Assembly: GCA_049303835.1 (NCBI GenBank) | Contig: JBAQNN010000002.1 | Span: 94,492-158,491 of the forward strand | Direction: 5' to 3' | Length of the DNA stretch: 64,000 nucleotides | Source of the DNA: Minisyncoccia bacterium | Lineage (GTDB): Bacteria > Patescibacteriota > Minisyncoccia > Phycocordibacterales > UBA9973 | Part shown: positions 1 through 64,000 of the stretch, in pieces | Numbering within the stretch: the first letter of the stretch is position 1 | Layout: each line of letters starts with the position of its first letter | Made by a program: the position numbers and the translations under genes | The notes under the pieces: generated by a model | Database searches by the model: none | What the model saw: only the letters and a program-made list of their open reading frames with translations | Told to the model about the DNA's origin: nothing

Positions 1-495
1 AAGCAGAAGTAAATCCGGGTCCTGGATAATAGCTGAAGCGAGAAGCAGTCGTGCTTGTTGCCCTCCGGAAAAAGTTTTGATTATTCTGTCGTGTACTTTG
101 GTATGACCCCTGAGATTTACCACTTCTAAAACATCGTCTATCCGGGGATCAATGTCATACACTTTCGCTGAAGTTTTATTTTGGAAGCATTTTAAAAAGA
201 ATTCTCTTACGGTCAGGTCAAGTTGGTCGCGAGGAATCACTTGTAAGGCTTGGGCGATGCTTATTCCATTCACTATATTTATAATCCCTGATTCCGGAGA
301 GAGTACCCCGGAAATCAAACCAAAGATAGTACTCTTGCCGGCTCCATTTTGACCCATTAAAGTGAATTTTGTACCTCGTCTTATGGTAAAGCTCACTCCG
401 TCCAAGATAGGCATATTAACCCCCCATTCATATGAGACATTATCAAAACGAACTATAGTTTCTTGGGTTTTTGGTGTTTCTTTAACTTCTTTCAT
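1..495 (-). CDS. ABC-F-type ABC ATPase, N-terminal part (gene runs off window start)
   Basis: Own translation of minus strand from ATG (complement of 493-495): MKEVKETPKTQETIVRFDNVSYEW... It has a Walker A (GQNGAGKST) and then FSGGQQARLLLASAIIQDPDLLLL at the window edge. It is absent from the ORF track because it has no stop inside the window. Confidence 0.8.
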   Translation of the reverse strand, partial: MKEVKETPKTQETIVRFDNVSYEWGVNMPILDGVSFTIRRGTKFTLMGQNGAGKSTIFGLISGVLSPESGIINIVNGISIAQALQVIPRDQLDLTVREFFLKCFQNKTSAKVYDIDPRIDDVLEVVNLRGHTKVHDRIIKTFSGGQQARLLLASAIIQDPDLLLL

Positions 496-539
496 TGGTG
501 TAGATTAACCTATTTAAGACAAAATAGCGAGTATTTTGC

Positions 540-569
540 TTGACAAATGGTGTATCTTTGTGATATACT
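540..569 (+). promoter_or_regulatory. sigma70-like promoter of cold-shock gene (TTGACA, 18 nt, TATACT), giving a ~75-nt 5' UTR
   Basis: TTGACA at 540-545 and TATACT at 564-569, read directly. A long leader is typical of csp genes. Confidence 0.45.
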
Positions 570-649
570 TACTACTGTACAAAGTAGGTGCGAAAAGAGT
601 CGATTTTAGAGCTATCTATTTGTAATTTAATAACTTAAATAAAAAATCA

Positions 650-847
650 ATGACTGGTACAATAAAAAGACTCACTGATAAAGGTTTCGGCTTTATAACC
701 GGAGAAGGCCTTGCGAAAGATTTATTCTTTCACAGCAATTCTTTGGTTGGCGTAACCTTTGATGAGCTCAAAGAAGGTGATGCTGTTTCTTTTGAAACTG
801 AAGAATCACCAAAAGGATTGAATGCTGTGAACGTACAACGCGCATAA
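650..847 (+). CDS. cold-shock protein (CspA family)
   Basis: 65 aa, GTIKRLTDKGFGFI... with RNP1-like KGFGFI and FFHSNSL motifs. Confidence 0.9.
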   Translation: MTGTIKRLTDKGFGFITGEGLAKDLFFHSNSLVGVTFDELKEGDAVSFETEESPKGLNAVNVQRA

Positions 848-860
848 TATTCTCTCTAAT

Positions 861-890
861 AAAAAACCACCCATCTCGGGTGGTTTTTTA
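861..890. terminator. bidirectional rho-independent terminator (csp / thioredoxin-like gene)
   Basis: A-run, stem CCACCC (867-872) / GGGTGG (878-883), 5-nt loop, then a T-run. It lies between convergent genes. Confidence 0.75.
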
Positions 891-900
891 TTTTGAGTTT

Positions 901-1164
901 TTATTTATCTTGTGCCCAAGCTTTTAGATTCTCGTAACTATCCTGCCCACAAATCCACTTTTCTGTTTTTGTATTATAAAAAAAAGGCACCCCTCCACAG
1001 AAATCTTTATCAAGGGCAATCAATCGTGCTTCATTCTCTTTATTGTGCCAAACTTCAATGGCTTCCACTTTTATTCCCTCTTCTTTTTCCAGTCGCCCCA
1101 CCAGCTCATGCATAGAAACACAGTGCGGACACTCGGTTCCATAAAATTCAAGTAGGTGTGACAT
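901..1164 (-). CDS. thioredoxin-fold / glutaredoxin-like protein
   Basis: 87 aa with a CPHC redox motif near the N-terminus and GGVPFF later. Confidence 0.7.
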   Translation of the reverse strand: MSHLLEFYGTECPHCVSMHELVGRLEKEEGIKVEAIEVWHNKENEARLIALDKDFCGGVPFFYNTKTEKWICGQDSYENLKAWAQDK

Positions 1165-1169
1165 AAAAA

Positions 1170-1421
1170 CTATTTAGTTAATCTTGATAAACGAGACTTT
1201 TTGTTAGCGGCGTTATTCTTCTTGATGACCCCTCTTTTAGCAGCTTTGTCTATCACCTGATAAGCGCCCGAGAGCATTTTTAATGCTTCAGCCTTGTCTG
1301 TCTTGGCAATTTTCTCAATCTTTTTGATTATTTCCTTCATCACCTTTTTTCTTTGGTCATTGAGGGCCTTTTTGCGAAGTGATCCGCGAATAGCTTTTTT
1401 AGCTGATTGTGTTATTGGCAT
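1170..1421 (-). CDS. rpsT: 30S ribosomal protein S20
   Basis: 83 aa, basic, MPITQSAKKAIR...; typical S20 N-terminus and length. Confidence 0.9.
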   Translation of the reverse strand: MPITQSAKKAIRGSLRKKALNDQRKKVMKEIIKKIEKIAKTDKAEALKMLSGAYQVIDKAAKRGVIKKNNAANKKSRLSRLTK

Positions 1422-1480
1422 ATATGTTAATTTAACAGAAAAACCTTAAAAATGCAACTCGTCCGTCCGTAAATGAAATA

Positions 1481-1489
1481 TGATATAAT
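1481..1489 (+). promoter_or_regulatory. extended -10 (TGATATAAT) 6 nt upstream of ruvA ATG; predicted leaderless mRNA
   Basis: Read directly: TATAAT at 1484-1489, ATG at 1496. Confidence 0.45.
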
Positions 1490-1495
1490 CAGCTT

Positions 1496-2086
1496 ATGAT
1501 TGGAAGTATCAGAGGGAAAATAGCGCTAAAAACAGAAAAATTTATCCTGGTAGAGACTGGCGGGGTGGGCTATAAAATAAGCATCTCCCCTGACACTTTA
1601 TCCAAGACCTCAAAAATTGGAGATGAAATTTTTCTTTTCATTCACACGCACGTGCGCGAAGACGCATTAGACTTATACGGATTTCTAAACCTTAGAGAAT
1701 TAGAGTTTTTTGAAATGCTCATTAATGTATCCGGCATAGGACCAAAAGGAGCACTCGCCATTTTGGGGATCGCTTCAATTGACACACTAGAGCACGCCAT
1801 AGGCACCGGAGATACGAGCTATCTCACAAAGATTTCCGGTATCGGCAAAAAAACAGCGGAAAAGATAGTAATTGAATTGCGAGACAAACTAGCCGAGAAG
1901 ATAAAAGGTTCTCATGAAGAAGGATCTCTACAAGGAGAGTTGGACGTTTTGGAGGCTCTAAAATCACTTGGCTATTCTCAAAACGAAGCTCGTGATGCCT
2001 TGAAAAAATGTGCCCCGGATACAAATACTAATACAAAAATCCGCGAAGCCTTGAAAATTTTAGGAGGCCATGCCAAAGGCAGGTAA
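1496..2086 (+). CDS. ruvA: Holliday junction helicase subunit RuvA
   Basis: 196 aa, MIGSIRGKI..., HhH motifs (ISGIGPKGA, ISGIGKKTAEKI), C-terminal domain III. Confidence 0.9.
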   Translation: MIGSIRGKIALKTEKFILVETGGVGYKISISPDTLSKTSKIGDEIFLFIHTHVREDALDLYGFLNLRELEFFEMLINVSGIGPKGALAILGIASIDTLEHAIGTGDTSYLTKISGIGKKTAEKIVIELRDKLAEKIKGSHEEGSLQGELDVLEALKSLGYSQNEARDALKKCAPDTNTNTKIREALKILGGHAKGR

Positions 2087-2096
2087 AAAATAAATT

Positions 2097-2939
2097 ATGC
2101 CAGAATTACCGGAAGTTGAAACTACCAAGAGAGGTCTAGAAAAGACCATTTTGGGGTTGGCAATAAAAGACGTGTGGACTGACTTATCTACAGCAGATAA
2201 ACGCAAAAGCGACACTGTCGCCAATCCAAAATATTTTAAAGTTTTTAAAAAAGAAATTCTAAATAAAAAAGTAACTTCTATAGAAAGAAGGGCAAAAAAT
2301 ATTTTGATAAACCTGTCCGGAGACAAAACCATTCTAGTCCACATGAAGATGACCGGGTATCTTTTTTACGGCAAAGACCCAAAAATTAAATTTGCGCACG
2401 TGATTTTTACTTTAAGTAACGGCTGCTATTTGGTTTTTTCCGACATGCGAAAGTTTGGAAAAATGACTTTACTGAGCCGTCGGCAGGAGGAAGTACTTTC
2501 AGGACTAGGCCCGGAACCATTGGAAAAACAATTCACGATTACAAATTTTAAATTACGAATTAGCAAAAAACCCAACGGTAAAATTAAAACTGTCCTGATG
2601 AATCAAAGTGTCCTCGCCGGTATTGGAAATATTTATTCCGATGAGATACTTTGGCGCGCCGGAGTATGTCCCGAGAGAAAAGTTTATAATCTAAAAGAAA
2701 CAGAAATTAAATTAATTTTTAAAGCCATTAAAGAGACACTCGCTAAGGGCATAGATTTTGGCGGAGATTCAATGTCGGATTATAAAAATATTTATGGCTT
2801 GCCGGGGAAATTTCAACTTCATCATCAGGCCTACAGACGTACGGGAGAAAAATGCCGAAAACCGCACTGTAAAGGCATCATAAAAAGAAAAGTCATAAAC
2901 GGTCGTAGCGCGCACTTTTGCTCAGTACATCAGAAATAA
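2097..2939 (+). CDS. mutM: formamidopyrimidine-DNA glycosylase (Fpg/MutM)
   Basis: 280 aa, N-terminal MPELPEVET, H2TH region, C-terminal zinc finger CxxC...C. Confidence 0.9.
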   Translation: MPELPEVETTKRGLEKTILGLAIKDVWTDLSTADKRKSDTVANPKYFKVFKKEILNKKVTSIERRAKNILINLSGDKTILVHMKMTGYLFYGKDPKIKFAHVIFTLSNGCYLVFSDMRKFGKMTLLSRRQEEVLSGLGPEPLEKQFTITNFKLRISKKPNGKIKTVLMNQSVLAGIGNIYSDEILWRAGVCPERKVYNLKETEIKLIFKAIKETLAKGIDFGGDSMSDYKNIYGLPGKFQLHHQAYRRTGEKCRKPHCKGIIKRKVINGRSAHFCSVHQK

Positions 2940-2984
2940 AAAAGATAAAATTCCTTAGACTATCATATATGATATACTAAAGAA

Positions 2985-3464
2985 TTAAATTTTTAGCATT
3001 CCAAAGAGTGCCACACCCAAGGCTACCGAGACATTTAGTGATTCCTTTTTTCCACGCATTGGAATCTCAGCAACAATATCGCACTTTTTTAAAATATTCT
3101 TTGGTATACCTGTCACTTCCGCCCCGACAATGAACGCGTTTCTATTTTGTAACTTTACTTTTTTGTAATCAATAGACTTTTTATCTTGTTCTATGCCAAT
3201 AATTAAATATTTTTCTTTCTTTAATTTAGTGAGTAATTGTAAAATATTTTTCTTCTGTTCCCATTTCACAAATTCTTCCGCCCCGAGCGCAGACTTTGCC
3301 AAGTCTCCTCTCTTCCTACCGAAACGATCCAGCGGCGTAGGCGTGTACCCCGTCAAATAAATCTTATCTATCCCCGCCGCATCCGCCGTGCGAAACATCG
3401 CTCCGACATTTTCCACACTTCGTATGTCATTTAATATTAAAATGTTTTTTTGATTCATAATCAT
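2985..3464 (-). CDS. SpoU/TrmH-family RNA 2'-O-methyltransferase
   Basis: 159 aa, NVGAMFRTADAAG and IPMRG..ESLNVSVA motifs of the SPOUT class. 4-nt overlap with uvrC. Confidence 0.8.
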   Translation of the reverse strand: MIMNQKNILILNDIRSVENVGAMFRTADAAGIDKIYLTGYTPTPLDRFGRKRGDLAKSALGAEEFVKWEQKKNILQLLTKLKKEKYLIIGIEQDKKSIDYKKVKLQNRNAFIVGAEVTGIPKNILKKCDIVAEIPMRGKKESLNVSVALGVALFGMLKI

Positions 3465-4690
3465 TTTAGAAAGTTTCTATTCCTCATATTTTTATGATAA
3501 GCGATAGCAAAGCGGTGAGATTCACTGTTTGCTAATAAAATTTCTTTTTTATATTTCAACCCAAACTCTCTATCCCCCATTATTGCTCTGGCTTTATGAT
3601 GTTCATCTTTTACAACTGAGACTACCGGGATATTTATTTTTAATTTATTTAAAATTTTTCTAGCAATATTTATTTGCGCCATACCGCCATCCACCACTAT
3701 CAAATTCGGGTAAGTCCATTCTGTGTGGGCAAGGCGTCTTTCCAATACTTCTTTCAAGGCTCCAGTATCGTTCGCATCAGTTTGCGTTCTAATTTTAAAT
3801 TTTTTATATTCATTTTTTACCACTTCCCCATCTTCCATCACCACCATGACCCCCACCATATTTTTGCCACCCATATGCGCAATATCATAAGCCTCTATAC
3901 GAGCTCCTGAAACAAGAAAATTTTTATTCGTGTGGGCCCCGCCCGGTACTCCGGGAAGGGAGGAACGAGAAAAATTTTCTTGTTTCAGGAGTGCCACATC
4001 GTTTATGTGCTTCAGTGCAAACATTTGTCTCTTTATTTCCCCCGCTTTCTCAAATTCCTGCTTTTTAGCATACTCTTGCATTTCTTTTTTAAGATTTTTA
4101 AAAATTCTTTTCTTTTTACCCTCAAAAAACAAAATAATATTTTTTATATTTTGTTTATATAATTTTTTATCGTTCAAATCAGGAACCAGGTTTATCTGTT
4201 TATAAAATTCCAAATAGTTCTTGCTTTTCTCGTCCAAAAATGGAAAAATCCTTCGTACTATTTTTAAAGCTTCTCTGAGTTGGGAGCCATTCGGGTAAGG
4301 TCCAAAAACGTTCTTTTCATTTTTTAAATTTTTTCCTCTAACAATAATTACTTTTGGAAGTTGTTCGTCTGTGACACAAACATAATTAAAACTTTTATCC
4401 GATTTTTCTTTAGTATTATACTTCGGCTGATGTTTTTTAATGAGTTTTGCTTCCAGAATAAGCGCTTCCAAGACACTGTCTGTGATCTGCCATTTTATTT
4501 TATCCGCCTTAAAAACCATATCCACTAAGATGGGTCCCCTCGTCTGTATCAAGTCTTTCCCAAAATAACTTCTCACCCTATCTTTAAGCGACGTAGCTTT
4601 GCCAATGTAAATGATTTTCCCTTTTTCTAAGAAAAAATAGACACCGGAATTATCAGGTATTTTAAATTTTTTTAGATTTTTACTATTCAT
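3461..4690 (-). CDS. uvrC: excinuclease ABC subunit C (short form, no C-terminal HhH)
   Basis: 409 aa, GIY-YIG (GVYFF...IYIGKA), UVR domain (EFEKAGEIKRQ), then the IEAYDIAHMGG endonuclease region. Confidence 0.85.
   Translation of the reverse strand: MNSKNLKKFKIPDNSGVYFFLEKGKIIYIGKATSLKDRVRSYFGKDLIQTRGPILVDMVFKADKIKWQITDSVLEALILEAKLIKKHQPKYNTKEKSDKSFNYVCVTDEQLPKVIIVRGKNLKNEKNVFGPYPNGSQLREALKIVRRIFPFLDEKSKNYLEFYKQINLVPDLNDKKLYKQNIKNIILFFEGKKKRIFKNLKKEMQEYAKKQEFEKAGEIKRQMFALKHINDVALLKQENFSRSSLPGVPGGAHTNKNFLVSGARIEAYDIAHMGGKNMVGVMVVMEDGEVVKNEYKKFKIRTQTDANDTGALKEVLERRLAHTEWTYPNLIVVDGGMAQINIARKILNKLKINIPVVSVVKDEHHKARAIMGDREFGLKYKKEILLANSESHRFAIAYHKNMRNRNFLK
3904..3991. repeat. in-frame hairpin insertion inside uvrC (22-bp perfect stem, GC-rich core)
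   Basis: 3904-3925 CTCCTGAAACAAGAAAATTTTT is the exact reverse complement of 3970-3991. The core contains CCCGG-TACT-CCGGG. Confidence 0.7.
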
Positions 4691-4691
4691 A

Positions 4692-7358
4692 TTATCTTCT
4701 TAAAACTTTTTTAAGGTATTTACCTGTATGAGATTTGCTATTATTGGCGACTTCTTCCGGAGTTCCTTTGGCTACAATATTTCCTCCTTTCACTCCACCC
4801 TCAGGTCCAATATCTATAATGTAATCTGAGCTTTTAATAATATCAAGGTTGTGTTCTATGAGAACAACGGTATTGCCTTTGGAAACCAGTTTATTTAAAA
4901 CTTCTAAAAGCTTTTGTACGTCATCATAATGAAGCCCGACTGTCGGCTCATCTAAAAGGTAAATAGTTTTTTCTAAATGCGGACGATAAAGTTCGCTTGA
5001 GATTTTTACCCTCTGTGCTTCCCCTCCGGATAGCGTCGTCGCTGGTTGTCCAATCTCAAGATATCCTAGACCCACATCCATCAAAGTCTGTAGCCTGTCA
5101 GAAACTGCTGGAATATCTTTAAAAAATTCCAATCCTTTTTCCACCGTCATACGAAGCACTTCATAAATATTTTTCTTCTTATATTTTACAGTAAGAGTTT
5201 CTTTATCAAAACGCTTTCCTCCACACACATCACAAGTCACATAAACCGTCGGCAAAAAATGCATCTCTACGGCAATTTCTCCATTACCCTCACAAGCTTC
5301 ACAACGTCCGCCCTTCACATTGAAAGAAAAACGGTTTGCTTTCCAGCCTCGCAATCGTGCTTCTTCTGTAGAAGCGAAAAGATCTCGAATATGCGTAAAA
5401 GCACCAGTATAAGTGGCTATATTTGATCTAGGAGTCCTGCCTATTGGTGACTGATCAATCAATATCGCGCGAGAAAGATACTCCGTACCAGAAAATGAAG
5501 AACAGTTAGATACCTGCGCTGTGCGATATTTTCTTTCATAACGCGCCTGTAAATTTTTATAAAGAATTTCATACATAAAAGAACTTTTACCAGAACCAGA
5601 AACTCCAGTGATGGATGTCATCACTCCGAGGGGCACTTCCACATTCATGTTGTTTATATTAAAAATTTTTCCCCCACTTACCCTAAGCGCACCCTTGGCT
5701 TGTCGTCTTTTTTCCGGAACTTCTATTTTTATTTCTTCCCGTAAATAAGCGAGAGTTCTAGAATTATTTACATTCTTTTTGGCAGTTAATAAATCCTCTA
5801 AATAACCGGAAGCTATCACCTCTCCACCGTGCACTCCTGCCTTAGGTCCGATATCCACAATATAATCAGAAGCATAGATAGTGTCTTCATCATGTTCCAC
5901 GATCAAAATTGTATTCCCTAAATCACGAAGATTTTGAAGAGTTTTAATTAATCTATCATTGTCTCGCTGGTGAAGACCTATCGTGGGTTCATCTAATACA
6001 TAAAGCGCACCGACCAACCTAGAACCAAGCTGGGAGGCCAGACGGATGCGTTGCGCTTCTCCCCCAGAGAGCGTGTTGGCCTTACGAGACAGTTGCAGAT
6101 AGTCCAAACCGACATCCAACATAAACTGGAGCCTAGCTTCTATCTCCCTCACCACCGGCACAGATATTTCTTTCTCTTGTGGGGAAAGTTTTAAATTCTT
6201 AAAGAAGTCATGCGCATCTTTAATGGAGAGCGAAGACAATTCCAAGATATTTATTTTTTTGTTTTTATCCGCTTCTAAAAATACATTGAGAGCTTCGGGA
6301 CGCAGTCTGGCACCATGACAAGTATCACACGGCTCATCTCCCATAAAATATTTTGAACCCAAACCATTACATTCCGGACAAGCCCCATAGGGAGAATTAA
6401 AAGAAAACAGCCTCGGCTCAACTTCCGGAAAAGAAAAGCCGTCATTTTTACAAGCAAATTTTGAGGACATAATAAATTCATTATCTCCGATCTTGATAGT
6501 AACCAGTCCGTCGGATTCAATAAGCGTTCGCTCTATCGCCTCGGATAAACGCATCCTACTTGCTTCTTTGTCATCAACAAACTCATGCACCGCAAAACTA
6601 TCTACTAGAATATCTATGTTGTGAGCTTTGTTTTTAGAGAGAGTAATTTGTTCTCGCAGTTTTTTCATCGCGCCATCCAAACGGATTTCGGCAAAACCTT
6701 TGCCAAGTAAATCATAAAGCATTTGGTAATATTCCCCTTTCCTCCCACGAACTACTGGTGAAAAAATACTAATTTCTGTTTCATCAAACTCCACCCCCAT
6801 CACTTTCCTCACATTCTTTTTTGGAGTTCGGGAAGAAGAATTTTGAACGGGAAAGGTTCCAGCCGGAGGCTGGAGTAATCCGGAAAAATTCTTCTTCCCG
6901 AACTCTCCCACTTTTTCCAAAACAAAATTCAAAATTTCTTCATTGGAAAGTTTTTTAATTTCCTCTCCACACAAAGGGCAATGCGGATGTCCGATGCGCG
7001 CATACATCACCCGCAAATAATCATAAATTTCTGTGATAGTAGCCACAGTGGAACGTGGGTTATTTGAACGAGATTTTTGGTCAATAGAAATTGCCGGTGA
7101 AAGACCGGTAATCTCATCCACATCTGGTTTCGGCATTTGATTTAAAAATTGTCGCGCGTAAGAAGACAGGGATTCCACATATCTCCTTTGCCCTTCCGCA
7201 AAGATAGTGTCAAAAGCCAAGGATGATTTTCCAGACCCGGAGACACCGGTAATAACCACCATCTTATTTCGTGGCATCTCCACGTTTATATTCTTTAAGT
7301 TATGGGTCCGCGCCCCCTTAACTACTATTTTATCTATATTTTTCTCTTGTTTTGTCAT
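4692..7358 (-). CDS. uvrA: excinuclease ABC subunit A
   Basis: Two ABC modules (GVSGSGKSS twice, LSGGEAQR twice) and zinc modules. I prefer the internal start [11 protein letters not shown] at 7358 over the track start at 7394. Confidence 0.9.
6824..6905. repeat. in-frame hairpin insertion inside uvrA (21-bp perfect stem, GC-rich core)
   Basis: 6824-6844 GAGTTCGGGAAGAAGAATTTT is the exact reverse complement of 6885-6905. Inner hairpin CCAGCC-GGA-GGCTGG at 6859-6873. Confidence 0.7.
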
Positions 7359-7438
7359 ATTTGTCCGCCCACTAGCGGATAACGCAATGCACACCCCGCT
7401 TTGTTCATAGGGGGTGTCTATCTCAATAATCTAACATA

Positions 7439-9577
7439 CTACTGTTTCTTTTCCAATTTCAACTTGAGTACTCCAATTTCATCCCTCAGTATCGCCGCTG
7501 TTTCAAAATCCAGCTCTTTCACCGCCTTATTCATTTCTTTCTCTTTGATTTTTATTATTTTTTCGTAAATTAGATCACCTATCTCTTCGTCCGAGAGATA
7601 CGATTGCCCTAGGCTAGTGTTTGGTATTCTACTTCTCGATTTTTCCTCTGTTTTTAATCTTTTTGAATAAGCTTTCTTAAAAATTTCCAGATCAAGACCG
7701 AGTTCTGTGTTAACCGTCTTGCCATGTTCGCTTTCCAATTCTTCCGTGATATCTTTTATCTTTTTCAAGATAGTCTTCGGGGTGATGCCATGTTTTTTAT
7801 TATAAGCAAGCTGAATATCTCTACGACGCTTCGTTTCATCAAGAGCGTATTTCATCGCTTTAGTAATGGAGTCGGCATAAAGAATGACTTTTCCTTCGCT
7901 GTTGCGGGCAGCACGACCAATGGTTTGAATCAGAGATGTCTCCGAACGTAAAAACCCTGCCTTGTCTGCATCTAAAATTCCTATTAATGCAACCTCGGGC
8001 AGGTCTAACCCTTCACGGAGAAGATTTACTCCCACCAAAACGTCAAATTCTCCTTTTCTAAATTGAGTCAGGATTTTAATCCTCTCTATGGTTTTTATAT
8101 CACTATGTAAATATTCTGCTTTTATTTTTTTACCCTCCTTGGCGGGTAAATCCTTCAAATAAAGAGAAAGGTCTTCCGCCATCTTTTTGGTAAGTGTCGT
8201 CGCTAAAACCCTGAAACCTTTTTTAATTGTTTTTTCTGTTTCTTCTATAAAATCTTGAATCTGACCTTTGTAGTCTCCTTTTTCATTTACGGGGCGCACT
8301 ACCGTCTCCGGATCTACCAGCCCCGTAGGGCGAATAATCTGCTCCACAATCTGTGTACTTTCTTTTCTCTCCACCTCACTCGGGGTGGCACTAGTGTAAA
8401 TCACCGAACCGATGCGTGCTTGAAATTCTTCATATCTAAGAGGCCTGTTGTCCTTGGCGGAAGGAAGCCGGAAGCCATATTCCACTAGAGTATTTTTACG
8501 AGAAGCATCCCCGGCGTACATACCGTTCAATTGAGGCAGAGTAACGTGCGATTCATCAATGATGGTAAGAAATCCGGTTTTAGGGAAATACGAAAGCAAC
8601 GTCTCCGGAGGCTCCCCTTCTTTCTTGCCGGACAAGTGTCTGGAATAATTTTCTATGCCATTACAATAGCCGACTTCTTTTATCATCGCCAGGTCGTAAT
8701 TTGTTCTTCTTTTGATTCTCTCCGCTTCTAAAAGCTTTTTTTCTTTCTCAAACTTTTTTAACTGGCTATTTAGTTCTTTTTTTATTTCCACTAAAGCTTT
8801 GTTTTTTTTGGTCTCTTCAGTAATAAAGTGTTTCGCGGGGAAAATAAACAAACTATCCTCTTCTTTTAAAATTCGCGAGGAGATTGGATCAACTTTTATT
8901 ATTTTTGAAATTTTTCCATTTTTAAACTCTATTTGATACATCGTGGTCTCGGACACGGGCATAAATTCCACTCGGGGGCCAACAGAACGAAAAGTCCCAG
9001 GGGTCAAATCCGCATTGGTTCGTTCAAAATGAATTTCAATCAATTTTTTCATCAAAACTAATCTGTCTAATTTCATTTCCAACTCTAATTTGAGATTTAC
9101 TTTTTCATATTCTTCTGGAGAACCCAATCCATAAATACAAGAGACCGATGCGACAATAATGACATCCGGCCTGGAGAGGAGAGCTTGCGTAGTAGCATGA
9201 CGCAGACGATCAATTTCTTTATTTATCTGCGCATCTTTTTCAATATACGTGTCCGTTGTCGGCATATAAGCTTCCGGCTGATAGTAGTCGTAATATGAAA
9301 CAAAATAATGCACCGCCGATTCCGGAAAGAATAATCTGAATTCTTGGGCAAGCTGGGCAGCCAGAGTCTTGTTGTGCGCTATTACCAATGTTGGTTTGTT
9401 GTACCCTGCTATGACATTTGCCATAGTAAAAGTCTTGCCCGTACCCGTTGCCCCGAGGAGGGTTTGTTTTTTCATCCCGCTCTCTAGCCCTTTCAATAAA
9501 GCAGAAATAGCCGCAGGTTGATCCCCTGCTGGTTTAAAAGGATTATGTAATTTAAAGACTGCCTTACTTTTCAACAT
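7439..9577 (-). CDS. uvrB: excinuclease ABC subunit B
   Basis: 712 aa, helicase motif I GATGTGKTF, DESH, C-terminal UVR domain (FETAAILRDEI). Confidence 0.95.
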   Translation of the reverse strand: MLKSKAVFKLHNPFKPAGDQPAAISALLKGLESGMKKQTLLGATGTGKTFTMANVIAGYNKPTLVIAHNKTLAAQLAQEFRLFFPESAVHYFVSYYDYYQPEAYMPTTDTYIEKDAQINKEIDRLRHATTQALLSRPDVIIVASVSCIYGLGSPEEYEKVNLKLELEMKLDRLVLMKKLIEIHFERTNADLTPGTFRSVGPRVEFMPVSETTMYQIEFKNGKISKIIKVDPISSRILKEEDSLFIFPAKHFITEETKKNKALVEIKKELNSQLKKFEKEKKLLEAERIKRRTNYDLAMIKEVGYCNGIENYSRHLSGKKEGEPPETLLSYFPKTGFLTIIDESHVTLPQLNGMYAGDASRKNTLVEYGFRLPSAKDNRPLRYEEFQARIGSVIYTSATPSEVERKESTQIVEQIIRPTGLVDPETVVRPVNEKGDYKGQIQDFIEETEKTIKKGFRVLATTLTKKMAEDLSLYLKDLPAKEGKKIKAEYLHSDIKTIERIKILTQFRKGEFDVLVGVNLLREGLDLPEVALIGILDADKAGFLRSETSLIQTIGRAARNSEGKVILYADSITKAMKYALDETKRRRDIQLAYNKKHGITPKTILKKIKDITEELESEHGKTVNTELGLDLEIFKKAYSKRLKTEEKSRSRIPNTSLGQSYLSDEEIGDLIYEKIIKIKEKEMNKAVKELDFETAAILRDEIGVLKLKLEKKQ

Positions 9578-9754
9578 TAATAGAGCTTACCTCATCAAAG
9601 ACATTATTGTAAGCATTGACCACTAAATAAAAAGCCAGACCCGAGCTTATAATAGTAAAAATAAACAAATATAAAAGCGAATGATTCAATTCTTTTATTG
9701 ACGACATAATAGACATTATACCACAAACAATTTTTCTGCTATAATATTCTGGCC

Positions 9755-10279
9755 ATGGAAAATTTTAAATTTATACTAATTTCAATAATTATTATCGCAG
9801 GCATGGGACTGCTCGGCTATTGGGCAATACGCACACTACCAACAGGAGACGTATATGTCAGCAAACAAAAACAACAAATACTTGAAGAAGAAAACAGAGA
9901 ACTCACAGAAGAAATCAACAGGTTAAAAAAAGAACTAACAGCATTACAACCAAAAGAAGAGGAAAAACCGGAAGTAACTACAACCACTCCAACCAAACCG
10001 ACAACTGTGACTTATAAACATCAAAGTCTGATCAATGATCTACAAAAACTTGTTACTGGTGGAATTTTTATGAAACAAGGATCACAAGGTACCAGAGTGG
10101 GCACTCTACAAACTTTCTTGAATATATATAATAATACTTCAAAAAAAGTGGACAACGACTATGGCGCGGGAATGAAAACAGACGTTATGAATTTCCAAAA
10201 AGCAGAAAAAATAACAGCGGATGGAGAAGCAGGGCCTACCACCTTCCAAAAAATGATAGATTGGCTCAAGAAACAATAG
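9755..10279 (+). CDS. membrane-anchored protein with C-terminal peptidoglycan-binding domain
   Basis: N-terminal TM helix, coiled-coil/Thr-Pro linker, PG_binding_1-like GSQGTRVGTLQTFLN...DGEAGPTTFQKM. Confidence 0.7.
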   Translation: MENFKFILISIIIIAGMGLLGYWAIRTLPTGDVYVSKQKQQILEEENRELTEEINRLKKELTALQPKEEEKPEVTTTTPTKPTTVTYKHQSLINDLQKLVTGGIFMKQGSQGTRVGTLQTFLNIYNNTSKKVDNDYGAGMKTDVMNFQKAEKITADGEAGPTTFQKMIDWLKKQ

Positions 10280-10290
10280 AATTCTATTTG

Positions 10291-10363
10291 TGCGCCCGCT
10301 CGGGATCGAACCGAGGACCTTATCCTTAAAAGGGATCTGCTCTACCAGCTGAGCTACGGGCGC
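10291..10363 (-). tRNA. tRNA-Lys (anticodon UUU), no encoded CCA
   Basis: Hand-folded cloverleaf: acceptor GCGCCCG/CGGGCGC, D arm GCTC-AGCTGGTA-GAGC, anticodon loop CTTTTAA, T arm CTCGG-TTCGATC-CCGAG. Confidence 0.9.
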
Positions 10364-10404
10364 ATATTTCTTTATGAATGTACAAATCTGATAGTACCAT
10401 ATTT

Positions 10405-11052
10405 CTAGAAAGCTTCAAGTAAAAATTGCTCAAAGGCGGATTCGGCGTCCAGACCTTTTTTTCGGGCCTCGGGCAAAAGGTAGGAAATTTTAGATACATA
10501 ATTTTTCAATTGTTCTTCGGAAAATTTACTAAAATTCTTTTTCAAAAGCATATCTTTAATTTTCCAAAAAAGCACACCGATTAACTCTTCCATTACAACT
10601 CCTTTGTCTACAGCCTGACGAAAATAAATCCAGGTGTTCAACTTGTCTTTGTTGGCAAACGCGTTTGCCAACAAAAAATTATCAAATTTTTCCTTTTTTT
10701 CTTTCGGTAATTCAAAAATATTCAGCTCTGCCCTCGCTTTTTTGAAAGCATCCAGAATCGGTTTGTTCAGTTTACTTTCCAAAAAAACAAAAATATTACC
10801 AGAACTACTCATCAGATCTAATTTTTCTAACACAAAATCACGCGTCTCTTCATGTTCAAATACGCCCAGAAAAATTACCGCCAATTTCGCAGAAAATAGA
10901 CTGGAGCCAGAATACAAACTCTCAACCTGGGCCCGGCTAAAATCATTCCTGTTCACAGAAAAAACTTCTGTACCTTCAGGTATAGATTTTATAAATTTTT
11001 CATAATTTAATATTTTATTTTGTGCATCATCACCCGAAAAGAGGTAAAGCAT
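10405..11052 (-). CDS. probable DNA polymerase III delta subunit (HolA-like, short)
   Basis: 215 aa, MLYLFSGDD...; N-terminus and overall pattern resemble short HolA proteins. No strong motif, weak call. Confidence 0.4.
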   Translation of the reverse strand: MLYLFSGDDAQNKILNYEKFIKSIPEGTEVFSVNRNDFSRAQVESLYSGSSLFSAKLAVIFLGVFEHEETRDFVLEKLDLMSSSGNIFVFLESKLNKPILDAFKKARAELNIFELPKEKKEKFDNFLLANAFANKDKLNTWIYFRQAVDKGVVMEELIGVLFWKIKDMLLKKNFSKFSEEQLKNYVSKISYLLPEARKKGLDAESAFEQFLLEAF

Positions 11053-11060
11053 AAAATTAA

Positions 11061-11555
11061 CTATAACTTAACAGATTTTTTATATTCTATATAAGGAGCC
11101 CCATATTTTATAGTCAAAATATCCTCCTCTTTTTTTAAAAAGAAAAATTTGGCTATAAAAAAATTAACAAAAGCAAAAACAACAATAAAAATTGCATTGC
11201 TTACCAAACCGAGCCCTAATGTTAGGAAAAATAATCCTAGGTGGGTAGGAGCGCGAGTAAAACGATATGGCCCATGAGTAAAGGTTTCTTTGTTGATATT
11301 TTCTTTGTTTAGCTTACGAGATGTTTTCTGTGCCCAAACAATCAAAAAAGTGGCAAAAATCAAAAACAAAAAACCTAGTAACACAACACTGTAACTATCA
11401 AAAACCCCTAGGCTGGAATTAAAAAACAAATCCAAGCAAATACTAATTAATAAAAGAAAAAAGAAAAAGAAATACGAGTGTGCTAAAACTTTATGTACAC
11501 TTTGTTTTGGAGGGCTAGTTTTATTGAAATCTTCCATACCCTTATCATACCACAA
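11061..11555 (-). CDS. isoprenylcysteine carboxyl / phospholipid methyltransferase-family membrane protein
   Basis: 164 aa, four predicted TM helices, GPYRFTRAPTHLG motif typical of the ICMT/PEMT family. Confidence 0.6.
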   Translation of the reverse strand: MWYDKGMEDFNKTSPPKQSVHKVLAHSYFFFFFLLLISICLDLFFNSSLGVFDSYSVVLLGFLFLIFATFLIVWAQKTSRKLNKENINKETFTHGPYRFTRAPTHLGLFFLTLGLGLVSNAIFIVVFAFVNFFIAKFFFLKKEEDILTIKYGAPYIEYKKSVKL

Positions 11556-11559
11556 AATG

Positions 11560-14016
11560 CTACTTTACTTCTCCCAAATTTTTCCCTGAACCAGAGTGCA
11601 CCAGAAGAGGGACATCTGTTTTAAAATGAAGATATGACCGCAAGAGTACCCCCTCCATGGCTTCTTTGATTATTTTATCGGCTGTATCCAATACACCGTC
11701 TTCGGTCTCATATACTAATTCGTCGTGAATTTGTAAAATCAAATGAACCTTATCCAACATACCGGCGTTTTTTAGATCCTCTTCCGCATACCTTATGGCT
11801 AATTTAATAATATCAGCTGCTGTACCCTGTATCGGTGCGTTTGTGGCCGTTCGCTCAGCCATATTTTTTAAAAAAGGAATTCTGGAGTTAATGTTTGGGA
11901 AATAACGCCTACGACCAAATAGAGTTTCCGTATAAGAATGTTTTTCGGCAAAAACTTTTACTCCATTTAAATAGTCCCTCACTCCCCTAAACTGATGAAA
12001 ATAATTATCGTAAAATTTTTGAGCTTCTTCGCGAGTACCTCCCAGATTTTTACGCAAGGCCGAAACCCCCATGCCATAAATAATACCGAAGTTTATAACT
12101 TTTGCCTTCCGACGCATCTCGCTGTCCACTTTCTCTATCGGAACTCCGAAAACAAATGAAGCGACCCCGGCATGAATATCTTTTTTTTCTTTAAAAACTT
12201 GGGTCATCTTTTCGTCCAAAGAAAGCATCGCTGCGACCCGCAATTCAATCTGGCTATAATCAAAAGCAATAAGTTTGTGCCCTTTTTCTGCGATAAAACC
12301 ATCCCTGATTTTTTTCCCCAATTCTGTTTTTATTGGTAAATTTTGTAGATTTGGATCCTGAGATGAAAATCTGCCGGTGGTAGAGCCATTTTGAATAAAC
12401 TTAGCGTGTAGGCGACCATCATCACCCGCCATTTTAGGGATAACATCAATATAAGTGGAAAGTAATTTCTGTAATTCCCGGTAAGCCATTATTTCTTTTA
12501 TTATTTCATTCTCTTCTTCCAATTCTTCCAATACCGAAATCTTGGTAGAAAAACCTCCACTGGCATTTTTCTTTGCCTTGTTTTTACCTGGAGATTTTAT
12601 TCCTAATTTATTAAAAAGTATTTCTCCCAGTTGTTTGGGAGAATTGATATTGAATTCTGTTCCGGCCTGCTGGTATATTTTTTTTGTTAAAATATCCAAT
12701 TCTCTGTGATATTCTTCTGATAACTTTTCAAAATATTTTTTATCTATCAAGACCCCATGGTCCTCCATTTTTTTTACGATGGGTATAATCGGTTTTTCTA
12801 TTTCTTCATAAACTTTTTCAAGATTTTGTTCTTTTAATTTTTTGAAAATATGCTCATAGGCTGTTTCAAAAGATTCGGTATGCGCATAAAGTAAAATATC
12901 TTCCAGATTTGGATTAGAAATATCAGAATTGATAATCCATAAAGCAATACTAGCTTCTTGTAGTTTTTTTGAGTCCACAGAATCCTGGCGAGAGTGCTCG
13001 GAGGAATCTTCGCTACTGGCAGAAAAACCTTGCTCCTCCAGGACAGATTGCGAATGACGGAGAGCATCTTCGCCAGGATTCTGACTTTCAAAAAAGTTTC
13101 TTAAACGTCCAAGCAAACTTCTGAATTCAAATTGGGCGAAAACTTCTTCAATTTTTTTGAAATCAGCATTTTCCCAAAAAGTCTTCTCTGGCAAAGAGAA
13201 ATTTATTGGCGCATCTGTACGGATGGTCGCCAGTGTTTTTGAAAATAAAGCTTCTTCTTCGTTATTTTTTAATAGCTCAATCATCCTAGGACTAATGCCC
13301 ACTTTTTTAAATTGTAATTCGTAATTTGTACTTCGTAATTGCTTATAAATTTCTTCTATGGTGCCAAAATTTACAATCAAGTTTTCAGCCGTCTTTTCAC
13401 CTATACCTTTGATACCAATAATATTGTCAGATGGATCTCCTCGTAATCCCTTGTAGTCTGGTAAAAGCTTTGGTTTAAAACCAAAACGTTTCACTACCGC
13501 ATCCTCATCATATAAAATAGTATCGTTGATTCCCTTCTTTAGGGTATATATTTGAACTTTCTTATCATCCACCAACTGCATGGTGTCCATATCTCCGGAA
13601 GCAATAACAATATTCAGACTTCTGTCTTTTTTGTATTTCTCAACGATAGTTCCCAACACATCATCCGCCTCAAACCCGGGAGCATCGTAAATAGGAATAC
13701 TGAAAGCCTCAAAAATCTTCCGAGAGTTTTGTAATTGCACAATGAGTGCTTCGTCGGCTTTTACCCGACCGGCCTTATACGCATCATAAGCTTCGTGTCT
13801 AAAGGTCTTTTGTGGCAAATCATAGCAAGCGACGATATAGTCTGGCTTTAGCTCGGTAATTATTTTCATCAACATGCTGGAAAGTCCGTATAGTGCCCCG
13901 GTAGGTTCACCTTTTCCAGACAAAAATTCCGGCAAGGCGTGGTAAGCACGATGAATGATGGCATGAGCATCCAACAGGACCAATTTTTTATTTTTCTGTT
14001 CTTCTGTTTTAGGCAT
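11560..14016 (-). CDS. polA: DNA polymerase I
   Basis: 818 aa, 5' nuclease domain (LLDAHAIIHRAYHA), pol motifs DYSQIELRV, RRKAKVINFGIIYG, QIHDELV. Confidence 0.95.
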   Translation of the reverse strand: MPKTEEQKNKKLVLLDAHAIIHRAYHALPEFLSGKGEPTGALYGLSSMLMKIITELKPDYIVACYDLPQKTFRHEAYDAYKAGRVKADEALIVQLQNSRKIFEAFSIPIYDAPGFEADDVLGTIVEKYKKDRSLNIVIASGDMDTMQLVDDKKVQIYTLKKGINDTILYDEDAVVKRFGFKPKLLPDYKGLRGDPSDNIIGIKGIGEKTAENLIVNFGTIEEIYKQLRSTNYELQFKKVGISPRMIELLKNNEEEALFSKTLATIRTDAPINFSLPEKTFWENADFKKIEEVFAQFEFRSLLGRLRNFFESQNPGEDALRHSQSVLEEQGFSASSEDSSEHSRQDSVDSKKLQEASIALWIINSDISNPNLEDILLYAHTESFETAYEHIFKKLKEQNLEKVYEEIEKPIIPIVKKMEDHGVLIDKKYFEKLSEEYHRELDILTKKIYQQAGTEFNINSPKQLGEILFNKLGIKSPGKNKAKKNASGGFSTKISVLEELEEENEIIKEIMAYRELQKLLSTYIDVIPKMAGDDGRLHAKFIQNGSTTGRFSSQDPNLQNLPIKTELGKKIRDGFIAEKGHKLIAFDYSQIELRVAAMLSLDEKMTQVFKEKKDIHAGVASFVFGVPIEKVDSEMRRKAKVINFGIIYGMGVSALRKNLGGTREEAQKFYDNYFHQFRGVRDYLNGVKVFAEKHSYTETLFGRRRYFPNINSRIPFLKNMAERTATNAPIQGTAADIIKLAIRYAEEDLKNAGMLDKVHLILQIHDELVYETEDGVLDTADKIIKEAMEGVLLRSYLHFKTDVPLLVHSGSGKNLGEVK
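12978..13083. repeat. hairpin-forming GC-richer segment inside polA linker
   Basis: 12978-12991 CAGAATCCTGGCGA is the exact reverse complement of 13070-13083. Stem extends by TGCTC/GAGCA; inner GGAGGA (13000-13005) pairs with TCCTCC (13034-13039). Confidence 0.55.
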
Positions 14017-14023
14017 TATCTTA

Positions 14024-14032
14024 ATTATACCA
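14024..14032 (-). promoter_or_regulatory. extended -10 (TGGTATAAT on minus strand) 7 nt upstream of polA ATG
   Basis: Read directly from the reverse complement of 14017-14032. Confidence 0.45.
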
Positions 14033-14060
14033 TTTAGAACGAAACCAATCTTTGAGTTAT

Positions 14061-14516
14061 TTATCTGAGTTTAAAATGCTTGTGTTCATTTTTATCCGTT
14101 AAAATATGGATTTTTTTGGCGTGTCCCGGTATTACCCCGGCTACATTTTCTGGCCATTCAATAAAAACCAAGTGCTCTTCGTTATTGATTATATCTTCCC
14201 ATCCCAGGTGTAATAATTCATTTTCATTTTTCAGACGATACGCATCCAGGTGAAACATAAATTTATGTTTTTTGTTTTTAAGAGAATATTTTTTTATTAT
14301 TACAAATGTCGGGCTGTTTACTTTATTTTTTACCCCGAGATGTCGGGCTATAGCCTGAACAAAAGTAGTCTTACCGGCACCCAAGTCCCCCGACAAACCG
14401 ACCACTAACGCTCCTTTTTTATTTCTTTTTTCTCCGAGTATTTTTTCAAGAAACATTTTCGCTATTTCCTTGGTTTCCCTGACGTTTTTTGAAATTTTTG
14501 TGGCATTTTTAGGCAT
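14061..14516 (-). CDS. tsaE: tRNA t6A biosynthesis ATPase TsaE
   Basis: 151 aa, GDLGAGKTTFVQ P-loop and SPTF...HLDAYR motifs. Confidence 0.85.
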   Translation of the reverse strand: MPKNATKISKNVRETKEIAKMFLEKILGEKRNKKGALVVGLSGDLGAGKTTFVQAIARHLGVKNKVNSPTFVIIKKYSLKNKKHKFMFHLDAYRLKNENELLHLGWEDIINNEEHLVFIEWPENVAGVIPGHAKKIHILTDKNEHKHFKLR

Positions 14517-14537
14517 ATAGGTTATACTTTACCATAA

Positions 14538-16235
14538 ATGGCTTCATTTGATGAAGAAAAACAAAATAAGCAGCTGGCAGAGTTGCACAAACAGGAAGAA
14601 GAGCAGTTGGTGGCTACTTTAGCTGAATCAAAATATGGCATTCCTTATATAAATCTATACCGCCTCGGTGTAGACAACGAAGCTCTGCGAGCAATATCCG
14701 AGCAAGATTCCAGAGAGATGAAGGTGGCCCCTTTTAAACTTTTTGGAAAAAATATTTTTATAGCCGTGCGCGCCCCTTCGGATAATCTTTTTGCCAGACT
14801 AAAAGAAGATATGGAAAGAAAAGGTCTCGTCCCTGTTTTTTATATGGCCTCCCTGGCGAGTCTAAATAAGGTCTGGGATAGATATAAAGAAATTTCCATG
14901 GCTGAGAGTTCTAGAATCGGAGGGTTGGATATCTCCGGAGAAGTTTTAAGGGATACAGCCAAGCAAATTGAAAAAATTCAAGACATAGAAAAAATGGTGG
15001 CAGAATCTCTGGAGGGAAATAAAATACATAAAATTTCTCGTTTGCTTGAAATAATCTTAGCTGGGGCTATAGCCATTAAGGCTTCCGATATCCACATAGA
15101 ACCAGAAAAAGATAGGGGCAGATTGCGACTACGCTTGGACGGAGTGCTTCAAGATGTAAACTTTTTCGGAACGGATGTATATAAACTACTAAACTCTCGC
15201 ATCAAACTCTTGTCTGGGATGAAACTGACCTCCACTGTGGCACAAGATGGGCGTTTTAATATTATAGAGGGAGATGAAGAAATAAGTATTCGTTGTTCCC
15301 TAATTCCAGGCTCTTACGGTGAATCAATAGTGATGCGTATCTTGGATCCAAAATCACTGCAAGTAGAACTAGAAGAACTTGGTATTGAATCTCGTCTTTT
15401 TGGAATTATAAAAGAAGAAATCGTGAAACCAAACGGCTTGATTCTGGTCACAGGTCCTACCGGATCCGGAAAGACGACCACTCTTTATGCTTTTTTGCGA
15501 AGAATATATTCTCCAGATATAAAGATAATAACCATAGAAGATCCAGTAGAATATCATCTTACGGGGGTAACTCAGACCCAAGTAAACATGGAGAGGGGTT
15601 ATACTTTTCCGGAGGGATTACGCTCCACCTTGCGCCAAGACCCGGACGTGATCATGGTCGGAGAAATTCGCGACGGAGACACTGCCTCTATTGCCGTGCA
15701 GTCTGCCTTGACGGGACATATGGTCTTCTCTACTCTCCACACCAACAACGCAGCCGGAGTCATCCCCCGTTTAATTGACCTCGGAGTCAATCCAAAAATT
15801 CTGGTATCTGCTTTATCTATCTCCATAGCCCAACGCTTGGTACGCAAACTTTGTACTTTTTGTAAAAAAGAAAGAGAGCTTACTCCAGCAGAAATAAAAA
15901 CAATGAAAATAATTACCGACGGAATGACTGAAGAGAAAAAACAAATTTCAAATTACAATATAAACCCTGACGGACCTTTCAAAACTTTTGAGGCTGTCGG
16001 TTGCGATAAATGTAACAGTACCGGATTTAAAGGACGCATCGGAATTTTTGAAGCGATAAAAACAGACGAAGAGATAGAAAAAATAATCCCAGAAAATCCG
16101 AGTGAGCGTGAAATCAAAAAAGTAGCCAAGACCCAAGGGATACTCTCTATGAGACAAGATGGATTGATAAAAATATTAAATGGAGTTACTTCTTTCTCGG
16201 AAGTACAAAGCGTCGTGGATCTAAATGAAGAGTAA
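14538..16235 (+). CDS. pilB: GspE/PilB-family type II/IV secretion (type IV pilus assembly) ATPase
   Basis: 565 aa, Walker A GPTGSGKTTT, Asp box, Walker B VIMVGEIRD, His box, C-terminal CxxC...CxxC. Confidence 0.9.
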   Translation: MASFDEEKQNKQLAELHKQEEEQLVATLAESKYGIPYINLYRLGVDNEALRAISEQDSREMKVAPFKLFGKNIFIAVRAPSDNLFARLKEDMERKGLVPVFYMASLASLNKVWDRYKEISMAESSRIGGLDISGEVLRDTAKQIEKIQDIEKMVAESLEGNKIHKISRLLEIILAGAIAIKASDIHIEPEKDRGRLRLRLDGVLQDVNFFGTDVYKLLNSRIKLLSGMKLTSTVAQDGRFNIIEGDEEISIRCSLIPGSYGESIVMRILDPKSLQVELEELGIESRLFGIIKEEIVKPNGLILVTGPTGSGKTTTLYAFLRRIYSPDIKIITIEDPVEYHLTGVTQTQVNMERGYTFPEGLRSTLRQDPDVIMVGEIRDGDTASIAVQSALTGHMVFSTLHTNNAAGVIPRLIDLGVNPKILVSALSISIAQRLVRKLCTFCKKERELTPAEIKTMKIITDGMTEEKKQISNYNINPDGPFKTFEAVGCDKCNSTGFKGRIGIFEAIKTDEEIEKIIPENPSEREIKKVAKTQGILSMRQDGLIKILNGVTSFSEVQSVVDLNEE

Positions 16236-16244
16236 AATAAAAAA

Positions 16245-16387
16245 ACATTAATCTCTAAACAATCCTTTCAGGGCTGAGCCCCAAAAGTAACAAAGTATTA
16301 TAGGATAGTACCAGCAAACTAATTAAAGCGCCAAAACGTCCTATGCAAATTCGTATAACCTGTGGCTGATTGCTTAGAGATTAATGT
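16245..16387. ncRNA. candidate structured RNA or MITE-like element closed by a 20-bp inverted repeat
   Basis: 16245-16264 ACATTAATCTCTAAACAATC versus the reverse complement of 16368-16387 (19/20 match), enclosing a 103-nt GC-richer core. No family recognised. Confidence 0.3.
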
Positions 16388-16539
16388 CTTCTTCTCTCAC
16401 CATGGTGGTGACTTCTCTCAAAAAACTCTGAGAGAATTATACTATATGTAAAAGTGCACAAGTGCTATAATGTCAATAAGTATGTGTATACCCTGTTGAT
16501 AAATGCACTATGGATACAGTATAGCATACTATAAATGTA

Positions 16540-17550
16540 ATGTCAAGTAAAAAAGGTGAAAAAATAGAAGAGTCTATCTTAGACCAGACCTTGCGTCCTG
16601 GTAGCTGGGAGGAGTATATAGGCCAAAAACACATAAAAGACAATGTTAAAATCCTACTACGGGCAGCCGAAGAACGTGGACACATACCCGAACACATCCT
16701 TTTTTACGGCCCCCCAGGTCTAGGTAAAACCACCCTGGCTCATTTGATTGCCAAAGAAACTGGCAGACAAATGAAAGTGACTTCCGGTCCAGCGATAGAG
16801 AAAGTAGGCGATTTAGCTTCTATCCTGACAAATTTGACTGCTGGCGACATTCTTTTTATAGATGAGATACACAGACTCAATAAAATGGTTGAGGAAATAC
16901 TTTACCCGGCGATGGAATCCGGGGTCCTAGATATCATCATCGGCAAAGGACCTTCGGCGCGGACAATTCAGCTTGATTTACCACCATTTACTTTGATTGC
17001 AGCGACCACTCGCGTGGCCCTCGTTTCCTCCCCTCTTCGTTCTCGTTTCTCAGGTGGAGTCTTTCGTTTGGAATTTTACTCTAACGAAGAAATTGCAAAA
17101 ATTATTGAACGCTCAAGCAAACTTTTAAAAACAAAACTGGAGGTTGAAGCTTTAAAAGAAATTGCCAAGAGAAGCAGATTTACTCCGCGCACTGCCAATT
17201 ACTTTTTGAAACGTTGCCGAGATTTTGCCCAAGTACACAAGAAAGACTTAGATCAAAAGACAGTCCGGGAAGCACTCAACATGCTCGCCATAGATGACAT
17301 TGGACTAAATTCATCCGATAGAAAATTCTTGGAAATATTGATAGAAAAATTCAATGGTGGGCCAGTGGGATTAAAAACAATAGCAGCAGCAATGTCCGAA
17401 GAAGAAGCCACAGTAGAAGAAGTAATAGAGCCATATTTAATACAGCTCGGACTACTTGAACGTTCCCCTCGCGGACGCATCGCCACCCCTAAAGCATACG
17501 AACATTTAGGATTTGATATACCAGAAAATTTACAAAAAAAATTACTTTAA
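16540..17550 (+). CDS. ruvB: Holliday junction helicase RuvB
   Basis: 336 aa, Walker A GPPGLGKTT, Walker B FIDEIHR, sensor regions. Confidence 0.95.
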   Translation: MSSKKGEKIEESILDQTLRPGSWEEYIGQKHIKDNVKILLRAAEERGHIPEHILFYGPPGLGKTTLAHLIAKETGRQMKVTSGPAIEKVGDLASILTNLTAGDILFIDEIHRLNKMVEEILYPAMESGVLDIIIGKGPSARTIQLDLPPFTLIAATTRVALVSSPLRSRFSGGVFRLEFYSNEEIAKIIERSSKLLKTKLEVEALKEIAKRSRFTPRTANYFLKRCRDFAQVHKKDLDQKTVREALNMLAIDDIGLNSSDRKFLEILIEKFNGGPVGLKTIAAAMSEEEATVEEVIEPYLIQLGLLERSPRGRIATPKAYEHLGFDIPENLQKKLL

Positions 17551-17553
17551 ATT

Positions 17554-18090
17554 ATGTCAGGCCATAACAAATGGGCGCAGATAAAACACAAGAAAGCCAT
17601 CACCGACGCAAAAAAGAGTAAGATCTTCTCCAAGCTTGTGCGTTTCATTTCTGTAGAAGCAAAACTTTCTGGTGGAAAAGAGTCACCCGGGCTTCGCGCG
17701 GCCATTGAAAAGGCCAAGAAAGTGAATATGCCGGCGGACAATATTGAAAGAGCTATTAAGAAAGCGAGTGAGCCTGGGGCACATATGGACGCCATCACTT
17801 ATGAAGCTTATGGCCCGGGTGGAGCAGGAATAATTATTGAAACGTTGACTGATAGTAAAAACAGAACGGCACAAGATATAAAACACATTCTTACAAAAAA
17901 CGGTTTTTCCTTGGGAGGTATCGGCTCTGTCACTTGGGCGTTTAAAAAAGAAAAAAGCCCCGAGGGGCTCATCTGGACACCGACTAGCACTACTTCTCTT
18001 TCAGATACAGACTTGGAACTTTTAGATAAACTCGTGGAGGACTTGGAAGAAAATGATGATGTGCAGGATGTGTACACGAATGCCGAATAG
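17554..18090 (+). CDS. YebC/PmpR-family regulator (short, 178 aa)
   Basis: MSGHNKWAQIKHKKA... canonical YebC N-terminus. Shorter than the usual ~240 aa. Confidence 0.8.
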   Translation: MSGHNKWAQIKHKKAITDAKKSKIFSKLVRFISVEAKLSGGKESPGLRAAIEKAKKVNMPADNIERAIKKASEPGAHMDAITYEAYGPGGAGIIIETLTDSKNRTAQDIKHILTKNGFSLGGIGSVTWAFKKEKSPEGLIWTPTSTTSLSDTDLELLDKLVEDLEENDDVQDVYTNAE

Positions 18091-18108
18091 AAGTGTTAAA
18101 ATAACATT

Positions 18109-18588
18109 ATGCGAATTTTAGGAATAGATCCGGGATATGAAAGACTTGGGGTCGCTATATTAGAAAAAAATAAAAACGGTGATAAGGAAAAAGTACTTTT
18201 TTCCGAATGTTTTAAAACTTCTGTTAAATTAGAATTTGCGGAACGATTAAATTTAATTGGCGAAGAAGTCAGAATGATTATAAAAAAATTCAAGCCGGAA
18301 GTTCTTTCCGTAGAAACTTTATTTCTAAATACCAATCATAAAACAGTCATGCGGGTGGCCGAAGCCCGCGGAGTAATAATTTATGAAGCTTCTCGTGCTC
18401 ATCTTAAAATATTTGAAGCCTCTCCCCCGCAAATAAAAATAGCGACTACCGGTTATGGTAAATCAGACAAGGCACAAATAATTAAAATGGTAAAAATGCT
18501 CGTAAAAATGGACAATTCTAAAACCTCAGATGATGAGTTGGATGCTATTGCTATAGCCATCACCGCTTTCGCACATACAAAAATTTAG
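18109..18588 (+). CDS. ruvC: Holliday junction resolvase RuvC
   Basis: 159 aa, MRILGIDPGY..., catalytic D/E pattern, DELDAIAIA near the C-terminus. Confidence 0.9.
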   Translation: MRILGIDPGYERLGVAILEKNKNGDKEKVLFSECFKTSVKLEFAERLNLIGEEVRMIIKKFKPEVLSVETLFLNTNHKTVMRVAEARGVIIYEASRAHLKIFEASPPQIKIATTGYGKSDKAQIIKMVKMLVKMDNSKTSDDELDAIAIAITAFAHTKI

Positions 18589-18597
18589 TTATCCACA
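18589..18597 (+). promoter_or_regulatory. perfect DnaA box TTATCCACA (extended TAGTTATCCACA, TAG = ruvC stop)
   Basis: Read directly. Confidence 0.5.
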
Positions 18598-18711
18598 CGA
18601 TATATCTATTTGCTATTGCCAAGCGTTTTTTATTTTGTTACAAAGTAGGAAATTATTAGTAGGTCGCTTTCCCGCGAGAGCGGGGTAAAAATAAAATATT
18701 AAATTTTATAT

Positions 18712-18840
18712 ATGCACGACGAGGACGAAGAAATAGAAGAAGGAGGGTTTAAGGTGGGTGATGACGAAGAACTTGATTTACCTCCAGAAGGGTTAGACGA
18801 CTTTGGGTTGGATGAAGAAGACCCTGATAAAGACAGATAA
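18712..18840 (+). CDS. possible 42-aa highly acidic micro-protein
   Basis: Own translation: MHDEDEEIEEGGFKVGDDEELDLPPEGLDDFGLDEEDPDKDR. It is followed immediately by a strong terminator and is below the track size cutoff. Confidence 0.3.
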   Translation: MHDEDEEIEEGGFKVGDDEELDLPPEGLDDFGLDEEDPDKDR

Positions 18841-18845
18841 AAACT

Positions 18846-18871
18846 AAAAAACGCCCACTCGGGCGTTTTTT
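18846..18871. terminator. bidirectional rho-independent terminator
   Basis: A-run, ACGCCC (18851-18856) / GGGCGT (18861-18866), 4-nt loop, T-run. Abuts the tyrS stop. Confidence 0.75.
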
Positions 18872-20045
18872 AGTTTTGTGTAACTTTCACGAATCTTTTT
18901 TTGCCGATTTTAAGCGTTAAGTTTTCTGAAACTTTTAAATTTACATCTGTAATATTAGTATTATTGCCTAAATCATGGATGGCGTTTTCTAAAACAAGTC
19001 TGCGCCATTCCCCTTTTGAAGACAACACTTTGCTCTTTACTAAAACTTCACTCAACAATTCTCCCGCGCCGGCTTTTATCTCTTCCATTTCATCCGGAAT
19101 TTCTTTTTTCTGAAAAGTTTTTACAAAGTTTTCCTCGGCCTCTTTCGCTTTTTTCTCCCCATGATAGATTTTCACAATTTCAAAAGCCAGACGCATTTTT
19201 GCATCCCGTGGGTTTTCATTTTGAGGGATTTCTAAATCAGAAATATTTGTGCAAAGTTTAAAGTATTTAGGAATAAGCTCATCACGCAAAGCCATAATCT
19301 TACCAAACATATCATTTGGTTCATCGGTTATGTTTACGACATTTCCCCAAGAAGTGGACATTTTTCTTCCGTCCGTTCCCTCCAGCATTGAAACCGTCAA
19401 AATATCCTGTTCCGGCATCCCATAGTGTTTTTGAACTGTTCTACCGGCTTTCAAATTAAACAATTGATCAAAACCCCCTATTTCCACATCTGCTTTTACA
19501 ACAACACTATCATATCCTTGCATTAGCGGATACAAAAACTCACGCAGAGATATTTCTTCTTCTTTGTCAATTCTATCTTTGAAATTACGCCTATTGGACA
19601 TTTGTTGAACAGAAAAACTCTCAGCTAGTTCTGAGATTTCTTTAAATCCTAGTTTTCCCAACCATTTACTATTGTATTTAAATTCCGTTTTCTTTAAGTC
19701 TATAATCATGCCTAGTTGTTTGGCATAATTTTTCATATTTATTTTTATTTGTTTAGCTGTGAGCATCGGACGTTTTTCCAATTTATCTGATGGGTCTCCT
19801 ATCGTGGCCGTAAAATCTCCAACTATTAAAACGACCTTATGCCCCAGGTCTTGAAATTGTTTTAGTTTTTGCAATGGCACCGCTCTTCCTAGGTGAATTT
19901 TGGGTCCGGTTGGGTCAATACCTAGTTTTACCCGAAGAACTTTTCCTGAAAGAAGCTGTTTTTTGAGGTGTTCTTTTACAAAGACATCTTCCACTCCTCG
20001 GTTTAAAATTTCATCTATTTTTTTCTCATCCGTTATCACTTTCAT
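18870..20045 (-). CDS. tyrS: tyrosyl-tRNA synthetase
   Basis: 391 aa, GIDPTGPKIHLGRAV (HIGH-type), GDFTATIGDPS, KMSTS, C-terminal S4-like region. Confidence 0.85.
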   Translation of the reverse strand: MKVITDEKKIDEILNRGVEDVFVKEHLKKQLLSGKVLRVKLGIDPTGPKIHLGRAVPLQKLKQFQDLGHKVVLIVGDFTATIGDPSDKLEKRPMLTAKQIKINMKNYAKQLGMIIDLKKTEFKYNSKWLGKLGFKEISELAESFSVQQMSNRRNFKDRIDKEEEISLREFLYPLMQGYDSVVVKADVEIGGFDQLFNLKAGRTVQKHYGMPEQDILTVSMLEGTDGRKMSTSWGNVVNITDEPNDMFGKIMALRDELIPKYFKLCTNISDLEIPQNENPRDAKMRLAFEIVKIYHGEKKAKEAEENFVKTFQKKEIPDEMEEIKAGAGELLSEVLVKSKVLSSKGEWRRLVLENAIHDLGNNTNITDVNLKVSENLTLKIGKKRFVKVTQN

Positions 20046-20052
20046 AACTCGA

Positions 20053-20061
20053 ATAATACCA
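20053..20061 (-). promoter_or_regulatory. extended -10 (TGGTATTAT on minus strand) 7 nt upstream of tyrS ATG
   Basis: Read directly. Back-to-back with the PBP promoter in a 39-bp spacer. Confidence 0.4.
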
Positions 20062-20068
20062 CATTTTC

Positions 20069-20077
20069 TGCTATAAT
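20069..20077 (+). promoter_or_regulatory. extended -10 (TGCTATAAT) 7 nt upstream of PBP ATG
   Basis: Read directly. The same TTTTCTGCTATAAT string recurs at 9732-9745. Confidence 0.45.
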
Positions 20078-20084
20078 TCTATTA

Positions 20085-22607
20085 ATGCTTAAAATATTTC
20101 AAAACAAAAAATTATTGAAAAATCTGGCCTTATTGTTGGTTAGTCTTTTTGTTTTAATCTCCGGAATAGTGCTTGTTCTACTTTTTTCCTTAAAAATTCC
20201 GGATTTTCATTCTATAGAAGAAAGAAGGGTGGAAAACTCTACCCAGATTTTTGATCGTACTGGAGAAGTTTTGCTTTTTGATATACACCAAGATGTAAAA
20301 AGAACTGCCATCCCATTTGAACAAATGGGTATAAACATTAAGAATGCCACTGTGGCTATTGAAGACTCGGAATTTTATAACCATAGTGGAATACGCATAA
20401 CTTCTATAATCCGTGCAGTTTTTTCAAATATTTTTGGTGTCGGCATTGGTGGAGGCGGATCAACCATAACTCAGCAGTTAGTAAAAAATACCCTGTTGAC
20501 TCAAAGTAGTGGCCTGGGAAGATATGTCAGAAAAATAAAAGAATGGTTTTTGGCGGTAAAAATAGACAGCTCCATCCCGAAAGAAAAAATTTTGGAAGCC
20601 TATTTGAATGAAATTCCTTACGGAGGAAATATTTACGGCATCCAGGCCGCCAGCAAAACCTACTTCAATAAAAATGCAGAGGGTCTCTCTTTGGCAGAGG
20701 CAGCGTATTTGGCAGCTATCCCCCAATCTCCAACCGTTCTTTCTCCATACGGAAAAAACAAAGAAAGATTGGAAACTAGAAAAAATTTAGTACTTTCTAG
20801 AATGTTGGAACTTAAATTTATTTCTGAAGATGAATACAAAAAGGCAAAGAGTGAGGTGGTGGCTTTCATCCCCCAAGCGACGATGGGTATCCGAGCGGCA
20901 CACTTTGTTTTTTATATTAAAGATTACATAGAACAAAAATATGGGCAATTGGCCACCGGGGGTGGACTCAAGGTGACTACGACAATTGATGCAGAACTAC
21001 AGGCAAAAGCGGAAGAATTTGTAAAAGAGGGAGCTCTAAAAAACGAGAGAGATTGGAACGGTAAAAATGCCGGTCTGGTAGCCATAGACCCAAAAACGGG
21101 ACAAATTTTAACGATGGTTGGTTCAAGGGATTATTTTGATAAAGAAATTGACGGTAACTTCAATATAACCACCGCCAACAGACAACCTGGATCCTCTTTT
21201 AAGCCTTTTATTTACGCTACGGCCTTCAATAAAGGCTTTACTCCTGACACCGTGCTGTTTGACTTACCTACGGAATTTCAAACAACCTGTGACGCATCAG
21301 GCAGAGCCTTGCCTGGACGTAGTCAGAGCAACTGCTATATGCCGGACAACTATGATGGAAAGTTTCGTGGTCCAATGAGTCTAAAGGATGCCTTGGCCCA
21401 ATCAATCAACATTCCAGCGGTAAAACTTCTTTATTTATCTGGTTTGTCTGATTCACTCAAAACAGCCGAGAGTATGGGAATAAGTACTTTGGGAGATGTC
21501 GGCCAGTATGGGCTTACTCTCGTCATCGGAGGTGGTGAGGTTTCACTTCTTGATATGACTTCCGCTTATGGAGTTTTTGCCAACGAGGGAATAAAAAATC
21601 AACACACTGGAATTTTAAAAATTGAAGATTTAAAAGGAAATGTTTTAGAAGAGTTTAGGCCAAACGCGCAAGAAGTTCTGCCTAAAAACACAGCCTTAAC
21701 CATTTCCAATATTTTGTCCGACGAAGAAGCTCGTGTGCCCACCTTTGGATCTCATTCCTCTTTATATATTCCAAACAAAAATGTAGCGGTAAAAACAGGA
21801 ACGACAAACAACAACAAGGATGCTTGGATCATCGGATACTCCCCATCTATCGCAGTGGGTGTCTGGGCTGGAAACAATGACAACACGCCAATGAAAAAAG
21901 GAGGAGCTGCAATGGCGGGACCTATTTGGAACAAATTTATGAGTGAAGCATTAAAAAACCTACCAAATGAAAGTTTTGAAGAACCAAACTTAGAAATTGA
22001 TCCAACTCAAGTAAAACCTGTTCTTCGTGGATTTTGGCAAGGAAACGAAAACTTTTTTATAGATAAAATTTCCGGTAAGTTGGCTACGGAAAACACCCCC
22101 AAAGAAACTTTGATAGAAAAAGTTGTTACTAATGTGCACTCAATTTTATATTGGGTGGACAGAGATGACATTTTGGGTCCTCCTCCCCTCGGTAAAGACA
22201 ACCCGGTACAGTTTAACCACTGGGAAACACCCGTACAAAACTGGTGGGCACAAAACAAAAATAAATACCCCACCACAACCTGGAGCGACAAGCCAACCTC
22301 ATCAGACGACATACACACCGATTCTTCAAGTCCTTCAGTTTTAATTACTGAACCAAACAATGTAAAGGTTTATTCTCCTAATCAAAAAATAAATCTTGAA
22401 ATTCTTACTTCTGGCCCGTTTCCTTTACAAAAAATAGATATTTTTATAAATAATATTTATTACGAAACAGTGGAAACTCCTTTCAACTTTTCCTTCCTAC
22501 CTAGAGAGTTGGAAAACCTAGAAAATAACAATGAATTAAAAATAATTTCTTACGACACAGCATTTAATCGTAGTGAGGTAAGTGTAATTTTTAGAGTGGA
22601 TCTGTAA
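20085..22607 (+). CDS. class A penicillin-binding protein (transglycosylase + transpeptidase)
   Basis: 840 aa, GT51 motifs (EDSEFYNHSGI, GGSTITQQL), transpeptidase SxxK (GSSFKP), SxN, KTGT. Confidence 0.9.
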   Translation: MLKIFQNKKLLKNLALLLVSLFVLISGIVLVLLFSLKIPDFHSIEERRVENSTQIFDRTGEVLLFDIHQDVKRTAIPFEQMGINIKNATVAIEDSEFYNHSGIRITSIIRAVFSNIFGVGIGGGGSTITQQLVKNTLLTQSSGLGRYVRKIKEWFLAVKIDSSIPKEKILEAYLNEIPYGGNIYGIQAASKTYFNKNAEGLSLAEAAYLAAIPQSPTVLSPYGKNKERLETRKNLVLSRMLELKFISEDEYKKAKSEVVAFIPQATMGIRAAHFVFYIKDYIEQKYGQLATGGGLKVTTTIDAELQAKAEEFVKEGALKNERDWNGKNAGLVAIDPKTGQILTMVGSRDYFDKEIDGNFNITTANRQPGSSFKPFIYATAFNKGFTPDTVLFDLPTEFQTTCDASGRALPGRSQSNCYMPDNYDGKFRGPMSLKDALAQSINIPAVKLLYLSGLSDSLKTAESMGISTLGDVGQYGLTLVIGGGEVSLLDMTSAYGVFANEGIKNQHTGILKIEDLKGNVLEEFRPNAQEVLPKNTALTISNILSDEEARVPTFGSHSSLYIPNKNVAVKTGTTNNNKDAWIIGYSPSIAVGVWAGNNDNTPMKKGGAAMAGPIWNKFMSEALKNLPNESFEEPNLEIDPTQVKPVLRGFWQGNENFFIDKISGKLATENTPKETLIEKVVTNVHSILYWVDRDDILGPPPLGKDNPVQFNHWETPVQNWWAQNKNKYPTTTWSDKPTSSDDIHTDSSSPSVLITEPNNVKVYSPNQKINLEILTSGPFPLQKIDIFINNIYYETVETPFNFSFLPRELENLENNNELKIISYDTAFNRSEVSVIFRVDL

Positions 22608-22610
22608 AAT

Positions 22611-22868
22611 CTACTTTATGTCTCGTGGAGTTTTTTTTCCAAAAGATTCTTCTAGTTTAGATAGAATTAAATTCTGTTTTAAAAAAACTTCATTTTTGTA
22701 GATAGGTTTTATGTTTAAATAAAGTATATTATCTTTTATCTTAATATCTTCAGATGATATACTTATCTTAACAACTTCAGATATAATCTTCTTTATCACT
22801 TCTTTTTTTTCTTCCTCTCTAAAAAGAATTTTATTAAACCTAGCCAGCAAGTCCTTAATTTCAATCAT
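22611..22868 (-). CDS. small protein downstream of dnaN, possibly DUF721/DciA-like
   Basis: 85 aa. The call rests on position after dnaN and a loose pattern (ILYLNIKP...EVFLKQNLILSKLEESFG). Weak. Confidence 0.3.
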   Translation of the reverse strand: MIEIKDLLARFNKILFREEEKKEVIKKIISEVVKISISSEDIKIKDNILYLNIKPIYKNEVFLKQNLILSKLEESFGKKTPRDIK

Positions 22869-22875
22869 ATGAGTT

Positions 22876-23973
22876 TTATCTATTCATTGGCATAATGAGA
22901 TAGGTAAAAGAAGAATCAGAGACCGGGGATACAACCATAGGACTTCCTGTGCCGGAGAGTTTTATAGAAACACTATCAGTGACAATTGACTGAAAACAGT
23001 CCAAAAAGTATTTATAGTTGAAAGAAAGTTCTATGTTTTCACCGTTTATAACGGCATCTAAATAAGTTTTATTTTCTCCCACATCGTTGTTGGAAGATGA
23101 AAACTCTAAAATCTTTTCTTTTGGAATAATCTTTAAATTAACTTGATTAAACTTGTCTGAAAAGATATTAGACAACTTTAAGGCATTCAATAAATCTTGT
23201 TTGAGAACCACTACCTCCGTAGTTGTGTTTTTGGGAATAATTTGACGATAATCTGGAAAAATACCGTCAATTATTCGTGAAGTTAAGTAAATGTTATCAG
23301 AAGAAAGTGAAATTTGATTTTTATTAAAACAAACCTTTAGGACCCCCTGAAATTCCCCAAAAACCTTCAAAATTTCAGCTATGTTTTTATAAGGAACAAG
23401 AATACCTGAAATTTCCTCAACCCCCTTCGCTTTTACCTTTTTTTCGGCCAACCTAAAAGAATCTGTTGAAACAAAAACCAAATTATCTCCGTTGGTATAT
23501 ATAAAAACACTTGAAATTTCTGGCTTTATATCGGAAACAGAGGAGCTATAATAAACTGATTTAATTCCCTCAATAAGTTTTTTTGATTCTATTTCAAAAC
23601 TTGTTCCCGTCACAGTGGGAATGGTTGGAAAATCTTCGTGAGGCTGACATTTTAATCTTATTTGACTTTTTTTTGTTTTAATTAAAAGATTTTCATCCTT
23701 TTTTTCCAACTGAACATTTTCATTTTGAGAAACGTTGGAAAAAATAGCGTTTAGCACCGAACCTGAGATAGCCAAAGTTCCTTCTTTTTCTATTTTAGCT
23801 GAAATTTCAACTTCAATACCCAAGTTTAAGTTGGTGGATCTCATTTTTAATGATTTACCCGAAGCAATCAATAAAATTGAGCTTAAAACGGGAAGGGTTA
23901 GATTTTTGCCGGTAATTCTCTCTACTTGAGATATTCCATTTTTGAGTTTTTCAACCGAACATTCTATTTTCAT
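22876..23973 (-). CDS. dnaN: DNA polymerase III beta sliding clamp
   Basis: 365 aa, three-domain clamp pattern, MKIECSVEKL..., position next to dnaA. Confidence 0.9.
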   Translation of the reverse strand: MKIECSVEKLKNGISQVERITGKNLTLPVLSSILLIASGKSLKMRSTNLNLGIEVEISAKIEKEGTLAISGSVLNAIFSNVSQNENVQLEKKDENLLIKTKKSQIRLKCQPHEDFPTIPTVTGTSFEIESKKLIEGIKSVYYSSSVSDIKPEISSVFIYTNGDNLVFVSTDSFRLAEKKVKAKGVEEISGILVPYKNIAEILKVFGEFQGVLKVCFNKNQISLSSDNIYLTSRIIDGIFPDYRQIIPKNTTTEVVVLKQDLLNALKLSNIFSDKFNQVNLKIIPKEKILEFSSSNNDVGENKTYLDAVINGENIELSFNYKYFLDCFQSIVTDSVSIKLSGTGSPMVVSPVSDSSFTYLIMPMNR

Positions 23974-24212
23974 ATATTTGTTTATATCTTATATAAATAA
24001 ATTATTAGTAATATTAGTGTTGTTAATAAGTGGATAATTATTTTTATATTTATTAAATATACTTATTTTTAATTTATAAACTGAACTTAAATCTAATAAC
24101 TTTTTGTCTTATGTTTATGAAAATATTTTTTATTTTTAATTTTTCTTTTTATTCGCGTTAATTAACAGATTTTGTCTGGTTTGTTATATTGTTTTTCCCT
24201 ACTTATAAACAG
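23974..24212. other. candidate oriC / DNA unwinding region (very AT-rich dnaA-dnaN spacer)
   Basis: 239-bp spacer, by eye >80% AT with A/T tracts. One near-consensus DnaA box at 24029-24037 (TTATCCACT on the minus strand). Confidence 0.5.
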
Positions 24213-25556
24213 CTATTTAAACATAATTCTTATTTGTTCCAACTCTTGCAGCAACGAAGAATCATTTTTTAAGTCAGTTTTTATTTTTAAACAAGAGTGG
24301 ATGACTGTCGTGTGATCCTTTCCCCCCAATTTTTGTCCAATTAGCGGATAAGATACATTAAAGTCTTCTCGGAGTAGATACATGACTACTTGTCTTGCTC
24401 TGACTATTTCCTTTTTTCTTGTTTTCTCATAAATTGAAGATTCTTCCAATTTATAATATTCACTCACTATCTTTACTACATCCTTTATGGCCATGTTTTT
24501 CTTTGGTCTAAGGTTGTTTTTGAGTAGATTTTTTACCTCTACAAGCGTCAATGGTTTGTTTTTTAGTTTATATTGGCAAACAATAAGGTTAAGACTTCCT
24601 TCCAGCTCCCTGATGTTTCCCTGAACTGCCCCCGCCACGTAATCTATCACCTCCTCAGCCAAATCAACATTTAATTCACGGAGTTTAACCTTTAAAATAG
24701 CCAGACGTGACTCATATTCAGGCTCAGATATGTCAACGATCATACCAGCAGCAAAACGAGACTTTAGTCTATCCGCCAGCTCTGGAATGTAGTTTGGGTG
24801 TTTGTCTGAAGAAAAGATAATCTGTTTGTTGTTTTCATAAAAAGTGTTAAATGTGTGAAAAAGTTCTTCTTGAATTTTTTCCATTTTTCCAATGAATTGG
24901 ATATCGTCTATTATTAACAGGTCGTATTTACGATATTTTTCTTTAAAAGAATTTGCTTTGTTGTTTTGGAGTGAATTTACAAAATCTGTGGCAAATTTTT
25001 CCAAGGTCATATAGTGTACCTTTTTATTTGGATATTTTTCTTTTATTGAGTTTCCCACCGCCTGAATCAAGTGTGTTTTTCCTAGTCCAGTACCTCCATA
25101 AATAAAAAATGGGTTATATTTTGTTCCAGGAGAGTCTATTATTGCCTGGGCTGCAGCATAAGCGAGCTCATTGAAAGTTCCGACGATAAACGAATTGAAT
25201 TGATAGCGTGGATTTAGGTTGTCTTCCAGATTTATGTATAAATCTTTTAGGGGTAGTTCTTTTTCTATGGTTATTTCATTTATTGGCGCTGGTTCTTGTT
25301 TTACATTTTCTGTTTTAACAATAGTATATTCTACGGCACGCATATTTTCATAGGCATCGGCAATGGTTTTGGTTATCAATTTGTGATATTTATTGATAAG
25401 CCAGTCGCGGACGAACTCGTTTGGCACCCCAATATAAACAATACCGGTATCTTCTTTTATGATGGATGTGTTTTTAAACCAGGTACTAAAATTTGCTTTT
25501 GATATACCAGATTCTATTTCCATTAGACAACTTTTCCACAACTCTTTTGTATTCAT
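24213..25556 (-). CDS. dnaA: chromosomal replication initiator DnaA
   Basis: 447 aa, AAA+ Walker A GGTGLGKTH, Walker B LLIIDDIQF, C-terminal DNA-binding HTH (GGKDHTTVIH). Confidence 0.95.
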   Translation of the reverse strand: MNTKELWKSCLMEIESGISKANFSTWFKNTSIIKEDTGIVYIGVPNEFVRDWLINKYHKLITKTIADAYENMRAVEYTIVKTENVKQEPAPINEITIEKELPLKDLYINLEDNLNPRYQFNSFIVGTFNELAYAAAQAIIDSPGTKYNPFFIYGGTGLGKTHLIQAVGNSIKEKYPNKKVHYMTLEKFATDFVNSLQNNKANSFKEKYRKYDLLIIDDIQFIGKMEKIQEELFHTFNTFYENNKQIIFSSDKHPNYIPELADRLKSRFAAGMIVDISEPEYESRLAILKVKLRELNVDLAEEVIDYVAGAVQGNIRELEGSLNLIVCQYKLKNKPLTLVEVKNLLKNNLRPKKNMAIKDVVKIVSEYYKLEESSIYEKTRKKEIVRARQVVMYLLREDFNVSYPLIGQKLGGKDHTTVIHSCLKIKTDLKNDSSLLQELEQIRIMFK

Positions 25557-25624
25557 TGTTTTTATCTTACACTATTTATAAAACAGGGGGTATATGTAAT
25601 ATCTTATTAACTATGTTGATAAGC

Positions 25625-25633
25625 TGTGGATAA
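25625..25633 (-). promoter_or_regulatory. perfect DnaA box (TGTGGATAA on + strand) in dnaA-rpmH spacer
   Basis: Read directly. Lies in the dnaA upstream region. Confidence 0.6.
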
Positions 25634-25710
25634 GTTTGTTGCCGGCATGATTTGTTTATCACACAAGACTTGGATTTGATAAAAACCGGATGATGTTATA
25701 TACTACCTGT

Positions 25711-25845
25711 ATGTCACAAACATATCAACCTAAAAAGAGAAAAAGAGCAAAAGCCCATGGATTTTTAGTTAGATCTAAGACCAAAACAGGCCAAAAGGTT
25801 CTTTTAAGAAGAAGAAGAAAAGGACGAGCGAAGCTCTCTGTTTAA
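25711..25845 (+). CDS. rpmH: 50S ribosomal protein L34
   Basis: Own translation (44 aa, below track cutoff): [44 protein letters not shown]. Confidence 0.9.
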
Positions 25846-25868
25846 AACACACTAGAAGCCGAAAAAGT

Positions 25869-26192
25869 ATGCTCAAAAAAATAAATAGGGCTGACAGAAA
25901 GACGGTGGAGAACATCTTCAAGAAAGGAAAATTCCTCAATTCTTTAAATTTGACCTTTAAATTTTTAAAAATTACCCAAGAAGACAAAAAAATCTCTATT
26001 TTAGTTCCTAAAAGTGTAGCAAAGTCGGCAGTAAAAAGAAATTTATTGAGGCGTTTAGGGTATAGAGCCATGGAAAAACAAATAAAGAGCTCCCCTTCTG
26101 GAATTATAGGGGTTTTTATATTTAAGAAGTATCAGGAGGATGTTTTGGTATTAGAAAATGAAATTAAAGACATTTTTTCTAAAATTAATTGA
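25869..26192 (+). CDS. rnpA: RNase P protein component
   Basis: 107 aa, basic, position after rpmH, AVKRNLLRRRL-type RNR motif (AVKRNLLRRLGY). Confidence 0.85.
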   Translation: MLKKINRADRKTVENIFKKGKFLNSLNLTFKFLKITQEDKKISILVPKSVAKSAVKRNLLRRLGYRAMEKQIKSSPSGIIGVFIFKKYQEDVLVLENEIKDIFSKIN

Positions 26193-26373
26193 TTTTTATC
26201 AAAAAAAGGTTTCAATTTTTAAAAAACCGAGTTGTGTTTTTTATCCGACTTGTTCCGAGTACACAAAACAAGCTATAGAAAAATATGGACTCCCTAAAGG
26301 AGTTCGTTTAGGATTTTTGCGTATTTTACGATGTCACCCCTGGCAAAAAAATCATATTGATCCACTACTTTGA
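26158..26373 (+). CDS. yidD: membrane protein insertion efficiency factor YidD
   Basis: 71 aa, CVFYPTCSEY...RCHPW motifs. Confidence 0.85.
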   Translation: MKLKTFFLKLIDFYQKKVSIFKKPSCVFYPTCSEYTKQAIEKYGLPKGVRLGFLRILRCHPWQKNHIDPLL

Positions 26374-26403
26374 TTTTTTTGTGTTTTCATATAGAATGAA
26401 TTA

Positions 26404-27138
26404 ATGCTTAGTAATATTTGGAATGTTGTTTTATATCAACCACTACTAAACGCCCTAGCTTTTCTCGTTTCCATTATCCCTGGTGGGGATGTGGGGATAG
26501 CTGTTATTCTCCTTACTATTCTTGTAAAAGTTATTCTTTTTCCTCTTTCTCAAAAATCCATAGAAAGTCAGGCTCAAATGAGCGTTTTAACCCCAGAACT
26601 CAATAAAATCAAAGCGAGCGGGGCAAGCAAAGAAGAACAAGCCAGGCAGACCTTTGAGCTCTATAAACAACACAAAACCAACCCTTTCTCTGGGTGTCTT
26701 TTGGTTTTAATTCAAATTCCCATTATTTTTGCCCTATACTATGTATTTTTGAAGGGAATAAATTTTGAAGGTGGGCACCTGTACTCCTTCATTCATATAC
26801 CAGAGCATAGTAATATGCTTTTCTTGGGTCTCCTAGACATTACTCAAAAAAGTCTGATTTTGGCTGTTTTGGCGGGCCTTTCCCAATACTTACAAGCACA
26901 TTTTGTACCAAAACCACCTGTTCCTTCTGTTGTAAGTGGTACTTCCCCCTCTTTCTCCGATAGTTTTGCCAAAAGTATGAACATGCAGATGAAGTACATC
27001 TTTCCTTTCATTGTCGCCTTTATCGCTTATAGTATTTCTGGCGCGGTTGCATTGTATTGGATTACGAGTAACCTATTTATGGTAGGACAACAGATTTATG
27101 TAAAAAAGAAGGAGTTTACAACATTAGTTATAAAGTAG
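26404..27138 (+). CDS. yidC: membrane insertase YidC (short Gram-positive-like form)
   Basis: 244 aa, five TM helices, conserved order after yidD. Confidence 0.85.
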   Translation: MLSNIWNVVLYQPLLNALAFLVSIIPGGDVGIAVILLTILVKVILFPLSQKSIESQAQMSVLTPELNKIKASGASKEEQARQTFELYKQHKTNPFSGCLLVLIQIPIIFALYYVFLKGINFEGGHLYSFIHIPEHSNMLFLGLLDITQKSLILAVLAGLSQYLQAHFVPKPPVPSVVSGTSPSFSDSFAKSMNMQMKYIFPFIVAFIAYSISGAVALYWITSNLFMVGQQIYVKKKEFTTLVIK

Positions 27139-27164
27139 AAAGTCATAAAGTTTATAAAGAATAG

Positions 27165-27650
27165 ATGGATAAAAACGAGATACAAAAATTAATAACAGAA
27201 TTGATTGAAAAAACTACAGTGAAATTAAATGATGTTTCTGTGGTAGAAGACGGGCCCAAAAACATCTGGGTTGCAGTAGAGGTGAGTGAACCACACTTCT
27301 TTATTTCACACGACGGTGAAGGTTTGCAAGCCCTAAACCATATTGTTCATAGAATTATTGAAGCTAAAAACCCTTCCCCCGCACCTGGTTTAGGAGAAAA
27401 AGCAGGGCTGGGAATCCTGGTGGATGTAAATGGTTTTCAAAAAAAGCACGTGGAGAATGTCCGAGCCATAGCTCATATGATGTCTGAGAGAGCGAGATAT
27501 TTTAAATCAAACATAGAAGTTGATCCGATGTCAGCCTTTGAGCGTAGAATTGTACACGAATTTTTATCCGATGCGCCTGATCTCAAAACCGAATCCATGG
27601 GTATGGGGCGTGATCGCCGAGTAGTTATCAAATATATCGGCTCTATTTAA
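27165..27650 (+). CDS. jag: Jag/SpoIIIJ-associated RNA-binding protein (KH + R3H)
   Basis: 161 aa, C-terminal R3H (ERRIVHEFL), position after yidC. Confidence 0.75.
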   Translation: MDKNEIQKLITELIEKTTVKLNDVSVVEDGPKNIWVAVEVSEPHFFISHDGEGLQALNHIVHRIIEAKNPSPAPGLGEKAGLGILVDVNGFQKKHVENVRAIAHMMSERARYFKSNIEVDPMSAFERRIVHEFLSDAPDLKTESMGMGRDRRVVIKYIGSI

Positions 27651-29007
27651 GTTCCAATTCCCAAAGGAAAGAGTCTTTTTTGTTTACAAAAAATAGATAA
27701 TTTTCCTCTGTATCAAGCGCGAGTTTTATGCTATCTGTCTCCTCTCCTCCTTCCACAGTGGTTGGGTCTAAAAGAAGAGTCGCATTTCCGGTAGTTAAAT
27801 CTATTTTCCAGAATTGATCTCCGAAAGATACTTCTCCACGATACCAAATATCCGGATATCCCGCTCCGGTAATTACTTTAGGAACTCCACAGTAGATGAC
27901 ATCGCTCACACTTCCCCAGACACATTTTTCCGGTAAAGTCCTTACCCCAAGAACTTCTGATGTCTTTGTGTCTGTATGGTAGATACCGAGAGCTAGGTTG
28001 TTGTTTCCATAAAGAATAGATTTTCCATCTGGACTAGTGAGGGTGGTCAATCCATTTATATTGCCGAAAATTTGGTGCAAGTTTTTATTATTTATTGGGT
28101 CCACGCCATATACAAATCCGGGGACAGAAGCGGCAGGTTTTGTGGTTAAAGTCATGAGTTTGTTGTTTGGCCACTCGGGCAACCACTCGGTGAATGGTGA
28201 ATCAAAGATTTGAGATTTTTTGTTGGTGGTCAGGTTTAAAGTTGTACCCACAATATTTTCTCCGACCTCAAACAGATAAAGAATACTTCCTTTGTCTCCC
28301 GACAGGCTCACATCCCTTATGTCTTCTGGCAAGAATGTTCCAGTTATTTCATTTTCTCCTGTAGTGTCTCCCCCCAAGACTTCTTTTGGCAAATTACCGA
28401 CAAAAGTAATGATGATGTTTCCATCTTCTTTTAAATATCTCATTATCACAGACTCTCCTTTGTTGCCAAAGAATGCTTCATATACTTTAGGAATCATTGT
28501 TCCGGAAAACTTCCTTTCTTCTATTTTATCCGCGAAAGTCTGATAGATGTTTCCTGTAGCTCTATCCACATACCTTAGAGCCGACACGAATTCTGTCGCC
28601 GGTGGGGTTGGTTTTGTGGTGGTCGTTGTTTTTGGAGTTGTTTCTTCCGGGGTGGTGGTATTTTCAGCAGGAGGAGTTGTCGGCGCTACCACAGGAGGAA
28701 TTTCTACTAGTCTTTCTTTAGTATAAACAGTAAAACCAGCCACGGGCATACTGGAGACCTTTTTAAGTTTTACTTCTTCCTGCTCGGGTCCTGGCTCGTA
28801 ACCGGAGACATCAGTAGGAGTGTCTCCTTTGGGCGTCGTCGGTGATTTGCCTCCCGTTCCAAATGGATTGAATTGTGAGATAAAGTTTGTCCCCTCTCCT
28901 TCTTCTCCTAGTGTCCCCGTGCCTTGTTGTAAATATAAAAATCCAAACACTACCAGGATAGTGATGATCAGAATTATTATTAAAAGTATAAAATTTCTTT
29001 TTGACAT
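27643..29007 (-). CDS. membrane-anchored protein with Thr/Pro linker and PD40/TolB-like beta-propeller repeats (last gene of T4SS-like operon)
   Basis: 454 aa, N-terminal TM helix, TTPPAENTTTPEETTPKTTTTTKPTPP linker, SPDGKSILY-type repeat. Confidence 0.5.
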   Translation of the reverse strand: MSKRNFILLIIILIITILVVFGFLYLQQGTGTLGEEGEGTNFISQFNPFGTGGKSPTTPKGDTPTDVSGYEPGPEQEEVKLKKVSSMPVAGFTVYTKERLVEIPPVVAPTTPPAENTTTPEETTPKTTTTTKPTPPATEFVSALRYVDRATGNIYQTFADKIEERKFSGTMIPKVYEAFFGNKGESVIMRYLKEDGNIIITFVGNLPKEVLGGDTTGENEITGTFLPEDIRDVSLSGDKGSILYLFEVGENIVGTTLNLTTNKKSQIFDSPFTEWLPEWPNNKLMTLTTKPAASVPGFVYGVDPINNKNLHQIFGNINGLTTLTSPDGKSILYGNNNLALGIYHTDTKTSEVLGVRTLPEKCVWGSVSDVIYCGVPKVITGAGYPDIWYRGEVSFGDQFWKIDLTTGNATLLLDPTTVEGGEETDSIKLALDTEENYLFFVNKKDSFLWELELK

Positions 29008-29016
29008 ATGTTTTTA

Positions 29017-29994
29017 TTATCTGCCATCCACTGACCAATGCCAAGGTTCGGATGGTAAGTTAGAAAGACCGTATTTACCGGCATTTGCTTGTAGCCACAC
29101 AAAGCACTTATTATCGCGGGTTTGAATAAATTTTCCATCACACTGTAGATCAAATGCCTTGCCATGGTTGTGATTTGATTGACCTGGAAGAGCTGTGGGT
29201 GGATTACATTTTGCACTTGCGTTTTCGTAGTCTCCATTACAATATTTTATTCTTAATTGTTTCTGTTGTTCTGTAGATCTATATCCCCCACCTGTTATGT
29301 TTAATCCGGCACTTTTTGATGCAACTAGCATGGCGTTAATGTTTGAAACAATATCTTTACATGCAAACATGCTAATTTGGGTTTTTACCACTCCGGCGCT
29401 ACATCCAGATGTAACTCCTGGGGGGTTCCCAGAATCGCTTGCTATTGCGTCTGCTAGTGTTACCTCTACTGTTATTTTTTCTAAACTACTCAGATCAGTC
29501 TTTAGAATATCTGGATTTATTTGGTTTAAGATTGTCCAAGCGCCCAAAGCGAGCACAAGTCCAAAAATAGCGCCAGTGATTCTATGTTTACCGTTTTCTT
29601 TATTAGATATCAGTTCACTAGTCATATACTCCAAACCACCCACCACTATCATTATCACAGCCAACACAGCGCATATACCGATGAAAATACGTATCATTAT
29701 GTTCAAATACTCACCTATTTTGGAATTTTCTCCCTCTGCGCTTGTCGGGTCAAAGGTTTTTAGTTGTCCATCTTCACACCCAGGAGTACCTTTTTCACAA
29801 GGCAGAGGGGCTAAAAAATTATATTTCAAATCATTTTCTTGTGTAGCATTTACGCAGGACACCCCATCAGGAGCAAGTATTTTATCTCCTGTGCATTCAA
29901 CTGCCAAAACAGAGTTGGTGGAGACAAAAAAACTAAAGATTAAAAAAACCAATTGTAATGAGACTATTATCTTTTTAAGCATATCTTTTTTCAT
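29017..29994 (-). CDS. fusion protein: VirB2/TrbC-like T4SS pilin domain + C-terminal M15 (VanY-like) peptidoglycan peptidase
   Basis: 325 aa: signal peptide, YNFLAPLPC motif, two hydrophobic helices (IRIFIGICAVLAVIMIVVGG, ITGAIFGLVLALGAWTILNQI), then GYRSTEQQ...SNHNHGKAFDL...EPWHWS. Confidence 0.6.
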   Translation of the reverse strand: MKKDMLKKIIVSLQLVFLIFSFFVSTNSVLAVECTGDKILAPDGVSCVNATQENDLKYNFLAPLPCEKGTPGCEDGQLKTFDPTSAEGENSKIGEYLNIMIRIFIGICAVLAVIMIVVGGLEYMTSELISNKENGKHRITGAIFGLVLALGAWTILNQINPDILKTDLSSLEKITVEVTLADAIASDSGNPPGVTSGCSAGVVKTQISMFACKDIVSNINAMLVASKSAGLNITGGGYRSTEQQKQLRIKYCNGDYENASAKCNPPTALPGQSNHNHGKAFDLQCDGKFIQTRDNKCFVWLQANAGKYGLSNLPSEPWHWSVDGR

Positions 29995-30980
29995 TAAAAT
30001 TCTACTCTTATTTCTTTACTTGTACCACCGAAAATTTTAAAGGTATCCTCAATCTCCAATTTTATTATAGATGTTCCCGACTGGCCCGACTGGACTGCGA
30101 GGGGCATAATATTCTTTTTATAAGCTGGCACAGCGACTTGATAATCGTTGATAAACCAATTAAATACGAGAGTCGGTATTCGTATTTCTTTAGGTGAGAT
30201 AAAATAAGGTACAGCCTCTATAATTTCATTTCCTTGTATCTTGTGTCCATCAGACAGAATCGTCTCCCAGACAGTTCCCGTAGTCGGGTTCTTTCTGTAA
30301 AATAGAATTTTTGGTTCTACTGTCCCCACAGTAATATTTGCAGCAGAAGAATATTTTTGATCTGTGGTGGAGGCCGTCACTCCTATAGTGCTAGTATCTT
30401 CCAGGTAATCATCTACATAGCTAAAAGAGTTTTTGCCATAACCGGAGGCATCTTGTTTGTTTGTATAGTCTCTCTTCCAAGCATAAACGAGGTTTTTAGA
30501 ATTTACTGTTTGGGTTCCATTTCTAATTTCTGGCATGGCCACTATTTTTATCTCGCTTCCGGTCGTCGGCATAGCCTTGCCACGATAAAAAGGTGGCACA
30601 TGAGAATCGTTTGCTTGCCAAAGGAGAGTCATAATGGATGGGCGGATCGTTATTCTCTTGTCTATAGTTCCGTCCGGTAGAGAGATAGAAGCTACGATGC
30701 TGGTCTCTTTTCCTGCCTCCGGAGCTGTAAGAGAAAAAGACTTTTTACCGATTCCAGACAAAACATTTTTCCCGTCCACAGACCATACGATGAGGACACT
30801 ATCCAGATTGCTGACATAGCTATTCAAGTTGATATTTACATTTTCATTTGGGCCAGGATTTTCCGGAGAGATGTCCACCAAGATACTACTTGAAGAAACA
30901 GCGGTTACTTCGGAAGGGAGAAAAATCCCTGTCAATAAAAGTGTTACTATTAAATATGAAAGTAAAAATCTTAATTGCAT
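29994..30980 (-). CDS. secreted protein of unknown function (T4SS-like operon)
   Basis: 328 aa, N-terminal signal/anchor. Its stop overlaps the start of the next gene by 1 nt. No motif recognised. Confidence 0.6.
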   Translation of the reverse strand: MQLRFLLSYLIVTLLLTGIFLPSEVTAVSSSSILVDISPENPGPNENVNINLNSYVSNLDSVLIVWSVDGKNVLSGIGKKSFSLTAPEAGKETSIVASISLPDGTIDKRITIRPSIMTLLWQANDSHVPPFYRGKAMPTTGSEIKIVAMPEIRNGTQTVNSKNLVYAWKRDYTNKQDASGYGKNSFSYVDDYLEDTSTIGVTASTTDQKYSSAANITVGTVEPKILFYRKNPTTGTVWETILSDGHKIQGNEIIEAVPYFISPKEIRIPTLVFNWFINDYQVAVPAYKKNIMPLAVQSGQSGTSIIKLEIEDTFKIFGGTSKEIRVEF

Positions 30981-31012
30981 AACTCAGCCTAATTATATCA
31001 TATCTGCTTTAC

Positions 31013-31047
31013 AACTTTATAACTTTCAACTTTTGAACTTTATAACT
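31013..31047. repeat. five degenerate 7-8-nt direct repeats AACTTTNN (AAAGTT in mRNA sense)
   Basis: acAACTTTatAACTTTcAACTTTtgAACTTTatAACTa directly after the virB4 stop. Followed in mRNA sense by TGATATAAT. Confidence 0.6.
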
Positions 31048-32893
31048 ATTGTTTACCCTCAGTTTCCGCTCTCTCCTGCTCCTCCTTGGCTTTTCTGTTT
31101 GAAAGTATTTGGGAAGGGTCGGAAGTGATTATCTGGTCTTCAGTATAAGAAGAAATGACTTTTATGGCTACATGCTTTAGGCCGGCAAAGAATATTCCCT
31201 CCCCGAGGCCTGACTCCAAAAGCAGATATTTTTCTTCATCCGTCAGGTTGAAGGTTTTTTGTAAAATATCTATAGTGGTCGGTGATTGTTTAAGGAGAAG
31301 TTGAATAGAAGAGTTTGTAATGATGGGGACACCATAAGGAGATTTCATAAAGTCGGCGGCGTCTTGGGTGATGGTGGAAAGACCGAGATAATATTTTCTA
31401 CCTCTTTTGGCGATAGAGTATAAGAATGAAGCGGTGTCTTCAGATTTCATCATCCACCAAGCCTCATCTACTACCAAGAGGCGCTTTTTCAAATTTTTTC
31501 GTACGGTATTCCAGATATAATGCATGATGATATACATGGCGACGGGTTTTAACTCGTCTTCCATGTCGCGGACGGAAAATACTACGAATTTTTTATTGAT
31601 ATCCACATTGGACGGTCTGTTTAAGAATGTCGCCCAAGAACCCCTCGTATATTTGGCTAGTCTGGTGACGATTGAATCACTTCCATCCATCCCTCCGAGC
31701 ACCATTTCAAAATCTGACAGAAGAGGAGGTTCAATGTTTGAGAAATCAGATTCAGGAGTGATATCTTTCATCGCATAAGTTTCGGAAATAGCTCGGTCTA
31801 CCATTGAATCTTCTTCAGGGGTGAGTCCGCCTAGCATCAATCTGAAAAGCCCTACCAAGTTTATGATATTTGAACGGAGGACATCTTCGGCTGTTTCGCC
31901 TTCGTGAGGAATAGGTAAATCAAAAGGATTGATGTGGTGATCGGAAGAAAGAGAAATATTGAAATATCTTCCACCGACCGCCTCTGACAAGAACTCGTAT
32001 TCCCTTTCCGGATCTATCACTATGACATCAACATCAAACATTAAAGATCTCAAAATTTCTAGCTTAGTGGCATACGATTTTCCGGAGCCGGACTTGGCAA
32101 AGGTCACGGAGTTGTAATTCTCTAGTGAAAATCTATCAAAGATGACTAGGCTGGAATTGTGCCTGTTGATGCCGTAAAGTATTCCTTTGTTGGAAGTCAG
32201 GTCAAAAGAAATAAATGGGAATACACTACTAAGTGGTTCAGAATTCAACTTCTGATGAATACCAAGTATGTCTGTATTTATGGGTATGACGCTCTTAAAA
32301 CCGTCTTCTTGTTGGAAGAGAGCCGGTTTGATATAGATGAGTTTTGATTCAAGGATTGATTTTATCTCATTTTCTATTTTGAAAAGTTCCAACTCGTTGT
32401 CGGCATAAATGGTGATGTAAATACCCACATCAAACATTTTTTCTTGCGCTTGGATCAGATTATTGCGCAGGCCCTCTAGGTCTTGGTAGGCAGTATCAAG
32501 CATAGGGTCGCGCACCATACCCTTACTCTCTCGTACACTTATCTGACTCTGCACCTCGGCGACTTTTTTCTGAAATTGTCTCAAGACCAGAGAAGTGTCT
32601 ATCGGATGAATAAAAATTGAAATATCAAAAACTTTATCCAGATTGATTATAGGAGAGAACCAATTGTCTGTCAGAAATCTAGGATAGGAAATGATGAAAA
32701 AAGTACGAGCGATTTTATCTCCCAAGCTTATGGATTTAGACGATATTTTCAGAGCTGAAGGAGCGATGACATCTTGGAGCTCCAGGGTGGCGGATTGGTA
32801 GATTTCTTCCGGCATCACTGCCAAGACGGAAGCTCTCACTTCCTTTTCCTCCCCTCCTTTTTGTCCACCTAATAATTTTTTTAAAAAGTCCAT
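31046..32893 (-). CDS. virB4: VirB4/TraE-type T4SS ATPase, C-terminal 3/4 (split gene, part 2)
   Basis: 615 aa, Walker A AKSGSGKSY, Walker B LLVVDEAWWMM, ITQDAADF. The N-terminus matches the DxIAPS...yP region that sits at about aa 215 of single-chain Gram-positive VirB4 homologues. Confidence 0.85.
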   Translation of the reverse strand: MDFLKKLLGGQKGGEEKEVRASVLAVMPEEIYQSATLELQDVIAPSALKISSKSISLGDKIARTFFIISYPRFLTDNWFSPIINLDKVFDISIFIHPIDTSLVLRQFQKKVAEVQSQISVRESKGMVRDPMLDTAYQDLEGLRNNLIQAQEKMFDVGIYITIYADNELELFKIENEIKSILESKLIYIKPALFQQEDGFKSVIPINTDILGIHQKLNSEPLSSVFPFISFDLTSNKGILYGINRHNSSLVIFDRFSLENYNSVTFAKSGSGKSYATKLEILRSLMFDVDVIVIDPEREYEFLSEAVGGRYFNISLSSDHHINPFDLPIPHEGETAEDVLRSNIINLVGLFRLMLGGLTPEEDSMVDRAISETYAMKDITPESDFSNIEPPLLSDFEMVLGGMDGSDSIVTRLAKYTRGSWATFLNRPSNVDINKKFVVFSVRDMEDELKPVAMYIIMHYIWNTVRKNLKKRLLVVDEAWWMMKSEDTASFLYSIAKRGRKYYLGLSTITQDAADFMKSPYGVPIITNSSIQLLLKQSPTTIDILQKTFNLTDEEKYLLLESGLGEGIFFAGLKHVAIKVISSYTEDQIITSDPSQILSNRKAKEEQERAETEGKQ

Positions 32894-32900
32894 AATTGTA

Positions 32901-32975
32901 TTTAGGCTTTAGCTTTTAGGCTCTAGGCTCTAGCTTTTGAGTTTGCTAATGCCTAAGGCCTAGTTGCCTAGCGCC
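32901..32975. repeat. heptad hairpin element copy A, (NNTAGGC)n - loop - (GCCTANN)n
   Basis: TTTAGGC TTTAGC TTTTAGGC TCTAGGC TCTAGC / ttttgagttt / GCTAAT GCCTAAG GCCTAGT TGCCTAGC GCC. It fills the gap between the two virB4 parts. Confidence 0.8.
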
Positions 32976-33614
32976 CTACTCTATTTTAATCTTACCCTCC
33001 AATTCTCCGGGGTTGAAAACTTTATAAAATACTTCCACTACTTCTTCGGTATTCAGCTGGGCCGAATTTATTCCACAACGAGACAATCCTTGCTGGATGA
33101 CAGCTACCCTCTCTTCTAGTTGAGATCTCTTCTCTTCAAAATCTATCTGTTTTGCGGCTCGCACTTCTTCTGAATTCTTTTTGGAAAATAGCTTTCCCAA
33201 TATCCCGGAATCTGATTTTAAAGTTGTACGTGAATATGGTATTACAATAAAGAAGTTTTTTGTCATGATACTGACAGATTCAGTAAAGCTTCTTATAAAC
33301 TCTATATATTCCCTAGTTTGCAACTTGATCAACGGCTCATTTTGCACTTTTACTCTGTTTTCTAAAAGGAGTAAATAAGGTCTGATGTCCAGCCTTCTGG
33401 ATTGGACTGATATCTGTACCGGAAAATCCAAGGTGTTTAAAAAATTTTGAAATTGAAGAATGGTCGCATGTTGTTCATCGGAAGATTTCAAGGATAGGTT
33501 GACCGAGTTTGCGAGTACGATGGCTCGGAGCTCACCTTCTTTTAGCACGATGATGCCATCGCGTATCTCTTTGATTGGTATAAATTCTTGTGTTGCTTTT
33601 GCTTTTAATGCCAT
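32976..33614 (-). CDS. virB4: VirB4 N-terminal domain (split gene, part 1)
   Basis: 212 aa, ATQEFIPIKEIRDGIIVL...NLSLKSSDEQHATILQFQNFLNTLDFPVQI resembles the N-terminus of Tn916 Orf16/PrgJ-type VirB4 (recalled from memory). Confidence 0.65.
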   Translation of the reverse strand: MALKAKATQEFIPIKEIRDGIIVLKEGELRAIVLANSVNLSLKSSDEQHATILQFQNFLNTLDFPVQISVQSRRLDIRPYLLLLENRVKVQNEPLIKLQTREYIEFIRSFTESVSIMTKNFFIVIPYSRTTLKSDSGILGKLFSKKNSEEVRAAKQIDFEEKRSQLEERVAVIQQGLSRCGINSAQLNTEEVVEVFYKVFNPGELEGKIKIE

Positions 33615-33623
33615 AAATTTTTT

Positions 33624-33700
33624 CTAGGGCTTTAGGCTCTAGGCGTTAGGCTTTAGCTTTTGTTTCGCTAGAGCCTAGTGCCTAAGGCCTAGCTGCCTGC
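33624..33700. repeat. heptad hairpin element copy B
   Basis: CTAGGGC TTTAGGC TCTAGGC GTTAGGC TTTAGC / ttttgtttc / GCTAGA GCCTAGT GCCTAAG GCCTAGC TGCCTGC. The last 12 nt supply the end of the prgI-like ORF. Confidence 0.8.
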
Positions 33701-34129
33701 ATTTTTCTTTTTACTCAAATCAAGCACGTCCAAGCTCCAGGCCAAATCTCGCAACCTACTTCCATCCAATTTTGAACTGACATTTGGCAGTACTTCATTT
33801 TTATTTTCATCCATGTTTGTAGTTTGCGATTTATTATTTGCTACCCTACCGGTCTTCTTCTTCCAAATATAAAGTTTGTTTTGAGAAAAATATTTAAACC
33901 CTGCTTCAATCATGTTTATAAAAGGCTTATTGTTTGGTTTATAGAAAGTAAGAGCTAAAGAAAACCCGGCGATAATCAAAATAGGGATGGCGCTAAAGAC
34001 GAGCCCTAATAATTTATAAAGCACAAAACACAAACCTGCTCCGCCGGCCAAATAAGCAAACTCCCTAAAAGTAAAAGGGCCGAATATTTTATCTTCTATT
34101 TCTAAAAATTGTGGAACCTTGAATTGCAT
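33689..34129 (-). CDS. PrgI-family (VirB3-like) two-TM T4SS protein
   Basis: MQFKVPQFLEIEDKIFGPFTFREFAYL then two TM helices. I prefer the ATG at 34129 over the track GTG at 34141. Confidence 0.65.
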   Translation of the reverse strand: MQFKVPQFLEIEDKIFGPFTFREFAYLAGGAGLCFVLYKLLGLVFSAIPILIIAGFSLALTFYKPNNKPFINMIEAGFKYFSQNKLYIWKKKTGRVANNKSQTTNMDENKNEVLPNVSSKLDGSRLRDLAWSLDVLDLSKKKNAGS

Positions 34130-34140
34130 AAATACAGGCA

Positions 34141-34542
34141 CTAGGCTTTAGGCGCTAGGCTCTAGCTGAGAAATTAGTTTATTCAACATTTTCATAATTT
34201 CTTCTAATAAAGAACCCACTTTATTATAATCTAATTTTGCAGTTTTGGGTAATTTTTTAGATATTATTAGCTGAGTTTCTAGCTCCGCACCAGAAGCAAA
34301 GGCAATAAGTAAGAATCTTTTGAATTCTGGAATTCCTCCTCGCATTTTCCCTTCTGCAATATTAGAAGGTATGGATACTGCCGCCCTACGAATTTGTGAG
34401 GTTAAACCATAAATTTCTTCCTTCGAAAATTTGTCTGTGAGTTCATAAACTGCTATTACAAGCTCTATCGATTTTTGCCACACGACTAAATCTCTATATG
34501 TTTTCATGTGTTTTTTACTAGCGCCTAATGCCTAGAGCCTAG
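34141..34542 (-). mobile_element. heptad hairpin element copy C carrying a four-helix-bundle (IVS-type) gene in place of the loop
   Basis: Left arm 34141-34166: CTAGGC TTTAGGC GCTAGGC TCTAGC. Right arm 34518-34542: CTAGC GCCTAAT GCCTAGA GCCTAG. By hand pairing the arms form a ~26-bp helix around the ORF. Confidence 0.55.
34148..34507 (-). CDS. four-helix-bundle protein (23S rRNA intervening-sequence protein family)
   Basis: 119 aa, MKTYRDLVVWQKSIELVIAVYELT...SIPSNIAEG...AELETQLIIS, the signature pattern of this family. The last codons (LEPSA) are encoded by the repeat arm. Confidence 0.85.
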   Translation of the reverse strand: MKTYRDLVVWQKSIELVIAVYELTDKFSKEEIYGLTSQIRRAAVSIPSNIAEGKMRGGIPEFKRFLLIAFASGAELETQLIISKKLPKTAKLDYNKVGSLLEEIMKMLNKLISQLEPSA

Positions 34543-34548
34543 AAAATA

Positions 34549-35100
34549 TTACTCCGGTATCTCCCTATACGGATCAATTTTAGGAACATCTGCTCTATTT
34601 CCACTGGTCTTTTCTTCTTTAGTAATATTTTCTATTGAGTGGTCCGTCTCTACAACAGGATTTTTTACAAGGCCGGATAGTTTTTGGGCCAAAATGGGAT
34701 GTGGAGAATCTATCTCCAGTTTTTCCGGCACAATCTCAATCCCAGCGGATTTTAGTATCTCTGTGTCGTTCTCCTCTTCTTTTATCTTTGATGAATCTAT
34801 TAATTTTTCTCGGATTTCCTTCAATATTTTTTCATTAACGTCATTTACTATGGTGTGGATTTTTTCCTCCGGCAGTTTTAGACTGTTTCTGACCGACTCT
34901 TCAAATTTATCCGGATGAGTAAACCCAAACATCACCATGTGTGTCTCAAGTGACAATTGACCCATCTGTTCTACGTTTAGATTTTCTTTTTGACCTATTT
35001 CTATAATGTTATCGTCCACATTGGCCGCCATGATTGACCATTTTAGGTCTTCCGGCAAGCTCTCAAATTTTTTTTGTATTTCTTCTAATGATATTTCCAT
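34549..35100 (-). CDS. acidic hypothetical protein (T4SS-like operon)
   Basis: 183 aa, no TM helix, no motif recognised. Confidence 0.55.
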   Translation of the reverse strand: MEISLEEIQKKFESLPEDLKWSIMAANVDDNIIEIGQKENLNVEQMGQLSLETHMVMFGFTHPDKFEESVRNSLKLPEEKIHTIVNDVNEKILKEIREKLIDSSKIKEEENDTEILKSAGIEIVPEKLEIDSPHPILAQKLSGLVKNPVVETDHSIENITKEEKTSGNRADVPKIDPYREIPE

Positions 35101-35127
35101 AATATTTTTTATTAGAGCTGATAATTA

Positions 35128-38127
35128 CTAGTGTCCTCCGTGTCCCGCATCGTGTCCAGCATCATGTCCCCCACCAGAAGGCGCTTCCGGAGGATGTTCG
35201 TGTTTTGGTTCGGCAGATGCCTTTGGTGTGGCGTGTCCTCCGCCTCCCTTTCCTTCTTTCTTGTGGCCACCTTCTTTGTCGTGCTCTTCCTTATGGAACA
35301 CATCTTTATCTTTTCCTAGATCATATTTTTCTTTTTCAAGTCTCCTCATTTGATCTGGTGCGGTTTTTAGCCTATTTAATTGACCCAGTTCTGTTGTGGC
35401 TTTAAACGCAGCATTCTTTATTGCAGTCATTCTAGGATCGTTATCAGGAACGTTCTGCTTGACAAGCTCTTGAAGTTTTAAATCTTCCCTCTTCATAGTA
35501 AACGTGAGTTGGGCTATTCTCTTTTCTACCCCTTTCAGATTGACTTCATCTTTACCGTTTTTATTTTTTTCAACCAGTTTAGTGATTTCTCCCGAAATGT
35601 CGTCTTTTACCTCCATATTTTTTCCTTCTTCCATTATTGTAGTTAAATTTTCTAACGCCACAGTATTCTCTGTCAACCTGTCTTCTATCTTTTGTAGTTT
35701 TTTATGCCCTTTTTCAATATCAGTGGCGAATGATCCCTGGGCCGCTTCTCCCGTGCCTTTTACTCCCGTAGCTTCCTTGAATTTTCTGGTCACTCCAAAC
35801 GCTGCTGCTCCGGCTGTTGTGACCTTTGCCGCCGTAGCTATACCCGCTATACCCGCGATACCACCGATTCCAGCAAGTGCTGCTGCCACCCCAGCTTTCA
35901 TTACAACCTTCTGGGTTCTTCCTTTGTTTATATCGTCTATTGTGGGTTCTTTGTGTGCTTCTTTAAACATTCTCTCAAATCTTTCTTTGTCGAATCCACT
36001 TCCTTCTCTTGTTTGTGCTTCTTTTTCTGCATCCTTTTTTTCTTCAGCCCAGTTCTTATATTCTTTTGAATCTTTGTAATTGTTTTGGTCAACCATTCCA
36101 CCACTTGCTTTCAACAAAGAACGCGCGAGAGAAGCCGTTAATCCATTTTGTCCGAAGTTATTTATAAATTCTTTCATTCTGTCGTGATTGAGTTCATCCG
36201 CCGATTTGTATCCCTTTGGTCGCTCACCGTTTTTCTTCTTAAATTCTTCCTCACTAATTCCATTCTTCTTTGCTATCGCAAGATTACTGTCGTATTCATC
36301 TTGTTTTTTCTTTGACCATGCTTTTACTTCGTCACCACTCATACTTGTTTTATAGAGCTTTGATTCTTCTTCTAATTTCTTCTTTTGCTTTTCTTTTCGT
36401 CCTTGGTATCCTCCCTCATTTGCAGAACCCAAATTTATGCCGGTTCCGCTTACAAATTTCTTTCCAAGACCAGTGGCCCGAATATCGAAGGATGCCTTTG
36501 ATCCATAATCTGCTGTTTTTAGCATCTTTCTTGCTGCCCAACCAGTGAACCCCCTTTCTTTATTGTTTGCGGCGGTTTTTAGACCCTCACTGCTTGCAAC
36601 TTTACTCGATATCGCGCCTATTGCTTGTGTTGCCATAAGCGATGTACCTCCTGTAGCAGCACCCAAGGCGAGTCCCCCAATTAGTTTTGCACCAGTCATC
36701 AATTTTTCTCCCAAGGCGCCGGAACCCTTTTTGGCATATTCTGTAGCTTTGAGTAAGAGAATTAGAATTACTAAGGCAGGAATTATGATGAGCAAGATAG
36801 TTTCTATGAAGCTCGCGTTTGATTTAGAAATAATTTGGTCAAATATCTTTGCTTGAATCAGCATAAATATAAAATACATAAAGAACATGAAAATCGGCGC
36901 CATAAAAGCGGTTTTAAGCAAACGTTTGAACCAAGCATCCCAACCCAAATATTCAACACTACTTAAAATTGGAATGGTTGAAGACATAAAAGCAAAAGGA
37001 GAGAATATAATTAGAACAAAAAGTTCAATCATACGGCCCACAAAGCTGATGCCGGCAACAAAAAAACAATATGCGGCAAAAAACATGAGCACTCCAGCGA
37101 TGATTGTGATTCCAATCAACATACCCCCAGAAACTTCAGTTGAAGCTTTAACTCCTCCTATTTCTTGGGTTTTAAGTTTTGCAAAAAAATCTGGGGTTAA
37201 TAAACTAGTTGGATTGAATGCGTTTACCATACCACCAGCGACATCCTTTTCTCCATTTGCCGTGTTTTGATATTCCCGTACTTTACCATCTGCGTTTACT
37301 GTGTTGACTTCCATTTTATTGTAAAAAACCAAAGCCAAAACATTAGAAGTATCAATAATTACTTGAGTAAAGAACATAGAAAAGTTTATCAAGAGAGCAA
37401 TAACGATGACTTTCACTATCATTTTTTTTGCATCGTGTCCCGCTAAATCTAAAATTATTTTTATAGCGATAAAAAGGAGAATGAGTATAAAGAAAATATT
37501 TGAAAGATCTCGAACTACACCCCAAGCAGTAGGGATGAATGTAGAATTAGCAAACAATTTGCCACTAAGTGTGATGAATATTAAAACATTAAAAAAATAA
37601 GCTGATAACCACAACAAGAAAGAAGGAATAACATAAAAAAGACCATAAGATGCCTGCACAAAACATCCGGGATAAAAGGAAGAGTCACTTCCTCCTAGCC
37701 CGGTTACTCCAAATCCGCAAATATTTTTTCCAATTTCATTCTCAAATGCAGTTTTTGGGCTATTTGTATTTTGTACATCTGTTCCATCTGCCGCTGCATC
37801 AGATGCTTTTGGTCTCCACTGCCCCCCTCCAGCTTCACAAACACTTTTTGTCTTTTCAGTTACTACACTATTTGTGGTACAAATTCCGGTTACTTCGTCT
37901 TTATTGTCTGGAACCCATCTTTTAGTAAAACCCTCAAGTAGTTCAAGATCCGTACATTTTTGTTGTGTTTCAAACTTTTCTCTTCGTATTATATCGCCAT
38001 TCCTATTTGAAACTTCACAGGTTCCTGTTCCTGTTTGTGCCTCTACTTTCTCAGCCATCCCAAATACCCCGCCCAGTACGATGAGTATCAATAAATATGG
38101 TATTATTTTTTTTACTCTATTTTTCAT
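35128..38127 (-). CDS. polytopic membrane protein, VirB6/TrbL-like, with Cys-containing N-terminal ectodomain, long coiled-coil tail and His/Gly-rich C-terminus
   Basis: 999 aa: signal peptide, about 8 TM helices between aa ~150 and 480, charged coiled-coil region. Ends with GGGGHATPKASAEPKHEHPPEAPSGGGHDAGHDAGHGGH. Confidence 0.5.
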   Translation of the reverse strand: MKNRVKKIIPYLLILIVLGGVFGMAEKVEAQTGTGTCEVSNRNGDIIRREKFETQQKCTDLELLEGFTKRWVPDNKDEVTGICTTNSVVTEKTKSVCEAGGGQWRPKASDAAADGTDVQNTNSPKTAFENEIGKNICGFGVTGLGGSDSSFYPGCFVQASYGLFYVIPSFLLWLSAYFFNVLIFITLSGKLFANSTFIPTAWGVVRDLSNIFFILILLFIAIKIILDLAGHDAKKMIVKVIVIALLINFSMFFTQVIIDTSNVLALVFYNKMEVNTVNADGKVREYQNTANGEKDVAGGMVNAFNPTSLLTPDFFAKLKTQEIGGVKASTEVSGGMLIGITIIAGVLMFFAAYCFFVAGISFVGRMIELFVLIIFSPFAFMSSTIPILSSVEYLGWDAWFKRLLKTAFMAPIFMFFMYFIFMLIQAKIFDQIISKSNASFIETILLIIIPALVILILLLKATEYAKKGSGALGEKLMTGAKLIGGLALGAATGGTSLMATQAIGAISSKVASSEGLKTAANNKERGFTGWAARKMLKTADYGSKASFDIRATGLGKKFVSGTGINLGSANEGGYQGRKEKQKKKLEEESKLYKTSMSGDEVKAWSKKKQDEYDSNLAIAKKNGISEEEFKKKNGERPKGYKSADELNHDRMKEFINNFGQNGLTASLARSLLKASGGMVDQNNYKDSKEYKNWAEEKKDAEKEAQTREGSGFDKERFERMFKEAHKEPTIDDINKGRTQKVVMKAGVAAALAGIGGIAGIAGIATAAKVTTAGAAAFGVTRKFKEATGVKGTGEAAQGSFATDIEKGHKKLQKIEDRLTENTVALENLTTIMEEGKNMEVKDDISGEITKLVEKNKNGKDEVNLKGVEKRIAQLTFTMKREDLKLQELVKQNVPDNDPRMTAIKNAAFKATTELGQLNRLKTAPDQMRRLEKEKYDLGKDKDVFHKEEHDKEGGHKKEGKGGGGHATPKASAEPKHEHPPEAPSGGGHDAGHDAGHGGH

Positions 38128-38176
38128 CTCTTTTACTATTCCAGCAACCTCTTAACTTAAAAAACCTTAAACATAT

Positions 38177-40564
38177 TTAAAACGTATCCTCTCCCGCATG
38201 TGTATAGTCCGTCTTATTAGATCTAAAGACAGAGTTGCAATCTATGTCTGCACTGATTCTTTTATCTGTTTCACCTCCACCCAACCAGCTACAAATTCCA
38301 GTACAGGTAATATCTCCGTAAATATTTTTTGCATTGACTATAGGAAGATCTTTGTAGCCTTCTTCTCCCTCGTCATTGTTTTCGTTTCTGAAGGTGAAAG
38401 ATTGCCCTTGGTTAGAGGAATCTGATCTTATTATCTCTCCATGGCTATATCCAGAAACTATCGGAATGCTACAGAACTTTGCAAGTTCCGTCATTTGTCC
38501 ATGTTGTTTGCTTTCTCTTCCTCCAATTTTGTCCCAGTCAGCATTTTCTCTCTGTCCTTCACATTCTGTAGCCATATTCTTTATACTATTCCTTTTGTCG
38601 TTTAGTGAGTCCACATCTGATCTAGCGTTTTCTATTGTTATAGAAGATGAAACTGAAGATTTTATTGAATTATATTGTTTCTTTAACAGAACCATAGTTT
38701 TTTCCTGGGCAGAACCAGCTTCTGGTTGTGTCGCTATCGCCGCTAAGCCTGTTTTTTGTGCCGCTTTTTCGTTTCCTGCTATCGCCTTTAACCTTGCAAG
38801 CGCCTGAGCTTTTTCTCTTTTTATTCTTATAGCTTCGTCCATTTTTTCTGGAAAACCATCCATATTACTTATCTCCTCTAAATACAATATTGAGTTAGGA
38901 AGTTCATTTATCATTCTCATTATCACCCAATCCTTAAAGGAATCTACTGCAAACTTTAATTCTCTAACAGCATCAGTCGCTGCTTTTATTTTTAGATCAT
39001 CATCCCCAGCCTGATCTTTTTGTAGTTTATTTACAATTCTTCCCTGTTCTTCTTTTAATCTTTTTTCCCAGTTTTTGTCTGGTCCAGGAATACACTGGTC
39101 TAGTTTTTCAGCAAGTTGAGAGATCCCAAGACTTTCTGGATTAATATTATTTATTAGTTTCGGTATTATTTCTAGAAGAATTATTTCAGTTTCTGTGTTT
39201 GCTATGTCCCCAGGTATATAGGTACCATTACCAGTATTTCCTATTTCCTCGATCGTTTCTTCAGCACCTGTTTCTGGATTGATTTTTGTAACAATAGTTT
39301 TTCCATGCAATTGTTTTTTAAATTTATCTAATATGATTTCTTCGTCAGGCCCGGAGTCCCAGGACGAGTTAGCTCCTCCCTCATCAGGGCTTCCAAGAGT
39401 TAGCCCATTATAGCTCCAATCGTCCACTACAGGCTCAGGGTTTTTCTTGCTTGCTAGGCTATTTAGCCCGTCTCCTATGAATTTATTTAATAAAGCATCA
39501 AAAATGGTTGAAAGACTATTCCCCATAGCTGCTCCGAGTTCACTTTGGCGAAAGTTTGATCCTAGGGCATTTGTTATCTGGCTTGATACGACAGCGCCAG
39601 GAGTTGTACTTACTAATCCTCCTGGACAAGTATTTTCTTCTTGCCAATCTTGTTTTTCAGTTGCAACCCCATTTTGATAATCCATGTTGTAATTATCACA
39701 CCGCGTCTTTTCTTCTGGTGTTGGTTGTCCGTCGATGTTAAACTGACAAAAACTCTCATCATATTTTTGTGATGGCTTGAAGCTCGGTCTCTGAAATTCG
39801 TTCACTCCATTATTGTAGGATGGATTTGATGGACAAGTTTGTGGAGACAAGAACCCCATTCCCTGTTGTAGGGTTGTTTGTACCTTCTGTGCAGCTGTTT
39901 GAGTGGTTCCTTGTACTCGTCTAGCGAGTTCTTCTGTAGCGAGCATTTGGAAGCCTAGATAATTGTTTTGTGGATATTGAGTGTTTATGAGGAAAGCATC
40001 CCAGCCCCCTACATTGAAATTATTTTGATAGTTGCGAAGTTGTACTGGGTCAGTCATGACCTTACTCAAAGAATATGCTGCGTTATCACTGAGTTGTCTT
40101 TTATATGCGTTTATTGTGTTTAAAGCAAAATCTTTACCAAAAGGATATTTTAGATTGTCATAACCGAATGTGTCTACTAAATTTTTTACTTCTGATTTAG
40201 CGATGTCTTCAAAAAATGATTGTGGGTTTTCTAAAAAGAGAGGGCTTCCATGAAAACCCGAATTTATCCAGTTTACAGTACTTTTTGTTATCTCTTGTAG
40301 GGCTTTTCGGGCTACGGCTTGCAAAACTTGCTTCAAGATTTCTTGATACCATGTTTGTACAGCCTTTGAGGCAGTTATAGCGTTGGAGGCATTTCCTTGT
40401 ATTCCCAACGCAACCTTTATTCCACTCCATATCCCCCCCAAGATATCCATTACAGTAACTGCCTCAGCCTTCCTTGGTTCAATAAATAAAAAAGAGGGGA
40501 CAAGAATCATAATTAGCAGGAAAAGAGAGATTAACTTTTGAATTTTTGGGTTCTTAAAAATCAT
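38177..40564 (-). CDS. large secreted/anchored protein of unknown function (T4SS-like operon)
   Basis: 795 aa, N-terminal hydrophobic anchor ending ...PRKAEA, several Cys pairs, no motif recognised. Confidence 0.55.
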   Translation of the reverse strand: MIFKNPKIQKLISLFLLIMILVPSFLFIEPRKAEAVTVMDILGGIWSGIKVALGIQGNASNAITASKAVQTWYQEILKQVLQAVARKALQEITKSTVNWINSGFHGSPLFLENPQSFFEDIAKSEVKNLVDTFGYDNLKYPFGKDFALNTINAYKRQLSDNAAYSLSKVMTDPVQLRNYQNNFNVGGWDAFLINTQYPQNNYLGFQMLATEELARRVQGTTQTAAQKVQTTLQQGMGFLSPQTCPSNPSYNNGVNEFQRPSFKPSQKYDESFCQFNIDGQPTPEEKTRCDNYNMDYQNGVATEKQDWQEENTCPGGLVSTTPGAVVSSQITNALGSNFRQSELGAAMGNSLSTIFDALLNKFIGDGLNSLASKKNPEPVVDDWSYNGLTLGSPDEGGANSSWDSGPDEEIILDKFKKQLHGKTIVTKINPETGAEETIEEIGNTGNGTYIPGDIANTETEIILLEIIPKLINNINPESLGISQLAEKLDQCIPGPDKNWEKRLKEEQGRIVNKLQKDQAGDDDLKIKAATDAVRELKFAVDSFKDWVIMRMINELPNSILYLEEISNMDGFPEKMDEAIRIKREKAQALARLKAIAGNEKAAQKTGLAAIATQPEAGSAQEKTMVLLKKQYNSIKSSVSSSITIENARSDVDSLNDKRNSIKNMATECEGQRENADWDKIGGRESKQHGQMTELAKFCSIPIVSGYSHGEIIRSDSSNQGQSFTFRNENNDEGEEGYKDLPIVNAKNIYGDITCTGICSWLGGGETDKRISADIDCNSVFRSNKTDYTHAGEDTF

Positions 40565-40594
40565 TTGAAGTATTTTAATTATATAATTTTTTAC

Positions 40595-41476
40595 TTAATC
40601 ATTCAATTTATTATACACTTCCTCACTCAGATTCTTGATTGTTTCCTCTAAAGAAACGCTATTTTTTTCGTACTGACTTATTCCTATAAGCGAAACGATT
40701 GCATCCGTGTCATACATCTTGATGTCTTCTATGTTTTCTGCAATTCTTTCCATCCCGTTTATAAAACTCAAATGAAGTGGAACCAAAGATTTTGGTACTC
40801 CTATTTTTAATATTTCGTCTATCAAACTTCTCGTTTGTTTTATTATTGGGTCTAAGTCTTTTAAAACACTTGTGTCCACATTATTTTCATCTATTACAAA
40901 TTTACCCAGCACCTCGATAACGCTTCCCTTTATGGGGTTTTTGGCATAAGCACTGTTTAGCTCATCGTTGTATGTCCTTATTGTTGCGTATTGATTTTCG
41001 TCCAGGATTTTTATATCCGCTTGGGTAAACACCTTTCTAGGTAAGATATTTTGCATTTTTTCGGAAAGAGAGGTAGTTATGCTGTCCACTGTCTTTTCAT
41101 CTACATTTCCTTGCTGATTAAGAGTTGCTACTGTTGAGAACAGTTCCCTTGAAAATTTCTCTGTCTCTGTGAGATTTTCAGTGTAATCTGGGCTGTCTTC
41201 AGTTGTAATGTTTGTGTCAAAACCTTGTTCAGCTTTCAATTTTTTTATTACCGAACTATCTGGGGCTCCGGGAGTAGTTTCTTTTGTTGTCGGGTCTAGA
41301 CCCCACAATGGCTCCTCCCAATCCAAAATTCCATCCCCATCTGTATCTTTATTTACTAGGTCTCCTATCGCCACAGTGTCATAAGTCAGTCCATCTTGTC
41401 CGCCCTTAACAAAATCTACAGTATTTTGAAACACAGAAGTGTTTTTCGCCAAAAAAAGGATGACGAGAAAAACCAC
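40595..41476 (-). CDS. membrane-anchored protein with one thrombospondin-type-3-like Ca-binding motif; first gene of T4SS-like operon (true start probably upstream, see findings)
   Basis: 293 aa from GTG. Contains DTDGDGILDWEE. The reading frame stays open 5' to 41562. Confidence 0.55.
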   Translation of the reverse strand: MVFLVILFLAKNTSVFQNTVDFVKGGQDGLTYDTVAIGDLVNKDTDGDGILDWEEPLWGLDPTTKETTPGAPDSSVIKKLKAEQGFDTNITTEDSPDYTENLTETEKFSRELFSTVATLNQQGNVDEKTVDSITTSLSEKMQNILPRKVFTQADIKILDENQYATIRTYNDELNSAYAKNPIKGSVIEVLGKFVIDENNVDTSVLKDLDPIIKQTRSLIDEILKIGVPKSLVPLHLSFINGMERIAENIEDIKMYDTDAIVSLIGISQYEKNSVSLEETIKNLSEEVYNKLND

Positions 41477-41562
41477 TGCCGAGCAGATTAAAATTACTCT
41501 TTTGTGTTTTGACCAAAATTCTTTAATTATGCTTTTATTGTACCACTTCTTTTGGAAGTAAA

Positions 41563-42417
41563 CTAGTTTTTAGCAAGCATTGACCAGTCTGATAGTGACA
41601 AATCTTCCGCTCTTTTATCTCCCAAGTTTGCCGAAGACAATTTTTCGGTAGAAATCAACCCTTTTAGGTTTGAAGAAAGCTTTTTGCGCTTGTGGGCAAA
41701 GCCATTTTTCACTATTTCCCAAAATTTTTCTTCATTTATTTTATTTTTATAAAAAAATTGACGAGAAATATTTTTTATCTCAATGATTGCCGAATCAACC
41801 TTGGGCTCGGGAGAAAAATACCTCTTATTTACCTTCATAACCATTTTCGGTTCCCCATATGCCTTCACGGAGATAGAAAGGATACTCTCCTTCCCGTCTC
41901 TGGCGACTATTCTAGACGCCACCTCGTGCTGAACCATGAGCACCATACGCTCTGGCTGATTTTCTGCTGTCAAAAATTTTTTTAAAATAGCGCCAGTGAT
42001 GTTGTAAGGAATGTTGGCAATTAGCTTATAGCTACACAAAATATTCTCGGACTCACCACGCATATTCACCTGCTGGTGAATTGCTTTTCTCGCGCCGTCG
42101 CGCTGCGAAGAGGTTCGCTCTAGAACATTTTGTTTCAGGTTAAAGTTCAAAATATCTTCATTTATTAACACAAAAGCACCTAACTGAATTTGTGTGGCAA
42201 ATTTGGTTTTTAAAAACTCAAAAAGTTCTCTATCTTTTTCTACTGCTACTACAGTGGCTCCGGTCTGTAGAAGTTTTTCTGTTAGCGCTCCCTTGCCCGG
42301 ACCAATCTCTAGGACAACATCACCAGGTTTTATTTCTCCCGCCTCGATAATCTTCTTGAGAGCTAGCTCAGATTTCAAAAAATTCTGTCCAAGTGATTTT
42401 TTTGCTTTGTGTATCAT
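41563..42417 (-). CDS. rsmA: 16S rRNA (adenine1518/1519-N6)-dimethyltransferase RsmA/KsgA
   Basis: 284 aa, SLGQNFL, VLEIGPGKGALT, ANIPYNIT motifs. Confidence 0.9.
   Translation of the reverse strand: MIHKAKKSLGQNFLKSELALKKIIEAGEIKPGDVVLEIGPGKGALTEKLLQTGATVVAVEKDRELFEFLKTKFATQIQLGAFVLINEDILNFNLKQNVLERTSSQRDGARKAIHQQVNMRGESENILCSYKLIANIPYNITGAILKKFLTAENQPERMVLMVQHEVASRIVARDGKESILSISVKAYGEPKMVMKVNKRYFSPEPKVDSAIIEIKNISRQFFYKNKINEEKFWEIVKNGFAHKRKKLSSNLKGLISTEKLSSANLGDKRAEDLSLSDWSMLAKN
42036..42133. repeat. in-frame GC-rich hairpin insertion inside rsmA (homologous to the pcrA copy)
   Basis: Closing stem ACAAAAT.TTCT / AGAA.ATTTTGT. Hairpin ATTCACC-TGCT-GGTGAAT (42064-42081) and hairpin GCGC-CGTC-GCGC (42092-42103). 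Confidence 0.7.
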
Positions 42418-43955
42418 ATTGAAAGAATATTTTTAAGTTCATACAAATTTTTTGGGAAGTAACTTTTTATGGTTGGATCCATTAATTTTTCTACTGGAGA
42501 AAAATTATCTGTTAGAATTATATGATTTTCCTCTTTTAAAGATTGGGTAGAAATTATTTTGTCTGATAAAAAGTTATTTTCTCCCGACAACAATTTTTGT
42601 CTGAGCTCTGTTTCATTTATCGGAAGTTTTCCGTTTATACCAACCAACACTATGTTTTGTGGAAGTTCTCTCTCTGCACCAAAAGCGAATATGTAAAAAT
42701 TTGGGAAACTAGTTTTAAAAGTATTTAGTACACTATGAGTAAAAATAGATTTTTCTCCCGAGATTGAGCCGATAAAATTTATTGCATAGATTCCACCCTC
42801 ATTTAGTCTTTCTTTTACCTTACTATTCCATTCTTTTGTTAATAAATACCAAGGTACAGATATAAATGAATTATATGCATCACCAAATATTACATCATAT
42901 TTTTCTGTGTTTTTATTTATGACATTTTTTGCATCTCCTACGATTGTTTTTATATTGTATTTTTTTAGATCAAAAAAAGCATTGCCGATATTGATCATTT
43001 CTGGGTCTATTTCAACAACCGAAACACTCGCATCTTTATAATAATTCTCAAAATGTTTTGGCATTGTATATGCCCCAGCACCAATGACGAGAATATTCTT
43101 TATTTTTTCTTTTAAGCTAGCAAAGACAGGATATATTTCCGGGTAATATTCAATTTTTTTTTGGGGTTCAATGCTGTGAAAATCAAAATCCAAAACTAAA
43201 ATCCTAGAATCCCCATATGAAGAAAAATTGGTATCAACGACTTTTGCATCGTAATAGTTTGTTTCTTTTTCAAATACTATCTTAGGGTTTGATGTCTCCC
43301 GCTGTGTGAAATATAAAATTGTTGGCACTAGAATTATTGTCAAAATAAAAATCAAAAGCACTTTTCTATTTTTAAAGGCAAAAATTCCTCCTACCAAAAA
43401 TAATATGATAGACATCAACCAAATTGCTTCCTTGCTTCCGATATGAGAGATAAAGAAAAATCCGGTCAAAAATACACCGAGGATGCCACCGAATGACCAA
43501 GCAAAGGATAATGTGCCGTACTCGCTGCCGATTTTTGAAAAGTCGTTGGCGAATCTTTTTAAAATTATCGGCTGGATGAGTCCTATCGCCAGTGTCGGAA
43601 GCAGGAAGAGATATATAGATAAATATAAATTTAATTTTAAGATAGAATCCGAAGAATTTGTGATAAAATCTGTATTTTTTGCCAATAGTGGAATTATAGA
43701 AACTAGTATTGCCGAAGCGAGGAATGCCAAAGGAAGTGATTTGTCCCCGTCTGTTTTGTCTGCTATCTGCCCGCCGACATAACTACCAAAGGCTAGGCCA
43801 AGTAGAGTTATACCTATAACCGATGTCCAAGTAAATACCGAGGAACCGATGATAGGGGCGACTATTCTGCTTGAAATTAATTCAACTACCATCACCGAAA
43901 ATCCAGCAAGAAAAGAACTTAGTACGTAGAGTGATTGTTTGTTGAGAATTTGCAT
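42414..43955 (-). CDS. fused polytopic membrane domain + spermidine synthase-like methyltransferase-fold protein
   Basis: 513 aa, about 7 N-terminal TM helices. C-terminal VLVIGAGAYTMPK...VVEIDPEM...GDA pattern of spermidine synthase-like proteins. Confidence 0.65.
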   Translation of the reverse strand: MQILNKQSLYVLSSFLAGFSVMVVELISSRIVAPIIGSSVFTWTSVIGITLLGLAFGSYVGGQIADKTDGDKSLPLAFLASAILVSIIPLLAKNTDFITNSSDSILKLNLYLSIYLFLLPTLAIGLIQPIILKRFANDFSKIGSEYGTLSFAWSFGGILGVFLTGFFFISHIGSKEAIWLMSIILFLVGGIFAFKNRKVLLIFILTIILVPTILYFTQRETSNPKIVFEKETNYYDAKVVDTNFSSYGDSRILVLDFDFHSIEPQKKIEYYPEIYPVFASLKEKIKNILVIGAGAYTMPKHFENYYKDASVSVVEIDPEMINIGNAFFDLKKYNIKTIVGDAKNVINKNTEKYDVIFGDAYNSFISVPWYLLTKEWNSKVKERLNEGGIYAINFIGSISGEKSIFTHSVLNTFKTSFPNFYIFAFGAERELPQNIVLVGINGKLPINETELRQKLLSGENNFLSDKIISTQSLKEENHIILTDNFSPVEKLMDPTIKSYFPKNLYELKNILSI

Positions 43956-43962
43956 ACATTCA

Positions 43963-45990
43963 TTATAAGTAAATCGTTTTTATTCCGCTAGTTTCGCCTT
44001 CTTTTTCTAATAAATCTGCTGGGATGTCGGAAATAAATTCCGAAGGAGCGTTTATTTGGCGTGAGCCGAAAATGGTGCGGAAATTTGCAAAGGATAAAAA
44101 TAATTTTTCTTTCGCGCGAGTAAGGGCTACATAAAATAGTCGGCGTTCCTCTTCTCTATCCTCGCCTGTTTGTCTCTCGTTCTGTCTTTCGTGCGGAAAG
44201 AGTCCGTCTTCCAGCCCTGTGACAAAAACGTATTTAAACTCAAGGCCCTTTGAAGCATGGACAGTCATGAGTTTGACGGCATTTATCGTTTCTTTTTTTT
44301 CTGTTTGGATCATTAACGAATCTTGGTCACTCGCCAGAGCTCCATCTTCTAAAAGCTTTTCTATGCCTGCACCGTTTTCTAAATTATCGTATTTCAAAGC
44401 CAAGGTAGCAAGCTCTTTGATGTTTTCCAGTCTTTCTATGTCCTCCTCTCCCCCACCCAAAAGCTCTTGTTCAATGCCGGATTTTTTGACCACAAACTTT
44501 ATCACTTCACTCGCTTTGGCGGTTTTTATTTTTTCTTTTATTTCTTCCAGAATTTGATAAAAATTGTTTATTTTCACTCTGACTTTTATTGGTAGCCCCC
44601 CGATTTCATTAGCAAAAATTTTTACTAAAGTGACCTTACCTATTCCTCGCGCCGGGAAATTGATAATTCTTTTTATATCCGAGAGGCTGTCAGGGTTTAA
44701 GGCGGCACGTAAATATGCGAGGGTGTCTTTGATTTCTTTTCTTTCAAAAAACTTTACTCCGAGGACCTGATAAGGAATATTGTAGCGGAGCATCGCTTCT
44801 TCCAGTGCGCGGGATTGAAAGTTTGCGCGATACAAGACCGCAATCTCTGAGTGTGAGCCTAGAGAAGAATGTTGATCCATAATTTCTAAAATTTTTGTCG
44901 CCACAAACTCTGCTTCGTCGGTTTCATCCAACGCTTCGTAGAGTCCTATTTTATCGCCCACTACATTTTCAGTAAATAAATTTTTATCCGGGCGGTATTT
45001 GTTTTTTTTGATTATCTCATTGGCCGCTTCCAAAATATTCTTTGTAGAACGATAATTTTGTTCTAGTAAGATTATTTTTGCATTCGGATAATCTTTTTCA
45101 AAACTCAAAATATTTTTTAAATTTGCTCCGCGCCAGGAATAAATATTCTGATCCGCATCTCCCACTACGCAGATATTTTTGTTGTTTTCGGAAAGCAGTT
45201 TGGACATCAAATATTGCACTTCGTTGGTGTCTTGATATTCGTCTACATGGATGAAGTCCCATTTTTCTTGATAAATTTTCCTAATTTCTGCATTTTCTTT
45301 TAATAATTTTGTCGCTTTCAAAAGCAAGTCGTCAAAATCAAGCGAATTTTCCTTCATCTTTTGTTTTTCATACAAATTCCACACCTGGGCCACTATTTTC
45401 CCTAGAGTGTCACTAGCCCCTTCCGCATAATCGGATAAGTGCACGAATTTCCCCTTTTCGCGCGAGATTATATTTTTTATTTTTTTTGGATCGTATTGTT
45501 TCGGATCTATGCCAAGCTCTTTTAAGATATTTTTTATCAAAGTCGTCGCATCGCCCTCATCTAAAATTGTGAAATATTTTGTGAGTCCGAGCAATTTAGC
45601 ATTTTGTTTTATTATATAAACTCCGAGTGAGTGAAATGTAGAAACGAAAGGCGCAGAAAATACTTCTCGCCTGGGGTCGCTGTCTCCACGTGCTCGTGGA
45701 GCGCTCCCTCTCGGCTCGTCAGCCTGCGAGAGACCCCACTCAAGAAGATTTTCTGCGCCCAGGGCAGACATGATTCTCTCCCGCATTTCTTTCGCTGCTT
45801 TGTTTGTGAAAGTCACAGCCAAAATCTTCTCCGGAGCGATTCCATTTTTTATCAAATTTACGATTCTGTGGGTGATAGTCTTGGTTTTTCCTGCTCCTGC
45901 TCCGGCGACGACAAGAAGCGGACCGTCCATATGAAGCGCCGCCTCTTTTTGTTCGTTATTTAGCCCCGCCAAGTGCTCCAAATTAGTCAC
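43963..45990 (-). CDS. pcrA: ATP-dependent DNA helicase PcrA/UvrD (GTG start)
   Basis: 675 aa, motif I AGAGAGKTKT, Ia, II VDEYQDTN, TFHSLG, VHASKGLEF. Confidence 0.9.
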   Translation of the reverse strand: MTNLEHLAGLNNEQKEAALHMDGPLLVVAGAGAGKTKTITHRIVNLIKNGIAPEKILAVTFTNKAAKEMRERIMSALGAENLLEWGLSQADEPRGSAPRARGDSDPRREVFSAPFVSTFHSLGVYIIKQNAKLLGLTKYFTILDEGDATTLIKNILKELGIDPKQYDPKKIKNIISREKGKFVHLSDYAEGASDTLGKIVAQVWNLYEKQKMKENSLDFDDLLLKATKLLKENAEIRKIYQEKWDFIHVDEYQDTNEVQYLMSKLLSENNKNICVVGDADQNIYSWRGANLKNILSFEKDYPNAKIILLEQNYRSTKNILEAANEIIKKNKYRPDKNLFTENVVGDKIGLYEALDETDEAEFVATKILEIMDQHSSLGSHSEIAVLYRANFQSRALEEAMLRYNIPYQVLGVKFFERKEIKDTLAYLRAALNPDSLSDIKRIINFPARGIGKVTLVKIFANEIGGLPIKVRVKINNFYQILEEIKEKIKTAKASEVIKFVVKKSGIEQELLGGGEEDIERLENIKELATLALKYDNLENGAGIEKLLEDGALASDQDSLMIQTEKKETINAVKLMTVHASKGLEFKYVFVTGLEDGLFPHERQNERQTGEDREEERRLFYVALTRAKEKLFLSFANFRTIFGSRQINAPSEFISDIPADLLEKEGETSGIKTIYL
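45650..45759. repeat. in-frame GC-rich hairpin insertion inside pcrA (about 29 extra codons between motif Ia region and TFHS)
   Basis: 12-nt perfect terminal inverted repeat GGCGCAGAAAAT / ATTTTCTGCGCC, extended by CTTCT/AGAAG and TGGGGTC/GACCCCA. Hairpin CTCCACG-TGCT-CGTGGAG (45684-45701) and hairpin GGCT-CGTC-AGCC (45713-45724). Confidence 0.75.
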
Positions 45991-45996
45991 TTATCA

Positions 45997-46005
45997 AATA
46001 TAACA
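45997..46005 (-). promoter_or_regulatory. extended -10 (TGTTATATT on minus strand) 6 nt upstream of pcrA GTG
   Basis: Read directly. Confidence 0.4.
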
Positions 46006-46010
46006 CAGAT

Positions 46011-46316
46011 TTAGTTTCCTATTTGATTCATTATTCCGGAAGCTTTATCTTTAAATTTTAAAGCCTCTTCTTCTATTATTTTTTCAAAGTCTTTTACTTT
46101 TTCTTTTAAAAACATAAAAATATCTTCCGGCCCCGCATTTCTGTCTAGAAGTTTTTCAAATTCATCTTGATCTTCTTCTTTCATCACTTCCATCACGCGC
46201 ATTAGAACGTTTTGATAAATCAAAGCCCCGACACGAAGGATAATTTCTTGACGTTCTTCTGGCGGAAGATTCTCTAGTTCAAGCACACTGCTGATATTTT
46301 TTTGAATTGGGTTCAT
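46011..46316 (-). CDS. small acidic hypothetical protein
   Basis: 101 aa, helical, no motif recognised. Confidence 0.5.
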   Translation of the reverse strand: MNPIQKNISSVLELENLPPEERQEIILRVGALIYQNVLMRVMEVMKEEDQDEFEKLLDRNAGPEDIFMFLKEKVKDFEKIIEEEALKFKDKASGIMNQIGN

Positions 46317-46341
46317 AATTTTTTGTTATTAGTGATAAAAA

Positions 46342-48669
46342 CTACTCTTTAATTTTTAATTGGTCTAATTTTCCAATCTCCGCTGCTTTTTGTAATGCCC
46401 GCGCCATATACTCTCCGTTTGTTTCAGCCCTGAGGTGGAGAGAGGCCAAACCTCTTGGTTTGATGCCCGTGATTGTGGCGAGTTTATTAAGATAAATTAA
46501 TTTAGGATCGGAATCTTCACCTATCTTACCAAAATGAACCCAGTTTTTAGCCTTTAAATTACTGAAGCTTTCCCATTCGTCTCTGTCTTTAAATATATGT
46601 TCTACGTTGTGTCCGTGAACTTTCAAAGCCCGAACCAAAGTTTCTCCATCTAGATGAAAAGGGTTGTTTGCAAACTCTGGATGATGATTCAAAAAGTCAT
46701 TCTCGTCTGGAGAAAGTCCTGGGAAGTAGTACTGTGGGCCACCCATATTCATACCAGGGAATCTAGAATCATAATAATAATTTGTTCCACCTGGTCCGCG
46801 TCCTGGTTCTACCGCTCCTCCGACGCCTATCCTTGTGCCTGTCCTGATTGTGTTGTTTGGTGTGCTCATTTTTTCTAGTACTTTTGCCCTGGTGGCTTCA
46901 ACGTCAGTATGCGTATCTACACGAGATACTTCTACTTTTTCTGGAAAATTTTCCGTTTCAAATTTGTGTACTGGAGGGTAGGCTTTGTCTCCCAAGTGAA
47001 AAGATTCTGGCGTTTCAGAGTATGGGTTTCCTTTAATATTAAAAGGTGAACTTGTGGTCTCGGGATGAGAAGCTGAAGCTACTGTCTCAACTGTGGGTGA
47101 CTTCGGATGTTTATATTCGTATTTTTCTGTGTCTTCCTCAAATTGTGACCCAGAACCATGTTCTTCTACCAGTCCACTTCCGACTTTTAGTTCATCAACT
47201 TTTAATTCTCCATTTTCTAATTTAAGCTGATATGCCACTTCATTTGCCGGCCTTACCCATATCTCTTCACCCGTAACCTTATCTACGTAACCATGTTCTA
47301 AGGCGACTCTGTGCGCTGCTCCACCAGAAAATTCGTACAAAGCTTTTGTGTCATTCACATCTCCTTTAAAACCTAGGCTCTTTGCGAGCTCTGTATTTTC
47401 CACTATTTGTCTTCTAAACGCGTGTTCTATTCCTTCCCCTTTTTGTATAATTGCTGTCTCGTCTGGTTTGATAGTTTCTGTTGCGCCAGTCGTGGCGGAT
47501 TCAGTCTTTATGCTTTCCGGTGTTTCGGTGTCAATTTCTGTTTTTAGATGTCCGGGCTTTGTTTCAGGAGTATCCAAGTGACCAGCGGAGGGATGTAATA
47601 TTTGACCCATTCCATAACCTGTTCCTATTGATGCCGCTCCGCCGACTACCATACTAGCCATAGCTTTTCCTATTAATCTGTTTCTTTTGCTTTTTTGTTC
47701 CTTCTCTAATATGTCAGCGTAAGTTTTTTTAACTTCAGATAAATTTCCTTCTCCAAAGAACTCTGCCAGCTTTTGTTTTGCGAGTTCTCTTTCTTCTTCT
47801 GATTTGTCTTTAAAAATTAAATCATAAAGTTTTGCTGTTCCTTGTCCGGCACCTAGCCCGACGAACGTACGTGTTGTTTTTATACCTAAATAAGCAAGAC
47901 TTCCTCCAGCTGCGGCTACTGAGCTAGGTAAAACTGTAAAAGCAAATCCCGCTGATAATGCGAAAGACATAGCAATTTTTGTGGGTCTTTTTTGCACCAT
48001 ATACCAATCCAAAAGTTTTTTTGCTAGATTTTTTTCTTTTGGTGGCAGATTTTCTGCTTTTAAAGCATTTAGTTTTGTTTGCTCATCAATTATAACTTTA
48101 GTGAAAATTTCATTTTTTGTCTTTTTTGCTGAGAACATTGCGTTTCCGTATTCTACTGTAGCTTTTTCGTATTCTTTTTCTAACTCTTTTAACTCCGGAG
48201 GAATTTCAGAGTCTTCTATTTTCGCTCCGAAAATAAATCTTTTAGCACGAGTAAATTTTTCAGCTCCGGCCAAAAACTTCTTGTATTCTTCCGCATATTT
48301 TGCTCTAGCATCATCTAGTCTTTTTTCTACATCTAATATTGGGGTGGGTGCTACTTCTGTTGGGGTAATTTTTAAACCTTCTTTTTTCTCCCGGATTGTA
48401 TCTTTTAAGACGCTTATTTTATTATCAACAGTTTCTTTTGCGGAGGAGAAAACTTCAGTTAGATCAGAAAAAGACTCAAATTTTGATGATTGGACGTTCA
48501 TTTCTTCCACTATTTTTTTTACCTCTTCCGTACCGGCACCTCTGGTCAAAGCCTCATTCATTTGATCTAAAACATATAGGTAGTGTCTCGTTACGTCATC
48601 AAACTCAATCAGCCTTTTAATAAGTAAGTCCTTATCTTCCCCGACCCCCGCACTTGTTTCTTGTTTCAT
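46342..48669 (-). CDS. large hypothetical protein with central TM segments
   Basis: 775 aa: coiled-coil N-terminal part, 2-3 TM helices around aa 225-350, unknown C-terminal domain. Confidence 0.55.
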   Translation of the reverse strand: MKQETSAGVGEDKDLLIKRLIEFDDVTRHYLYVLDQMNEALTRGAGTEEVKKIVEEMNVQSSKFESFSDLTEVFSSAKETVDNKISVLKDTIREKKEGLKITPTEVAPTPILDVEKRLDDARAKYAEEYKKFLAGAEKFTRAKRFIFGAKIEDSEIPPELKELEKEYEKATVEYGNAMFSAKKTKNEIFTKVIIDEQTKLNALKAENLPPKEKNLAKKLLDWYMVQKRPTKIAMSFALSAGFAFTVLPSSVAAAGGSLAYLGIKTTRTFVGLGAGQGTAKLYDLIFKDKSEEERELAKQKLAEFFGEGNLSEVKKTYADILEKEQKSKRNRLIGKAMASMVVGGAASIGTGYGMGQILHPSAGHLDTPETKPGHLKTEIDTETPESIKTESATTGATETIKPDETAIIQKGEGIEHAFRRQIVENTELAKSLGFKGDVNDTKALYEFSGGAAHRVALEHGYVDKVTGEEIWVRPANEVAYQLKLENGELKVDELKVGSGLVEEHGSGSQFEEDTEKYEYKHPKSPTVETVASASHPETTSSPFNIKGNPYSETPESFHLGDKAYPPVHKFETENFPEKVEVSRVDTHTDVEATRAKVLEKMSTPNNTIRTGTRIGVGGAVEPGRGPGGTNYYYDSRFPGMNMGGPQYYFPGLSPDENDFLNHHPEFANNPFHLDGETLVRALKVHGHNVEHIFKDRDEWESFSNLKAKNWVHFGKIGEDSDPKLIYLNKLATITGIKPRGLASLHLRAETNGEYMARALQKAAEIGKLDQLKIKE

Positions 48670-48779
48670 ATGTCTTCATATTATATGACTTTTAATTTTT
48701 TTAGACCAATTTTTACTCAAAAAGCTACCAAAATTATTCAGTTTAGTAGCTTTTTTGTCAAATTTTAACCCCCAAATAG

Positions 48780-48788
48780 TTATCCACA
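48780..48788 (+). promoter_or_regulatory. perfect DnaA box (extended TAGTTATCCACA)
   Basis: Read directly. Intergenic. Confidence 0.5.
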
Positions 48789-49043
48789 GACCCCCCTTGT
48801 CGGATTGACTTTTGACCCTTTTTGAGCTATTCTATATCTCGTAGTCCTGGAGAGAAGTTGGGCGCGAACTGGCTGTAAGACAGAAGAGATTGTAACCATC
48901 GTGAGAACCTTTGTTTACAGAACCTATTGGTCGTCCTGTAATTCTACCCTTATTCTAAAAGGCTAGAAAAGGAAATCTCGCGAAATTTAGTTTGTTTTAT
49001 AAAACCTACAAAAAAAACAGTTAGTAAAATATTAAGGTCTATC

Positions 49044-50159
49044 TTGACGTCCTCCCTGCTATTTGGGGCCCTTTTTGTGCCTACTCGGGGGGTAGAGGCT
49101 GGAATCCTTTCCTCCCTCTCTTCTATGTTTGTGGGGGATCCAGTGTATGCACAATCTGATCCAAATATAATAAAGCCACCCCAGCCAGGCAGTAATTCTC
49201 AGAATATTGCTCTCTTGCAAGCCAACGTCTCTTCTGCCTCTGTTTTGGAAGATAAAAGTATTAATAAAGATGAGGTTTTAGATATGATAACAATAGACAC
49301 CACAAACAGTATTATTTCTGATAATGCTCTTTTGCCATCTCTGGCCGGCTTTGTCGGGGCTGATGGCATGGATGCAAATACAGATGTTTCTTTTGAAGAT
49401 ATCAGTGTTTATGTAGTAAGAAAGGGTGATTCCTTGTCCCAAATAGCTGATATGTTTGAAGTTTCTGTAAATACCATACTTTGGGCCAATGATATGAAAA
49501 AAGGCGATAAATTAGTAGAGGGAGACACACTTTTTATATTACCCGTCTCTGGACTAAAACATGTTGTAACTAAAGGACAAACCCTGAAGAGTATCGCCCA
49601 GAAATACAATGCGGATATTGGGGATATAGTCAGTTTCAATGGAATTACAGAGGATACTAAATTGGTAATTGGAGATGAATTGATCATTCCAGGCGGAGAA
49701 ATGTCTGTGGATGGGCCAGTCAAAACGACCACCGCGAAAGGTGTTGTGGCTACTGCCAAGACTTCACTGAAGAGTATTGCAGGGTACTTTATAAATCCGG
49801 TTCTAGGGGCCATCAAAACCCAAGGACTACACGGCAAAAATGCTGTTGACCTGGCTGCTCCGATAGGTACGCCGATACGTGCGGCAGCTTCCGGGACAGT
49901 TCTTCTTGCTCGTATGGGATGGAATGGAGCTTACGGAAACATGGTCATCATTCAACACCCAAATGGTACTAAAACTCTTTACAGTCATTTATCCAAGATT
50001 GCAAGCACGACAGGACAAAGTGTTTCTCAGGGAGACACTATCGGCTATGTCGGGAATTCAGGAAGAGTCAGAGCGGCCAAAGGAGGAAATGGTGCGCACT
50101 TGCACTTTGAAGTTTATAACGCCAAAAATCCCGGGGCTGATCGCTCCTGGAAGCAATAA
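49044..50159 (+). CDS. secreted LysM-LysM-M23 peptidoglycan endopeptidase (TTG start)
   Basis: 371 aa, two LysM repeats (YVVRKGDSLSQIA..., HVVTKGQTLKSIA...). M23 motifs HGKNAVDLAAPIGTPI and GAHLHFEV. Confidence 0.85.
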   Translation: MTSSLLFGALFVPTRGVEAGILSSLSSMFVGDPVYAQSDPNIIKPPQPGSNSQNIALLQANVSSASVLEDKSINKDEVLDMITIDTTNSIISDNALLPSLAGFVGADGMDANTDVSFEDISVYVVRKGDSLSQIADMFEVSVNTILWANDMKKGDKLVEGDTLFILPVSGLKHVVTKGQTLKSIAQKYNADIGDIVSFNGITEDTKLVIGDELIIPGGEMSVDGPVKTTTAKGVVATAKTSLKSIAGYFINPVLGAIKTQGLHGKNAVDLAAPIGTPIRAAASGTVLLARMGWNGAYGNMVIIQHPNGTKTLYSHLSKIASTTGQSVSQGDTIGYVGNSGRVRAAKGGNGAHLHFEVYNAKNPGADRSWKQ

Positions 50160-50166
50160 AAGATTT

Positions 50167-50919
50167 TTATTCTAAATACAAAAGCGCAGTCATTGCGAGA
50201 ACTCCGATGATGACAGCTACTATCTGCAAAGCTGAATGCTCTGCTTTTTTTGTTTTATGAAGTTCTGGAATCAAATCTGCCACAGCTACATAGATAAATC
50301 CACCGGCGGCAATTGGCAGAATCCACAAACTGAAAGCCTCTCCTGCTTCTCCTAAAACAAAAGCCAAAATCATTCCCAAGATGGCGCAAAGTCCAGAAAG
50401 AAAATTAAGAAAGAGTGCACGTGATTTGGTGTAGCCAGAATGAAGCAACACAGCAAAGTCCCCTATCTCTTGCGGAATCTCGTGCAAGATCACTGCAATG
50501 GTAGTAGCTATACCCACTGGTACGCTTACAAGGAAACTAATTCCAATGATGATGCCGTCTATAAAATTGTGAACCCCGTCAGAAAAAAGAATGAGCTTTC
50601 CTACCGGATGAATTTCTTCCGTATCTTCGCCGTGGTGGTGCCAGTGGAGAAATTTTTCCAAGATAAAAAATATTAAGACCCCGACGATTACGAGGATACT
50701 CACGTGGGTGGCGTTGGCGATATGTTCAAAGGCTTCCGGAATGAGATGAATAAAAGCATCTCCTAGAAGTGCGCCGACGGCCAGGGAAATAAAAACAAAA
50801 ATATATTTTCGCAAGAGATCTTCTCTGATTGAAAGTGCAAAAACTCCAATCAAGGAAATTAAGCTCACTATCACCACACTGACAAAAGAATAAATGTATG
50901 TGCTTATCATGCTATTCAT
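50167..50919 (-). CDS. ZIP-family divalent metal transporter (ZupT-like)
   Basis: 250 aa, 8 TM helices, HNFIDGIIIG and HEIPQEIGDF motifs. Confidence 0.85.
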   Translation of the reverse strand: MNSMISTYIYSFVSVVIVSLISLIGVFALSIREDLLRKYIFVFISLAVGALLGDAFIHLIPEAFEHIANATHVSILVIVGVLIFFILEKFLHWHHHGEDTEEIHPVGKLILFSDGVHNFIDGIIIGISFLVSVPVGIATTIAVILHEIPQEIGDFAVLLHSGYTKSRALFLNFLSGLCAILGMILAFVLGEAGEAFSLWILPIAAGGFIYVAVADLIPELHKTKKAEHSALQIVAVIIGVLAMTALLYLE

Positions 50920-50968
50920 CGTATATTAAATAAAAATAGTTTGCAAAAAAATTAAGAGAAATTAGAAA

Positions 50969-51002
50969 GGGGCGGGGTGTCGATTTCTCGACTCCCCGCC
51001 CC
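50969..51002 (-). terminator. GC-rich rho-independent terminator of the small GC-rich ORF
   Basis: GGGGCGGGGtGTCGA-tttc-TCGACtCCCCGCCCC. In minus-strand sense it is followed by a U-rich tract (CTTTCTAATTTCTCTTAATTTTTTTT). Confidence 0.7.
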
Positions 51003-51026
51003 GATGGGTGGCTGTGGCGTGTCAGA

Positions 51027-51188
51027 TCAGAAGAGCTTCTTGACGATCTCCCTGAAGCTCTCCAGGTTGGAGAGCGCGAGAAGGGTCGCGACGACGATGG
51101 TGAGCACCCCGAGCGAGATGCCCAGCATGGTCTTGGTGGGGTTTCGCTTCGGTGAAGGGTTGTCTTCATCCAGTCCGAGCATGGTCAT
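51027..51188 (-). CDS. 53-aa single-pass membrane protein encoded by a ~58% GC ORF (compositionally foreign)
   Basis: Own translation: MTMLGLDEDNPSPKRNPTKTMLGISLGVLTIVVATLLALSNLESFREIVKKLF. SD AAAGGAG lies 6 nt upstream, with its own promoter and terminator. It is below the track cutoff; the track shows only two long out-of-frame ORFs here. Confidence 0.55.
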   Translation of the reverse strand: MTMLGLDEDNPSPKRNPTKTMLGISLGVLTIVVATLLALSNLESFREIVKKLF

Positions 51189-51210
51189 GTTTTTCTCCTT
51201 TCCGAATTTG

Positions 51211-51238
51211 ATACTACAATAAAGACGCCTTTTGTCAA
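51211..51238 (-). promoter_or_regulatory. sigma70-like promoter (TTGACA, 16 nt, TAGTAT on minus strand) of the GC-rich small ORF
   Basis: Read from the reverse complement: ccTTGACAaaaggcgtctttattgTAGTATc. Confidence 0.45.
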
Positions 51239-51252
51239 GGATAGATTTTTTG

Positions 51253-51323
51253 TGCGGGATGGGAGAATCGAACTCCCAACCTCAGTTTGGAAAACTGACG
51301 TTTTACCATTAAACTAATCCCGC
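51253..51323 (-). tRNA. tRNA-Gly (anticodon UCC), no encoded CCA
   Basis: Hand-folded: acceptor GCGGGAT/ATCCCGC, anticodon arm TCAGT-TTTCCAA-ACTGA, T arm GGGAG-TTCGATT-CTCCC. Confidence 0.9.
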
Positions 51324-51377
51324 ATCTGTCTTCTAACTATATCTTTTATTTTATATTTTTTCAACCAAACTTCAGTA

Positions 51378-52307
51378 TTATTTATTTACTATAAATTCCA
51401 CCAGAACGAAAATCAGCCAGAAAATAAATAGTAGATATCCTTCTTTTTTTGAAATGGTACGGCCCGAGCGCATAAACCGAAACAAAATAAAAGAAGCTAC
51501 CACCATAAATATTCCGGTTACATAAATTATTTTTTGAGGAAAGAAAAATGGTCTTACCAATGCGAGGATTCCGACGACGATAGTCGCGTCCGCCAATACT
51601 GTTCCTAGCAAGTCCCCGACTGCCAGAGAATCATCATTTTTACGTAGAGACTTTAAAGAAAAGAAAAATTCCGGCATAGTGGTTCCCAGTCCTACGATAA
51701 ACATTCCTACTAGTATCGGACTTATTCCCAAATAATAAGCGAGAGAGGATGCCGAAGATACTGTAAAATGAGAACCAATCAACAAGATAGACATGCTAAA
51801 TATTAGCATTAATGAATTTTTACGGTAATTATTTGTTTTGTCTGAAGGAGTCTCTCCGTCAATTCCATTTTTTAAAGCTAAATAGTAAAATATTCCTCCA
51901 GTAATGATGAGCGTCAGGCCCTCAATGCGGGAAAAATATCCGTCTAAACCCAATATGAGTGGCAACAAAAGTAAAAATGGATAGACATTGTAATTTTTGA
52001 GAATTTTACTTTCAATTTTTAATCCCCTTCCGGTTAGTAAAATTAATAGAGCAAAAATCAAAGTTAGGTCCGCCACATTTGAACCAAAAAGTACGCCGAG
52101 ACCGAAAGACGGTATTCCTTCTAGTGCAGAATTTATGGCTATAAAAGTCTCAGGTAGAATTGAGATGATAGCGATGATGATAAACCCTACCGTGTATTTA
52201 GAGAGTCTAAAACTCTCTGCTAATTGTGCAGCGTACCTGGTAGCCATAGTCGCACCTTTTATAACCATAAAAAGGGCTACCGTGAAAATAAAGATATTGT
52301 TAAGCAT
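51378..52307 (-). CDS. Ca2+/Na+ antiporter (CaCA/YrbG family)
   Basis: Two alpha-repeat regions (GLGVLFGSNVADL, GDLLGTVLADAT), about 10 TM helices. The track start at 52376 overlaps tRNA-Pro, so I use the internal ATG MLNNIFIF at 52307. Confidence 0.8.
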   Translation of the reverse strand: MLNNIFIFTVALFMVIKGATMATRYAAQLAESFRLSKYTVGFIIIAIISILPETFIAINSALEGIPSFGLGVLFGSNVADLTLIFALLILLTGRGLKIESKILKNYNVYPFLLLLPLILGLDGYFSRIEGLTLIITGGIFYYLALKNGIDGETPSDKTNNYRKNSLMLIFSMSILLIGSHFTVSSASSLAYYLGISPILVGMFIVGLGTTMPEFFFSLKSLRKNDDSLAVGDLLGTVLADATIVVGILALVRPFFFPQKIIYVTGIFMVVASFILFRFMRSGRTISKKEGYLLFIFWLIFVLVEFIVNK

Positions 52308-52336
52308 AAAATTGTGCGTATTGATCCTCTCTTCGT

Positions 52337-52407
52337 TCGGGCCGCTGGGAATTGAACCCAGTCTAAATGCTCCCAAAGCACTTGTACTACCGGTATACTA
52401 CGGCCCG
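52337..52407 (-). tRNA. tRNA-Pro (anticodon UGG), no encoded CCA
   Basis: Hand-folded: acceptor CGGGCCG/CGGCCCG (C1-G72), anticodon arm AGTGC-TTTGGGA-GCATT, T arm CTGGG-TTCAATT-CCCAG. Confidence 0.9.
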
Positions 52408-52433
52408 GATTACTTAAAAACTAAATGAGTATA

Positions 52434-52862
52434 TCATAAAATGATGTCGCTGACCACCTTTACTCTGGCTTTTTTATTTTTTAAATCCAGATATACAACC
52501 AGGAGATCCACTTGCCACTCTTTACCTTCGGAGATTTTTTCGGACAAAAGATATGTTTGAATTGTCCGTGACATTCGTTTTAGTTTCCAGGGATGCATAT
52601 TATCTTCTGGTCTGTAGTTGTTGTCTGTTGTTACATGTGAAACATTGTCTAGCGTTACACGGGAAACACTCTTTACTTCTATAAAATACAGCCTGTTATT
52701 TTTTTCAGCTATTATGTCTATCTCCCCCCATTTTTTAGTATAATTTCTTTCCAATATTGAAAAACCGTGTTTCACGAGAAACTTTTCAGCTATGTTTTCC
52801 CCAATTTCTCCTATCTTTTGGGTTTCTGATGTAAATTTTTTAGGCATTTTAATAAGTTTCAT
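52434..52862 (-). CDS. YraN-family (UPF0102) endonuclease with an internal 2 x 24-nt tandem repeat
   Basis: GEIGENIAEKFLVKHGFSILERNY...GEIDIIA...YFIEVKS. Start ambiguous (GTG 52871, ATG 52862 or ATG 52847). Confidence 0.75.
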   Translation of the reverse strand: MKLIKMPKKFTSETQKIGEIGENIAEKFLVKHGFSILERNYTKKWGEIDIIAEKNNRLYFIEVKSVSRVTLDNVSHVTTDNNYRPEDNMHPWKLKRMSRTIQTYLLSEKISEGKEWQVDLLVVYLDLKNKKARVKVVSDIIL

Positions 52863-53003
52863 GTGTAACACGTTTCACGTGAAACACTTTACTAAATTTT
52901 AGTGTCTTTTATCATAAAACCCTTACTTTTCAACGTATTTTTGATAAAAATGATCCCAAAAGACAGTTTTGAAATGTGTCCTTTATAAACATTACTAACA
53001 TAG

Positions 53004-53012
53004 TTATCCACA
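53004..53012 (+). promoter_or_regulatory. perfect DnaA box (extended TAGTTATCCACA)
   Basis: Read directly. Intergenic between yraN and tRNA-Gly. Confidence 0.5.
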
Positions 53013-53075
53013 TTTCGCAGTCTTTTTGAGTAATATCCTTTATCTGATGAGGTTTTTGATAAAGGACAAAATTTG

Positions 53076-53146
53076 TGCGGCCAGAGAGAATCGAACTCTC
53101 GTCTCATCCTTGGCAAGGACGTGTTCTACCACTAAACCATGACCGC
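53076..53146 (-). tRNA. tRNA-Gly (anticodon GCC), no encoded CCA
   Basis: Hand-folded: acceptor GCGGTCA/TGGCCGC, anticodon arm CGTCC-TTGCCAA-GGATG, T arm GAGAG-TTCGATT-CTCTC. Confidence 0.9.
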
Positions 53147-53249
53147 TCTTTGTTTGTGAACAAGAACCAGGGATTAAAAATACTGTTTGATTATAATATT
53201 TTATTGATACTAAAGCAATTACAAAAATAGCTTGAAAAATAAGCACTAT

Positions 53250-53278
53250 TTGCCAATATTTTCTGAATAGTGTAAAAT
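53250..53278 (+). promoter_or_regulatory. sigma70-like promoter (TTGCCA, 17 nt, TAAAAT) upstream of tRNA-Arg
   Basis: Read directly. About 25 nt upstream of the mature tRNA 5' end. Confidence 0.4.
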
Positions 53279-53302
53279 AACAGTGTATTATTAGATAATT
53301 CT

Positions 53303-53374
53303 GCACCCGTAGTGAAATGGATATCACAACAGTCTTCGGAACTGTCGTTGGGGGTTCGAGTCCCTCCGGGTGCA
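53303..53374 (+). tRNA. tRNA-Arg (anticodon UCG), no encoded CCA
   Basis: Hand-folded: acceptor GCACCCG/CGGGTGC, anticodon arm ACAGT-CTTCGGA-ACTGT, T arm GGGGG-TTCGAGT-CCCTC. Confidence 0.9.
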
Positions 53375-53440
53375 CAAAGTGCGGGGTACTTTGTGCAAGG
53401 CGGAGCGCGACGGCGCGAGCCAGGGTCGTGCAAATTTTCA
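53371..53440. repeat. GC-rich structured segment between tRNA-Arg and cca, sharing a 16-nt exact match with the rsmA insertion
   Basis: Hairpin TGCACAAAGT-gcggggt-ACTTTGTGCA uses the last 4 nt of the tRNA. 53404-53419 AGCGCGACGGCGCGAG equals the reverse complement of 42089-42104. Confidence 0.65.
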
Positions 53441-53450
53441 GTAGAAAATT

Positions 53451-55079
53451 ATGCCTGACCACAATAATGTTATGGAACAAGATCTAAAAAATTTAATACA
53501 AAAAATACCCAAGGAGGTTTCACATGTAACAAGTACACTAGAAGAAGCTGGTTTTGAAGTGTACCTAGTCGGCGGCTGTGTTCGCGATTTACTGATGAGC
53601 AGAGAGCCCAAAGATTGGGATGTCACTACCAATGCCAAACCGGATCAGATTATTGGTCTTTTTGAGAAAACTATTTACGAAAACACCTTTGGAACCGTAG
53701 GAGTAGTTGTTCCACGCCTGTCCGCCAAAGCCTTGGCGTCGGAGGATGAAACAACAGAAAAAGAGGTTTCACATGAAACTATGATTATTGAGGTCACTCC
53801 ATACAGAATTGAGGCAAAATATAGTGATTTTAGGCATCCAGATGAAGTAAAATTTAGTCAAAAACTAGAAGATGATCTAAAAAGACGCGATTTTGGTGTT
53901 AACGCGATGGCCCTAAGTCCTAAAGGACATCTGGTTGATTTGTTTGATGGTCTAAAGGACATCAAAGATAAGATACTTAAGGCTGTCGGAAACCCAGATG
54001 ACCGATTTGAAGAGGATGCTCTCAGAATGTTGAGAGCTGTCCGTTTTGCTTGTCAACTTGATTTTTCTGTGTCGTATGAAACAACGGAAAGTATTTTGAA
54101 AAATGCGGAATTAATAAAAAAAATTTCTGCCGAAAGAATTCGTGATGAGTTTGTAAAAATGGTTATGTCGCCGAATTCTGCGAGTGGAATGGTGATGTTG
54201 CAAAAATTTAATTTGTTAAAAAATATAATTCCGGAATTAGAAGAGGGGATAGGGTGCGAACAATCGGGCGAACACATATACGATGTTTGGAATCATTTAC
54301 TGGCCGCCCTTCAGCATGCTTCAGACAAGAATTGGCCTTTAGAAATAAGGCTTTCTGCACTTTTTCATGATATCGGGAAACCTCGTTCTAGACGAAGCAT
54401 AACTTCACCTGATGCTTTTGCTCAGTCGCTCGGTCCCTCGTTTCACTCAGCCACTCCTTCACAAAAGCATACAGGTTCAGTTTCTAAATCTAAGAAAAAA
54501 TTTACTTTTTATGGTCATGAAGTTGTCGGCGCACGGATGACAAAAAAAATAATGGAACGGTTAAAATTTTCAAACAAAGAAATTGAAGCTGTGGAAAAAC
54601 TCGTACGCAACCACATGTTCTTCTCGGACACGGAATTGATCACCCTCTCGGCGGTGCGAAGAATCATCACCAAGGTTGGGAAAGAAAACATCTGGTCTCT
54701 AATGGACGTCCGTGAGTGTGACAGGGTCGGGATGAAGAAAAAAGAAGCGCCATATCGCCTGCGGAAGTACTTTGCGATGATAGAAGAGGCACTGAGGGAC
54801 CCAATATCTGTAAGCCAATTAAAGATAAACGGCGAATTTATGCAAAAAGAGCTCGGAATTGTTCCTGGTCCCAGAATGGGGTGGATTTTGAGTGCTCTTC
54901 TAGAGGAAGTCTTAGACGCTCCGGAGAAAAATACTGTGGAACATCTCTCGGAATTAGTGAAATCTCTGAATATGCTAGGAGATGCTGAACTCAAAACTCT
55001 TGGTCTTCGTGGAAAAGAAAAAAAAGAAGAGCTTGAAGAAGAAGAAGTTGCCAAACTTCATAAAAAACACGGAGTCTAA
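53451..55079 (+). CDS. cca: CCA-adding tRNA nucleotidyltransferase with HD domain
   Basis: 542 aa, GGCVRDLL, DWDVTT, RRDFGVNAMA, HDIGKP...YGHE. Carries two apparent insertions (aa ~90-115 and ~312-345). Confidence 0.85.
   Translation: MPDHNNVMEQDLKNLIQKIPKEVSHVTSTLEEAGFEVYLVGGCVRDLLMSREPKDWDVTTNAKPDQIIGLFEKTIYENTFGTVGVVVPRLSAKALASEDETTEKEVSHETMIIEVTPYRIEAKYSDFRHPDEVKFSQKLEDDLKRRDFGVNAMALSPKGHLVDLFDGLKDIKDKILKAVGNPDDRFEEDALRMLRAVRFACQLDFSVSYETTESILKNAELIKKISAERIRDEFVKMVMSPNSASGMVMLQKFNLLKNIIPELEEGIGCEQSGEHIYDVWNHLLAALQHASDKNWPLEIRLSALFHDIGKPRSRRSITSPDAFAQSLGPSFHSATPSQKHTGSVSKSKKKFTFYGHEVVGARMTKKIMERLKFSNKEIEAVEKLVRNHMFFSDTELITLSAVRRIITKVGKENIWSLMDVRECDRVGMKKKEAPYRLRKYFAMIEEALRDPISVSQLKINGEFMQKELGIVPGPRMGWILSALLEEVLDAPEKNTVEHLSELVKSLNMLGDAELKTLGLRGKEKKEELEEEEVAKLHKKHGV
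54407..54476. repeat. hairpin-forming segment within the insertion between HDIGKP and YGHE of cca
   Basis: ACCTG.ATGCTTTTG (54407-54420) pairs with CAAAAGCAT.CAGGT (54462-54476): 14 bp with a one-nucleotide bulge, 41-nt GC-richer loop. Confidence 0.5.
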
Positions 55080-55080
55080 G

Positions 55081-55089
55081 TTATCCACA
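55081..55089 (+). promoter_or_regulatory. perfect DnaA box (TAAGTTATCCACA, TAA = cca stop)
   Basis: Read directly. Confidence 0.5.
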
Positions 55090-55150
55090 TTCCTATCCTT
55101 AGGATAGAGATGGGCTTTTTAATTTTTTGTTTCTATTGTAGTATTTAGAT

Positions 55151-55696
55151 ATGAAACATCACACTATGCCAACCGAGATGCCGGAGATTGTTCTTCGTCT
55201 TGAGCACTACAATGATATATTTTCTGATTTTGACATCCGGCCGTACTCCAAAAGAGCTCTTTCTATAGATTTCTTAGATGAAATAAAACGGGCTACTTCT
55301 GACAAAGAAAATGGGGCAGTAGAGCTCATCTTTCATGTGCCCGAAAAAGATAGAGACGAATCAAGAGAAATAACAATAAGGGAACGTCTAATTGAGCATT
55401 TCAGACGTCACCACCATCTATTGGAAGTAGAAAAAAAACGAATTATGAAGCTCGGAACATGGATGGTTATTATGGGAATTATTTGTATGGTCGCTGCGAC
55501 CTTTGTGATTTTTGAAGATCCTTCACAGAATCTACTTTTATCTTTTTTGGTGGTGTTTTTGGAACCGGCTGCTTGGTTTTTGCTCTGGGAGGGAATGGAC
55601 CAAATTATTTTTAACTCAAAAAGTTTGAATTCTGAACTAAATTTTTACCGTAAAATGTCTAGTCCACACGGAAATATACATTTTAAATCATATTAA
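55151..55696 (+). CDS. hypothetical membrane protein
   Basis: 181 aa, two TM helices near aa 100-150, no motif recognised. Confidence 0.55.
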   Translation: MKHHTMPTEMPEIVLRLEHYNDIFSDFDIRPYSKRALSIDFLDEIKRATSDKENGAVELIFHVPEKDRDESREITIRERLIEHFRRHHHLLEVEKKRIMKLGTWMVIMGIICMVAATFVIFEDPSQNLLLSFLVVFLEPAAWFLLWEGMDQIIFNSKSLNSELNFYRKMSSPHGNIHFKSY

Positions 55697-55698
55697 AA

Positions 55699-56505
55699 AT
55701 GAAAATTGGTATTTTTGATTCCGGACTGGGAGGGCTGATCATCGCGAAAGCTGTGAAAAAAGTGCTGCCAGAGTATGACTACGTATATTTGGGCGACACC
55801 AAGAGGGTGCCGTACGGCAATCGTTCTTATGATGCTGTCTTTGAATTTACCCGAGAGTGTGTGGACTATCTTTTTCACAAAGAAAATTGTGCAATTGTTA
55901 TAATTGCCTGTAATACTGCTTCGGCGCGTGCGTTGCGAAAAATTCAACAAGAATATTTACCTCAAAATTTCCCCAAAAATAAATTTCAGCGAAAAGTTCT
56001 AGGTGTTTTGATTCCCGCGGCAGAAGAATGCACAAAATTTGAAAAAATTGGAGTACTGGGGACGAGGGGAACTGTGGATTCAAATACCTTTCCAGTAGAG
56101 ATACGAAAATTTAACAGACGGGCAAGCATTTTTCAGAATTCGGCGCCGATGCTCGTGCCTTTGGCCGAAGAAGGGGAGACAAAAAATGTCTTGCCGTTTA
56201 TTAAAAAATATTTACAACCTTTCAGAAACAAAAAATTGGATGCTTTGGTTCTCGGTTGTACCCATTACCCAATATTTAAAAGCCAAATTAGGAAGTTGTT
56301 GCCCAGGGGTGTAAAAGTGATTTCTCAAGATGAGATTATCCCAAAAAAATTGAAAAATTATCTAAAAAGACACCAAGAAATCACCCAAAAACTTTCCAGA
56401 AATCACACAGCCAAAATCTTGGTGACTGATATGACAAAAAGTGTAGAAAAATTAACTCAAAAGTGGTTTGGAAAAGATATCAAACCAAAACTAATCAATC
56501 TCTAA
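55699..56505 (+). CDS. murI: glutamate racemase
   Basis: 268 aa, IGIFDSGLGGL, IIACNTAS, LGCTHYP motifs. Confidence 0.9.
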   Translation: MKIGIFDSGLGGLIIAKAVKKVLPEYDYVYLGDTKRVPYGNRSYDAVFEFTRECVDYLFHKENCAIVIIACNTASARALRKIQQEYLPQNFPKNKFQRKVLGVLIPAAEECTKFEKIGVLGTRGTVDSNTFPVEIRKFNRRASIFQNSAPMLVPLAEEGETKNVLPFIKKYLQPFRNKKLDALVLGCTHYPIFKSQIRKLLPRGVKVISQDEIIPKKLKNYLKRHQEITQKLSRNHTAKILVTDMTKSVEKLTQKWFGKDIKPKLINL

Positions 56506-57290
56506 ACCAAAGTAATCCAAAGTGGGCAATGGTCTGAGCCATAATAGTCGTTTAGCATTCCCGAGTCTTTGATTTTTGGCAGGATTTTTTTGTCGGCGAA
56601 AAAATAATCAATTCTCCAGCCGACGTTCCTGTCTCGTGCGCGGGTTTTCTGGTCCCAGTAGGTGTAGACATCTTTTTTGCCTGGGTTTAAATTTCTCCAA
56701 ACATCTATAAAATTATTTTTTACTACTTTATCCAGCCAAGCGCGTTCTATCGGCAAGAATCCCGTATTTTCTTCATTTTCTTTTGGCCGAGCCAGGTCTA
56801 TCGCTTCGTGGGCAGTGTTTACATCTCCGCAGAAGATTACATTTTCGCCATTTTTGCGGAGTTTTGAAATAAATTTTAAAAAAGCATCATAAAATTCAAG
56901 TTTGTATTTTAATCTTTCCGGGCCTTGTCCACCGTTCGGGAAATAGCAGGTTATTATTGTATAATTTTTTAATTTTATACCAATTAGTCTACCCTCATCA
57001 TCTAATTTTTCCACACCCATGCCGTAGAAAACCTTCGTGGGCTTTTCTTTGGTGTAAATAGCGACTCCGCTGTAACCCTTTTTAGTTTTGGGATGCGAAA
57101 AATAAGAAAAATATCCGGGAACGTTCCGTACATCTTCCGGTAATTGTTCTGGTTCTGCTTTTGTTTCCTGTAGGCACAAAACATCTGGACTTTTATCAAA
57201 AAGGGGAGTAAAAAATCCTTGCTTTGCTGTCGCCCGGAGTCCATTTGTGTTCCAAGAAATTATTTTTACCTGTTCTTTGGTATGGTTCAT
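56502..57290 (-). CDS. xth: exodeoxyribonuclease III
   Basis: KIISWNTNGLRA, LCLQETK, GSDHCPL motifs. I use the ATG at 57290 (MNHTKEQ), which removes the overlap with the xer gene given by the track start at 57329. Confidence 0.9.
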   Translation of the reverse strand: MNHTKEQVKIISWNTNGLRATAKQGFFTPLFDKSPDVLCLQETKAEPEQLPEDVRNVPGYFSYFSHPKTKKGYSGVAIYTKEKPTKVFYGMGVEKLDDEGRLIGIKLKNYTIITCYFPNGGQGPERLKYKLEFYDAFLKFISKLRKNGENVIFCGDVNTAHEAIDLARPKENEENTGFLPIERAWLDKVVKNNFIDVWRNLNPGKKDVYTYWDQKTRARDRNVGWRIDYFFADKKILPKIKDSGMLNDYYGSDHCPLWITLV

Positions 57291-57294
57291 ATTT

Positions 57295-58212
57295 TTATTT
57301 TTGATTATGAAATTTTTTATGGATCTCACGGAGATGTTTGTCGGTCACGTGAGTATATATCTGAGTGGTGCCTATGTTCGCATGACCCAACATCACTTGG
57401 ACCGACCTTATGTCCGCGCCGTTGTTTAATAAATCAGTGGCAAAAGAATGTCTGATGACGTGAGGGGTGACTTTTTTGGTGATGCCGGCCTTGATAGCGT
57501 GTTGCTTTACGATTCTTTCAACAGATCTGCGAGTAAGGGGCGCTCCTGTGCCAGGTGTAGGGGAATCTCCGACTTGGATAAATAATGCGTCGCTCATATC
57601 TTTGCGCACGTCCAAATATTTTTTTACCGCTTTTTTTGCTTCATCGGATATAAAGACTACTCGTACCTTGCCTCCTTTTCCTCGGATGGATATCTCATCT
57701 CTTTTAAAATCAAAATCATTGGTGAGGGAACAGAGTTCGGATACGCGCAAGCCGGTGGAAAATAATAATTCAAGGATGGCTTTGTCTCGCAAATCTTTCA
57801 AGGTGTTTCCACTTGGGGAATTTAGAAGCCTCACTAGTTCGTCTGGAGAGATGAGGTCAAGCGATCGTTCGGGAGTTTTGGCCAATTCTATCTGATCTCT
57901 TGGCATGGATTTTATCTCTCTCTTGGTTAAGTATTTCAAAAAAACCCGGAGAGCGATCAGATAATAATTTTGAGTTTTTTTGGAAACAGTATTTCCATTT
58001 TGTCTGTTGTTGCCGGTACTTTGTCTGTTTAACCAGAGGCGAAATTCTCGTACGGAGGCATCATTGATATCGCTCGGACTTTTTATTTTAGCAAATTCAA
58101 AAAAACAAGTGAGATAATGCTCGTAGTTTTCTACTGTCCTTATCGCCCGGCCTTTTTCTATTTCCAAATATTCCAAGAATTCACGTTTGAGTTTGTCTAT
58201 CTCTGTCGCCAT
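57295..58212 (-). CDS. tyrosine recombinase XerC/XerD family
   Basis: 305 aa, ...RHSFATDLLNNGADIRSVQVMLGHANIGTTQIYTHV catalytic region. Confidence 0.85.
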   Translation of the reverse strand: MATEIDKLKREFLEYLEIEKGRAIRTVENYEHYLTCFFEFAKIKSPSDINDASVREFRLWLNRQSTGNNRQNGNTVSKKTQNYYLIALRVFLKYLTKREIKSMPRDQIELAKTPERSLDLISPDELVRLLNSPSGNTLKDLRDKAILELLFSTGLRVSELCSLTNDFDFKRDEISIRGKGGKVRVVFISDEAKKAVKKYLDVRKDMSDALFIQVGDSPTPGTGAPLTRRSVERIVKQHAIKAGITKKVTPHVIRHSFATDLLNNGADIRSVQVMLGHANIGTTQIYTHVTDKHLREIHKKFHNQK

Positions 58213-58218
58213 GACCCA

Positions 58219-58227
58219 ATTTTAACA
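58219..58227 (-). promoter_or_regulatory. extended -10 (TGTTAAAAT on minus strand) 6 nt upstream of xer ATG
   Basis: Read directly. Confidence 0.4.
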
Positions 58228-58281
58228 TAATTTACGAAAATATTGTGCGACACCCAATGGGTTGCATTTTTACGCAGTTTA

Positions 58282-58290
58282 TGCTAATAT
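58282..58290 (+). promoter_or_regulatory. extended -10 (TGCTAATAT) 7 nt upstream of rpsO ATG
   Basis: Read directly. Confidence 0.4.
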
Positions 58291-58297
58291 ATTGAAC

Positions 58298-58561
58298 ATG
58301 TTAGCTACAAAGAAAAAACAAGCAGTTATAAAAAAGCACCAGATTCATGATAAAGACACAGGCTCTCCGGAGGTGCAGGTGGCCGTTTTGTCTACGCAGA
58401 TTGACGCCTTGGCAAAACACTTAAAGAAACATAAAAAAGATAATCACTCTCGTAGAGGTCTGATAAAGATGGTTGCCGACAGACGCACTCATTTGAAATA
58501 TTTGGAACGCAAAGACAAGTCTCGCTACGCTGCTCTGGTAAAGAAAATGGAACTCGCCTAG
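58298..58561 (+). CDS. rpsO: 30S ribosomal protein S15
   Basis: 87 aa from the internal ATG: [35 protein letters not shown]...HSRRGL. The track start at 58262 is a TTG extension. Confidence 0.9.
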
Positions 58562-58593
58562 TTTGTCTCTAAAATAGCCAAACTTTTTTACAG

Positions 58594-58602
58594 TGCTATA
58601 CT
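58594..58602 (+). promoter_or_regulatory. extended -10 (TGCTATACT) 6 nt upstream of NYN-domain gene ATG
   Basis: Read directly. Confidence 0.4.
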
Positions 58603-58608
58603 ATATAT

Positions 58609-59118
58609 ATGACAGTTATAAAACATAAAGAACAAAGAGTCGGGGTTTTTATTGATACTCAAAATTTATATCACTCAGCTCGCAATTTGTATCAAGCGCG
58701 AGTAAATTTCGGTGCGGTTTTGAAAGATGCAGTCGCCGGCAGAAAGCTCGTGCGTGCTGTCGCTTATGTCATCACGACAGAGGCAGGAGATGAAAAGAAT
58801 TTTTTTGAAGCTTTGTCCAAACTCGGCATTGAAACGAAGACGAAAGATTTGCAAATATTTGCCGGTGGCGCCAAGAAAGCGGATTGGGATGTGGGGTTAG
58901 CAGTGGATGCCATCAAGATGTCTCCTCGTCTGGACTCGGTGGTCATAATCTCCGGGGACGGAGATTTTATTCCCCTTGTGGAATATTTACAGACTATCGG
59001 AGTGCAAGTAGAAGTAGTTTCGTTTGGTAAATCAACTTCAGGGAAACTGCGTGAAGCAGTGGACGACTTCGTGGACCTTTCCCTCAACCCTAGAAAATAT
59101 TTAATGAGTTCAAATTAA
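58609..59118 (+). CDS. NYN-domain (LabA-like) predicted RNase
   Basis: 169 aa, VGVFIDTQNLYHSARN..., ...VVIISGDGDFIPLVEYLQ motifs. Confidence 0.8.
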   Translation: MTVIKHKEQRVGVFIDTQNLYHSARNLYQARVNFGAVLKDAVAGRKLVRAVAYVITTEAGDEKNFFEALSKLGIETKTKDLQIFAGGAKKADWDVGLAVDAIKMSPRLDSVVIISGDGDFIPLVEYLQTIGVQVEVVSFGKSTSGKLREAVDDFVDLSLNPRKYLMSSN

Positions 59119-59302
59119 TTTTGAAAACTTTTTGCTTTTTTGTCCCAAAATGCTAAGATAAATCCGAAGTCGTGAGTCTTTTAAAAAGTTTATCAGTTAA
59201 CTAACAAGTTCGTCTTTAGATAGAGATAGTGTCTCACTTTTTTGTGAAACAGTACTTTATTCTGAAGATGAGCCCTGCTCGCTTAGGCGGGTAAACCCAT
59301 AA

Positions 59303-61438
59303 ATGGGGCAAAATATGCAAAAAAAAGAATATAGTGTGGAGATTGGGGGTAAGACGATGACCGCTATTTTTAGTGATTTGGCGGAACAAGCGCATGGTTC
59401 GGTAATATTAAAATATGGAGAGACTATCGTCCTAGCTACCGCTTGTATGTCCAAAGACAGTCAGGCAGGGTTGGGATTTTTTAATTTGACGGTTGACTAT
59501 GTAGAAAAATTTTATGCGGCCGGAAAAATTTTAGGTTCGCGTTTTGTCAGGAGAGAAGGCAAACCTTCGGAAGAAGCGGTCTTGGGAAGTAGGGTGATAG
59601 ATCGTACCTTGCGTCCTTTGTTTGATCAGTCAGTGCGCCATGCCGTGCAAGTGATAGTGACGGTCTTGTCGGTAGATGAAAATGACCCGACGATTTTGGC
59701 TATCAATGCGGCCTCTCTCGCCCTCCTTGTATCGGATATTCCTTGGAACGGACCCGTTGGTTGCGTGCGTATCGGGAAATACGATAGTGAAGATTTGAAA
59801 ATTAATCCCGCACAATCTCTCCGAGTGAATGAAGAAACACAATACAAATTTGATATGACTGTCTGTGGGAAGAATGGGCACATCAATATGATTGAAGCTT
59901 CCGCTCGTCAAGCGAAAGAAGCGGAACTGGAAGAAGCACTCCAAGTCGCGAGTGCGGAGATAGTCAAGTTGGAAGATTTTCAGAAAAAAATAGCGTCGGA
60001 AATCGGTAAAGAAAAGAGAGTGATAGAAAAAGGAACAATCTCTCCGGAAGCGGTTGCCTTGTTTAACGAAAATATTTTACCGAAAATGGAGGATGCTATA
60101 TTTGAAGGTCCGGGCAAAACAAAGATTGATGCCCTCCATACTACTTGGAATAATTTGGTGAAAGAAAAGTTTCCTGATAGAGAAGATTTTAGTTTGGAAG
60201 ATAATTTGTTTGATGATACAGAAAATGAAATTCTGCACAAAAAAGCGATAGACGAAGACAAGCGCGCCGACGGCAGGAAAATGGATGAGCTTCGTGACTT
60301 ATATGCGCAAGCAGGAGGGCTCTCTAGTCAGCTTCACGGGTCCGGAATTTTTTATCGCGGAGGGACTCACGTGCTCTCAGTGTTGACACTTGGTGGTCCG
60401 GAAGAAAGAAATTTAGTGGATGGTTTACAATTGAAAGTAGAAAAAAGATTTATGCATCACTATAACTTTCCACCGTATTCATCAGGAGAAGTGGGAAGAT
60501 TTGGCACGACCAATCGCCGAGAAGTGGGGCACGGAGCACTCGCCGAAAAAGCACTTGCGATGGTATTGCCTTCGGTTTCGGAATTTCCTTACACGATGAG
60601 AATCGTCTCCGAATCAATGGCGTCCAATGGTTCCACTTCTCAGGCTTCTATTTGCGCCGGTGTGCTTGCGCTCATGGATGGAGGAGTTCCCATCAAAGCT
60701 CCAGTCGGTGGTATCGCCATGGGGCTGATGTATGAGGATGACAAAAAATATAAAATACTTACTGACATTCAGGGTCCGGAAGATCATCATGGTGATATGG
60801 ATTTCAAAATTGCAGGAACTAGAGAGGGAGTCACTGCTATCCAATTGGACGTAAAGGTAGAAGGAGTGCCGATAAAGATATTGGGTGAAGCGATGATTCA
60901 ATCAAAAAAAGCCAGGGTCACCATCATAGACAGAATTGAAAAAGAAATTGCCAAACCTAGGGAAAATATTTCTATTAATGCTCCAAAAATATTGATCATT
61001 AAAATCAATCCGGAGAAAATAGGATTGGTCATCGGCGGAGGAGGAAAGACCATCAAAGAAATAAAAGAAAAATCTGGCGCGGAGATAACCATAGAAGATG
61101 ACGGTACAGTATATCTGACAGGGAAGGATGGTTCTGCGGAGAAGGCCAAAATGATAATAGAAGAAATGACCCACGAATTTAAAGTGGGAGAAATGCTGAA
61201 GGGTGAGATTGTAAAGATAGCTGATTTTGGAGCTTTTGTGAGACTAAATGATTTCTCTGACGGCATGGTGCATATCTCTGAGATTGCCCCATTTCGTGTG
61301 GAGCGTGTTTCGGATATAATAAAGGAAGGAATGATAGTCCCTGTCAAAGTCATAAATATTGATCCTGAACGTGGACGTATCGGGCTCTCAATCAAAGAAG
61401 CGGATAAAGACTTTTTCAAAAACAATGGATCCCGTTAG
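59303..61438 (+). CDS. pnp: polynucleotide phosphorylase
   Basis: 711 aa, two RNase PH domains, KH (GLVIGGGGKTIKEI) and S1 (GEIVKIADFGAFV). The alternative ATG at 59315 is also possible. Confidence 0.95.
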   Translation: MGQNMQKKEYSVEIGGKTMTAIFSDLAEQAHGSVILKYGETIVLATACMSKDSQAGLGFFNLTVDYVEKFYAAGKILGSRFVRREGKPSEEAVLGSRVIDRTLRPLFDQSVRHAVQVIVTVLSVDENDPTILAINAASLALLVSDIPWNGPVGCVRIGKYDSEDLKINPAQSLRVNEETQYKFDMTVCGKNGHINMIEASARQAKEAELEEALQVASAEIVKLEDFQKKIASEIGKEKRVIEKGTISPEAVALFNENILPKMEDAIFEGPGKTKIDALHTTWNNLVKEKFPDREDFSLEDNLFDDTENEILHKKAIDEDKRADGRKMDELRDLYAQAGGLSSQLHGSGIFYRGGTHVLSVLTLGGPEERNLVDGLQLKVEKRFMHHYNFPPYSSGEVGRFGTTNRREVGHGALAEKALAMVLPSVSEFPYTMRIVSESMASNGSTSQASICAGVLALMDGGVPIKAPVGGIAMGLMYEDDKKYKILTDIQGPEDHHGDMDFKIAGTREGVTAIQLDVKVEGVPIKILGEAMIQSKKARVTIIDRIEKEIAKPRENISINAPKILIIKINPEKIGLVIGGGGKTIKEIKEKSGAEITIEDDGTVYLTGKDGSAEKAKMIIEEMTHEFKVGEMLKGEIVKIADFGAFVRLNDFSDGMVHISEIAPFRVERVSDIIKEGMIVPVKVINIDPERGRIGLSIKEADKDFFKNNGSR

Positions 61439-61491
61439 AAATTTAACTGACGGGAGTAGTGGTAAAAATTAGCATATTAATTTCTAACGGG

Positions 61492-62385
61492 ATGGAGGAA
61501 AATAAAACACAATCCACCGCAAATGAAGAAAGTAATAAACTGGTAAAGACCTATGCCGAAGATATGGCGAGGGTTCTTGAAAATGATAAAGAAGGTTTAG
61601 TAAAAAAGATAATTCATGGAGACGAACAACACGAACAAGAGAAGAAAAATCTATCTCCTGAGTCAAAAAAGAATAAACTCTTTATGCTTATCGGCCTTAT
61701 CCTCATCTTCCTAGCTTTGTTAATTTTGTCGTATTTTCTTTTAAAGAAAAAGGAGATCAATACAGCCGCGGTACAAGAACAATTTATTCCCATCATTTTC
61801 AATGACAAGAGCACCTTTGTGGAAGTCGGAACTTTCAACAAAGAAGAGATAGTGCAGACCATCCTAAGTCATGTAAATAACACCGAAGTAAAAATCGGAG
61901 GTATAGAGGGAATTTATCTTACGGAGAACAAAAAGATTGTCGGGTTGCGGAGATTTATTTCCCTTATTAAGGGAAATTTGATCCCTGTTGAAAACAAGCT
62001 TCTGGTAGATGATAATTTTTTAATGGGTTCAATGCTGACAGGACTCAGATCTTCCTCGCCTACAGGCGGAGACTTTTTTATCTTGCTCAAGACTCGTTCT
62101 CTCTCGGATATTTTTGATTCTATGCGCGCTTGGGAAGAAAAAATGCTTACCGATTTGCACAAATTTATGGGAATCAGTTTGTCAGCAGAGACAAACTATC
62201 TTTTCACAAAAGATTTTGAAGACGGCATAGTAGAAAACAAAAACGCGCGCATCCTTCGCAATAAAGAAGGGGGGATAGTGTTGATGTATGTTTTTGCAGA
62301 TGAAAATTCTGTCATCATCACTAGTTCGGAACCCGTCACTCACGAAATAATCCTCCGCCTAGCCTCTGCCGGGAAGAAGCAGTAA
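61492..62385 (+). CDS. hypothetical single-pass membrane protein
   Basis: ORF open from 61459 (GTG). I prefer the ATG at 61492 (MEENKTQ...). TM helix LFMLIGLILIFLALLILSYFLL. Confidence 0.5.
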   Translation: MEENKTQSTANEESNKLVKTYAEDMARVLENDKEGLVKKIIHGDEQHEQEKKNLSPESKKNKLFMLIGLILIFLALLILSYFLLKKKEINTAAVQEQFIPIIFNDKSTFVEVGTFNKEEIVQTILSHVNNTEVKIGGIEGIYLTENKKIVGLRRFISLIKGNLIPVENKLLVDDNFLMGSMLTGLRSSSPTGGDFFILLKTRSLSDIFDSMRAWEEKMLTDLHKFMGISLSAETNYLFTKDFEDGIVENKNARILRNKEGGIVLMYVFADENSVIITSSEPVTHEIILRLASAGKKQ

Positions 62386-62393
62386 AAAATAAA

Positions 62394-63068
62394 ATGCCAG
62401 AAAAATTTAACATAAATCAACAAGAATATTGGGACAGGCAACACAAAAAAAGAGAAGCGGAATCTTTAGAGTTAATAAATGTACCAAACGAATTTGCCAA
62501 GAATTGTTTGAAATATATAAAACCAGAAGGAAAAGTTTTAGAAATTGGTATTGCTAATGGAAGAGATTCTAGATATTTTGTTAAGCAAAATAAAAATAAA
62601 ATAGTTGGGGTTGATATTTCAACAGAAGCGATTAGACAACTCATTGATGCTGCTATTTCTGATGGTACAATAAGTAGTATATTACCAGTTGTTGCTGAGG
62701 CTAGTGAAATTCCAGAATTATTAGAAGATCAAGAATTTTATGATGCCTTTTATTCTCGTTCAGCATTGCACTTAGACGATAAAAAAATTATTTTATTTTT
62801 TGAATATGTGGTATCTCATTTAAATAAAGATGGTATATTAATGGTTGAGGGAAAGCCAAAAGAAGATCAAAAAATAGAGAGGTCTATAGAAGTTGATAAA
62901 AATTGTTTTGAAGATATTGATGGTCATATTCGTCGTGTTTGGTCAGAAGATAATATAAAATCTTTATGTGATTCTTTTAATCTTGAAATAGTTGAGATAG
63001 GAAGAACTACAGAAGTTTGGCAAGGGAAAGAAACTAAATTTATTCATTTTATCGCAAAGAAAAAATAA
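62394..63068 (+). CDS. class I SAM-dependent methyltransferase
   Basis: 224 aa, VLEIGIANGRDS (motif I-like), VGVDIS, methyltransferase-fold pattern. Confidence 0.7.
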   Translation: MPEKFNINQQEYWDRQHKKREAESLELINVPNEFAKNCLKYIKPEGKVLEIGIANGRDSRYFVKQNKNKIVGVDISTEAIRQLIDAAISDGTISSILPVVAEASEIPELLEDQEFYDAFYSRSALHLDDKKIILFFEYVVSHLNKDGILMVEGKPKEDQKIERSIEVDKNCFEDIDGHIRRVWSEDNIKSLCDSFNLEIVEIGRTTEVWQGKETKFIHFIAKKK

Positions 63069-63069
63069 T

Positions 63070-63588
63070 ATGATAAACGAACAACCAAGAGCAATAATTT
63101 CTGCAATTCTTTTAAAAAATCAAGGTAATGAAAAAAAGATTTTTCTTCAAACTAGATGGAAGCCAAAAACAAGTCCGACTTATTCTGGAATGCTGGAAAT
63201 CCCTGCTGGTGGTATCGATTCTTATGAAAATGTTTACAATTCCTTAAGGAGAGAAGTAAAAGAAGAAACTAACTTAGATATAGTTAAAATTTTAAATGAT
63301 TATCAAGGAGAAATTTTTGAACCCAGGAAGAATGACAAAGCTTTTATTTTTAGGCCTTTTATCTGCCAGCAAGCCCTTGAAACAAACAATGGTTTACCAT
63401 GGATTGGTTTTGTTTTTTTGTGTGAAGTTACTGGTGAATTAAAAATCAACGAAGGTGAAGCAAAAGATCCAATTTGGGTTTCGATTAAAGAGTTAGAAAA
63501 TATTGTAAACAATAAACCAGAAAGTGTTTTTCCATTACAATTACCCGTGCTTAAATATTTTGTTGAAAATTTTTATAACTTTATATGA
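63070..63588 (+). CDS. NUDIX hydrolase
   Basis: 172 aa, Nudix box GGIDSYENVYNSLRREVKEETNL. Confidence 0.8.
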   Translation: MINEQPRAIISAILLKNQGNEKKIFLQTRWKPKTSPTYSGMLEIPAGGIDSYENVYNSLRREVKEETNLDIVKILNDYQGEIFEPRKNDKAFIFRPFICQQALETNNGLPWIGFVFLCEVTGELKINEGEAKDPIWVSIKELENIVNNKPESVFPLQLPVLKYFVENFYNFI

Positions 63589-64000
63589 AATCAGAAATAG
63601 AAGTAAAAGCGAAAGTAAAAAATAAAGATGTTTTAGTATCCAAACTTAGAGAAATTGGATGTGTCTTGAATGAACCGGTTGTCCAGGATGACTGCATTTA
63701 TAATAAAAAGGGAATTGATTTATCAAGTCATAGTCATGGCACCCCAGTTTTGCGTATTAGAGAACAAAAGGGGCGAATAGTTTTTACTCTGAAAAAGAAT
63801 AGGAGTAATGATCTTGATTGTATAGAAAAAGAAATTGAGATAACTGATAAAAATACCTTGGAAGAAATTATAGAGTTACTCGATTATGAAAAAACAGTGG
63901 AAGTCCATAAAAAAAGACAAAGAGGAAAGTATAGTGATTATGAAATCTGTCTTGATGAAGTAGAGGGGCTCGGTTTTTTTATAGAAGTGGAAAAAATGTC
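63585..64000 (+). CDS. CYTH-domain protein (class IV adenylate cyclase / triphosphate tunnel metalloenzyme), runs off window end
   Basis: Own translation: MKSEIEVKAKV... (ExExK motif) ...LRIRE...FTLKK...ICLDEVEGLGFFIEVEK. ATGA overlap with the NUDIX stop. Confidence 0.75.
   Translation, partial: MKSEIEVKAKVKNKDVLVSKLREIGCVLNEPVVQDDCIYNKKGIDLSSHSHGTPVLRIREQKGRIVFTLKKNRSNDLDCIEKEIEITDKNTLEEIIELLDYEKTVEVHKKRQRGKYSDYEICLDEVEGLGFFIEVEKM

Follow-up and report, generated by a model that had tools for sequence, protein, structure and literature searches.

Mobile GC-rich hairpins within the protein-coding genes of AT-rich genomes are known as the GC clusters and "byp" elements of yeast mitochondria; the byps (Magnusiomyces mitochondria; cf. 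T4 gene 60) are bypassed by the ribosome, and maintenance of the reading frame is not required. REPs lie outside genes, reach tens to hundreds of copies, contain a motif of the GTAG type and border a RAYT gene; IS200/IS605-type elements depend on TnpA (Y1 HUH) and are inserted, with no duplication, on the 3' side of a fixed tetra- or pentanucleotide. The Rickettsia palindromic elements (RPEs; Ogata et al. 2000, 2002) form several families and are located in frame in housekeeping genes (summarised in PMC10969869). Additionally, template switching creates, perfects and extends inverted repeats (PMC8794818, PMC8604942, PMC13100816), and long perfect inverted repeats occur in translated mitochondrial genes of the Nematomorpha (PMC6649704).

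In the present analysis we examined a stretch of 64,000 nucleotides from a Minisyncoccia bacterium (hereafter, the window), in which a long palindrome is located inside the following gene:

3461..4690, minus strand: host gene uvrC, coding for a short UvrC of 409 aa with GIY-YIG, UVR and RNase-H-like endonuclease domains

The product of this gene is 100% identical to the protein P0001 of an NCBI MAG ("Minisyncoccia bacterium"). The palindrome consists of two arms of 22 nt each, CTCCTGAAACAAGAAAATTTTT at 3904-3925 and its exact reverse complement at 3970-3991 (100% complementary), which enclose a 44-nt core, so that the whole structure comprises 88 bp. The GC content of the core is 0.68 vs about 0.37 for the surrounding region, and the sequence CCCGG-TACT-CCGGG is found within it at 3942-3955. 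A preliminary description, made from the letters alone, had reported this geometry, and the coordinates were confirmed; its placement of the repeat in frame between the UVR and endonuclease domains agrees with both the ORF translation (...LLKQENFSRSSLPGVPGGAHTNKNFLVSGA...) and the Pfam domains, since the element corresponds to about aa 236-265, within the linker that joins UVR (aa 198-228) to UvrC_RNaseH_dom (aa 263-395). The insert-spanning segments of the predicted UvrC product are NFSRSSLPGVPGG and ...KQENFSRSSLPGVPGG..., and residues 228-261 are predicted by AlphaFold to form a coil with pLDDT <50, in a model that is poor overall (mean pLDDT 54.8). When 12 shuffles of the window were searched for perfect inverted repeats with a loop of at most 100 nt, the longest ones measured 10-13 nt and none reached 14 nt, whereas the real window contains, under the same loop limit, one repeat of 22 nt and seven of at least 14 nt. 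A chance origin of the 22-bp palindrome, which the preliminary description had considered very unlikely, is therefore excluded. Folded as RNA, the hairpin has an energy of -51.8 kcal/mol (z = -7.6); as DNA, each of the two strands reaches -32 kcal/mol (z = -10 to -12). We consider it likely that the palindrome is a copy of a small, non-autonomous, RPE-like mobile hairpin that was inserted in frame, one of its arms having been copied from the flank by snap-back.

The uvrC element, which we named type 1, can be divided into the following parts:

3980..3991, minus strand: outer 5' arm, CTCCTGAAACAA in gene sense, codons L-L-K-Q; native uvrC coding DNA, not part of the element
3970..3979, minus strand: 5' terminal repeat GAAAATTTTT, codons E-N-F; RAAAATTTY motif beside the core
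3926..3969, minus strand: GC-rich 44-nt core, ctcgttcctcccttcccggagtaccgggcggggcccacacgaat in sense, coding for S-R-S-S-L-P-G-V-P-G-G-A-H-T-N
3942..3955, minus strand: apical hairpin CCCGG-AGTA-CCGGG in gene sense, with a stem that covaries between copies
3916..3925, minus strand: 3' terminal repeat, AAAAATTTTC in sense, codons K-N-F
3904..3915, minus strand: outer 3' arm, TTGTTTCAGGAG in gene sense, codons L-V-S-G; reverse-complement copy of the native 5' flank

The core is composed of a 4-bp helix, the conserved unpaired stretches TTCCTCCCTT and CCCAC, and the apical helix. In other copies the apical stem reads CTCCG/TGGAG, CCTGG/CCAGG, CCTCG/CGAGG or CTCGG/CCGAG, and the apical pairs 40-51, 41-50 and 42-49 show 5-7 double-sided changes apiece. 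The RAAAATTTY motif (~9 nt) adjoins the core in nearly all of the 20 type-1 copies and at all sites, and columns 18-22 and 71-75 of the alignment of these copies (A2) are at least 90% conserved. Only the core and the inner ~9-10 nt (GAAAATTTT) are common to different sites, and the outer stem differs by site. The mobile unit is the ~44-nt GC-rich core together with short A/T-rich terminal repeats, about GAAAATTTT ... AAAATTTTC, and at least the outer 12 nt of the uvrC stem are not carried by it. The 22-bp stem thus belongs to the element only in its inner part, which recurs elsewhere; the outer ~12 nt are the host LLKQ codons on one side and their reverse-complement copy on the other. The orthologue L001, whose site is empty, has the same codons, CTT CTG AAA CAG GAA AAT, and UvrCs without the element conserve ALLKxE. 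Because the 5' terminal repeat overlaps the native GAA AAT in part, the exact junction is ambiguous.

Further hairpins were found in the window, and they belong to other families:

6824..6905, minus strand: type-2 hairpin in uvrA, with 21-nt perfect arms, a 40-nt core and a 27-residue peptide; sister family of type 1
42036..42133, minus strand: type-3 hairpin in rsmA, in frame, with the peptide ERTSSQRDGARKAIHQQVNMRGESE; core unlike type 1
45650-45759: in-frame hairpin in pcrA; core unlike type 1

Another in-frame hairpin is present in polA. The stems in uvrA, pcrA and rsmA had all been described as resembling that of uvrC. For uvrA the resemblance was borne out, as the type-2 hairpin shares the architecture and the AATTTT termini of type 1 and scores 46.5 bits against the type-1 covariance model. 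All three are nevertheless separate families with different cores, and the uvrA hairpin is the only one with a clear likeness to type 1 in terminus and general architecture. Type 2 was found in both orientations. The uvrA element lies near the UvrA_inter domain. The same insertion sites are reused by three different cores, and across relatives one and the same site is a patchy mix of empty, type-1, type-2 and type-3 alleles; in L007 the uvrC linker site carries the peptide and hairpin of rsmA type 3.

The alignment of UvrC orthologues and the check for presence or absence in relatives, both proposed in the preliminary description, revealed a polymorphic insertion. If two indels are set aside, the filled protein P0005 shares about 99% identity with the empty P0007, and further orthologues, including P0006, are without the insert, in a linker of variable length. 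Orthologues with the same peptide and no hairpin had been named as a potential refutation; every orthologue with the peptide also has the hairpin. The empty linker site reads GAA AAT/AAA AAA GAA AAA AAC TTA TTC/AGA. In the filled allele 72 nt replace the 21 nt between the slashes (net +51 nt, 17 codons), with sequence replacement and no duplication, and the L-V-S-G codons of the outer 3' arm take the place of these native linker codons, which are present in L001. A second informative pair is provided by fpg:

2481..2498, plus strand: empty target in the fpg gene of the window, CGG CAG GAG GAA/GTA CTT, with the junction after 2492

In L004, fpg carries a 75-nt type-2 insertion, in antisense orientation, at the exact point that is empty in the window. 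The insertion is clean: it is made up of the element and of TTTTCCTCCTGCCGGGA, which is the left flank in reverse complement, and the left arm is already present in the empty allele. No direct-repeat target-site duplication of at least 5 nt was found in this empty/filled pair (GAG GAA/.../GTA), which shows at most an ambiguous repeat of 2-4 nt.

Wherever an empty or element-free sequence was available for comparison, the arms had the same polarity (four sites, namely uvrC linker, uvrC site 2, uvrA and fpg; two-sided p = 0.125), the 5' arm in gene sense being native and the 3' arm being its inverted copy. At uvrC site 2, the native KDLAQKE-YAH of L016 compares with KELQEKQ[...]YAE in the filled allele, and the left arm EFGKK of the uvrA element resembles the native sequence of element-free UvrAs. 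Moreover, the outer arms match the upstream codons of their own lineage, synonymous variants included (window, L002, L011, L013 and L016). Fossil mismatches, decay and deletion were also observed: in L003 and L004 the left arm has changed from CTG to CTA and the right arm still complements the ancestral CTG, L011 uvrA keeps the arms AACCTTGGGAA...TTCCCAAGGTT without the core, and in the L004 copy at uvrC site 2 the apical hairpin was deleted in frame (-12 nt). As a rule the left junctions follow GAA or AAG, but so short a motif is frequent in coding DNA as AT-rich as this. Another possibility, that copies are inherited vertically and their arms kept perfect by frequent conversion of one to the other, is disfavoured by the uncorrected mismatches of L003 and L004 and by the patchy occupancy of the sites, which favour recurrent insertion, with arms formed at or near the time of insertion.

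Pattern scans and orthologue loci yielded 20 distinct type-1 copies at at least seven sites, namely the UvrC linker, a second UvrC site, UvrA, LeuRS, TGT, a pseudouridine synthase and one unassigned ORF (L021). The copies come from independent JGI, ENA, Logan and NCBI assemblies and their sequences are diverged; the matches in named genomes are Ca. Nomurabacteria. A strict pattern gave 2 matches in 185,579 species genomes and 11 among metagenome contigs. About 1-3 type-1 copies are present per fetched locus, and the type-1 covariance model finds one in the 64-kb window. This apparently low copy number and the presence of three sites within about 3 kb in uvrA-uvrC suggest that the spread could be rare and partly local. 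The type-1 and type-2 cores gave no match to viral contigs and a phage collection, and a 42-aa chimeric query of type-1 and type-2 peptides had no shared words with an index of 5.8 billion proteins. A profile HMM of eight element peptides retrieved only 8 weak, multi-stretch matches among 1.84 billion cluster representatives, probably because closely related UvrCs are grouped in clusters, the representative of which may be without the insert.

All 20 type-1 copies are in frame, with the peptide NFSRSSLPGVPGGxHTxKNF, and all those whose host was identified are inside coding genes. The frame is also kept, without stop codons, in the type-2 copies and partial deletions (net length changes of +51, +75 and -12, all divisible by three), and from this conservation we infer that the insert is translated. 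All the independent type-1 sites share one orientation and one reading frame, though 5 of the 6 frames are open; this is unexpected from simple random insertion, and would require either selection acting on the peptide or a target correlated with phase. The stems covary at the DNA level. In type 1, 90% of the cells are paired and 26 of 35 pairs are altered on both sides, which none of 500 shuffles equalled, and the outer stems comprise 343 Watson-Crick pairs, 2 G·T, 6 A·C and 8 other mismatches. The near absence of G·U pairs indicates that complementarity is maintained in DNA and not in mRNA. The constraint on the core is at the nucleotide level: between the window, L002 and L004, identity is 96-98% in the core vs 80-83% in the flanking uvrC DNA, and the third codon positions of TCC TCC CTT are invariant, with amino acids that differ wherever the stem covaries. 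For the metagenome copies L011-L021 the apparent conservation of the core is inflated, as they were found with a pattern that fixes parts of it.

According to the proposed snap-back reading, the nascent strand would fold on the hairpin of the element, and the polymerase would copy the strand's own upstream flank and then rejoin the original template, in an intrastrand template switch taking place at insertion or very soon after. In agreement with template switching, the arm is the reverse complement of pre-existing adjacent sequence at four sites and there is no G·U excess. The element would be transcribed and translated together with uvrC, adding a loop of ~17 residues, rich in Ser, Pro and Gly, at an insertion-tolerant position; the peptide would be tolerated rather than useful, and copies are later lost through deletion. 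The core might reach a new site by means of a trans-acting enzyme of the HUH/Y1 type or another kind, encoded elsewhere, or alternatively by transposase-free ectopic template switching at GAA/AAAA microhomology. A reverse-transcription origin was rejected, as snap-back on a cDNA would be expected to duplicate the 3' flank in place of the 5' one.

It is possible, though doubtful, that an enzyme mobilises the whole hairpin with long terminal repeats, as for a MITE, a REP/REPIN with its RAYT or an IS200/IS605 derivative, the match between arm and host being then a target preference. This would be consistent with the conservation of unpaired core nucleotides at synonymous positions, which is expected where a protein recognises them, with the recurrent left junction after GAA or AAG, with the reuse of sites by three cores and with the lack of an obvious target-site duplication, as in IS200/IS605. 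However, the outer arms differ at each site according to the upstream codons of each lineage, the fpg left arm pre-exists in the empty site with no direct repeat of at least 5 nt, and the elements are intragenic and of low copy number, unlike REPs. No transposase was found in the 64-kb window, only a XerC/D-like recombinase, and no autonomous IS with matching terminal repeats was detected in the window or in the fetched loci. A Y1_Tnp gene (PF01797) flanked by hairpins is present in the related genome L008, but it was rejected as the mobiliser, since it has no tblastn homologue in the window and its GTAG hairpins (CAGCAAGGGTAGTCCTTGCTG) are unrelated in sequence. Enzyme mobilisation could still explain the movement of the core, the arms being made separately.

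More speculatively, and on present evidence improbably, the Patescibacteria would harbour transposase-free "copy-choice" hairpins, in which the core spreads by ectopic template switching at A-rich microhomology and snap-back palindromises the 5' flank in the same event. If this were true, new translated loops would arise recurrently in essential genes, at hot spots reused by several families; ultra-small genomes would possess a built-in generator of protein insertions, and template-switch mutagenesis would be readable from sequence.

We find it hard to accept that the hairpin is selected by the host, be it as a ribosome pause in the mRNA between UvrC domains, as an RNase III or regulatory site, or as a protein-bound DNA cruciform, with a structure kept by compensatory mutation. 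In favour of such a function, the covariation is very strong, conservation in the core exceeds that of the coding DNA around it, and the hairpins occupy linkers or domain boundaries of UvrC and, in UvrA, the vicinity of UvrA_inter. Nevertheless, of two proteins with about 99% identity one may have the hairpin and the other lack it, the core recurs in unrelated genes, type 2 occurs in both orientations, and uncorrected fossil mismatches and decayed or deleted copies exist. G·U is not enriched on the mRNA strand (2 G·T vs 6 A·C), unlike in selected RNA helices. Moreover, Rfam gave nothing over 3700-7100 at the gathering threshold or at E <=1, and a promoter and terminator scan gave no signal at the element.

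Very improbably, the insert is untranslated, the hairpin being removed from the message or skipped by the ribosome to give a protein without the peptide. A GC-rich hairpin of about -52 kcal/mol as RNA, inside essential genes of an AT-rich genome, might suggest so, but a skipped segment would not need to maintain the frame free of stops, as the type-1 and type-2 copies and the partial deletions all do. Finally, perfect palindromes can come from fold-back in amplified libraries and the UvrC linker varies in length, but an assembly artefact (the fold-back chimera against which the preliminary description had cautioned) or an ordinary lineage-specific linker can be dismissed, because the same codon is occupied in the JGI, ENA, Logan and NCBI assemblies, where the flanks have diverged and differences in one arm are compensated in the other, and the core is also found in five other proteins.

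In-frame "coding palindromes" have so far been treated as a peculiarity of Rickettsia, and we found no account of such elements in CPR/Patescibacteria in the literature. The CPR families, with host genes uvrA, uvrC, fpg, leuS, tgt, rsmA and probably polA and pcrA, would show their recurrence in an unrelated lineage with reduced genomes. The same sites are available in empty, filled, decayed and deleted states, and the construction of the stem can be read from them, which ties a mobile element to template-switch mutagenesis. The inserts inflate and vary protein length in CPR MAGs (in the listed close relatives, UvrC measures between 394 and 457 aa), may be mistaken for assembly fold-backs or lineage-specific domains, and mark permissive loops in conserved proteins.

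Compared with the known systems, the type-1 element differs from byps in that every copy keeps the frame, which implies translation. Like REP/REPIN and IS200/IS605-derived sequences, it is a short, imperfect, GC-rich hairpin with conserved unpaired nucleotides and no evident target-site duplication, the single-stranded DNA hairpin being likely the active form; unlike REPs, it shows none of extragenic location, high copy number, GTAG motif or RAYT flanking. Of the features of MITEs, it has element-borne terminal inverted repeats (~9-nt RAAAATTTY) and no target-site duplication. With the Nematomorpha it shares long perfect inverted repeats within translated genes, but there both arms code for conserved protein and no mobile core is shared (PMC6649704), whereas here the conserved core is central and a variable linker is overwritten or extended by one of the arms. 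As in template-switch quasipalindromes, adjacent sequence is reverse-complement-copied in one event, the arms are perfect Watson-Crick pairs without G·U intermediates, the "compensatory" changes are multi-base, and the process acts inside coding DNA; those, however, involve local sequence only, and here the event is seeded by a dispersed element with a core common to loci and genomes. To our knowledge, an outer stem that is a reverse-complement copy of the host 5' flank has not been described for RPEs. Both systems consist of small palindromes of several families, in frame in unrelated housekeeping genes of a reduced genome, with a conserved peptide per family at positions compatible with protein function and no known transposase on either side. 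They differ in the host (Patescibacteria, not Alphaproteobacteria), in the shared unit (about 60 nt vs about 100-150 bp in RPEs), in the GC-rich core within an AT-rich genome and in a copy number that looks much lower here. With a host in the Minisyncoccota/Nomurabacteria and no match in Rfam, the type-1 element is regarded as an analogue of the RPEs and not as a member, kinship in sequence being unlikely.

The inverted repeat announced in the preliminary description was confirmed in the window, where 44 nt lie between CTCCTGAAACAAGAAAATTTTT (3904-3925) and its exact reverse complement (3970-3991). The core is GC-rich (68%, compared with 36-37% in the surrounding 2-kb blocks) and contains CCCGG-TACT-CCGGG at 3942-3955, again as described. 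The host gene and the other coding palindromes of the window are as follows:

3461-4690, minus strand: uvrC ORF, encoding a 409-aa UvrC and containing the inverted repeat
6824-6905, minus strand: type-2 hairpin in uvrA, in frame, perfect arms of 21 nt around a 40-nt core
12978-13083, minus strand: imperfect palindrome in polA (11560-14016), in frame, with 22-nt arms that are 86% complementary
42036-42133, minus strand: type-3 hairpin in rsmA/ksgA, in frame, peptide ERTSSQRDGARKAIHQQVNMRGESE
45650-45759, minus strand: palindrome in a pcrA/uvrD-like helicase gene (43963-45990), in frame, ~110 nt, 65% GC

The UvrC of the window matches, at 100% identity, an NCBI MAG protein of 'Minisyncoccia bacterium' (phylum Minisyncoccota = Patescibacteria/CPR). 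The hairpin segment is translated as LLKQENFSRSSLPGVPGGAHTNKNFLVSGA, and Pfam places this peptide where it had been proposed to lie, between the UVR motif (aa 198-228) and the RNase-H-like endonuclease domain (aa 263-395). With loops of up to 100 nt, the longest perfect inverted repeats in 12 shuffled windows measured 10-13 nt, none reaching 14 nt, whereas the window itself contains a 22-nt one, and seven reach at least 14 nt; chance therefore does not account for the repeat. The palindrome is real, and its initial interpretation is supported. The predicted folding energy is -51.8 kcal/mol as RNA (z = -7.6) and about -32 kcal/mol as DNA on either strand (z = -10 to -12), and no promoter-like or terminator-like site coincides with the uvrC element.

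The type-3 hairpin in rsmA reaches -41.6 kcal/mol as RNA (123-nt segment 42016-42138). The pcrA palindrome, whose outer arms (GGCGCAGAAAAT) are perfect over 12 nt and whose DNA folding energy is -39.5 kcal/mol, codes for GAENLLEWGLSQADEPRGSAPRARGDSDPRREVFSAP within the helicase N-terminal domain. The polA palindrome is located between the 5'-3' exonuclease and polymerase domains and probably represents another family. Additionally, at 61429-61493, a perfect inverted repeat of 15 nt (ATCCCGTTAGAAATT), whose 35-nt loop is AT-rich, extends from the end of the PNPase ORF (59303-61438) into the beginning of the following ORF (61459-62385). The window also carries a type-IV-secretion or pilus-like cluster at 29017-38127 (TraG-like ATPase, PrgI, T4SS pilin/VanY), a 23S-rRNA-intervening-sequence protein gene at 34148-34507, and dnaN and dnaA at 22876-25556. 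Because of the position of the latter two (22.9-25.6 kb), the replication origin is probably near 25.6-26.4 kb, at odds with a cumulative GC-skew minimum near 49 kb.

The distribution of the uvrC element was analyzed among 120 close UvrC homologues of 394 to 457 aa, 20 of which were aligned. The peptide NFSRSSLPGVPGGxHTNKNF occupies the same linker position in proteins P0002-P0005 and is missing from P0006, P0007, P0070, P0079, P0102 and P0113; two indels aside, the filled P0005 shares about 99% identity with the empty P0007. In the DNA, locus L001 has the empty allele, CTT CTG AAA CAG GAA AAT / AAA AAA GAA AAA AAC TTA TTC / AGA ATA GAA, and in the filled allele (L003) 72 nt replace the middle 21 nt, which adds 51 nt (17 codons) net. 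As judged from this orthologue comparison, which the preliminary description had proposed, the element is a polymorphic insertion. L003 further shows, at about 2360-2385 (P0005, also P0014), a 24-nt in-frame mini-hairpin insertion, CCCGCC-AATTCA-GGGGCGGG, encoding LPANSGAG inside the endonuclease domain and missing from P0007; small indels (HLRHGVNGEGL and PARAGGG) occur in P0008 and P0010-P0014.

As the 20-protein alignment showed, the same peptide and DNA also occupy another UvrC position, following VRGxEL, in P0003, P0004, P0008, P0020 and P0025. This site 2 carries type 1 in loci L004, L005, L006, L007, L010, L019 and L020, and is empty in the window (4301-4339, minus strand; RGKNLKNEKNVFGPY). 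A strict core pattern matched two species genomes, both Ca. Nomurabacteria, and a looser one 11 metagenome contigs. Rfam (no family), viral contigs and phage records gave no match. Pattern scans and orthologue loci together yielded 20 distinct copies of type 1, spread over at least 7 sites:

UvrC linker
UvrC site 2
UvrA
LeuRS
queuine tRNA-ribosyltransferase (TGT)
RluA-type pseudouridine synthase
one unidentified ORF

Since the core is dispersed over these sites, it is mobile, or at least copied between loci. All 20 copies are in frame, lack stop codons and share orientation and reading frame, although five of the six core frames are open.

Alignment of the 20 copies in register revealed a terminal repeat that is short and A/T-rich (RAAAATTTY), a 4-bp helix in which TCGT/ACGA covaries to CCGC/GCGG, the invariant unpaired stretches TTCCTCCCTT and GGGnCCCAC, and an apical 5-bp helix with an AGTA cap. 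The apical helix covaries freely (CCCGG/CCGGG, CTCCG/TGGAG, CCTGG/CCAGG, CCTCG/CGAGG, CTCGG/CCGAG). Counted over these copies, 90% of the alignment cells are paired, with 26 of 35 pairs changed on both sides, and none of 500 shuffles, nor any slid register, approached this pairing. In the three copies retrieved without pattern bias (window, L002, L004), the core is 96-98% identical against 80-83% for the flanking uvrC DNA. Because residues vary where the stem covaries (PGVPG, LRVWS, LGVPS, PRVRG) while third codon positions of the unpaired TCC TCC CTT are invariant, the constraint on the core acts on nucleotides and not on the peptide.

Past the first 9 nt or so, the sequence of the arms varies from site to site and from lineage to lineage. 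The left arm of the uvrC linker (gene sense) codes for LLKQEN, the same residues as in the empty allele, and ALLKxE is conserved in element-free UvrCs; the right arm codes for KNFLVSG in place of the native linker. The right arm follows the left-flank codons of its own lineage (window CTCCTGAAACAAG..., L002 AATCCTGAAACAGG..., L016 GCTGAGAGAGG..., L011 GCCTCACGAGAACAGG...), so that its residue changes, e.g. Leu to Pro, mirror synonymous left-arm changes. In L003 and L004 the left arm is now CTA and the right arm is still complementary to CTG, the state of the empty allele; this mismatch is a fossil of the copying event. Native sequence likewise forms the 5' arm at UvrC site 2 (native L016 KDLAQKE/YAH, filled L005 KELQEKQ[NF...KNSAFP]YAE) and in UvrA (native EKIKNFEKK...KRKVMGV, window EKVGEFGKK[NF...NSSSRTP]). 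The cleanest pair is fpg (2097-2939, plus strand), empty in the window (CGG CAG GAG GAA/GTA CTT, 2481-2498) and carrying in L004 a clean 75-nt insertion composed of a type-2 element and TTTTCCTCCTGCCGGGA, which is the left flank in reverse complement. Although this element runs antisense to fpg, the native arm is again the 5' arm of the gene. This polarity, constant at four of four sites (two-sided p = 0.125), is suggestive only. These alignments show that the outer stem consists of host sequence and a reverse-complement copy of it, one arm having been copied from the pre-existing 5' flank.

On the transcribed strand, a selected RNA helix is expected to show many G·U pairs and few A·C. Contiguous outer stems contain 343 Watson-Crick pairs, 2 G·T, 6 A·C and 8 other mismatches; as the G·U excess is not seen, complementarity is held at the DNA and not the mRNA level, and the counts fit a DNA copy decaying by mutation.

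We propose that, once the second terminal repeat has been synthesised, the nascent strand would fold on the hairpin, and the polymerase would copy some 10-17 nt of that strand's upstream flank before going back to the original template. These steps are those of the documented template-switch or quasipalindrome mechanism, by which perfect inverted repeats arise and lengthen in a single event (PMC8794818, PMC8604942, PMC13100816). Only products in frame with a tolerable loop would survive, which may explain the constant type-1 frame; this frame is Ser/Pro/Gly-rich, and the others give FLVPPF, FLFVW or Cys-containing peptides. Snap-back synthesis specifically at insertion we regard as about an even call. 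The core may possibly reach new sites by ectopic template switching at the recurrent GAA/AAA junction. An enzyme encoded elsewhere might instead move it, as the conserved unpaired nucleotides resemble a protein recognition site, but the 64-kb window has no transposase, and the hairpins of the only Y1 gene seen nearby are unrelated to the coding hairpins. Our confidence in any particular mobilising enzyme is low. That gene, on a related Patescibacteria contig (L008, 15510-16190, minus strand), encodes a 226-aa IS200/RAYT-like PF01797 transposase and is flanked on both sides by CAGCAAGG-GTAG-TCCTTGCTG, a REP/RAYT-like unit.

The uvrC linker holds type 1 (window and others), type 2 (L008, L010) or type 3 with its peptide and hairpin (L007, P0008), or is empty; the type-2 core also lies antisense in leuS (L009). 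The uvrA site holds type 1, type 2 and, from peptides only, apparently at least two more insert types (P0129; P0133/P0142), which suggests a hot spot and additional element families. Homologues P0129, P0133, P0142, P0157 and P0159 show other insert peptides there (NSARFILKGSDTDQNF; PSLGKEGAGGG...PPRPSGTPPSKGG), and short possible footprints (ENSSREF) occur in the same group. In L011, uvrA (about 4337 onward) retains 11-nt inverted arms with 9 nt between and no core (AACCTTGGGAA-gaagaattt-TTCCCAAGGTT), consistent with the footprint of a deletion between TTCC microhomologies. The site-2 copy of L004 has lost the 12-nt apical hairpin with the frame kept, and the decayed type-2 copy in L005 uvrA still has a doubly compensated AATCCT/AGGATT. 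The patchy occupancy and the uncorrected fossil mismatches speak for repeated insertion and loss at permissive or hot sites; they make it less likely that one ancient insertion has been kept perfect by conversion. Taken together, the comparisons establish a dispersed conserved hairpin core, in-frame insertions and loss by deletion, and we are rather confident that this in-frame hairpin is mobile and that one of its arms derives from the flank.

Regarding known systems, the elements are not classical MITEs, because no target-site duplication of at least 5 nt was found at the insertions, and REP/REPIN identity is ruled out by their intragenic location, low copy number, and lack of a RAYT gene and of the GTAG motif. 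The behaviour of their arms is that of template-switch products, and perfection and translation are features that the arms share with the coding palindromes found in mitochondria of Nematomorpha (PMC6649704). Our literature search found no description of such in-frame hairpin elements in CPR/Patescibacteria. The closest analogue, as judged from published descriptions, is the Rickettsia palindromic elements, which the account in PMC10969869 (citing Ogata 2000 and 2002) presents as several families of palindromic repeats that sit in frame within housekeeping genes and code for conserved peptides. The uvrC-type elements differ from these in host phylum, size, base composition, apparent copy number and flank-derived arms, and are classified here as an RPE-like in-frame hairpin element of Patescibacteria in which a flank-copying mechanism is visible.

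Follow-up and report, generated by a model that had tools for sequence, protein, structure and literature searches.

The question raised by this locus is why a long perfect palindrome stands inside the reading frame of a DNA repair gene. The window, that is, the whole stretch of 64,000 nucleotides that was analysed, contains a uvrA gene (identified by the Pfam domains UvrA_inter and ABC_tran, with translation likely to start at the Met of MTKQEKN), in which the first-pass annotation had described a perfect inverted repeat of 21 bp with a GC-rich spacer, in frame. A repeat search recovered exactly this structure: the arms at 6824-6844 (GAGTTCGGGAAGAAGAATTTT) and 6885-6905 (AAAATTCTTCTTCCCGAACTC) are complementary at 21 of 21 positions and enclose 40 nt, with CCAGCC-GGA-GGCTGG at 6859-6873. 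Read on the coding strand, the latter is an apical GC-rich mini-hairpin, CCAGCC-TCC-GGCTGG, which lies within the core signature of the element (Table 1), and the uvrA frame does read through the whole hairpin without a stop. The longest perfect inverted repeats of the window with a span of up to 200 are 22 nt (in uvrC) and 21 nt (in uvrA), compared with a mean of 12.3 nt and a maximum of 15 nt in 100 dinucleotide-preserving shuffles of the window; because none of the 100 shuffles exceeded 15 nt, a chance origin of the uvrA stem is excluded. The predicted RNA fold of the coding strand has an energy of -47.5 kcal/mol (z = -6.6; none of 200 shuffles reached this stability), and a sliding 110-nt scan of the 64 kb places the hairpins of uvrC and uvrA above all other structures, including tRNAs and terminators.

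Table 1. Coordinates of the uvrA element, its parts, its host gene and the sister element in uvrC (positions of the window).
Feature	Positions	Strand	Description
uvrA ORF	4692..7394	minus	900 codons from GTG; hosts the element; unbroken across it
Whole hairpin element	6824..6905	minus	82 nt; 21-bp perfect stem and 40-nt interior; encodes E164 to about T190
Type A unit	6839..6890	minus	~52 nt; AATT at 6839-6842 and 6887-6890
Core signature TTACTCCAGCCTCCGGCTGGAACC (coding strand)	6855..6878	minus	pattern used for the metagenome scan
Outer arm, 5' on coding strand	6891..6905	minus	GAGTTCGGGAAGAAG = E F G K K; copy-specific
Outer arm, 3' on coding strand	6824..6838	minus	CTTCTTCCCGAACTC, within N-S-S-S-R-T; exact inverted copy of the 5' arm
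Type B sister element in uvrC	3904..3991	minus	unit AATT..AATT 3919-3976, AATT starts 54 nt apart; in frame

The hairpin is an insertion into UvrA. It had been proposed that the segment is additional to the protein, and indeed about 23 residues are absent from most of 80 orthologues from Nomurabacteria/Paceibacterota and from all solved UvrA structures (9gxk, 3zqj, 3pih and 2r6f), which align on both flanks and skip 34 residues. An insertion is thus seen relative to orthologues and structures alike, and the outcome that the first-pass annotation had named as speaking against its reading, a lack of any insertion relative to close UvrA orthologues, was not what was found. The distance from KLSNEEI to GRKGEYYQ is 207 nt in the window versus 132-147 nt in most of the 80 orthologous loci, and the empty-site form reads ...EKINTLSK-NSKKNKKVMGVEW... 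The net gain is 69 nt over an ancestral linker of 138 nt and corresponds to a unit of 51 nt plus about 18 nt. The 5' outer arm consists at least partly of host linker codons, since orthologues read x-[L/F]-[G/S/E]-K there, and the 3' outer arm has no counterpart in orthologues with an empty site. The insert is positioned in the loop between the helix after the first zinc-module CxxC and the first strand of the UvrB-binding domain. This is a variable region, as had been suggested. In the UvrA clade of the window, the site is either empty or carries an insert of type A, B, C or a different kind, and some uvrA copies are flanked by a loosely repeated K-K-N codon motif. The reading frame is kept in all orthologous filled copies, and it is this preservation from which translation is deduced; the insert is most likely translated and tolerated, without a role in UvrA. 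A protein database search with UvrA residues 101-300 returned no near-identical pair differing solely by the element, the closest match being at most 90% identical.

The uvrA hairpin is one copy of a widespread family of palindromic insertions dispersed, in frame, within essential genes of Nomurabacteria/Paceibacterota, which belong to the candidate phyla radiation. About 40 distinct related hairpins were found in 1.46 Mb around uvrA with nhmmer and a covariance model (R1); the ORFs that contain them have 217 codons or more in every case, and the orientation is sense for 38 of the 40. The core pattern of type A matched at least 120 stretches in metagenomes, which include, as a lower bound and beyond the window copy, 73 non-redundant copies with stems. 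A conserved unit of about 52 nt is common to copies in at least 11 different genes; the hosts of type A encode LigA, LeuRS, MnmA, Dus, TGT, PheT, PurH, the CCA-adding enzyme, an FAD-linked oxidase, UvrA and UvrC. The boundaries of the unit were taken from an information-content profile of 70 copies and from a census of AATT-bounded hairpins. AATT stands at a fixed distance in 65 of the 73 copies (48 nt from start to start in the window, a multiple of three), and the complete elements are 70-96 nt long, with a unit of 52 nt. The AATT-bounded core is conserved, while over its outer two thirds the stem is specific to each copy, a point that the earlier description of the locus did not contain: between non-orthologous copies, pairwise identity is 0.815 for the units and 0.376 for the arms, for which 0.391 is expected from composition, and the conserved terminus amounts to AATT and about 3 nt only. 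The census yielded 91 AATT-bounded hairpins versus 1 in the shuffled control; 83 of the 91 have units of a length divisible by three, and subfamilies with units of 42, 45, 48, 54, 66 and 75 nt all have AATT boundaries. The two core patterns had no match in 2.9 million viral contigs, and a peptide search with a 42-aa concatenate of the insert gave no candidates.

The frame is fixed to a single phase in each orientation. Among the type A copies, 52 are read in sense, all in one phase, and 15 in antisense, again in one phase; four copies lie outside a long ORF, and two are in another phase, with stop codons just upstream. AAT is read as Asn in all 67 copies within ORFs and in 77 of the 91 AATT-bounded hairpins, and in the used frame the unit is free of stops in either orientation. 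This AAT frame pairs codon position 1 with position 1 ("phase 1"), which is the least constraining phase for coding palindromes (PMC6649704). It should be noted that the 52:15 bias is confounded with the direction of replication, because in 57 of 62 cases it is the G-rich strand that carries the host gene. Only about 5-8% of the copies are intergenic, and 92-95% lie within genes. The unit lengths divisible by three and the absence of stops from every copy within an ORF argue for plain translation.

The arms, though unconserved between copies, are complementary within each copy. They are 88-97% Watson-Crick paired up to 12 nt beyond AATT; for the type A stems the value is 94.8%, and 22 of the 73 stems are perfect. 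The arms covary accordingly as Watson-Crick pairs: in alignment A1, 95.5% of the cells are paired, versus 73% in shuffles and 39-57% when the arms are slid, and 84 cells carry double changes versus 23 in shuffles, with G-U in just four cells. On the mRNA strand of the type A stems, A.C mismatches (39) outnumber G.U (17). A significant excess of A.C over G.T (46 versus 11) was considered as a pointer to the active strand and dropped; 15 A.C mismatches lie at one family-specific position beside AATT. Units also differ between copies that have the same stem. At one orthologous site, L161 and L134 have the same stem and an inverted unit (49 of 52 positions identical after reverse complementing), and the mismatched pair just outside AATT has been inverted as well, so the break points of this in-place inversion lie within the stem and not at AATT, which speaks against restriction and ligation at ^AATT as the cause of the inversion. 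In addition, the stem TTCGGGAAGAAGAATT is common to the window, where it encloses unit A, and to L002, where it encloses unit B, so that one stem holds different units in close relatives.

The origin of the outer stem varies. In uvrC one arm consists of host codons, the gain in uvrA comprises the unit and about one arm, and uvrC of L047 carries a perfect palindrome of 40 nt centred on a single AATT, without a unit, which looks wholly inserted. Insertion into pre-existing AATT-centred palindromes was considered and rejected: empty palindromes are barely enriched (2 versus 0 at 9 of 10 matches, 32 versus 13 at 8 of 10), and the solo stem of L047 gives no support for such a target, because it is itself an insertion. 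Fold-back synthesis predicts that the length of the arms beyond AATT is a multiple of three, which was not borne out by the counts of 23, 27 and 13 for the three remainders. The flanks beyond AATT are inverted complements and not direct repeats; as AATT is its own complement, a 4-bp duplication of AATT would be indistinguishable from an inverted copy. Taken together, the near-strict Watson-Crick pairing of the arms with its double changes, the in-place inversion and the occupation of one stem by different units point to template switching at the level of DNA rather than to a function of the RNA.

The uvrA hairpin is therefore probably a copy of a dispersed, non-autonomous palindromic insertion element, the arms of which are copied from each other at the DNA level. 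Such an element would have two layers, a conserved AATT-bounded unit of about 52 nt that contains a GC-rich mini-hairpin of its own, and an outer stem of 8-22 further bp with a sequence unique to each copy and complementary arms. The arms may be made and kept complementary by template switching during replication or by fold-back synthesis, and this copying could lengthen the stem into host codons, mend mismatches, flip the unit and perhaps swap units between copies. Template switching is known to build and repair perfect stems and to invert spacers (PMC8794818, PMC8604942). The fixed frame might reflect the least constraining encoding of a palindrome, insertion into Lys-Asn codons, or both. 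A more far-reaching version, in which the AATT-bounded cassettes are mobile DNA that has no dedicated transposase and spreads via host replication and repair at the hairpin, is possible but doubtful. The stem would then be built from adjacent host codons, the arms would be kept identical, the unit flipped and units exchanged, with both orientations translatable in the phase that is least constraining for a coding palindrome. If this were true, the element could hardly be deleted again once it lies in an essential gene of a streamlined genome.

An ordinary MITE, mobilised in trans by a transposase from another part of the genome and duplicating AATT as its target, with the in-frame copies as the survivors of selection, would also explain why the family is dispersed with its ends conserved around the AATT of either side, why many subfamilies of differing unit length have common boundaries, and why a few copies are intergenic. 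This is nevertheless unlikely. The sequences beyond AATT are copy-specific inverted complements and neither unrelated sequence nor direct repeats, the inversion breaks in the stem, the core patterns are missing from the viral contigs, and a Pfam scan revealed no transposase, RAYT or nuclease among the 25 ORFs of the window. Moreover, if the frame removed two thirds of the insertions into genes, the intergenic share should presumably be far higher than observed.

A selected RNA structure in the uvrA mRNA, by which uvrC-uvrA-uvrB would be regulated through, for example, RNase III cleavage, pausing of translation or transcript stability, would account for the very stable predicted fold, for similar hairpins in uvrC, polA and pcrA of the window and for the strong covariation, but it is improbable, because the type A unit recurs in genes unrelated to each other and may point either way along the mRNA, because most orthologues lack it (with other inserts in sister lineages) and because G-U pairs are almost absent. 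Furthermore, no promoter-like or terminator-like site was predicted at the hairpin, and at the gathering score Rfam matched only tRNAs in the window, the E-value mode adding only miRNA-hairpin noise (10-26 bits versus thresholds of at least 59). A side effect of the hairpin on mRNA decay or translation is nonetheless conceivable. It is very improbable that a lineage-specific loop of the UvrA protein has been selected and that the palindrome is incidental: the insert does lie in a surface linker adjoining the UvrB-binding domain and keeps its frame in orthologues, but its peptide is found again in the UvrC of L001 and in no fewer than 10 unrelated enzymes, the unit is used equally in its antisense reading, the site in sister lineages is empty or holds other inserts, and conservation is at the level of nucleotides and pairing and not of the peptide. 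Hairpins can arise as artefacts of assembly or amplification, for example, as inverted chimeras, and the window is probably metagenome-assembled; however, an artefact or a chance palindrome can practically be dismissed, as no shuffle came near 21 nt, assemblies made independently in different studies contain orthologous copies (L001, L071, L023, L002 and L007; L168 and L086) and the ORF is intact in every case.

The closest known analogue of this palindromic element is the Rickettsia palindromic elements, RPE-1 to RPE-10 (Ogata et al. 2000, 2002), which are described in the passages on RPEs in PMC10969869 and PMC1779305 as in-frame palindromic repeats in Rickettsia housekeeping genes. As far as these descriptions go, both are dispersed in frame in many unrelated housekeeping genes of bacteria with reduced genomes, encode a conserved peptide (its translation being deduced here), occupy sites compatible with the protein fold, lack a known transposase and include PheT in their host gene class. 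In a comparison by description, RPEs are 100-150 bp long and confined to Rickettsiales, whereas the present elements are 70-96 nt and occur in Nomurabacteria/Paceibacterota; according to the discussion in PMC6649704, RPEs also lose their repeat identity over time. The present family differs further in its AATT-bounded unit of 42-75 nt, its copy-specific outer stem with about 95% Watson-Crick pairs, the flipping of units and the sharing of a stem by different unit types.

The coding palindromes of Nematomorpha are likewise long perfect inverted repeats in translated genes, the arms of which extend into host codons. They have been gained and lost between species and show an excess of "phase 1" pairing, and template switching has been proposed to homogenise their arms actively. 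By the definition of phase in PMC6649704, the present stems also pair in phase 1, reach into host codons and stay nearly perfect, with an L-L-K arm in uvrC, 94.8% Watson-Crick pairs and 22 of 73 perfect stems. However, the nematomorph repeats are mitochondrial, form no sequence family, encode conserved protein with both arms and have no conserved inserted core, whereas a unit of about 52 nt recurs here in at least 11 genes. Bacterial MITEs and REP/REPIN elements (reviewed in PMC10969869) are also small, non-autonomous, hairpin-forming and dispersed. In MITEs the terminal inverted repeats are conserved and the target is duplicated directly, whereas here the arms are identical only at the level of composition (0.376) and direct duplication was not seen. 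REPs are extragenic and linked to RAYTs, whereas 67 of the 73 type A copies lie in ORFs; no RAYT was found among the 25 ORFs of the window and no GTAG foot in the consensus. Mobile GC-rich hairpins of organelles comprise the GC clusters of yeast mitochondria (PMC4478555) and repetitive hairpin-forming and double-hairpin elements (PMC2800124). They resemble the present family in having GC-rich cores in an AT-rich compact genome, sometimes in genes, and in their unexplained mobility, but they lie mostly between genes, are not tied to one reading phase and lack an outer stem specific to the target. The double-hairpin elements that stand in frame in Allomyces may resemble the present ones. Translational bypass inserts, of which T4 gene 60 is one, are also short structured inserts in coding sequence, but they need not keep the frame, and they contain stops or codons for take-off and landing, whereas here 83 of 91 unit lengths are multiples of three and every copy within an ORF is free of stops. 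Further bypass inserts are the byps of Magnusiomyces mitochondria, as cited in PMC6649704.

In-frame selfish palindromic DNA in essential genes has been a Rickettsia curiosity for 25 years, without a known mechanism of mobility. An abundant counterpart with several families in Nomurabacteria/Paceibacterota, which are likewise reduced and probably host-dependent, suggests that the phenomenon recurs in reduced, gene-dense genomes, and no paper in the literature searched combines Parcubacteria, Patescibacteria or the candidate phyla radiation with in-frame palindromic elements. With at least 120 stretches that match a single core pattern, the data set is large, and the mechanism may thereby become tractable. 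Clues to it lie in the AATT boundaries, the multiple-of-three units, the single phase, the self-complementary copy-specific stems that extend into host codons, the inversion and the exchange of units. The elements inflate and diversify linkers of UvrA, UvrC, PolA, LigA and aminoacyl-tRNA synthetases, yield false "variable regions" in phylogenomic alignments and place perfect hairpins of 20 bp in the mRNAs and the replicating DNA of repair genes, and they could serve as strain markers.

The other hairpins of the window bear on a further claim, namely that the stems in uvrA, uvrC and pcrA are similar and reflect a shared target preference or shared termini. This holds, in the sense of shared termini, for the uvrC copy and is not supported for the pcrA copy, as R1 matches the hairpins in uvrA and uvrC and not that in pcrA. 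The stems of the former two are alike in being AATT-bounded, with AATT preceded by an AAGAAR-type run, the sole part of the stem that is conserved across the family. An A/T-rich purine run alone is weak evidence, because the 12-mer AAGAARAATTTT at one mismatch occurs 22 times versus 10.5 expected by chance. The pcrA hairpin (45650-45759) has a different core and its A/T run at the outer instead of the inner end of the stem, and the hairpins in pcrA and polA belong to other families. The type B element in uvrC has a perfect stem of 22 bp, of which the outer 9 nt of the left arm encode the conserved host residues L-L-K of HINDVALLK. Double substitutions that compensate each other separate its orthologous copies in the window, L006 and L002, and the stem of the window is 4 bp longer owing to a clustered change, TTCG to GGAG.

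The hairpin in uvrA consists of two arms that are complementary at 21/21 positions by the inverted-repeat search and enclose 40 nt, with CCAGCC-GGA-GGCTGG at 6859-6873 inside the spacer, so that arms, spacer length and GC-rich core are exactly as described in the first-pass annotation; translation shows that the uvrA ORF continues in frame across the hairpin. The window contains perfect inverted repeats of 22 nt (uvrC) and 21 nt (uvrA), while in 100 dinucleotide-preserving shuffles the longest one was 12.3 nt on average and 15 nt at most. In a sliding fold scan the uvrC and uvrA hairpins were the two most stable structures of the window, and the coding-strand RNA fold of the uvrA hairpin had an energy of -47.5 kcal/mol (z = -6.6).

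Hairpins of the window and the genes around the uvrA copy
Feature	Position	Strand	Description
uvrC	3461-4690		one flank of uvrA
Type B element in uvrC	3904-3991	minus	22-bp perfect stem, unit AATT..AATT 3919-3976
uvrA ORF	4692..7394	minus	900 codons; UvrA by Pfam
Left arm, uvrA hairpin	6824-6844		GAGTTCGGGAAGAAGAATTTT (inverted-repeat search of window)
Right arm, uvrA hairpin	6885-6905		AAAATTCTTCTTCCCGAACTC (inverted-repeat search of window)
uvrB	7439-9577		other flank of uvrA
polA inverted repeat	12978-13083	minus	22 nt, 86%, in frame
pcrA imperfect hairpin	45650-45759	minus	~110 nt, in frame
Intergenic hairpin	61429-61493		perfect 15-nt inverted repeat, AATT-bounded, just after PNPase gene (59303-61438)

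The orthologue scan, with one genome per species, yielded 80 uvrA loci of 67-92% identity, all from metagenome-assembled genomes of Candidatus Nomurabacteria, Paceibacterota or Patescibacteria. Most of them have a shorter linker, and the proposed insertion relative to UvrA orthologues is thus present: the distance from KLSNEEI to GRKGEYYQ is 207 nt in the window and 132-147 nt in most orthologues, and empty sites read ...EKINTLSK-NSKKNKKVMGVEWDETEI... Solved UvrA structures match both flanks and leave out 34 window residues, which puts the insert in the loop that connects the helix after the first zinc-module CxxC with the initial strand of the UvrB-binding domain. The window shares its insert with its nearest relatives, L071 and L001; a related insert with a different core is present in L023, L007, L002 and L026, and further orthologues have unrelated inserts at the identical place. 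Relative to the ancestral linker of 138 nt, uvrA is longer by 69 nt with type A (the window's uvrA unit) and by 75 nt with type B (its sister unit); this equals the unit (51 or 57 nt) and a further 18 nt, roughly the length of one arm.

When 70 type A copies were aligned on the core, information was high only between AATTYTT and ARAATTYT and approximately zero beyond a conserved unit of 52 nt with AATT at each end (6839-6890 in the window); AATT lies at a fixed distance on either side in 65/73 copies. The arms beyond the unit are 88-97% Watson-Crick over 12 nt and fall to chance level by ~20 nt, giving stems of 14-28 bp (median 21) that are perfect in 22 of the 73 copies. Non-orthologous copies have 81.5% identity in the unit, and their outer-arm identity is 37.6% versus 39.1% predicted from base composition; therefore, the conserved part is the core, and the stem is copy-specific except for a short AAGAAR-AATT run. 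This run, the sole stem part conserved among copies, is the stem motif that had been pointed out from the sequence alone. A general scan recovered 91 AATT-bounded hairpins in 2.26 Mb versus one in the shuffled control. Measured from AATT start to AATT start, the unit is 48 nt in 59 copies (type A) and 54 nt in 11 (type B, the window uvrC copy among them); other types have units of 42 nt (6 copies), 45 nt (2), 66 nt (1), 75 nt (2), and 33, 39, 40, 43, 53, 55, 65, 71 or 76 nt (10 copies together). Unit length is divisible by three in 83/91.

R1, a covariance model of the hairpin family built from 14 copies, was used alongside an nhmmer profile on the window and the 80 uvrA loci (1.46 Mb), yielding ~40 distinct related hairpins. 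They occur in uvrA, uvrC, polA and further genes, always within ORFs of 217 codons or more, and 38/40 are oriented like the gene. Within the window, R1 matched the uvrC and uvrA hairpins only. The first-pass suggestion of a shared target preference or shared termini holds for these two and is unsupported for the pcrA hairpin, which has a different GC-rich core and no R1 match. The type A core pattern TTACTCC..CC...GG..GGAACC matches at least 120 metagenome stretches. Among the matches listed, there are 73 non-redundant copies with a flanking stem, hosted according to Pfam by Dus, CCA-adding enzyme, PheT, MnmA, PurH, LeuRS and TGT, and at several sites each by FAD-linked oxidase and LigA; L001 carries type A in uvrC too. 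The type A pattern and a second core pattern had no matches in 2.9 million viral contigs, and an Rfam search matched the hairpin to no family.

Type A is read in one phase in 52 sense copies (..KN[SF]SxLL[HQ]P[SA][GA]GTF[RP]xQN[SF]..) and likewise in one phase in 15 antisense copies (..KN[SF]xGGRF[RHQ]PxxGVMxKN[FS]..). Four copies have no long ORF (two at contig ends), and two copies in another phase probably lie just outside genes, because stop codons occur a few codons upstream. In each of the 67 copies that clearly lie within a gene, the reading frame makes AAT an Asn codon at both AATT boundaries; the same applies to 77 of the AATT-bounded hairpins of all types. In this frame, codon position 1 pairs with position 1 across the arms ('phase 1'), the pairing that least constrains the encoded protein, as shown for nematomorph mitochondrial genes (PMC6649704). 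The frame bias may stem from this constraint, from peptide selection or from a target preference for Lys-Asn codons.

Paired cells make up 95.5% of the 14-copy alignment, versus 73% with partners shuffled and 39-57% with partners slid by 1-3 columns, and both-side changes occur in 84 cells versus 23 in shuffles. A selected RNA helix would tolerate G-U pairs; the alignment contains only four G-U cells. Type A stems are Watson-Crick at 1441/1520 positions, and on their mRNA strand A.C mismatches (39) outnumber G.U (17). The scarcity of G-U pairs, taken with the presence of copies in either orientation and across unrelated genes, argues against an RNA function and for pairing as a DNA-level property. 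A scan for terminator-like or promoter-like sites at the uvrA hairpin found none. On the element plus strand, A.C mismatches in type A stems far exceed G.T (46 versus 11), and 15 of the 46 fall at a single position beside AATT, a family-specific asymmetry.

The best-supported reading is that of a selfish, frame-preserving hairpin cassette. It would be translated as a harmless loop, and its arms would be made complementary, and kept so, by replication or repair events in which one arm serves as the template for the other. Published accounts document template switching as creating perfect stems, fixing mismatches by multi-base 'compensatory' changes, extending repeats and inverting spacers (PMC8794818, PMC8604942, PMC13100816). 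Lethality of imprecise deletion inside an essential gene has been used as an argument for coding palindromes (PMC6649704), and it would make the cassette hard to lose from such genes. Fold-back synthesis at insertion, by which the stem would be born at that moment, was also considered; its mod-3 prediction was unsupported. Alternatively, the stem may lengthen once the unit is in place. No protein partner was seen by Pfam among the 25 window ORFs.

Several comparisons of relatives bear on how the elements change. L161 and L134 share an orthologous FAD-linked oxidase site with ~90% identical flanks and the stem AGATCAAAAACAGGAR-AATT, and they read ...DQKQENSLTLLQPSAGTFRQQNSPVFDL... and ...DQKQENSTDGRFRPKAGVMSKNFPVFDL..., respectively. 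The 52-nt unit is inverted in place (49/52 identical once reverse-complemented), and the mismatched pair beside AATT, A.C in one copy and G.T in its counterpart, flips with it, which places the break points within the stem. Such inversion explains the equivalent frames of sense and antisense copies; spacer inversion is expected from template switching or from recombination between inverted repeats (PMC8604942). In uvrA, the stem TTCGGGAAGAAGAATT / AATTCTTCTTCCCGAA encloses unit A in the window and unit B in L002, reflecting either unit exchange or repeated insertion. In a neighbour-joining UvrA tree, members of the window's own clade differ at this site: the window, L071 and L001 have unit A, L002 and L023 have unit B, L004 has a short type C, L003 and L006 have a GGAGG-rich insert, and the site of L005 is empty. 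This GGAGG-rich multi-hairpin insert (KEGVGGGNSKK..PPxKGGE) occupies the same insertion site in L003, which is the window's sister and closest relative in this tree, in L006 and in L044.

In uvrC, where the window's type B element reads QENFSRSSLPGVPGGAHTNKNF, one arm has AAGAAA in the window, AGGAAA in L006 and AAGAGA in L002, compensated each time by a matching change in the opposite arm. The outer 9 nt of one window arm (CTCCTGAAA) are codons of the conserved L-L-K in HINDVALLK, a case of a stem reaching into the host gene, and the opposite arm has TTCG in L006 versus GGAG in the window, a clustered substitution that makes the window stem 4 bp longer and changes F to G. L047 has in uvrC (13705-13744) a perfect 40-nt palindrome around a single AATT, without a unit (ETKQKHKNFYVSAL). 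The closest relatives of L047 lack this palindrome, and its stem is similar to that of the element with a 42-nt unit in L047 uvrA (L047:10808). The HINDVALLK-RIEAYDIAHM site is another hotspot of insertion, at which several types of element are found and many orthologues are empty.

Compared by behaviour, the family acts like the Rickettsia palindromic elements, which are in-frame palindromic repeats with a conserved peptide in unrelated housekeeping genes (PMC10969869, PMC1779305), but it cannot be filed with them, as it differs in size, host and the behaviour of its stem. With the nematomorph coding palindromes it shares phase 1 pairing and, probably, active maintenance of the arms; unlike them, it has a conserved inserted core. 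It lacks the conserved terminal repeats of MITEs and does not share the extragenic location of REP sequences, and no RAYT partner was seen among the 25 window ORFs. The literature searched contained no account of elements of this sort in the candidate phyla radiation, Parcubacteria or Patescibacteria, and several of their features are unusual and mechanistically informative.

The polA repeat lies in the linker after FEFRSLLGRLRNFF (ALRHSQSVLEEQGFSASSEDSSEH) and belongs to a different family, common to L064, L006, L051 and L021; other relatives carry type B, type C or 'EFSRVLGSPG' elements in this linker. The ~35 residues at the pcrA hairpin (ENLLEWGLSQADEPRGSAPRARGDSDPRREVFSAP) are without counterpart in solved PcrA (1pjr, 1qhh). 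The stem CCCGTTAGAAATT...AATTTCTAACGGG of the hairpin after the PNPase gene recurs at L047:9948 and L110:1943, which indicates a conserved non-coding hairpin. Two further intergenic segments, 33601-33710 and 59201-59310, are strongly structured in the sliding fold scan (residual z ~-4.9 and -4.6). Large ORFs of 454-999 aa at 27643-29007, 35128-38127, 38177-40564 and 46342-48669 have no Pfam match and adjoin type IV secretion-like genes (TraG-like, 31046-32893; pilin/VanY, 29017-29994). The genes dnaN and dnaA (22876-25556) adjoin an AT-rich stretch (GC 0.32), and the cumulative GC skew, which mostly tracks gene orientation, has its minimum at ~48-50 kb.

Follow-up and report, generated by a model that had tools for sequence, protein, structure and literature searches.

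The closest described systems are the DnaA regulons of E. coli, B. subtilis and Caulobacter, which include dnaA autoregulation, nrdAB, sda and others; most described DnaA-regulated cases involve multiple or overlapping boxes. What defines the E. coli sites datA and DARS and the DnaA-box clusters (DBCs) of B. subtilis is a group of at least three boxes in a fixed arrangement. In E. coli oriC, which lies distal to dnaA and sets a precedent for an origin away from that gene, the strong boxes are R1 and R4. The basal unwinding system, as reportedly described by Richardson et al. in 2016, consists of a DnaA-box pair, DnaA-trios and an AT-rich tract. At the Caulobacter centromere, DnaA is reported to bind in the parS region (Mera, Kalogeraki and Shapiro 2014, PNAS, as cited in PMC6667618). 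For DnaA boxes in uncultivated Patescibacteria, we found no published work.

Here we analysed a 64,000-nucleotide stretch of DNA (the window), which belongs to a Nomurabacteria-type uncultivated lineage (Candidatus Nomurabacteria, Patescibacteria). As in the known regulons, consensus 9-mer boxes stand beside promoters outside oriC, the dnaA promoter carries boxes too, and one target has a link with the cell wall or with cell division. Unlike most described cases, the window has a single RG-flanked box at each promoter, in rigid positions one helical turn apart 5′ of the -35. We consider the boxes best read as a small DnaA regulon together with a DnaA/parS-like module, an assignment made from sequence that we hold to be fairly probable; through them, DnaA would most likely regulate genes, not initiate replication.

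Recurrence and conservation of an extended DnaA box

The 9-mer TTATCCACA occurs five times in the 64-kb window (18589+, 25625-, 48780+, 53004+ and 55081+) against 0.60 expected, and the 12-mer WAGTTATCCACA four times against 0.03, always on the plus strand (starts at 18586, 48777, 53001 and 55078; sites 1 to 4). None of 100 shuffles reached either count. A near-perfect box, TTATCCACT, lies at 24029 in minus orientation. These counts reproduce the recurrence, coordinates and shared orientation given by the sequence-only reading, and the gene coordinates bear out its placement of every box in intergenic DNA. Its remark on adjoining stop codons is also correct: the terminal TAG of ruvC (18109-18588) opens the site-1 12-mer, and the site-4 12-mer begins at the second base of the TAA that ends cca (53451-55079).

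The window was compared with 160 related loci (80 + 80, including 80 dnaA loci) that keep synteny with it. Sites 1 to 3 hold their positions across this set; site 4 does not. The 115 perfect boxes in 1.17 Mb around cca in the relatives include 65 site-3 and 27 site-2 homologs. The extended 12-mer stood only in part: R at -2 and G at -1 are conserved (80-100% of sites 1-3), but position -3 (T/A) varies at sites 1 and 2, and the conserved unit of the non-origin sites is therefore taken as the 11-mer RGTTATCCACA. This RG flank is absent from the boxes at dnaA, where G at -1 is found in just 2 of 46 upstream boxes.

The identical extended sequence occurs in E. coli oriC (AGTTATCCACA at R4, GTTATCCACA at R1; both checked next to mioC). 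There it forms part of the origin, whereas here promoters and a parS-like module carry the flank-extended form and dnaA-linked boxes do not. The DnaA of the window matches the DnaA of PDB 8btg at E=2.6e-106 and retains the domain IV motifs R-Q..MYL and GGKDHTTVIH (DHTT and R-Q); its DNA-reading residues are intact. The recurring motif thus has the features of a flank-extended, high-affinity-type DnaA box, real and strongly conserved, to which the organism's own DnaA would be expected to bind through domain IV.

Table 1. Positions of boxes, promoters, genes and associated elements in the window.
Feature	Coordinates	Strand	Remarks
Site 1, extended DnaA box TAGTTATCCACA	18586-18597	+	TAG of box is the ruvC stop codon
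Promoter 3′ of site 1	18616-18644	+	-35 TTGCCA 18616-18621, 17-nt spacer, TG-extended -10 TACAAA 18639-18644
Acidic micro-ORF MHDEDEEIEEGGFKVGDDEELDLPPEGLDDFGLDEEDPDKDR, 42 aa	18712-18840	+	Gene served by site-1 promoter
Hairpin terminator	18840-18877		Between micro-ORF and convergent tyrS; 17-pair stem, then T run
dnaA-dnaN spacer element TTATCCAC-TTATTAACA	23974-24037	-	Followed by DnaA-trio-like repeat, then AT-rich tract to dnaN
dnaA	24213-25556	-	Pfam; match to PDB 8btg
dnaA-upstream array TTATCCACA-gc-TTATCAACA-tag-TTAATAAGA	25602-25633	-	About 76 nt before dnaA start; without RG flank
Divergent promoter TTGACA-17-AATAAT	48733-48761	-	-35 lies 18 nt from site-2 box, on its other side
Site 2, extended DnaA box	48777-48788	+	Between two divergent promoters
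Promoter TTGACT-17-TATTCT	48805-48833	+	Begins 16 nt after site-2 box; serves leader and LysM-M23 peptidase gene
Leader of about 200 nt	48840-49043	+	5′ of peptidase gene; conserved in relatives
LysM-LysM-M23 peptidase (DipM/NlpD/EnvC-like)	49044-50159	+	Pfam Peptidase_M23, LysM; served by site-2 promoter
Two adjacent parS-like palindromes GTTTCATGTGTAAC, GTTTCACGTGAAAC	52856-52885		
Composite module	52903-53068		Four copies of 9-mer TAAA(A/G)GACA
Box 1 of site-3 pair, TTATAAACA	52983-52991	+	Same orientation as box 2
Site 3, box 2 of tandem pair	53001-53012	+	After weak hairpin and minus-strand T-rich run downstream of tRNA-Gly
Site 4, AAGTTATCCACA	55078-55089	+	Directly after cca stop; about 26 nt before weak -35-like region of o181 promoter

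Boxes 5′ of promoters at sites 1, 2 and 4

At site 1, the perfect box is present as RG-TTATCCACA in 33 of 34 distinct related loci, and the promoter CTATTGCCAA..TTTTGnTACAAAGTAGG (TTGCCA-17-TGnTACAAA) is conserved in 34. The gap between box and -35 is 18 nt in the window; relatives fall into two classes, 25 loci with 7 nt and 9 loci with 18 nt, and none is intermediate. A generic sigma-70 scan did not call this promoter because its -10 has no final T. The micro-ORF keeps its frame and the motifs ..GF[KR]M..DEPL..DFGLDEEDPD in 34 relatives, at lengths of 38-54 aa, and matched no Pfam or NCBIfam family.

Both promoters flanking site 2 were found by the consensus scan, the divergent one matching the consensus at 11 of 12 positions. 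A box with at most two mismatches (TTATCCACA, TTTTCCACA or TTATCCCCA) stands 5′ of the lysM -35 in 49 of 51 related loci, at a distance of 6 nt in 14 loci and 14-16 nt in 27; the substitutions in TTTTCCACA and TTATCCCCA are DnaA-tolerated variants. In relatives, the peptidase promoter reads ATTGACTTTTGaCCcTTTTTGaGCTAtyCT, and TTTGTCAAATTTT is conserved 5′ of the box. The leader is a candidate cis-regulatory RNA, with no Rfam match at E<=1. The best NCBIfam matches of the peptidase are to DipM, below cut-off.

Site 4 is lineage-specific. A similar perfect box follows cca in only one relative (L072), and elsewhere the promoter of o181 homologs lacks a box. This promoter carries a TG-extended -10, TAGTAT, and the generic sigma-70 scan called none at the site. 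Since the promoters at sites 1 and 4 both fail that scan, conservation is the evidence for them.

The sequence-only reading had listed DnaA as a possible transcription factor for four downstream genes. For the micro-ORF and the LysM-M23 peptidase, this is supported by boxes at conserved, helically phased distances 5′ of a conserved -35/-10. For the 181-aa membrane protein it gains little, as the site-4 box is not conserved in relatives, and for tRNA-Gly it is wrong: the gene is convergent on the opposite strand, so that the box lies downstream of it.

Sites 1 and 2, and probably site 4 as well, are inferred to be places where DnaA works as a transcription factor. At each, a single box pointing toward the gene stands just 5′ of a sigma-70-type -35 hexamer. 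The box-to--35 distances (6-7 or 14-18 bp, and about 26 bp at site 4) differ by one helical turn, so that bound DnaA would occupy one DNA face, at about -46, -56 or -66, within reach of RNA polymerase. Because of this face-of-helix constraint, activation is slightly favoured over the alternative.

The box pair at site 3 and the position of the origin

Site 3 has no following -35, and the transcription-factor model does not cover it. Box 2 (TGTGGATAA) is invariant in 57 of 57 aligned loci. Box 1 starts 21 nt before it, or 20 nt where a relative's box 1 is better, and is DnaA-box-like throughout: TTATCCACA in two relatives (L033, L058) and TTATACACA in five (L015, L041, L053, L057, L070). Two 9-mer copies of the module are in reverse complement, at 52903-52911 and 52977-52985 (the latter overlapping box 1), and two are in the orientation given, at 52958-52965 and 53060-53068. 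For the inverted pair AARGACA-N8-14-TGTCYTT, there are 44 occurrences in the module versus two elsewhere in 2.2 Mb. RNAalifold found no consensus RNA structure in the composite module.

Further parS-like copies are found at 52630-52643, 53517-53530 and 53766-53779; the parS consensus is quoted as tGTTtCAcGTGAAAAa/g in PMC4368675. Among relatives, such sites occur only around the site-3 module, with none in 80 dnaA loci. A search with ParB query sequences found no ParB gene in the window or the 160 related loci, and for this reason the parS assignment is one of sequence likeness. As is reported for the Caulobacter centromere (cited in PMC6667618), the DnaA boxes at site 3 lie inside a parS-like region some distance from the origin; unlike there, no ParB was found near site 3, which has a tandem box pair and an extra repeated motif.

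We infer a role for DnaA at these parS-like sites. The pair, in its 20-21 bp register, belongs to a conserved DNA module of about 200 bp between yraN and tRNA-Gly, where DnaA is more likely to partner a centromere-like region or the yraN promoter, in an architectural or regulatory role, than to work as a promoter-proximal regulator of the classic kind.

Alternatively, the module may be the real chromosomal origin or a second initiation site, in which case sites 2 and 4 would be boxes flanking the origin, and the dnaA-dnaN element would be a vestige, a regulatory element or an alternative origin. We regard this as unlikely. In related loci, the only sign change of replication-type skew is at site 3, with none at dnaA. 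With the coding-strand effect removed, 13 bins of GC skew at 4-fold sites (also in a GC3 version) cover the stretch from the dnaN side over the 28-kb segment as far as yraN; 12 of them are slightly negative and one slightly positive. Exactly at cca, the skew rises abruptly to +0.12..+0.16 in about 80 genomes. The raw cumulative GC skew minimum and the switch in gene orientation both fall at about 48-52 kb. The invariance of box 2, a register equal to two helical turns and a repeated 9-mer overlapping box 1, like regulator sites at other origins, also fit an origin.

Against it, there are two boxes only, no DnaA-trio-like repeat follows box 2, and the intergenic region reaches just 73% AT and lacks an extreme AT tract. 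The boxes point toward a side taken up by a weak hairpin and a tRNA gene, and the skew to the left of site 3 has about one third of the strength of that on the right. The dnaA-dnaN spacer, by comparison, has an AT content of 84%, rising to 97.5% over 40 bp. Its adjacent boxes are followed by a trio-like repeat (CTA ATA TTA CTA ATA / CTA ATA TTA TTA ATA) and then an AT tract, an arrangement shared by nearly all dnaA-dnaN spacers examined. The spacer resembles the basal unwinding system and is a candidate canonical unwinding-type oriC; site 3 shares with that system the same-orientation box pair only, and sites 1, 2 and 4 are single boxes.

Skew and unwinding element disagree, the sign change being at site 3 and the origin-like spacer at dnaA-dnaN. 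The earlier description of the boxes as far from the origin is in keeping with the element at dnaA-dnaN but uncertain for sites 2-4, which lie 0-4 kb from the sign change.

Other readings of the boxes and the proposed regulon

The boxes could instead buffer or recharge DnaA as titration or nucleotide-state control sites, as the sequence-only reading also proposed; we think this improbable. Like datA, DARS1-2 and the B. subtilis DBCs, they lie outside oriC on the origin-proximal chromosome. They are of high-affinity type near the origin region, any strong box titrates some DnaA, and site 3, with its two boxes, has a conserved AT-rich neighbourhood to which a bending protein could bind. Those systems, however, have at least three arranged boxes with accessory IHF/Fis sites, whereas sites 1, 2 and 4 are single promoter-tied boxes and site 3 one pair, without clusters. 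Strict one-turn phasing to the -35 would have no role in titration, and perfect boxes outside the conserved sites are only about twice background (23 versus about 11 expected in 1.17 Mb).

There is likewise little chance that a protein other than DnaA reads RGTTATCCACA at the non-origin sites, its likeness to a DnaA box being a partial overlap. The RG flank, specific to sites 1-3 and missing at dnaA's own boxes, could indicate a second reader or a composite site, and some site-2 copies form the inverted repeat GGTGTGGgggTTATCCACACC, as expected of a dimeric factor. This form is a minority at site 2, however; agreement with the universal DnaA box extends to all nine core positions, the variants TTTTCCACA and TTATACACA fit the TTWTNCACA consensus, and the flank is identical at E. 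coli R4.

Apart from the shared 12-mer itself, nothing favours chance recurrence or the conserved end of a small element, whether mobile or repeated, and we set both aside as extremely improbable: the flanks of the four copies share the 11-12-mer alone, the copies are orthologs that keep their positions in about 100 genomes, and no shuffle attained the observed counts.

If the reading as a small DnaA regulon with a DnaA/parS-like module is correct, the micro-protein, the LysM-M23 (DipM/NlpD-like) cell-wall peptidase and the peptidase's divergent neighbour would be coupled to the replication-initiation state of the cell.

A flank-extended class of DnaA boxes

Five perfect copies of the DnaA box TTATCCACA are found in the 64-kb window, as the sequence-only reading had listed, against 0.60 expected, and none of 100 dinucleotide-preserving shuffles reached five. 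Its 12-mer extension WAGTTATCCACA is found four times (sites 1-4), always on the plus strand, against 0.03 expected. The near-perfect box TTATCCACT, the intergenic position of all sites and the overlap of two 12-mers with stop codons were likewise confirmed: the first triplet of site 1 is the ruvC stop TAG, and site 4 starts with the second base of the cca stop TAA. Beyond the motif, the four copies have no sequence in common.

Coordinates of DnaA boxes and associated features
Feature	Coordinates	Strand	Remarks
Site 1	18586 (9-mer 18589)	+	12-mer
Site 2	48777 (9-mer 48780)	+	12-mer
Site 3 (box 2)	53001 (9-mer 53004)	+	12-mer
Site 4	55078 (9-mer 55081)	+	12-mer
Perfect box near dnaA	25625	-	9-mer
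Near-perfect box	24029	-	TTATCCACT
Acidic micro-ORF	18712-18840	+	42 aa, downstream of short 5' UTR
Terminator 3' of micro-ORF	18840-18877		strong hairpin
dnaA-dnaN spacer	23974-24212
DnaA, query	24213-25556	-
Region upstream of dnaA, with three-box array	25557-25640
Type IV secretion-like cluster	27643-34141
PF05635 ORF	34148-34507
Site-2 divergent promoter	48761-48733	-	TTGACA-17-AATAAT, consensus scan
Site-2 plus-strand promoter	48805-48833	+	TTGACT-17-TATTCT, consensus scan
Leader of peptidase gene	48840-49043
Repeated 9-mer TAAA(A/G)GACA	52903-52911, 52958-52965, 52977-52985, 53060-53068		four copies, both orientations
Site-3 box 1	52983-52991		TTATAAACA in window; TTATCCACA or TTATACACA in some relatives
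parS-like sites	52630, 52856, 52872, 53517, 53766		five within 1.15 kb, by sequence match
parS-like cluster	52630-53779		GTTNCAYRTGNAAC
Cca, query	53451-55079

For comparison, the Cca protein retrieved 80 loci (69-83% amino-acid identity) from species-representative genomes, nearly all of them Candidatus Nomurabacteria, Paceibacterota or Patescibacteria MAGs, and DnaA retrieved 80 metagenome loci (84-95% identity), giving 2.2 Mb of related DNA in total. The kept gene order is uvrD-like(-), o775(-), [site 2], lysM-M23(+), zip(-), yraN(-), [site 3], tRNA-Gly(-), tRNA-Arg(+), cca(+), and on three contigs common to both sets dnaA and cca lie 23-31 kb apart, like in the window. Across these loci, sites 1, 2 and 3 are conserved but site 4 is not.

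The 5' extension proposed from the sequence proved real and class-specific, although it amounts essentially to RG (a purine at -2 and G at -1, directly 5' of the 9-mer), the base at -3 being variable at sites 1 and 2. The purine is present in 34/34, 38/41 and 63/63 loci at sites 1, 2 and 3, and the G in 27/34, 36/41 and 58/63; only 2 of 46 boxes upstream of dnaA carry this G. In E. coli oriC, box R4 has the same flank, AGTTATCCACA, and box R1 reads GTTATCCACA; both are high-affinity boxes, and both sequences were confirmed next to mioC in E. coli chromosomes, with 100% identity.

With the 9-mer TTATCCACA as the definition of a DnaA box (relaxed consensus TTWTNCACA), all four sites are perfect, and orthologous boxes in relatives vary to TTTTCCACA, TTATCCCCA or TTATACACA. 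The window DnaA aligns end to end with the solved DnaA 8btg (E = 2.6e-106) and has an intact DNA-reading helix-turn-helix in domain IV, with the R-Q..MYL and GGKDHTTVIH stretches retained (Bac_DnaA_C, 3.3e-25). That some other protein reads these DnaA-like sites is disfavoured, because the complete 9-mer is that of DnaA, as are the variants it tolerates. On this sequence evidence, the best-supported reading is that RGTTATCCACA would be a strong DnaA box serving mainly transcriptional control. In six loci (L015, L028, L030, L039, L155, L157; sites 1 and 2) the box is included in an inverted repeat, GGTGTGGGGG-TTATCCACACC, giving two facing CCACA half-sites; this form may represent a dimer site or else a second, weak box in divergent orientation.

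Promoter-linked boxes at sites 1 and 2

Both transcriptional regulation by DnaA and the occurrence of its boxes outside oriC are well known. The suggestion that DnaA acts as a transcription factor here is supported for sites 1 and 2, where the box is fixed relative to a conserved -35 element, but not for sites 3 and 4, neither of which has a fixed, conserved promoter position.

At site 1, the box is present in 34 distinct loci (33 perfect, one TTTTCCACA) and is followed in all of them by CTATTGCCAA (-35 TTGCCA) and, after a 17-nt spacer, by the TG-extended -10 TTTTGnTACAAAGTAGG. From box to -35 there are 7 nt in 25 loci and 18 nt in the other nine, the window included, with no intermediates. 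The generic promoter scan made no call here because the -10 ends in A, and the putative promoter rests on its conservation. Downstream lies the acidic micro-ORF, whose frame, length (38-54 aa) and motifs are kept downstream of ruvC in the relatives (L081-L160). The extremely acidic micro-proteins follow the pattern M[S]YDEDEE.E.GF[KR]M..DEPL..DFGLDEEDPD[KR]D[R] or ..DPDSRYH, matched no Pfam or NCBIfam family, and are each encoded with their own promoter and terminator. Box, conserved promoter, ORF and terminator therefore form a self-contained transcription unit with the box at its upstream edge.

Short GC-rich hairpins (for example CCTGCCnnnnGGCAGG, CCGCCnnnGGCGG) are scattered at variable positions within the AT-rich conserved non-coding DNA: in the window at 18675-18695, in the micro-ORF 5' UTR of six relatives (L091, L126, L131, L134, L139, L143) and in the site-3 region of three others (L005, L010, L049). 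They could be inserted miniature palindromes, or stem-loops with a stabilising role.

At site 2, two divergent promoters, each found independently by the consensus scan, flank the box. The plus-strand promoter is kept almost base for base in relatives and is followed by a ~200-nt leader and a LysM-LysM-M23 peptidase gene, whose best NCBIfam matches, below cut-off, are DipM-type division endopeptidases. Among 51 loci with the peptidase gene, the box is perfect in 27, has one mismatch in 17 and two in five, the variants being almost always TTTTCCACA or TTATCCCCA. Its position relative to the promoter is fixed in 41 distinct loci, with a gap to the -35 of 6 nt in 14 and 14-16 nt in 27.

The leader itself, found at homologous positions in ~40 of the cca-region loci (L001-L080), holds UAGuucuGaAnAGaaGua, GAcaGUAAcCaUCGugAGAAcc, GGUCGUcCUG and aaaggaAauCUcgcGauA, and RNAalifold predicts a long-range pairing CAUCGUGAG/CUCGCGAU. 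It matched no Rfam family at E<=1, and is a candidate riboswitch-like element, so far unrecognised, for a gene of a cell-wall hydrolase. Rfam searches in E-value mode for known riboswitches or sRNAs near sites 1 and 2 gave only weak matches, far below gathering scores.

At both of these unrelated promoters the spacing falls into two classes that differ by one helical turn, with variable filler, which points to a protein held on a particular face of the helix relative to RNA polymerase. Relative to the micro-ORF and peptidase promoters, DnaA is predicted to sit at about -46 or -56; at site 2 it would lie between the peptidase promoter and its divergent partner. Because of this face-of-helix constraint, we slightly favour activation or another direct contact with RNA polymerase over simple occlusion.

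At site 4, the box after cca is not kept, a similar perfect box occurring in one relative only (L072), and elsewhere the same TG-extended -10 promoter precedes homologs of the downstream 181-aa membrane protein but lacks a box. The promoter scan made no call at this site; in the window the box stands ~26 nt from a weak -35-like region, which would extend the 6/16/26 series, albeit as a single case.

Titration-type roles, as suggested by analogy with datA and DARS, are defined by a cluster, at least three boxes spread in a set pattern over about 100-1000 bp; a one-mismatch scan found none at any of the four sites, and site 3 holds two boxes. The end of a small mobile element is excluded, since the flanks are unrelated and the orthologous positions fixed.

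The site-3 module and its parS-like palindromes

The site-3 box (box 2) is invariant in 57 of 57 loci and belongs to a same-orientation pair, with box 1 placed 20-21 nt upstream. The boxes and the tRNA-Gly gene are convergent, and the pair is found downstream of this gene and of its weak hairpin and T-rich run; the tRNA, which had been named as a possible target, is therefore no downstream target of the boxes. Around them, ~200 bp are kept nearly base for base. Within this module, the repeated 9-mer TAAA(A/G)GACA is nearly invariant in 57 genomes, one copy overlapping box 1, and its inverted pair occurs 44 times in the module and twice elsewhere in the 2.2 Mb. It is presumably the site of some DNA-binding protein.

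Adjoining yraN is the palindrome TGTTTCACGTGAAAC, together with a second, degenerate copy; it corresponds to the canonical parS site of chromosomes, which PMC4368675 quotes as tGTTtCAcGTGAAAAa/g. A parS centromere is defined by several origin-proximal copies of a 16-bp palindrome matching tGTTtCAcGTGAAAca; here five copies lie within 1.15 kb (best copy TGTTTCACGTGAAACg), two of them within the cca coding region and one within yraN. In relatives, where the copies are conserved, such sites are confined to the site-3 region, at -1000, -500, 0 and +250 nt from the cca start, with none in the dnaA loci. A tblastn search with ParA and ParB queries, a weak test on ~20-kb pieces per genome, gave no match in the window or the 160 loci. 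The box pair would be recruited into a parS-like, centromere-type module, for which the reported DnaA binding at the Caulobacter centromere offers a precedent (Mera et al. 2014, as cited in PMC6667618).

Other roles for the module were considered. The long-range complementarity TGTCCTTTAT...ATAAAGGACA had raised a structured RNA or attenuator, but RNAalifold on 57 sequences returned no consensus pairs and Rfam only tRNAs; the conserved elements therefore appear to be DNA-level sites. No sigma-70 promoter with fitting spacing was found directly 3' of site 3, and a yraN promoter within the module (TTGTAA-16-TAAAAG) is doubtful, as GC-hairpin insertions of 20-25 nt interrupt its presumed spacer in three relatives.

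Replication origin and a putative DnaA mini-regulon

A basal unwinding system consists of DnaA boxes, a DnaA-trio array and an AT-rich unwinding tract. The dnaA gene has rnpA, yidC and jag as neighbours on one side and dnaN on the other, and the dnaA-dnaN spacer shows this layout, with at least two boxes, a trio array and an AT tract. The spacer has 84% AT overall and 97.5% AT over a 40-bp stretch, and in nearly all relatives examined it ends in TTATCCAC-TTATCAACA, 2-3 nt, CTA ATA TTA TTA ATA and the AT tract; the window has TTATCCAC-TTATTAACA, CTA ATA TTA CTA ATA, then the AT tract up to dnaN. Sites 1, 2 and 4, in contrast, are single boxes, and site 3 is a pair without trios in a spacer of 73% AT. 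Motif evidence thus points to an origin at dnaA. On the other side of dnaA, 76 nt before its start codon, stands TTATCCACA-gc-TTATCAACA-tag-TTAATAAG, a three-box array in an 11-12-nt register that in many relatives lies 3' of a -10-like GTATATAACA.

The composition evidence disagrees. Third-position skew, independent of strand, makes a sharp upward step at cca. When GC skew at 4-fold sites was regressed on position and gene strand (coding-strand term -0.079 +/- 0.006), the position term ran from -0.11 to +0.04 and was negative in 12 of the 13 bins that run from 12 kb beyond dnaN, across dnaA and the 28-kb segment with the T4SS genes, as far as yraN. To the right of cca it was +0.12 to +0.16, about +0.15 whichever strand the genes lie on (~80 genomes). 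The position term changes sign only at cca; the sole sign change is therefore at site 3, with none at dnaA (L001-L160 bins), and the left-hand skew is weak. Within about 22.8-53.4 kb of the window, the 28-kb segment between dnaA and the site-3 module has almost no replication-type skew; raw GC3 skew had made it appear neutral, which the 4-fold-site regression revised to weakly negative.

Initiation at dnaA-dnaN only is the probable arrangement. That the site-3 module, with its tandem boxes, repeated 9-mer and parS-like cluster, acts in DnaA-dependent initiation, either as the sole site ~27 kb from dnaA or as a second beside the canonical unwinding element at dnaA-dnaN, is rather unlikely; it would explain both the sign change at the module only and the near-zero skew across the 28-kb segment (~80 genomes each). 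If true, these genomes would have a dnaA-distal or dual origin.

The type IV secretion-like cluster of this segment (a pilin/VanY fusion, a VirB4/TraG-like ATPase and PrgI) adjoins rnpA-yidC-jag and dnaA, in agreement with published T4SS genes near dnaA in Paceibacteria (PMC12102498). One ORF among them belongs to the '23S rRNA-intervening sequence protein' family (PF05635, 6e-36); the rRNA genes of the window, if any, are far from it.

Our literature search found nothing relevant on DnaA boxes or ParB/parS in Patescibacteria, and we know of no experimentally established coupling of gene expression to replication in these bacteria (CPR). What is new, beyond the lineage, is a clean layout of single, phased boxes that carry a class-specific flank, together with the target genes and the association with parS-like sites at a skew inflection. 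The site-3 module joins DnaA boxes to parS-like sites exactly where strand composition flips. Sites 1 and 2 would define a putative mini-regulon of a division-type cell-wall peptidase and an acidic micro-protein, with an unusually clean architecture: one flank-extended box, whole helical turns from the -35.
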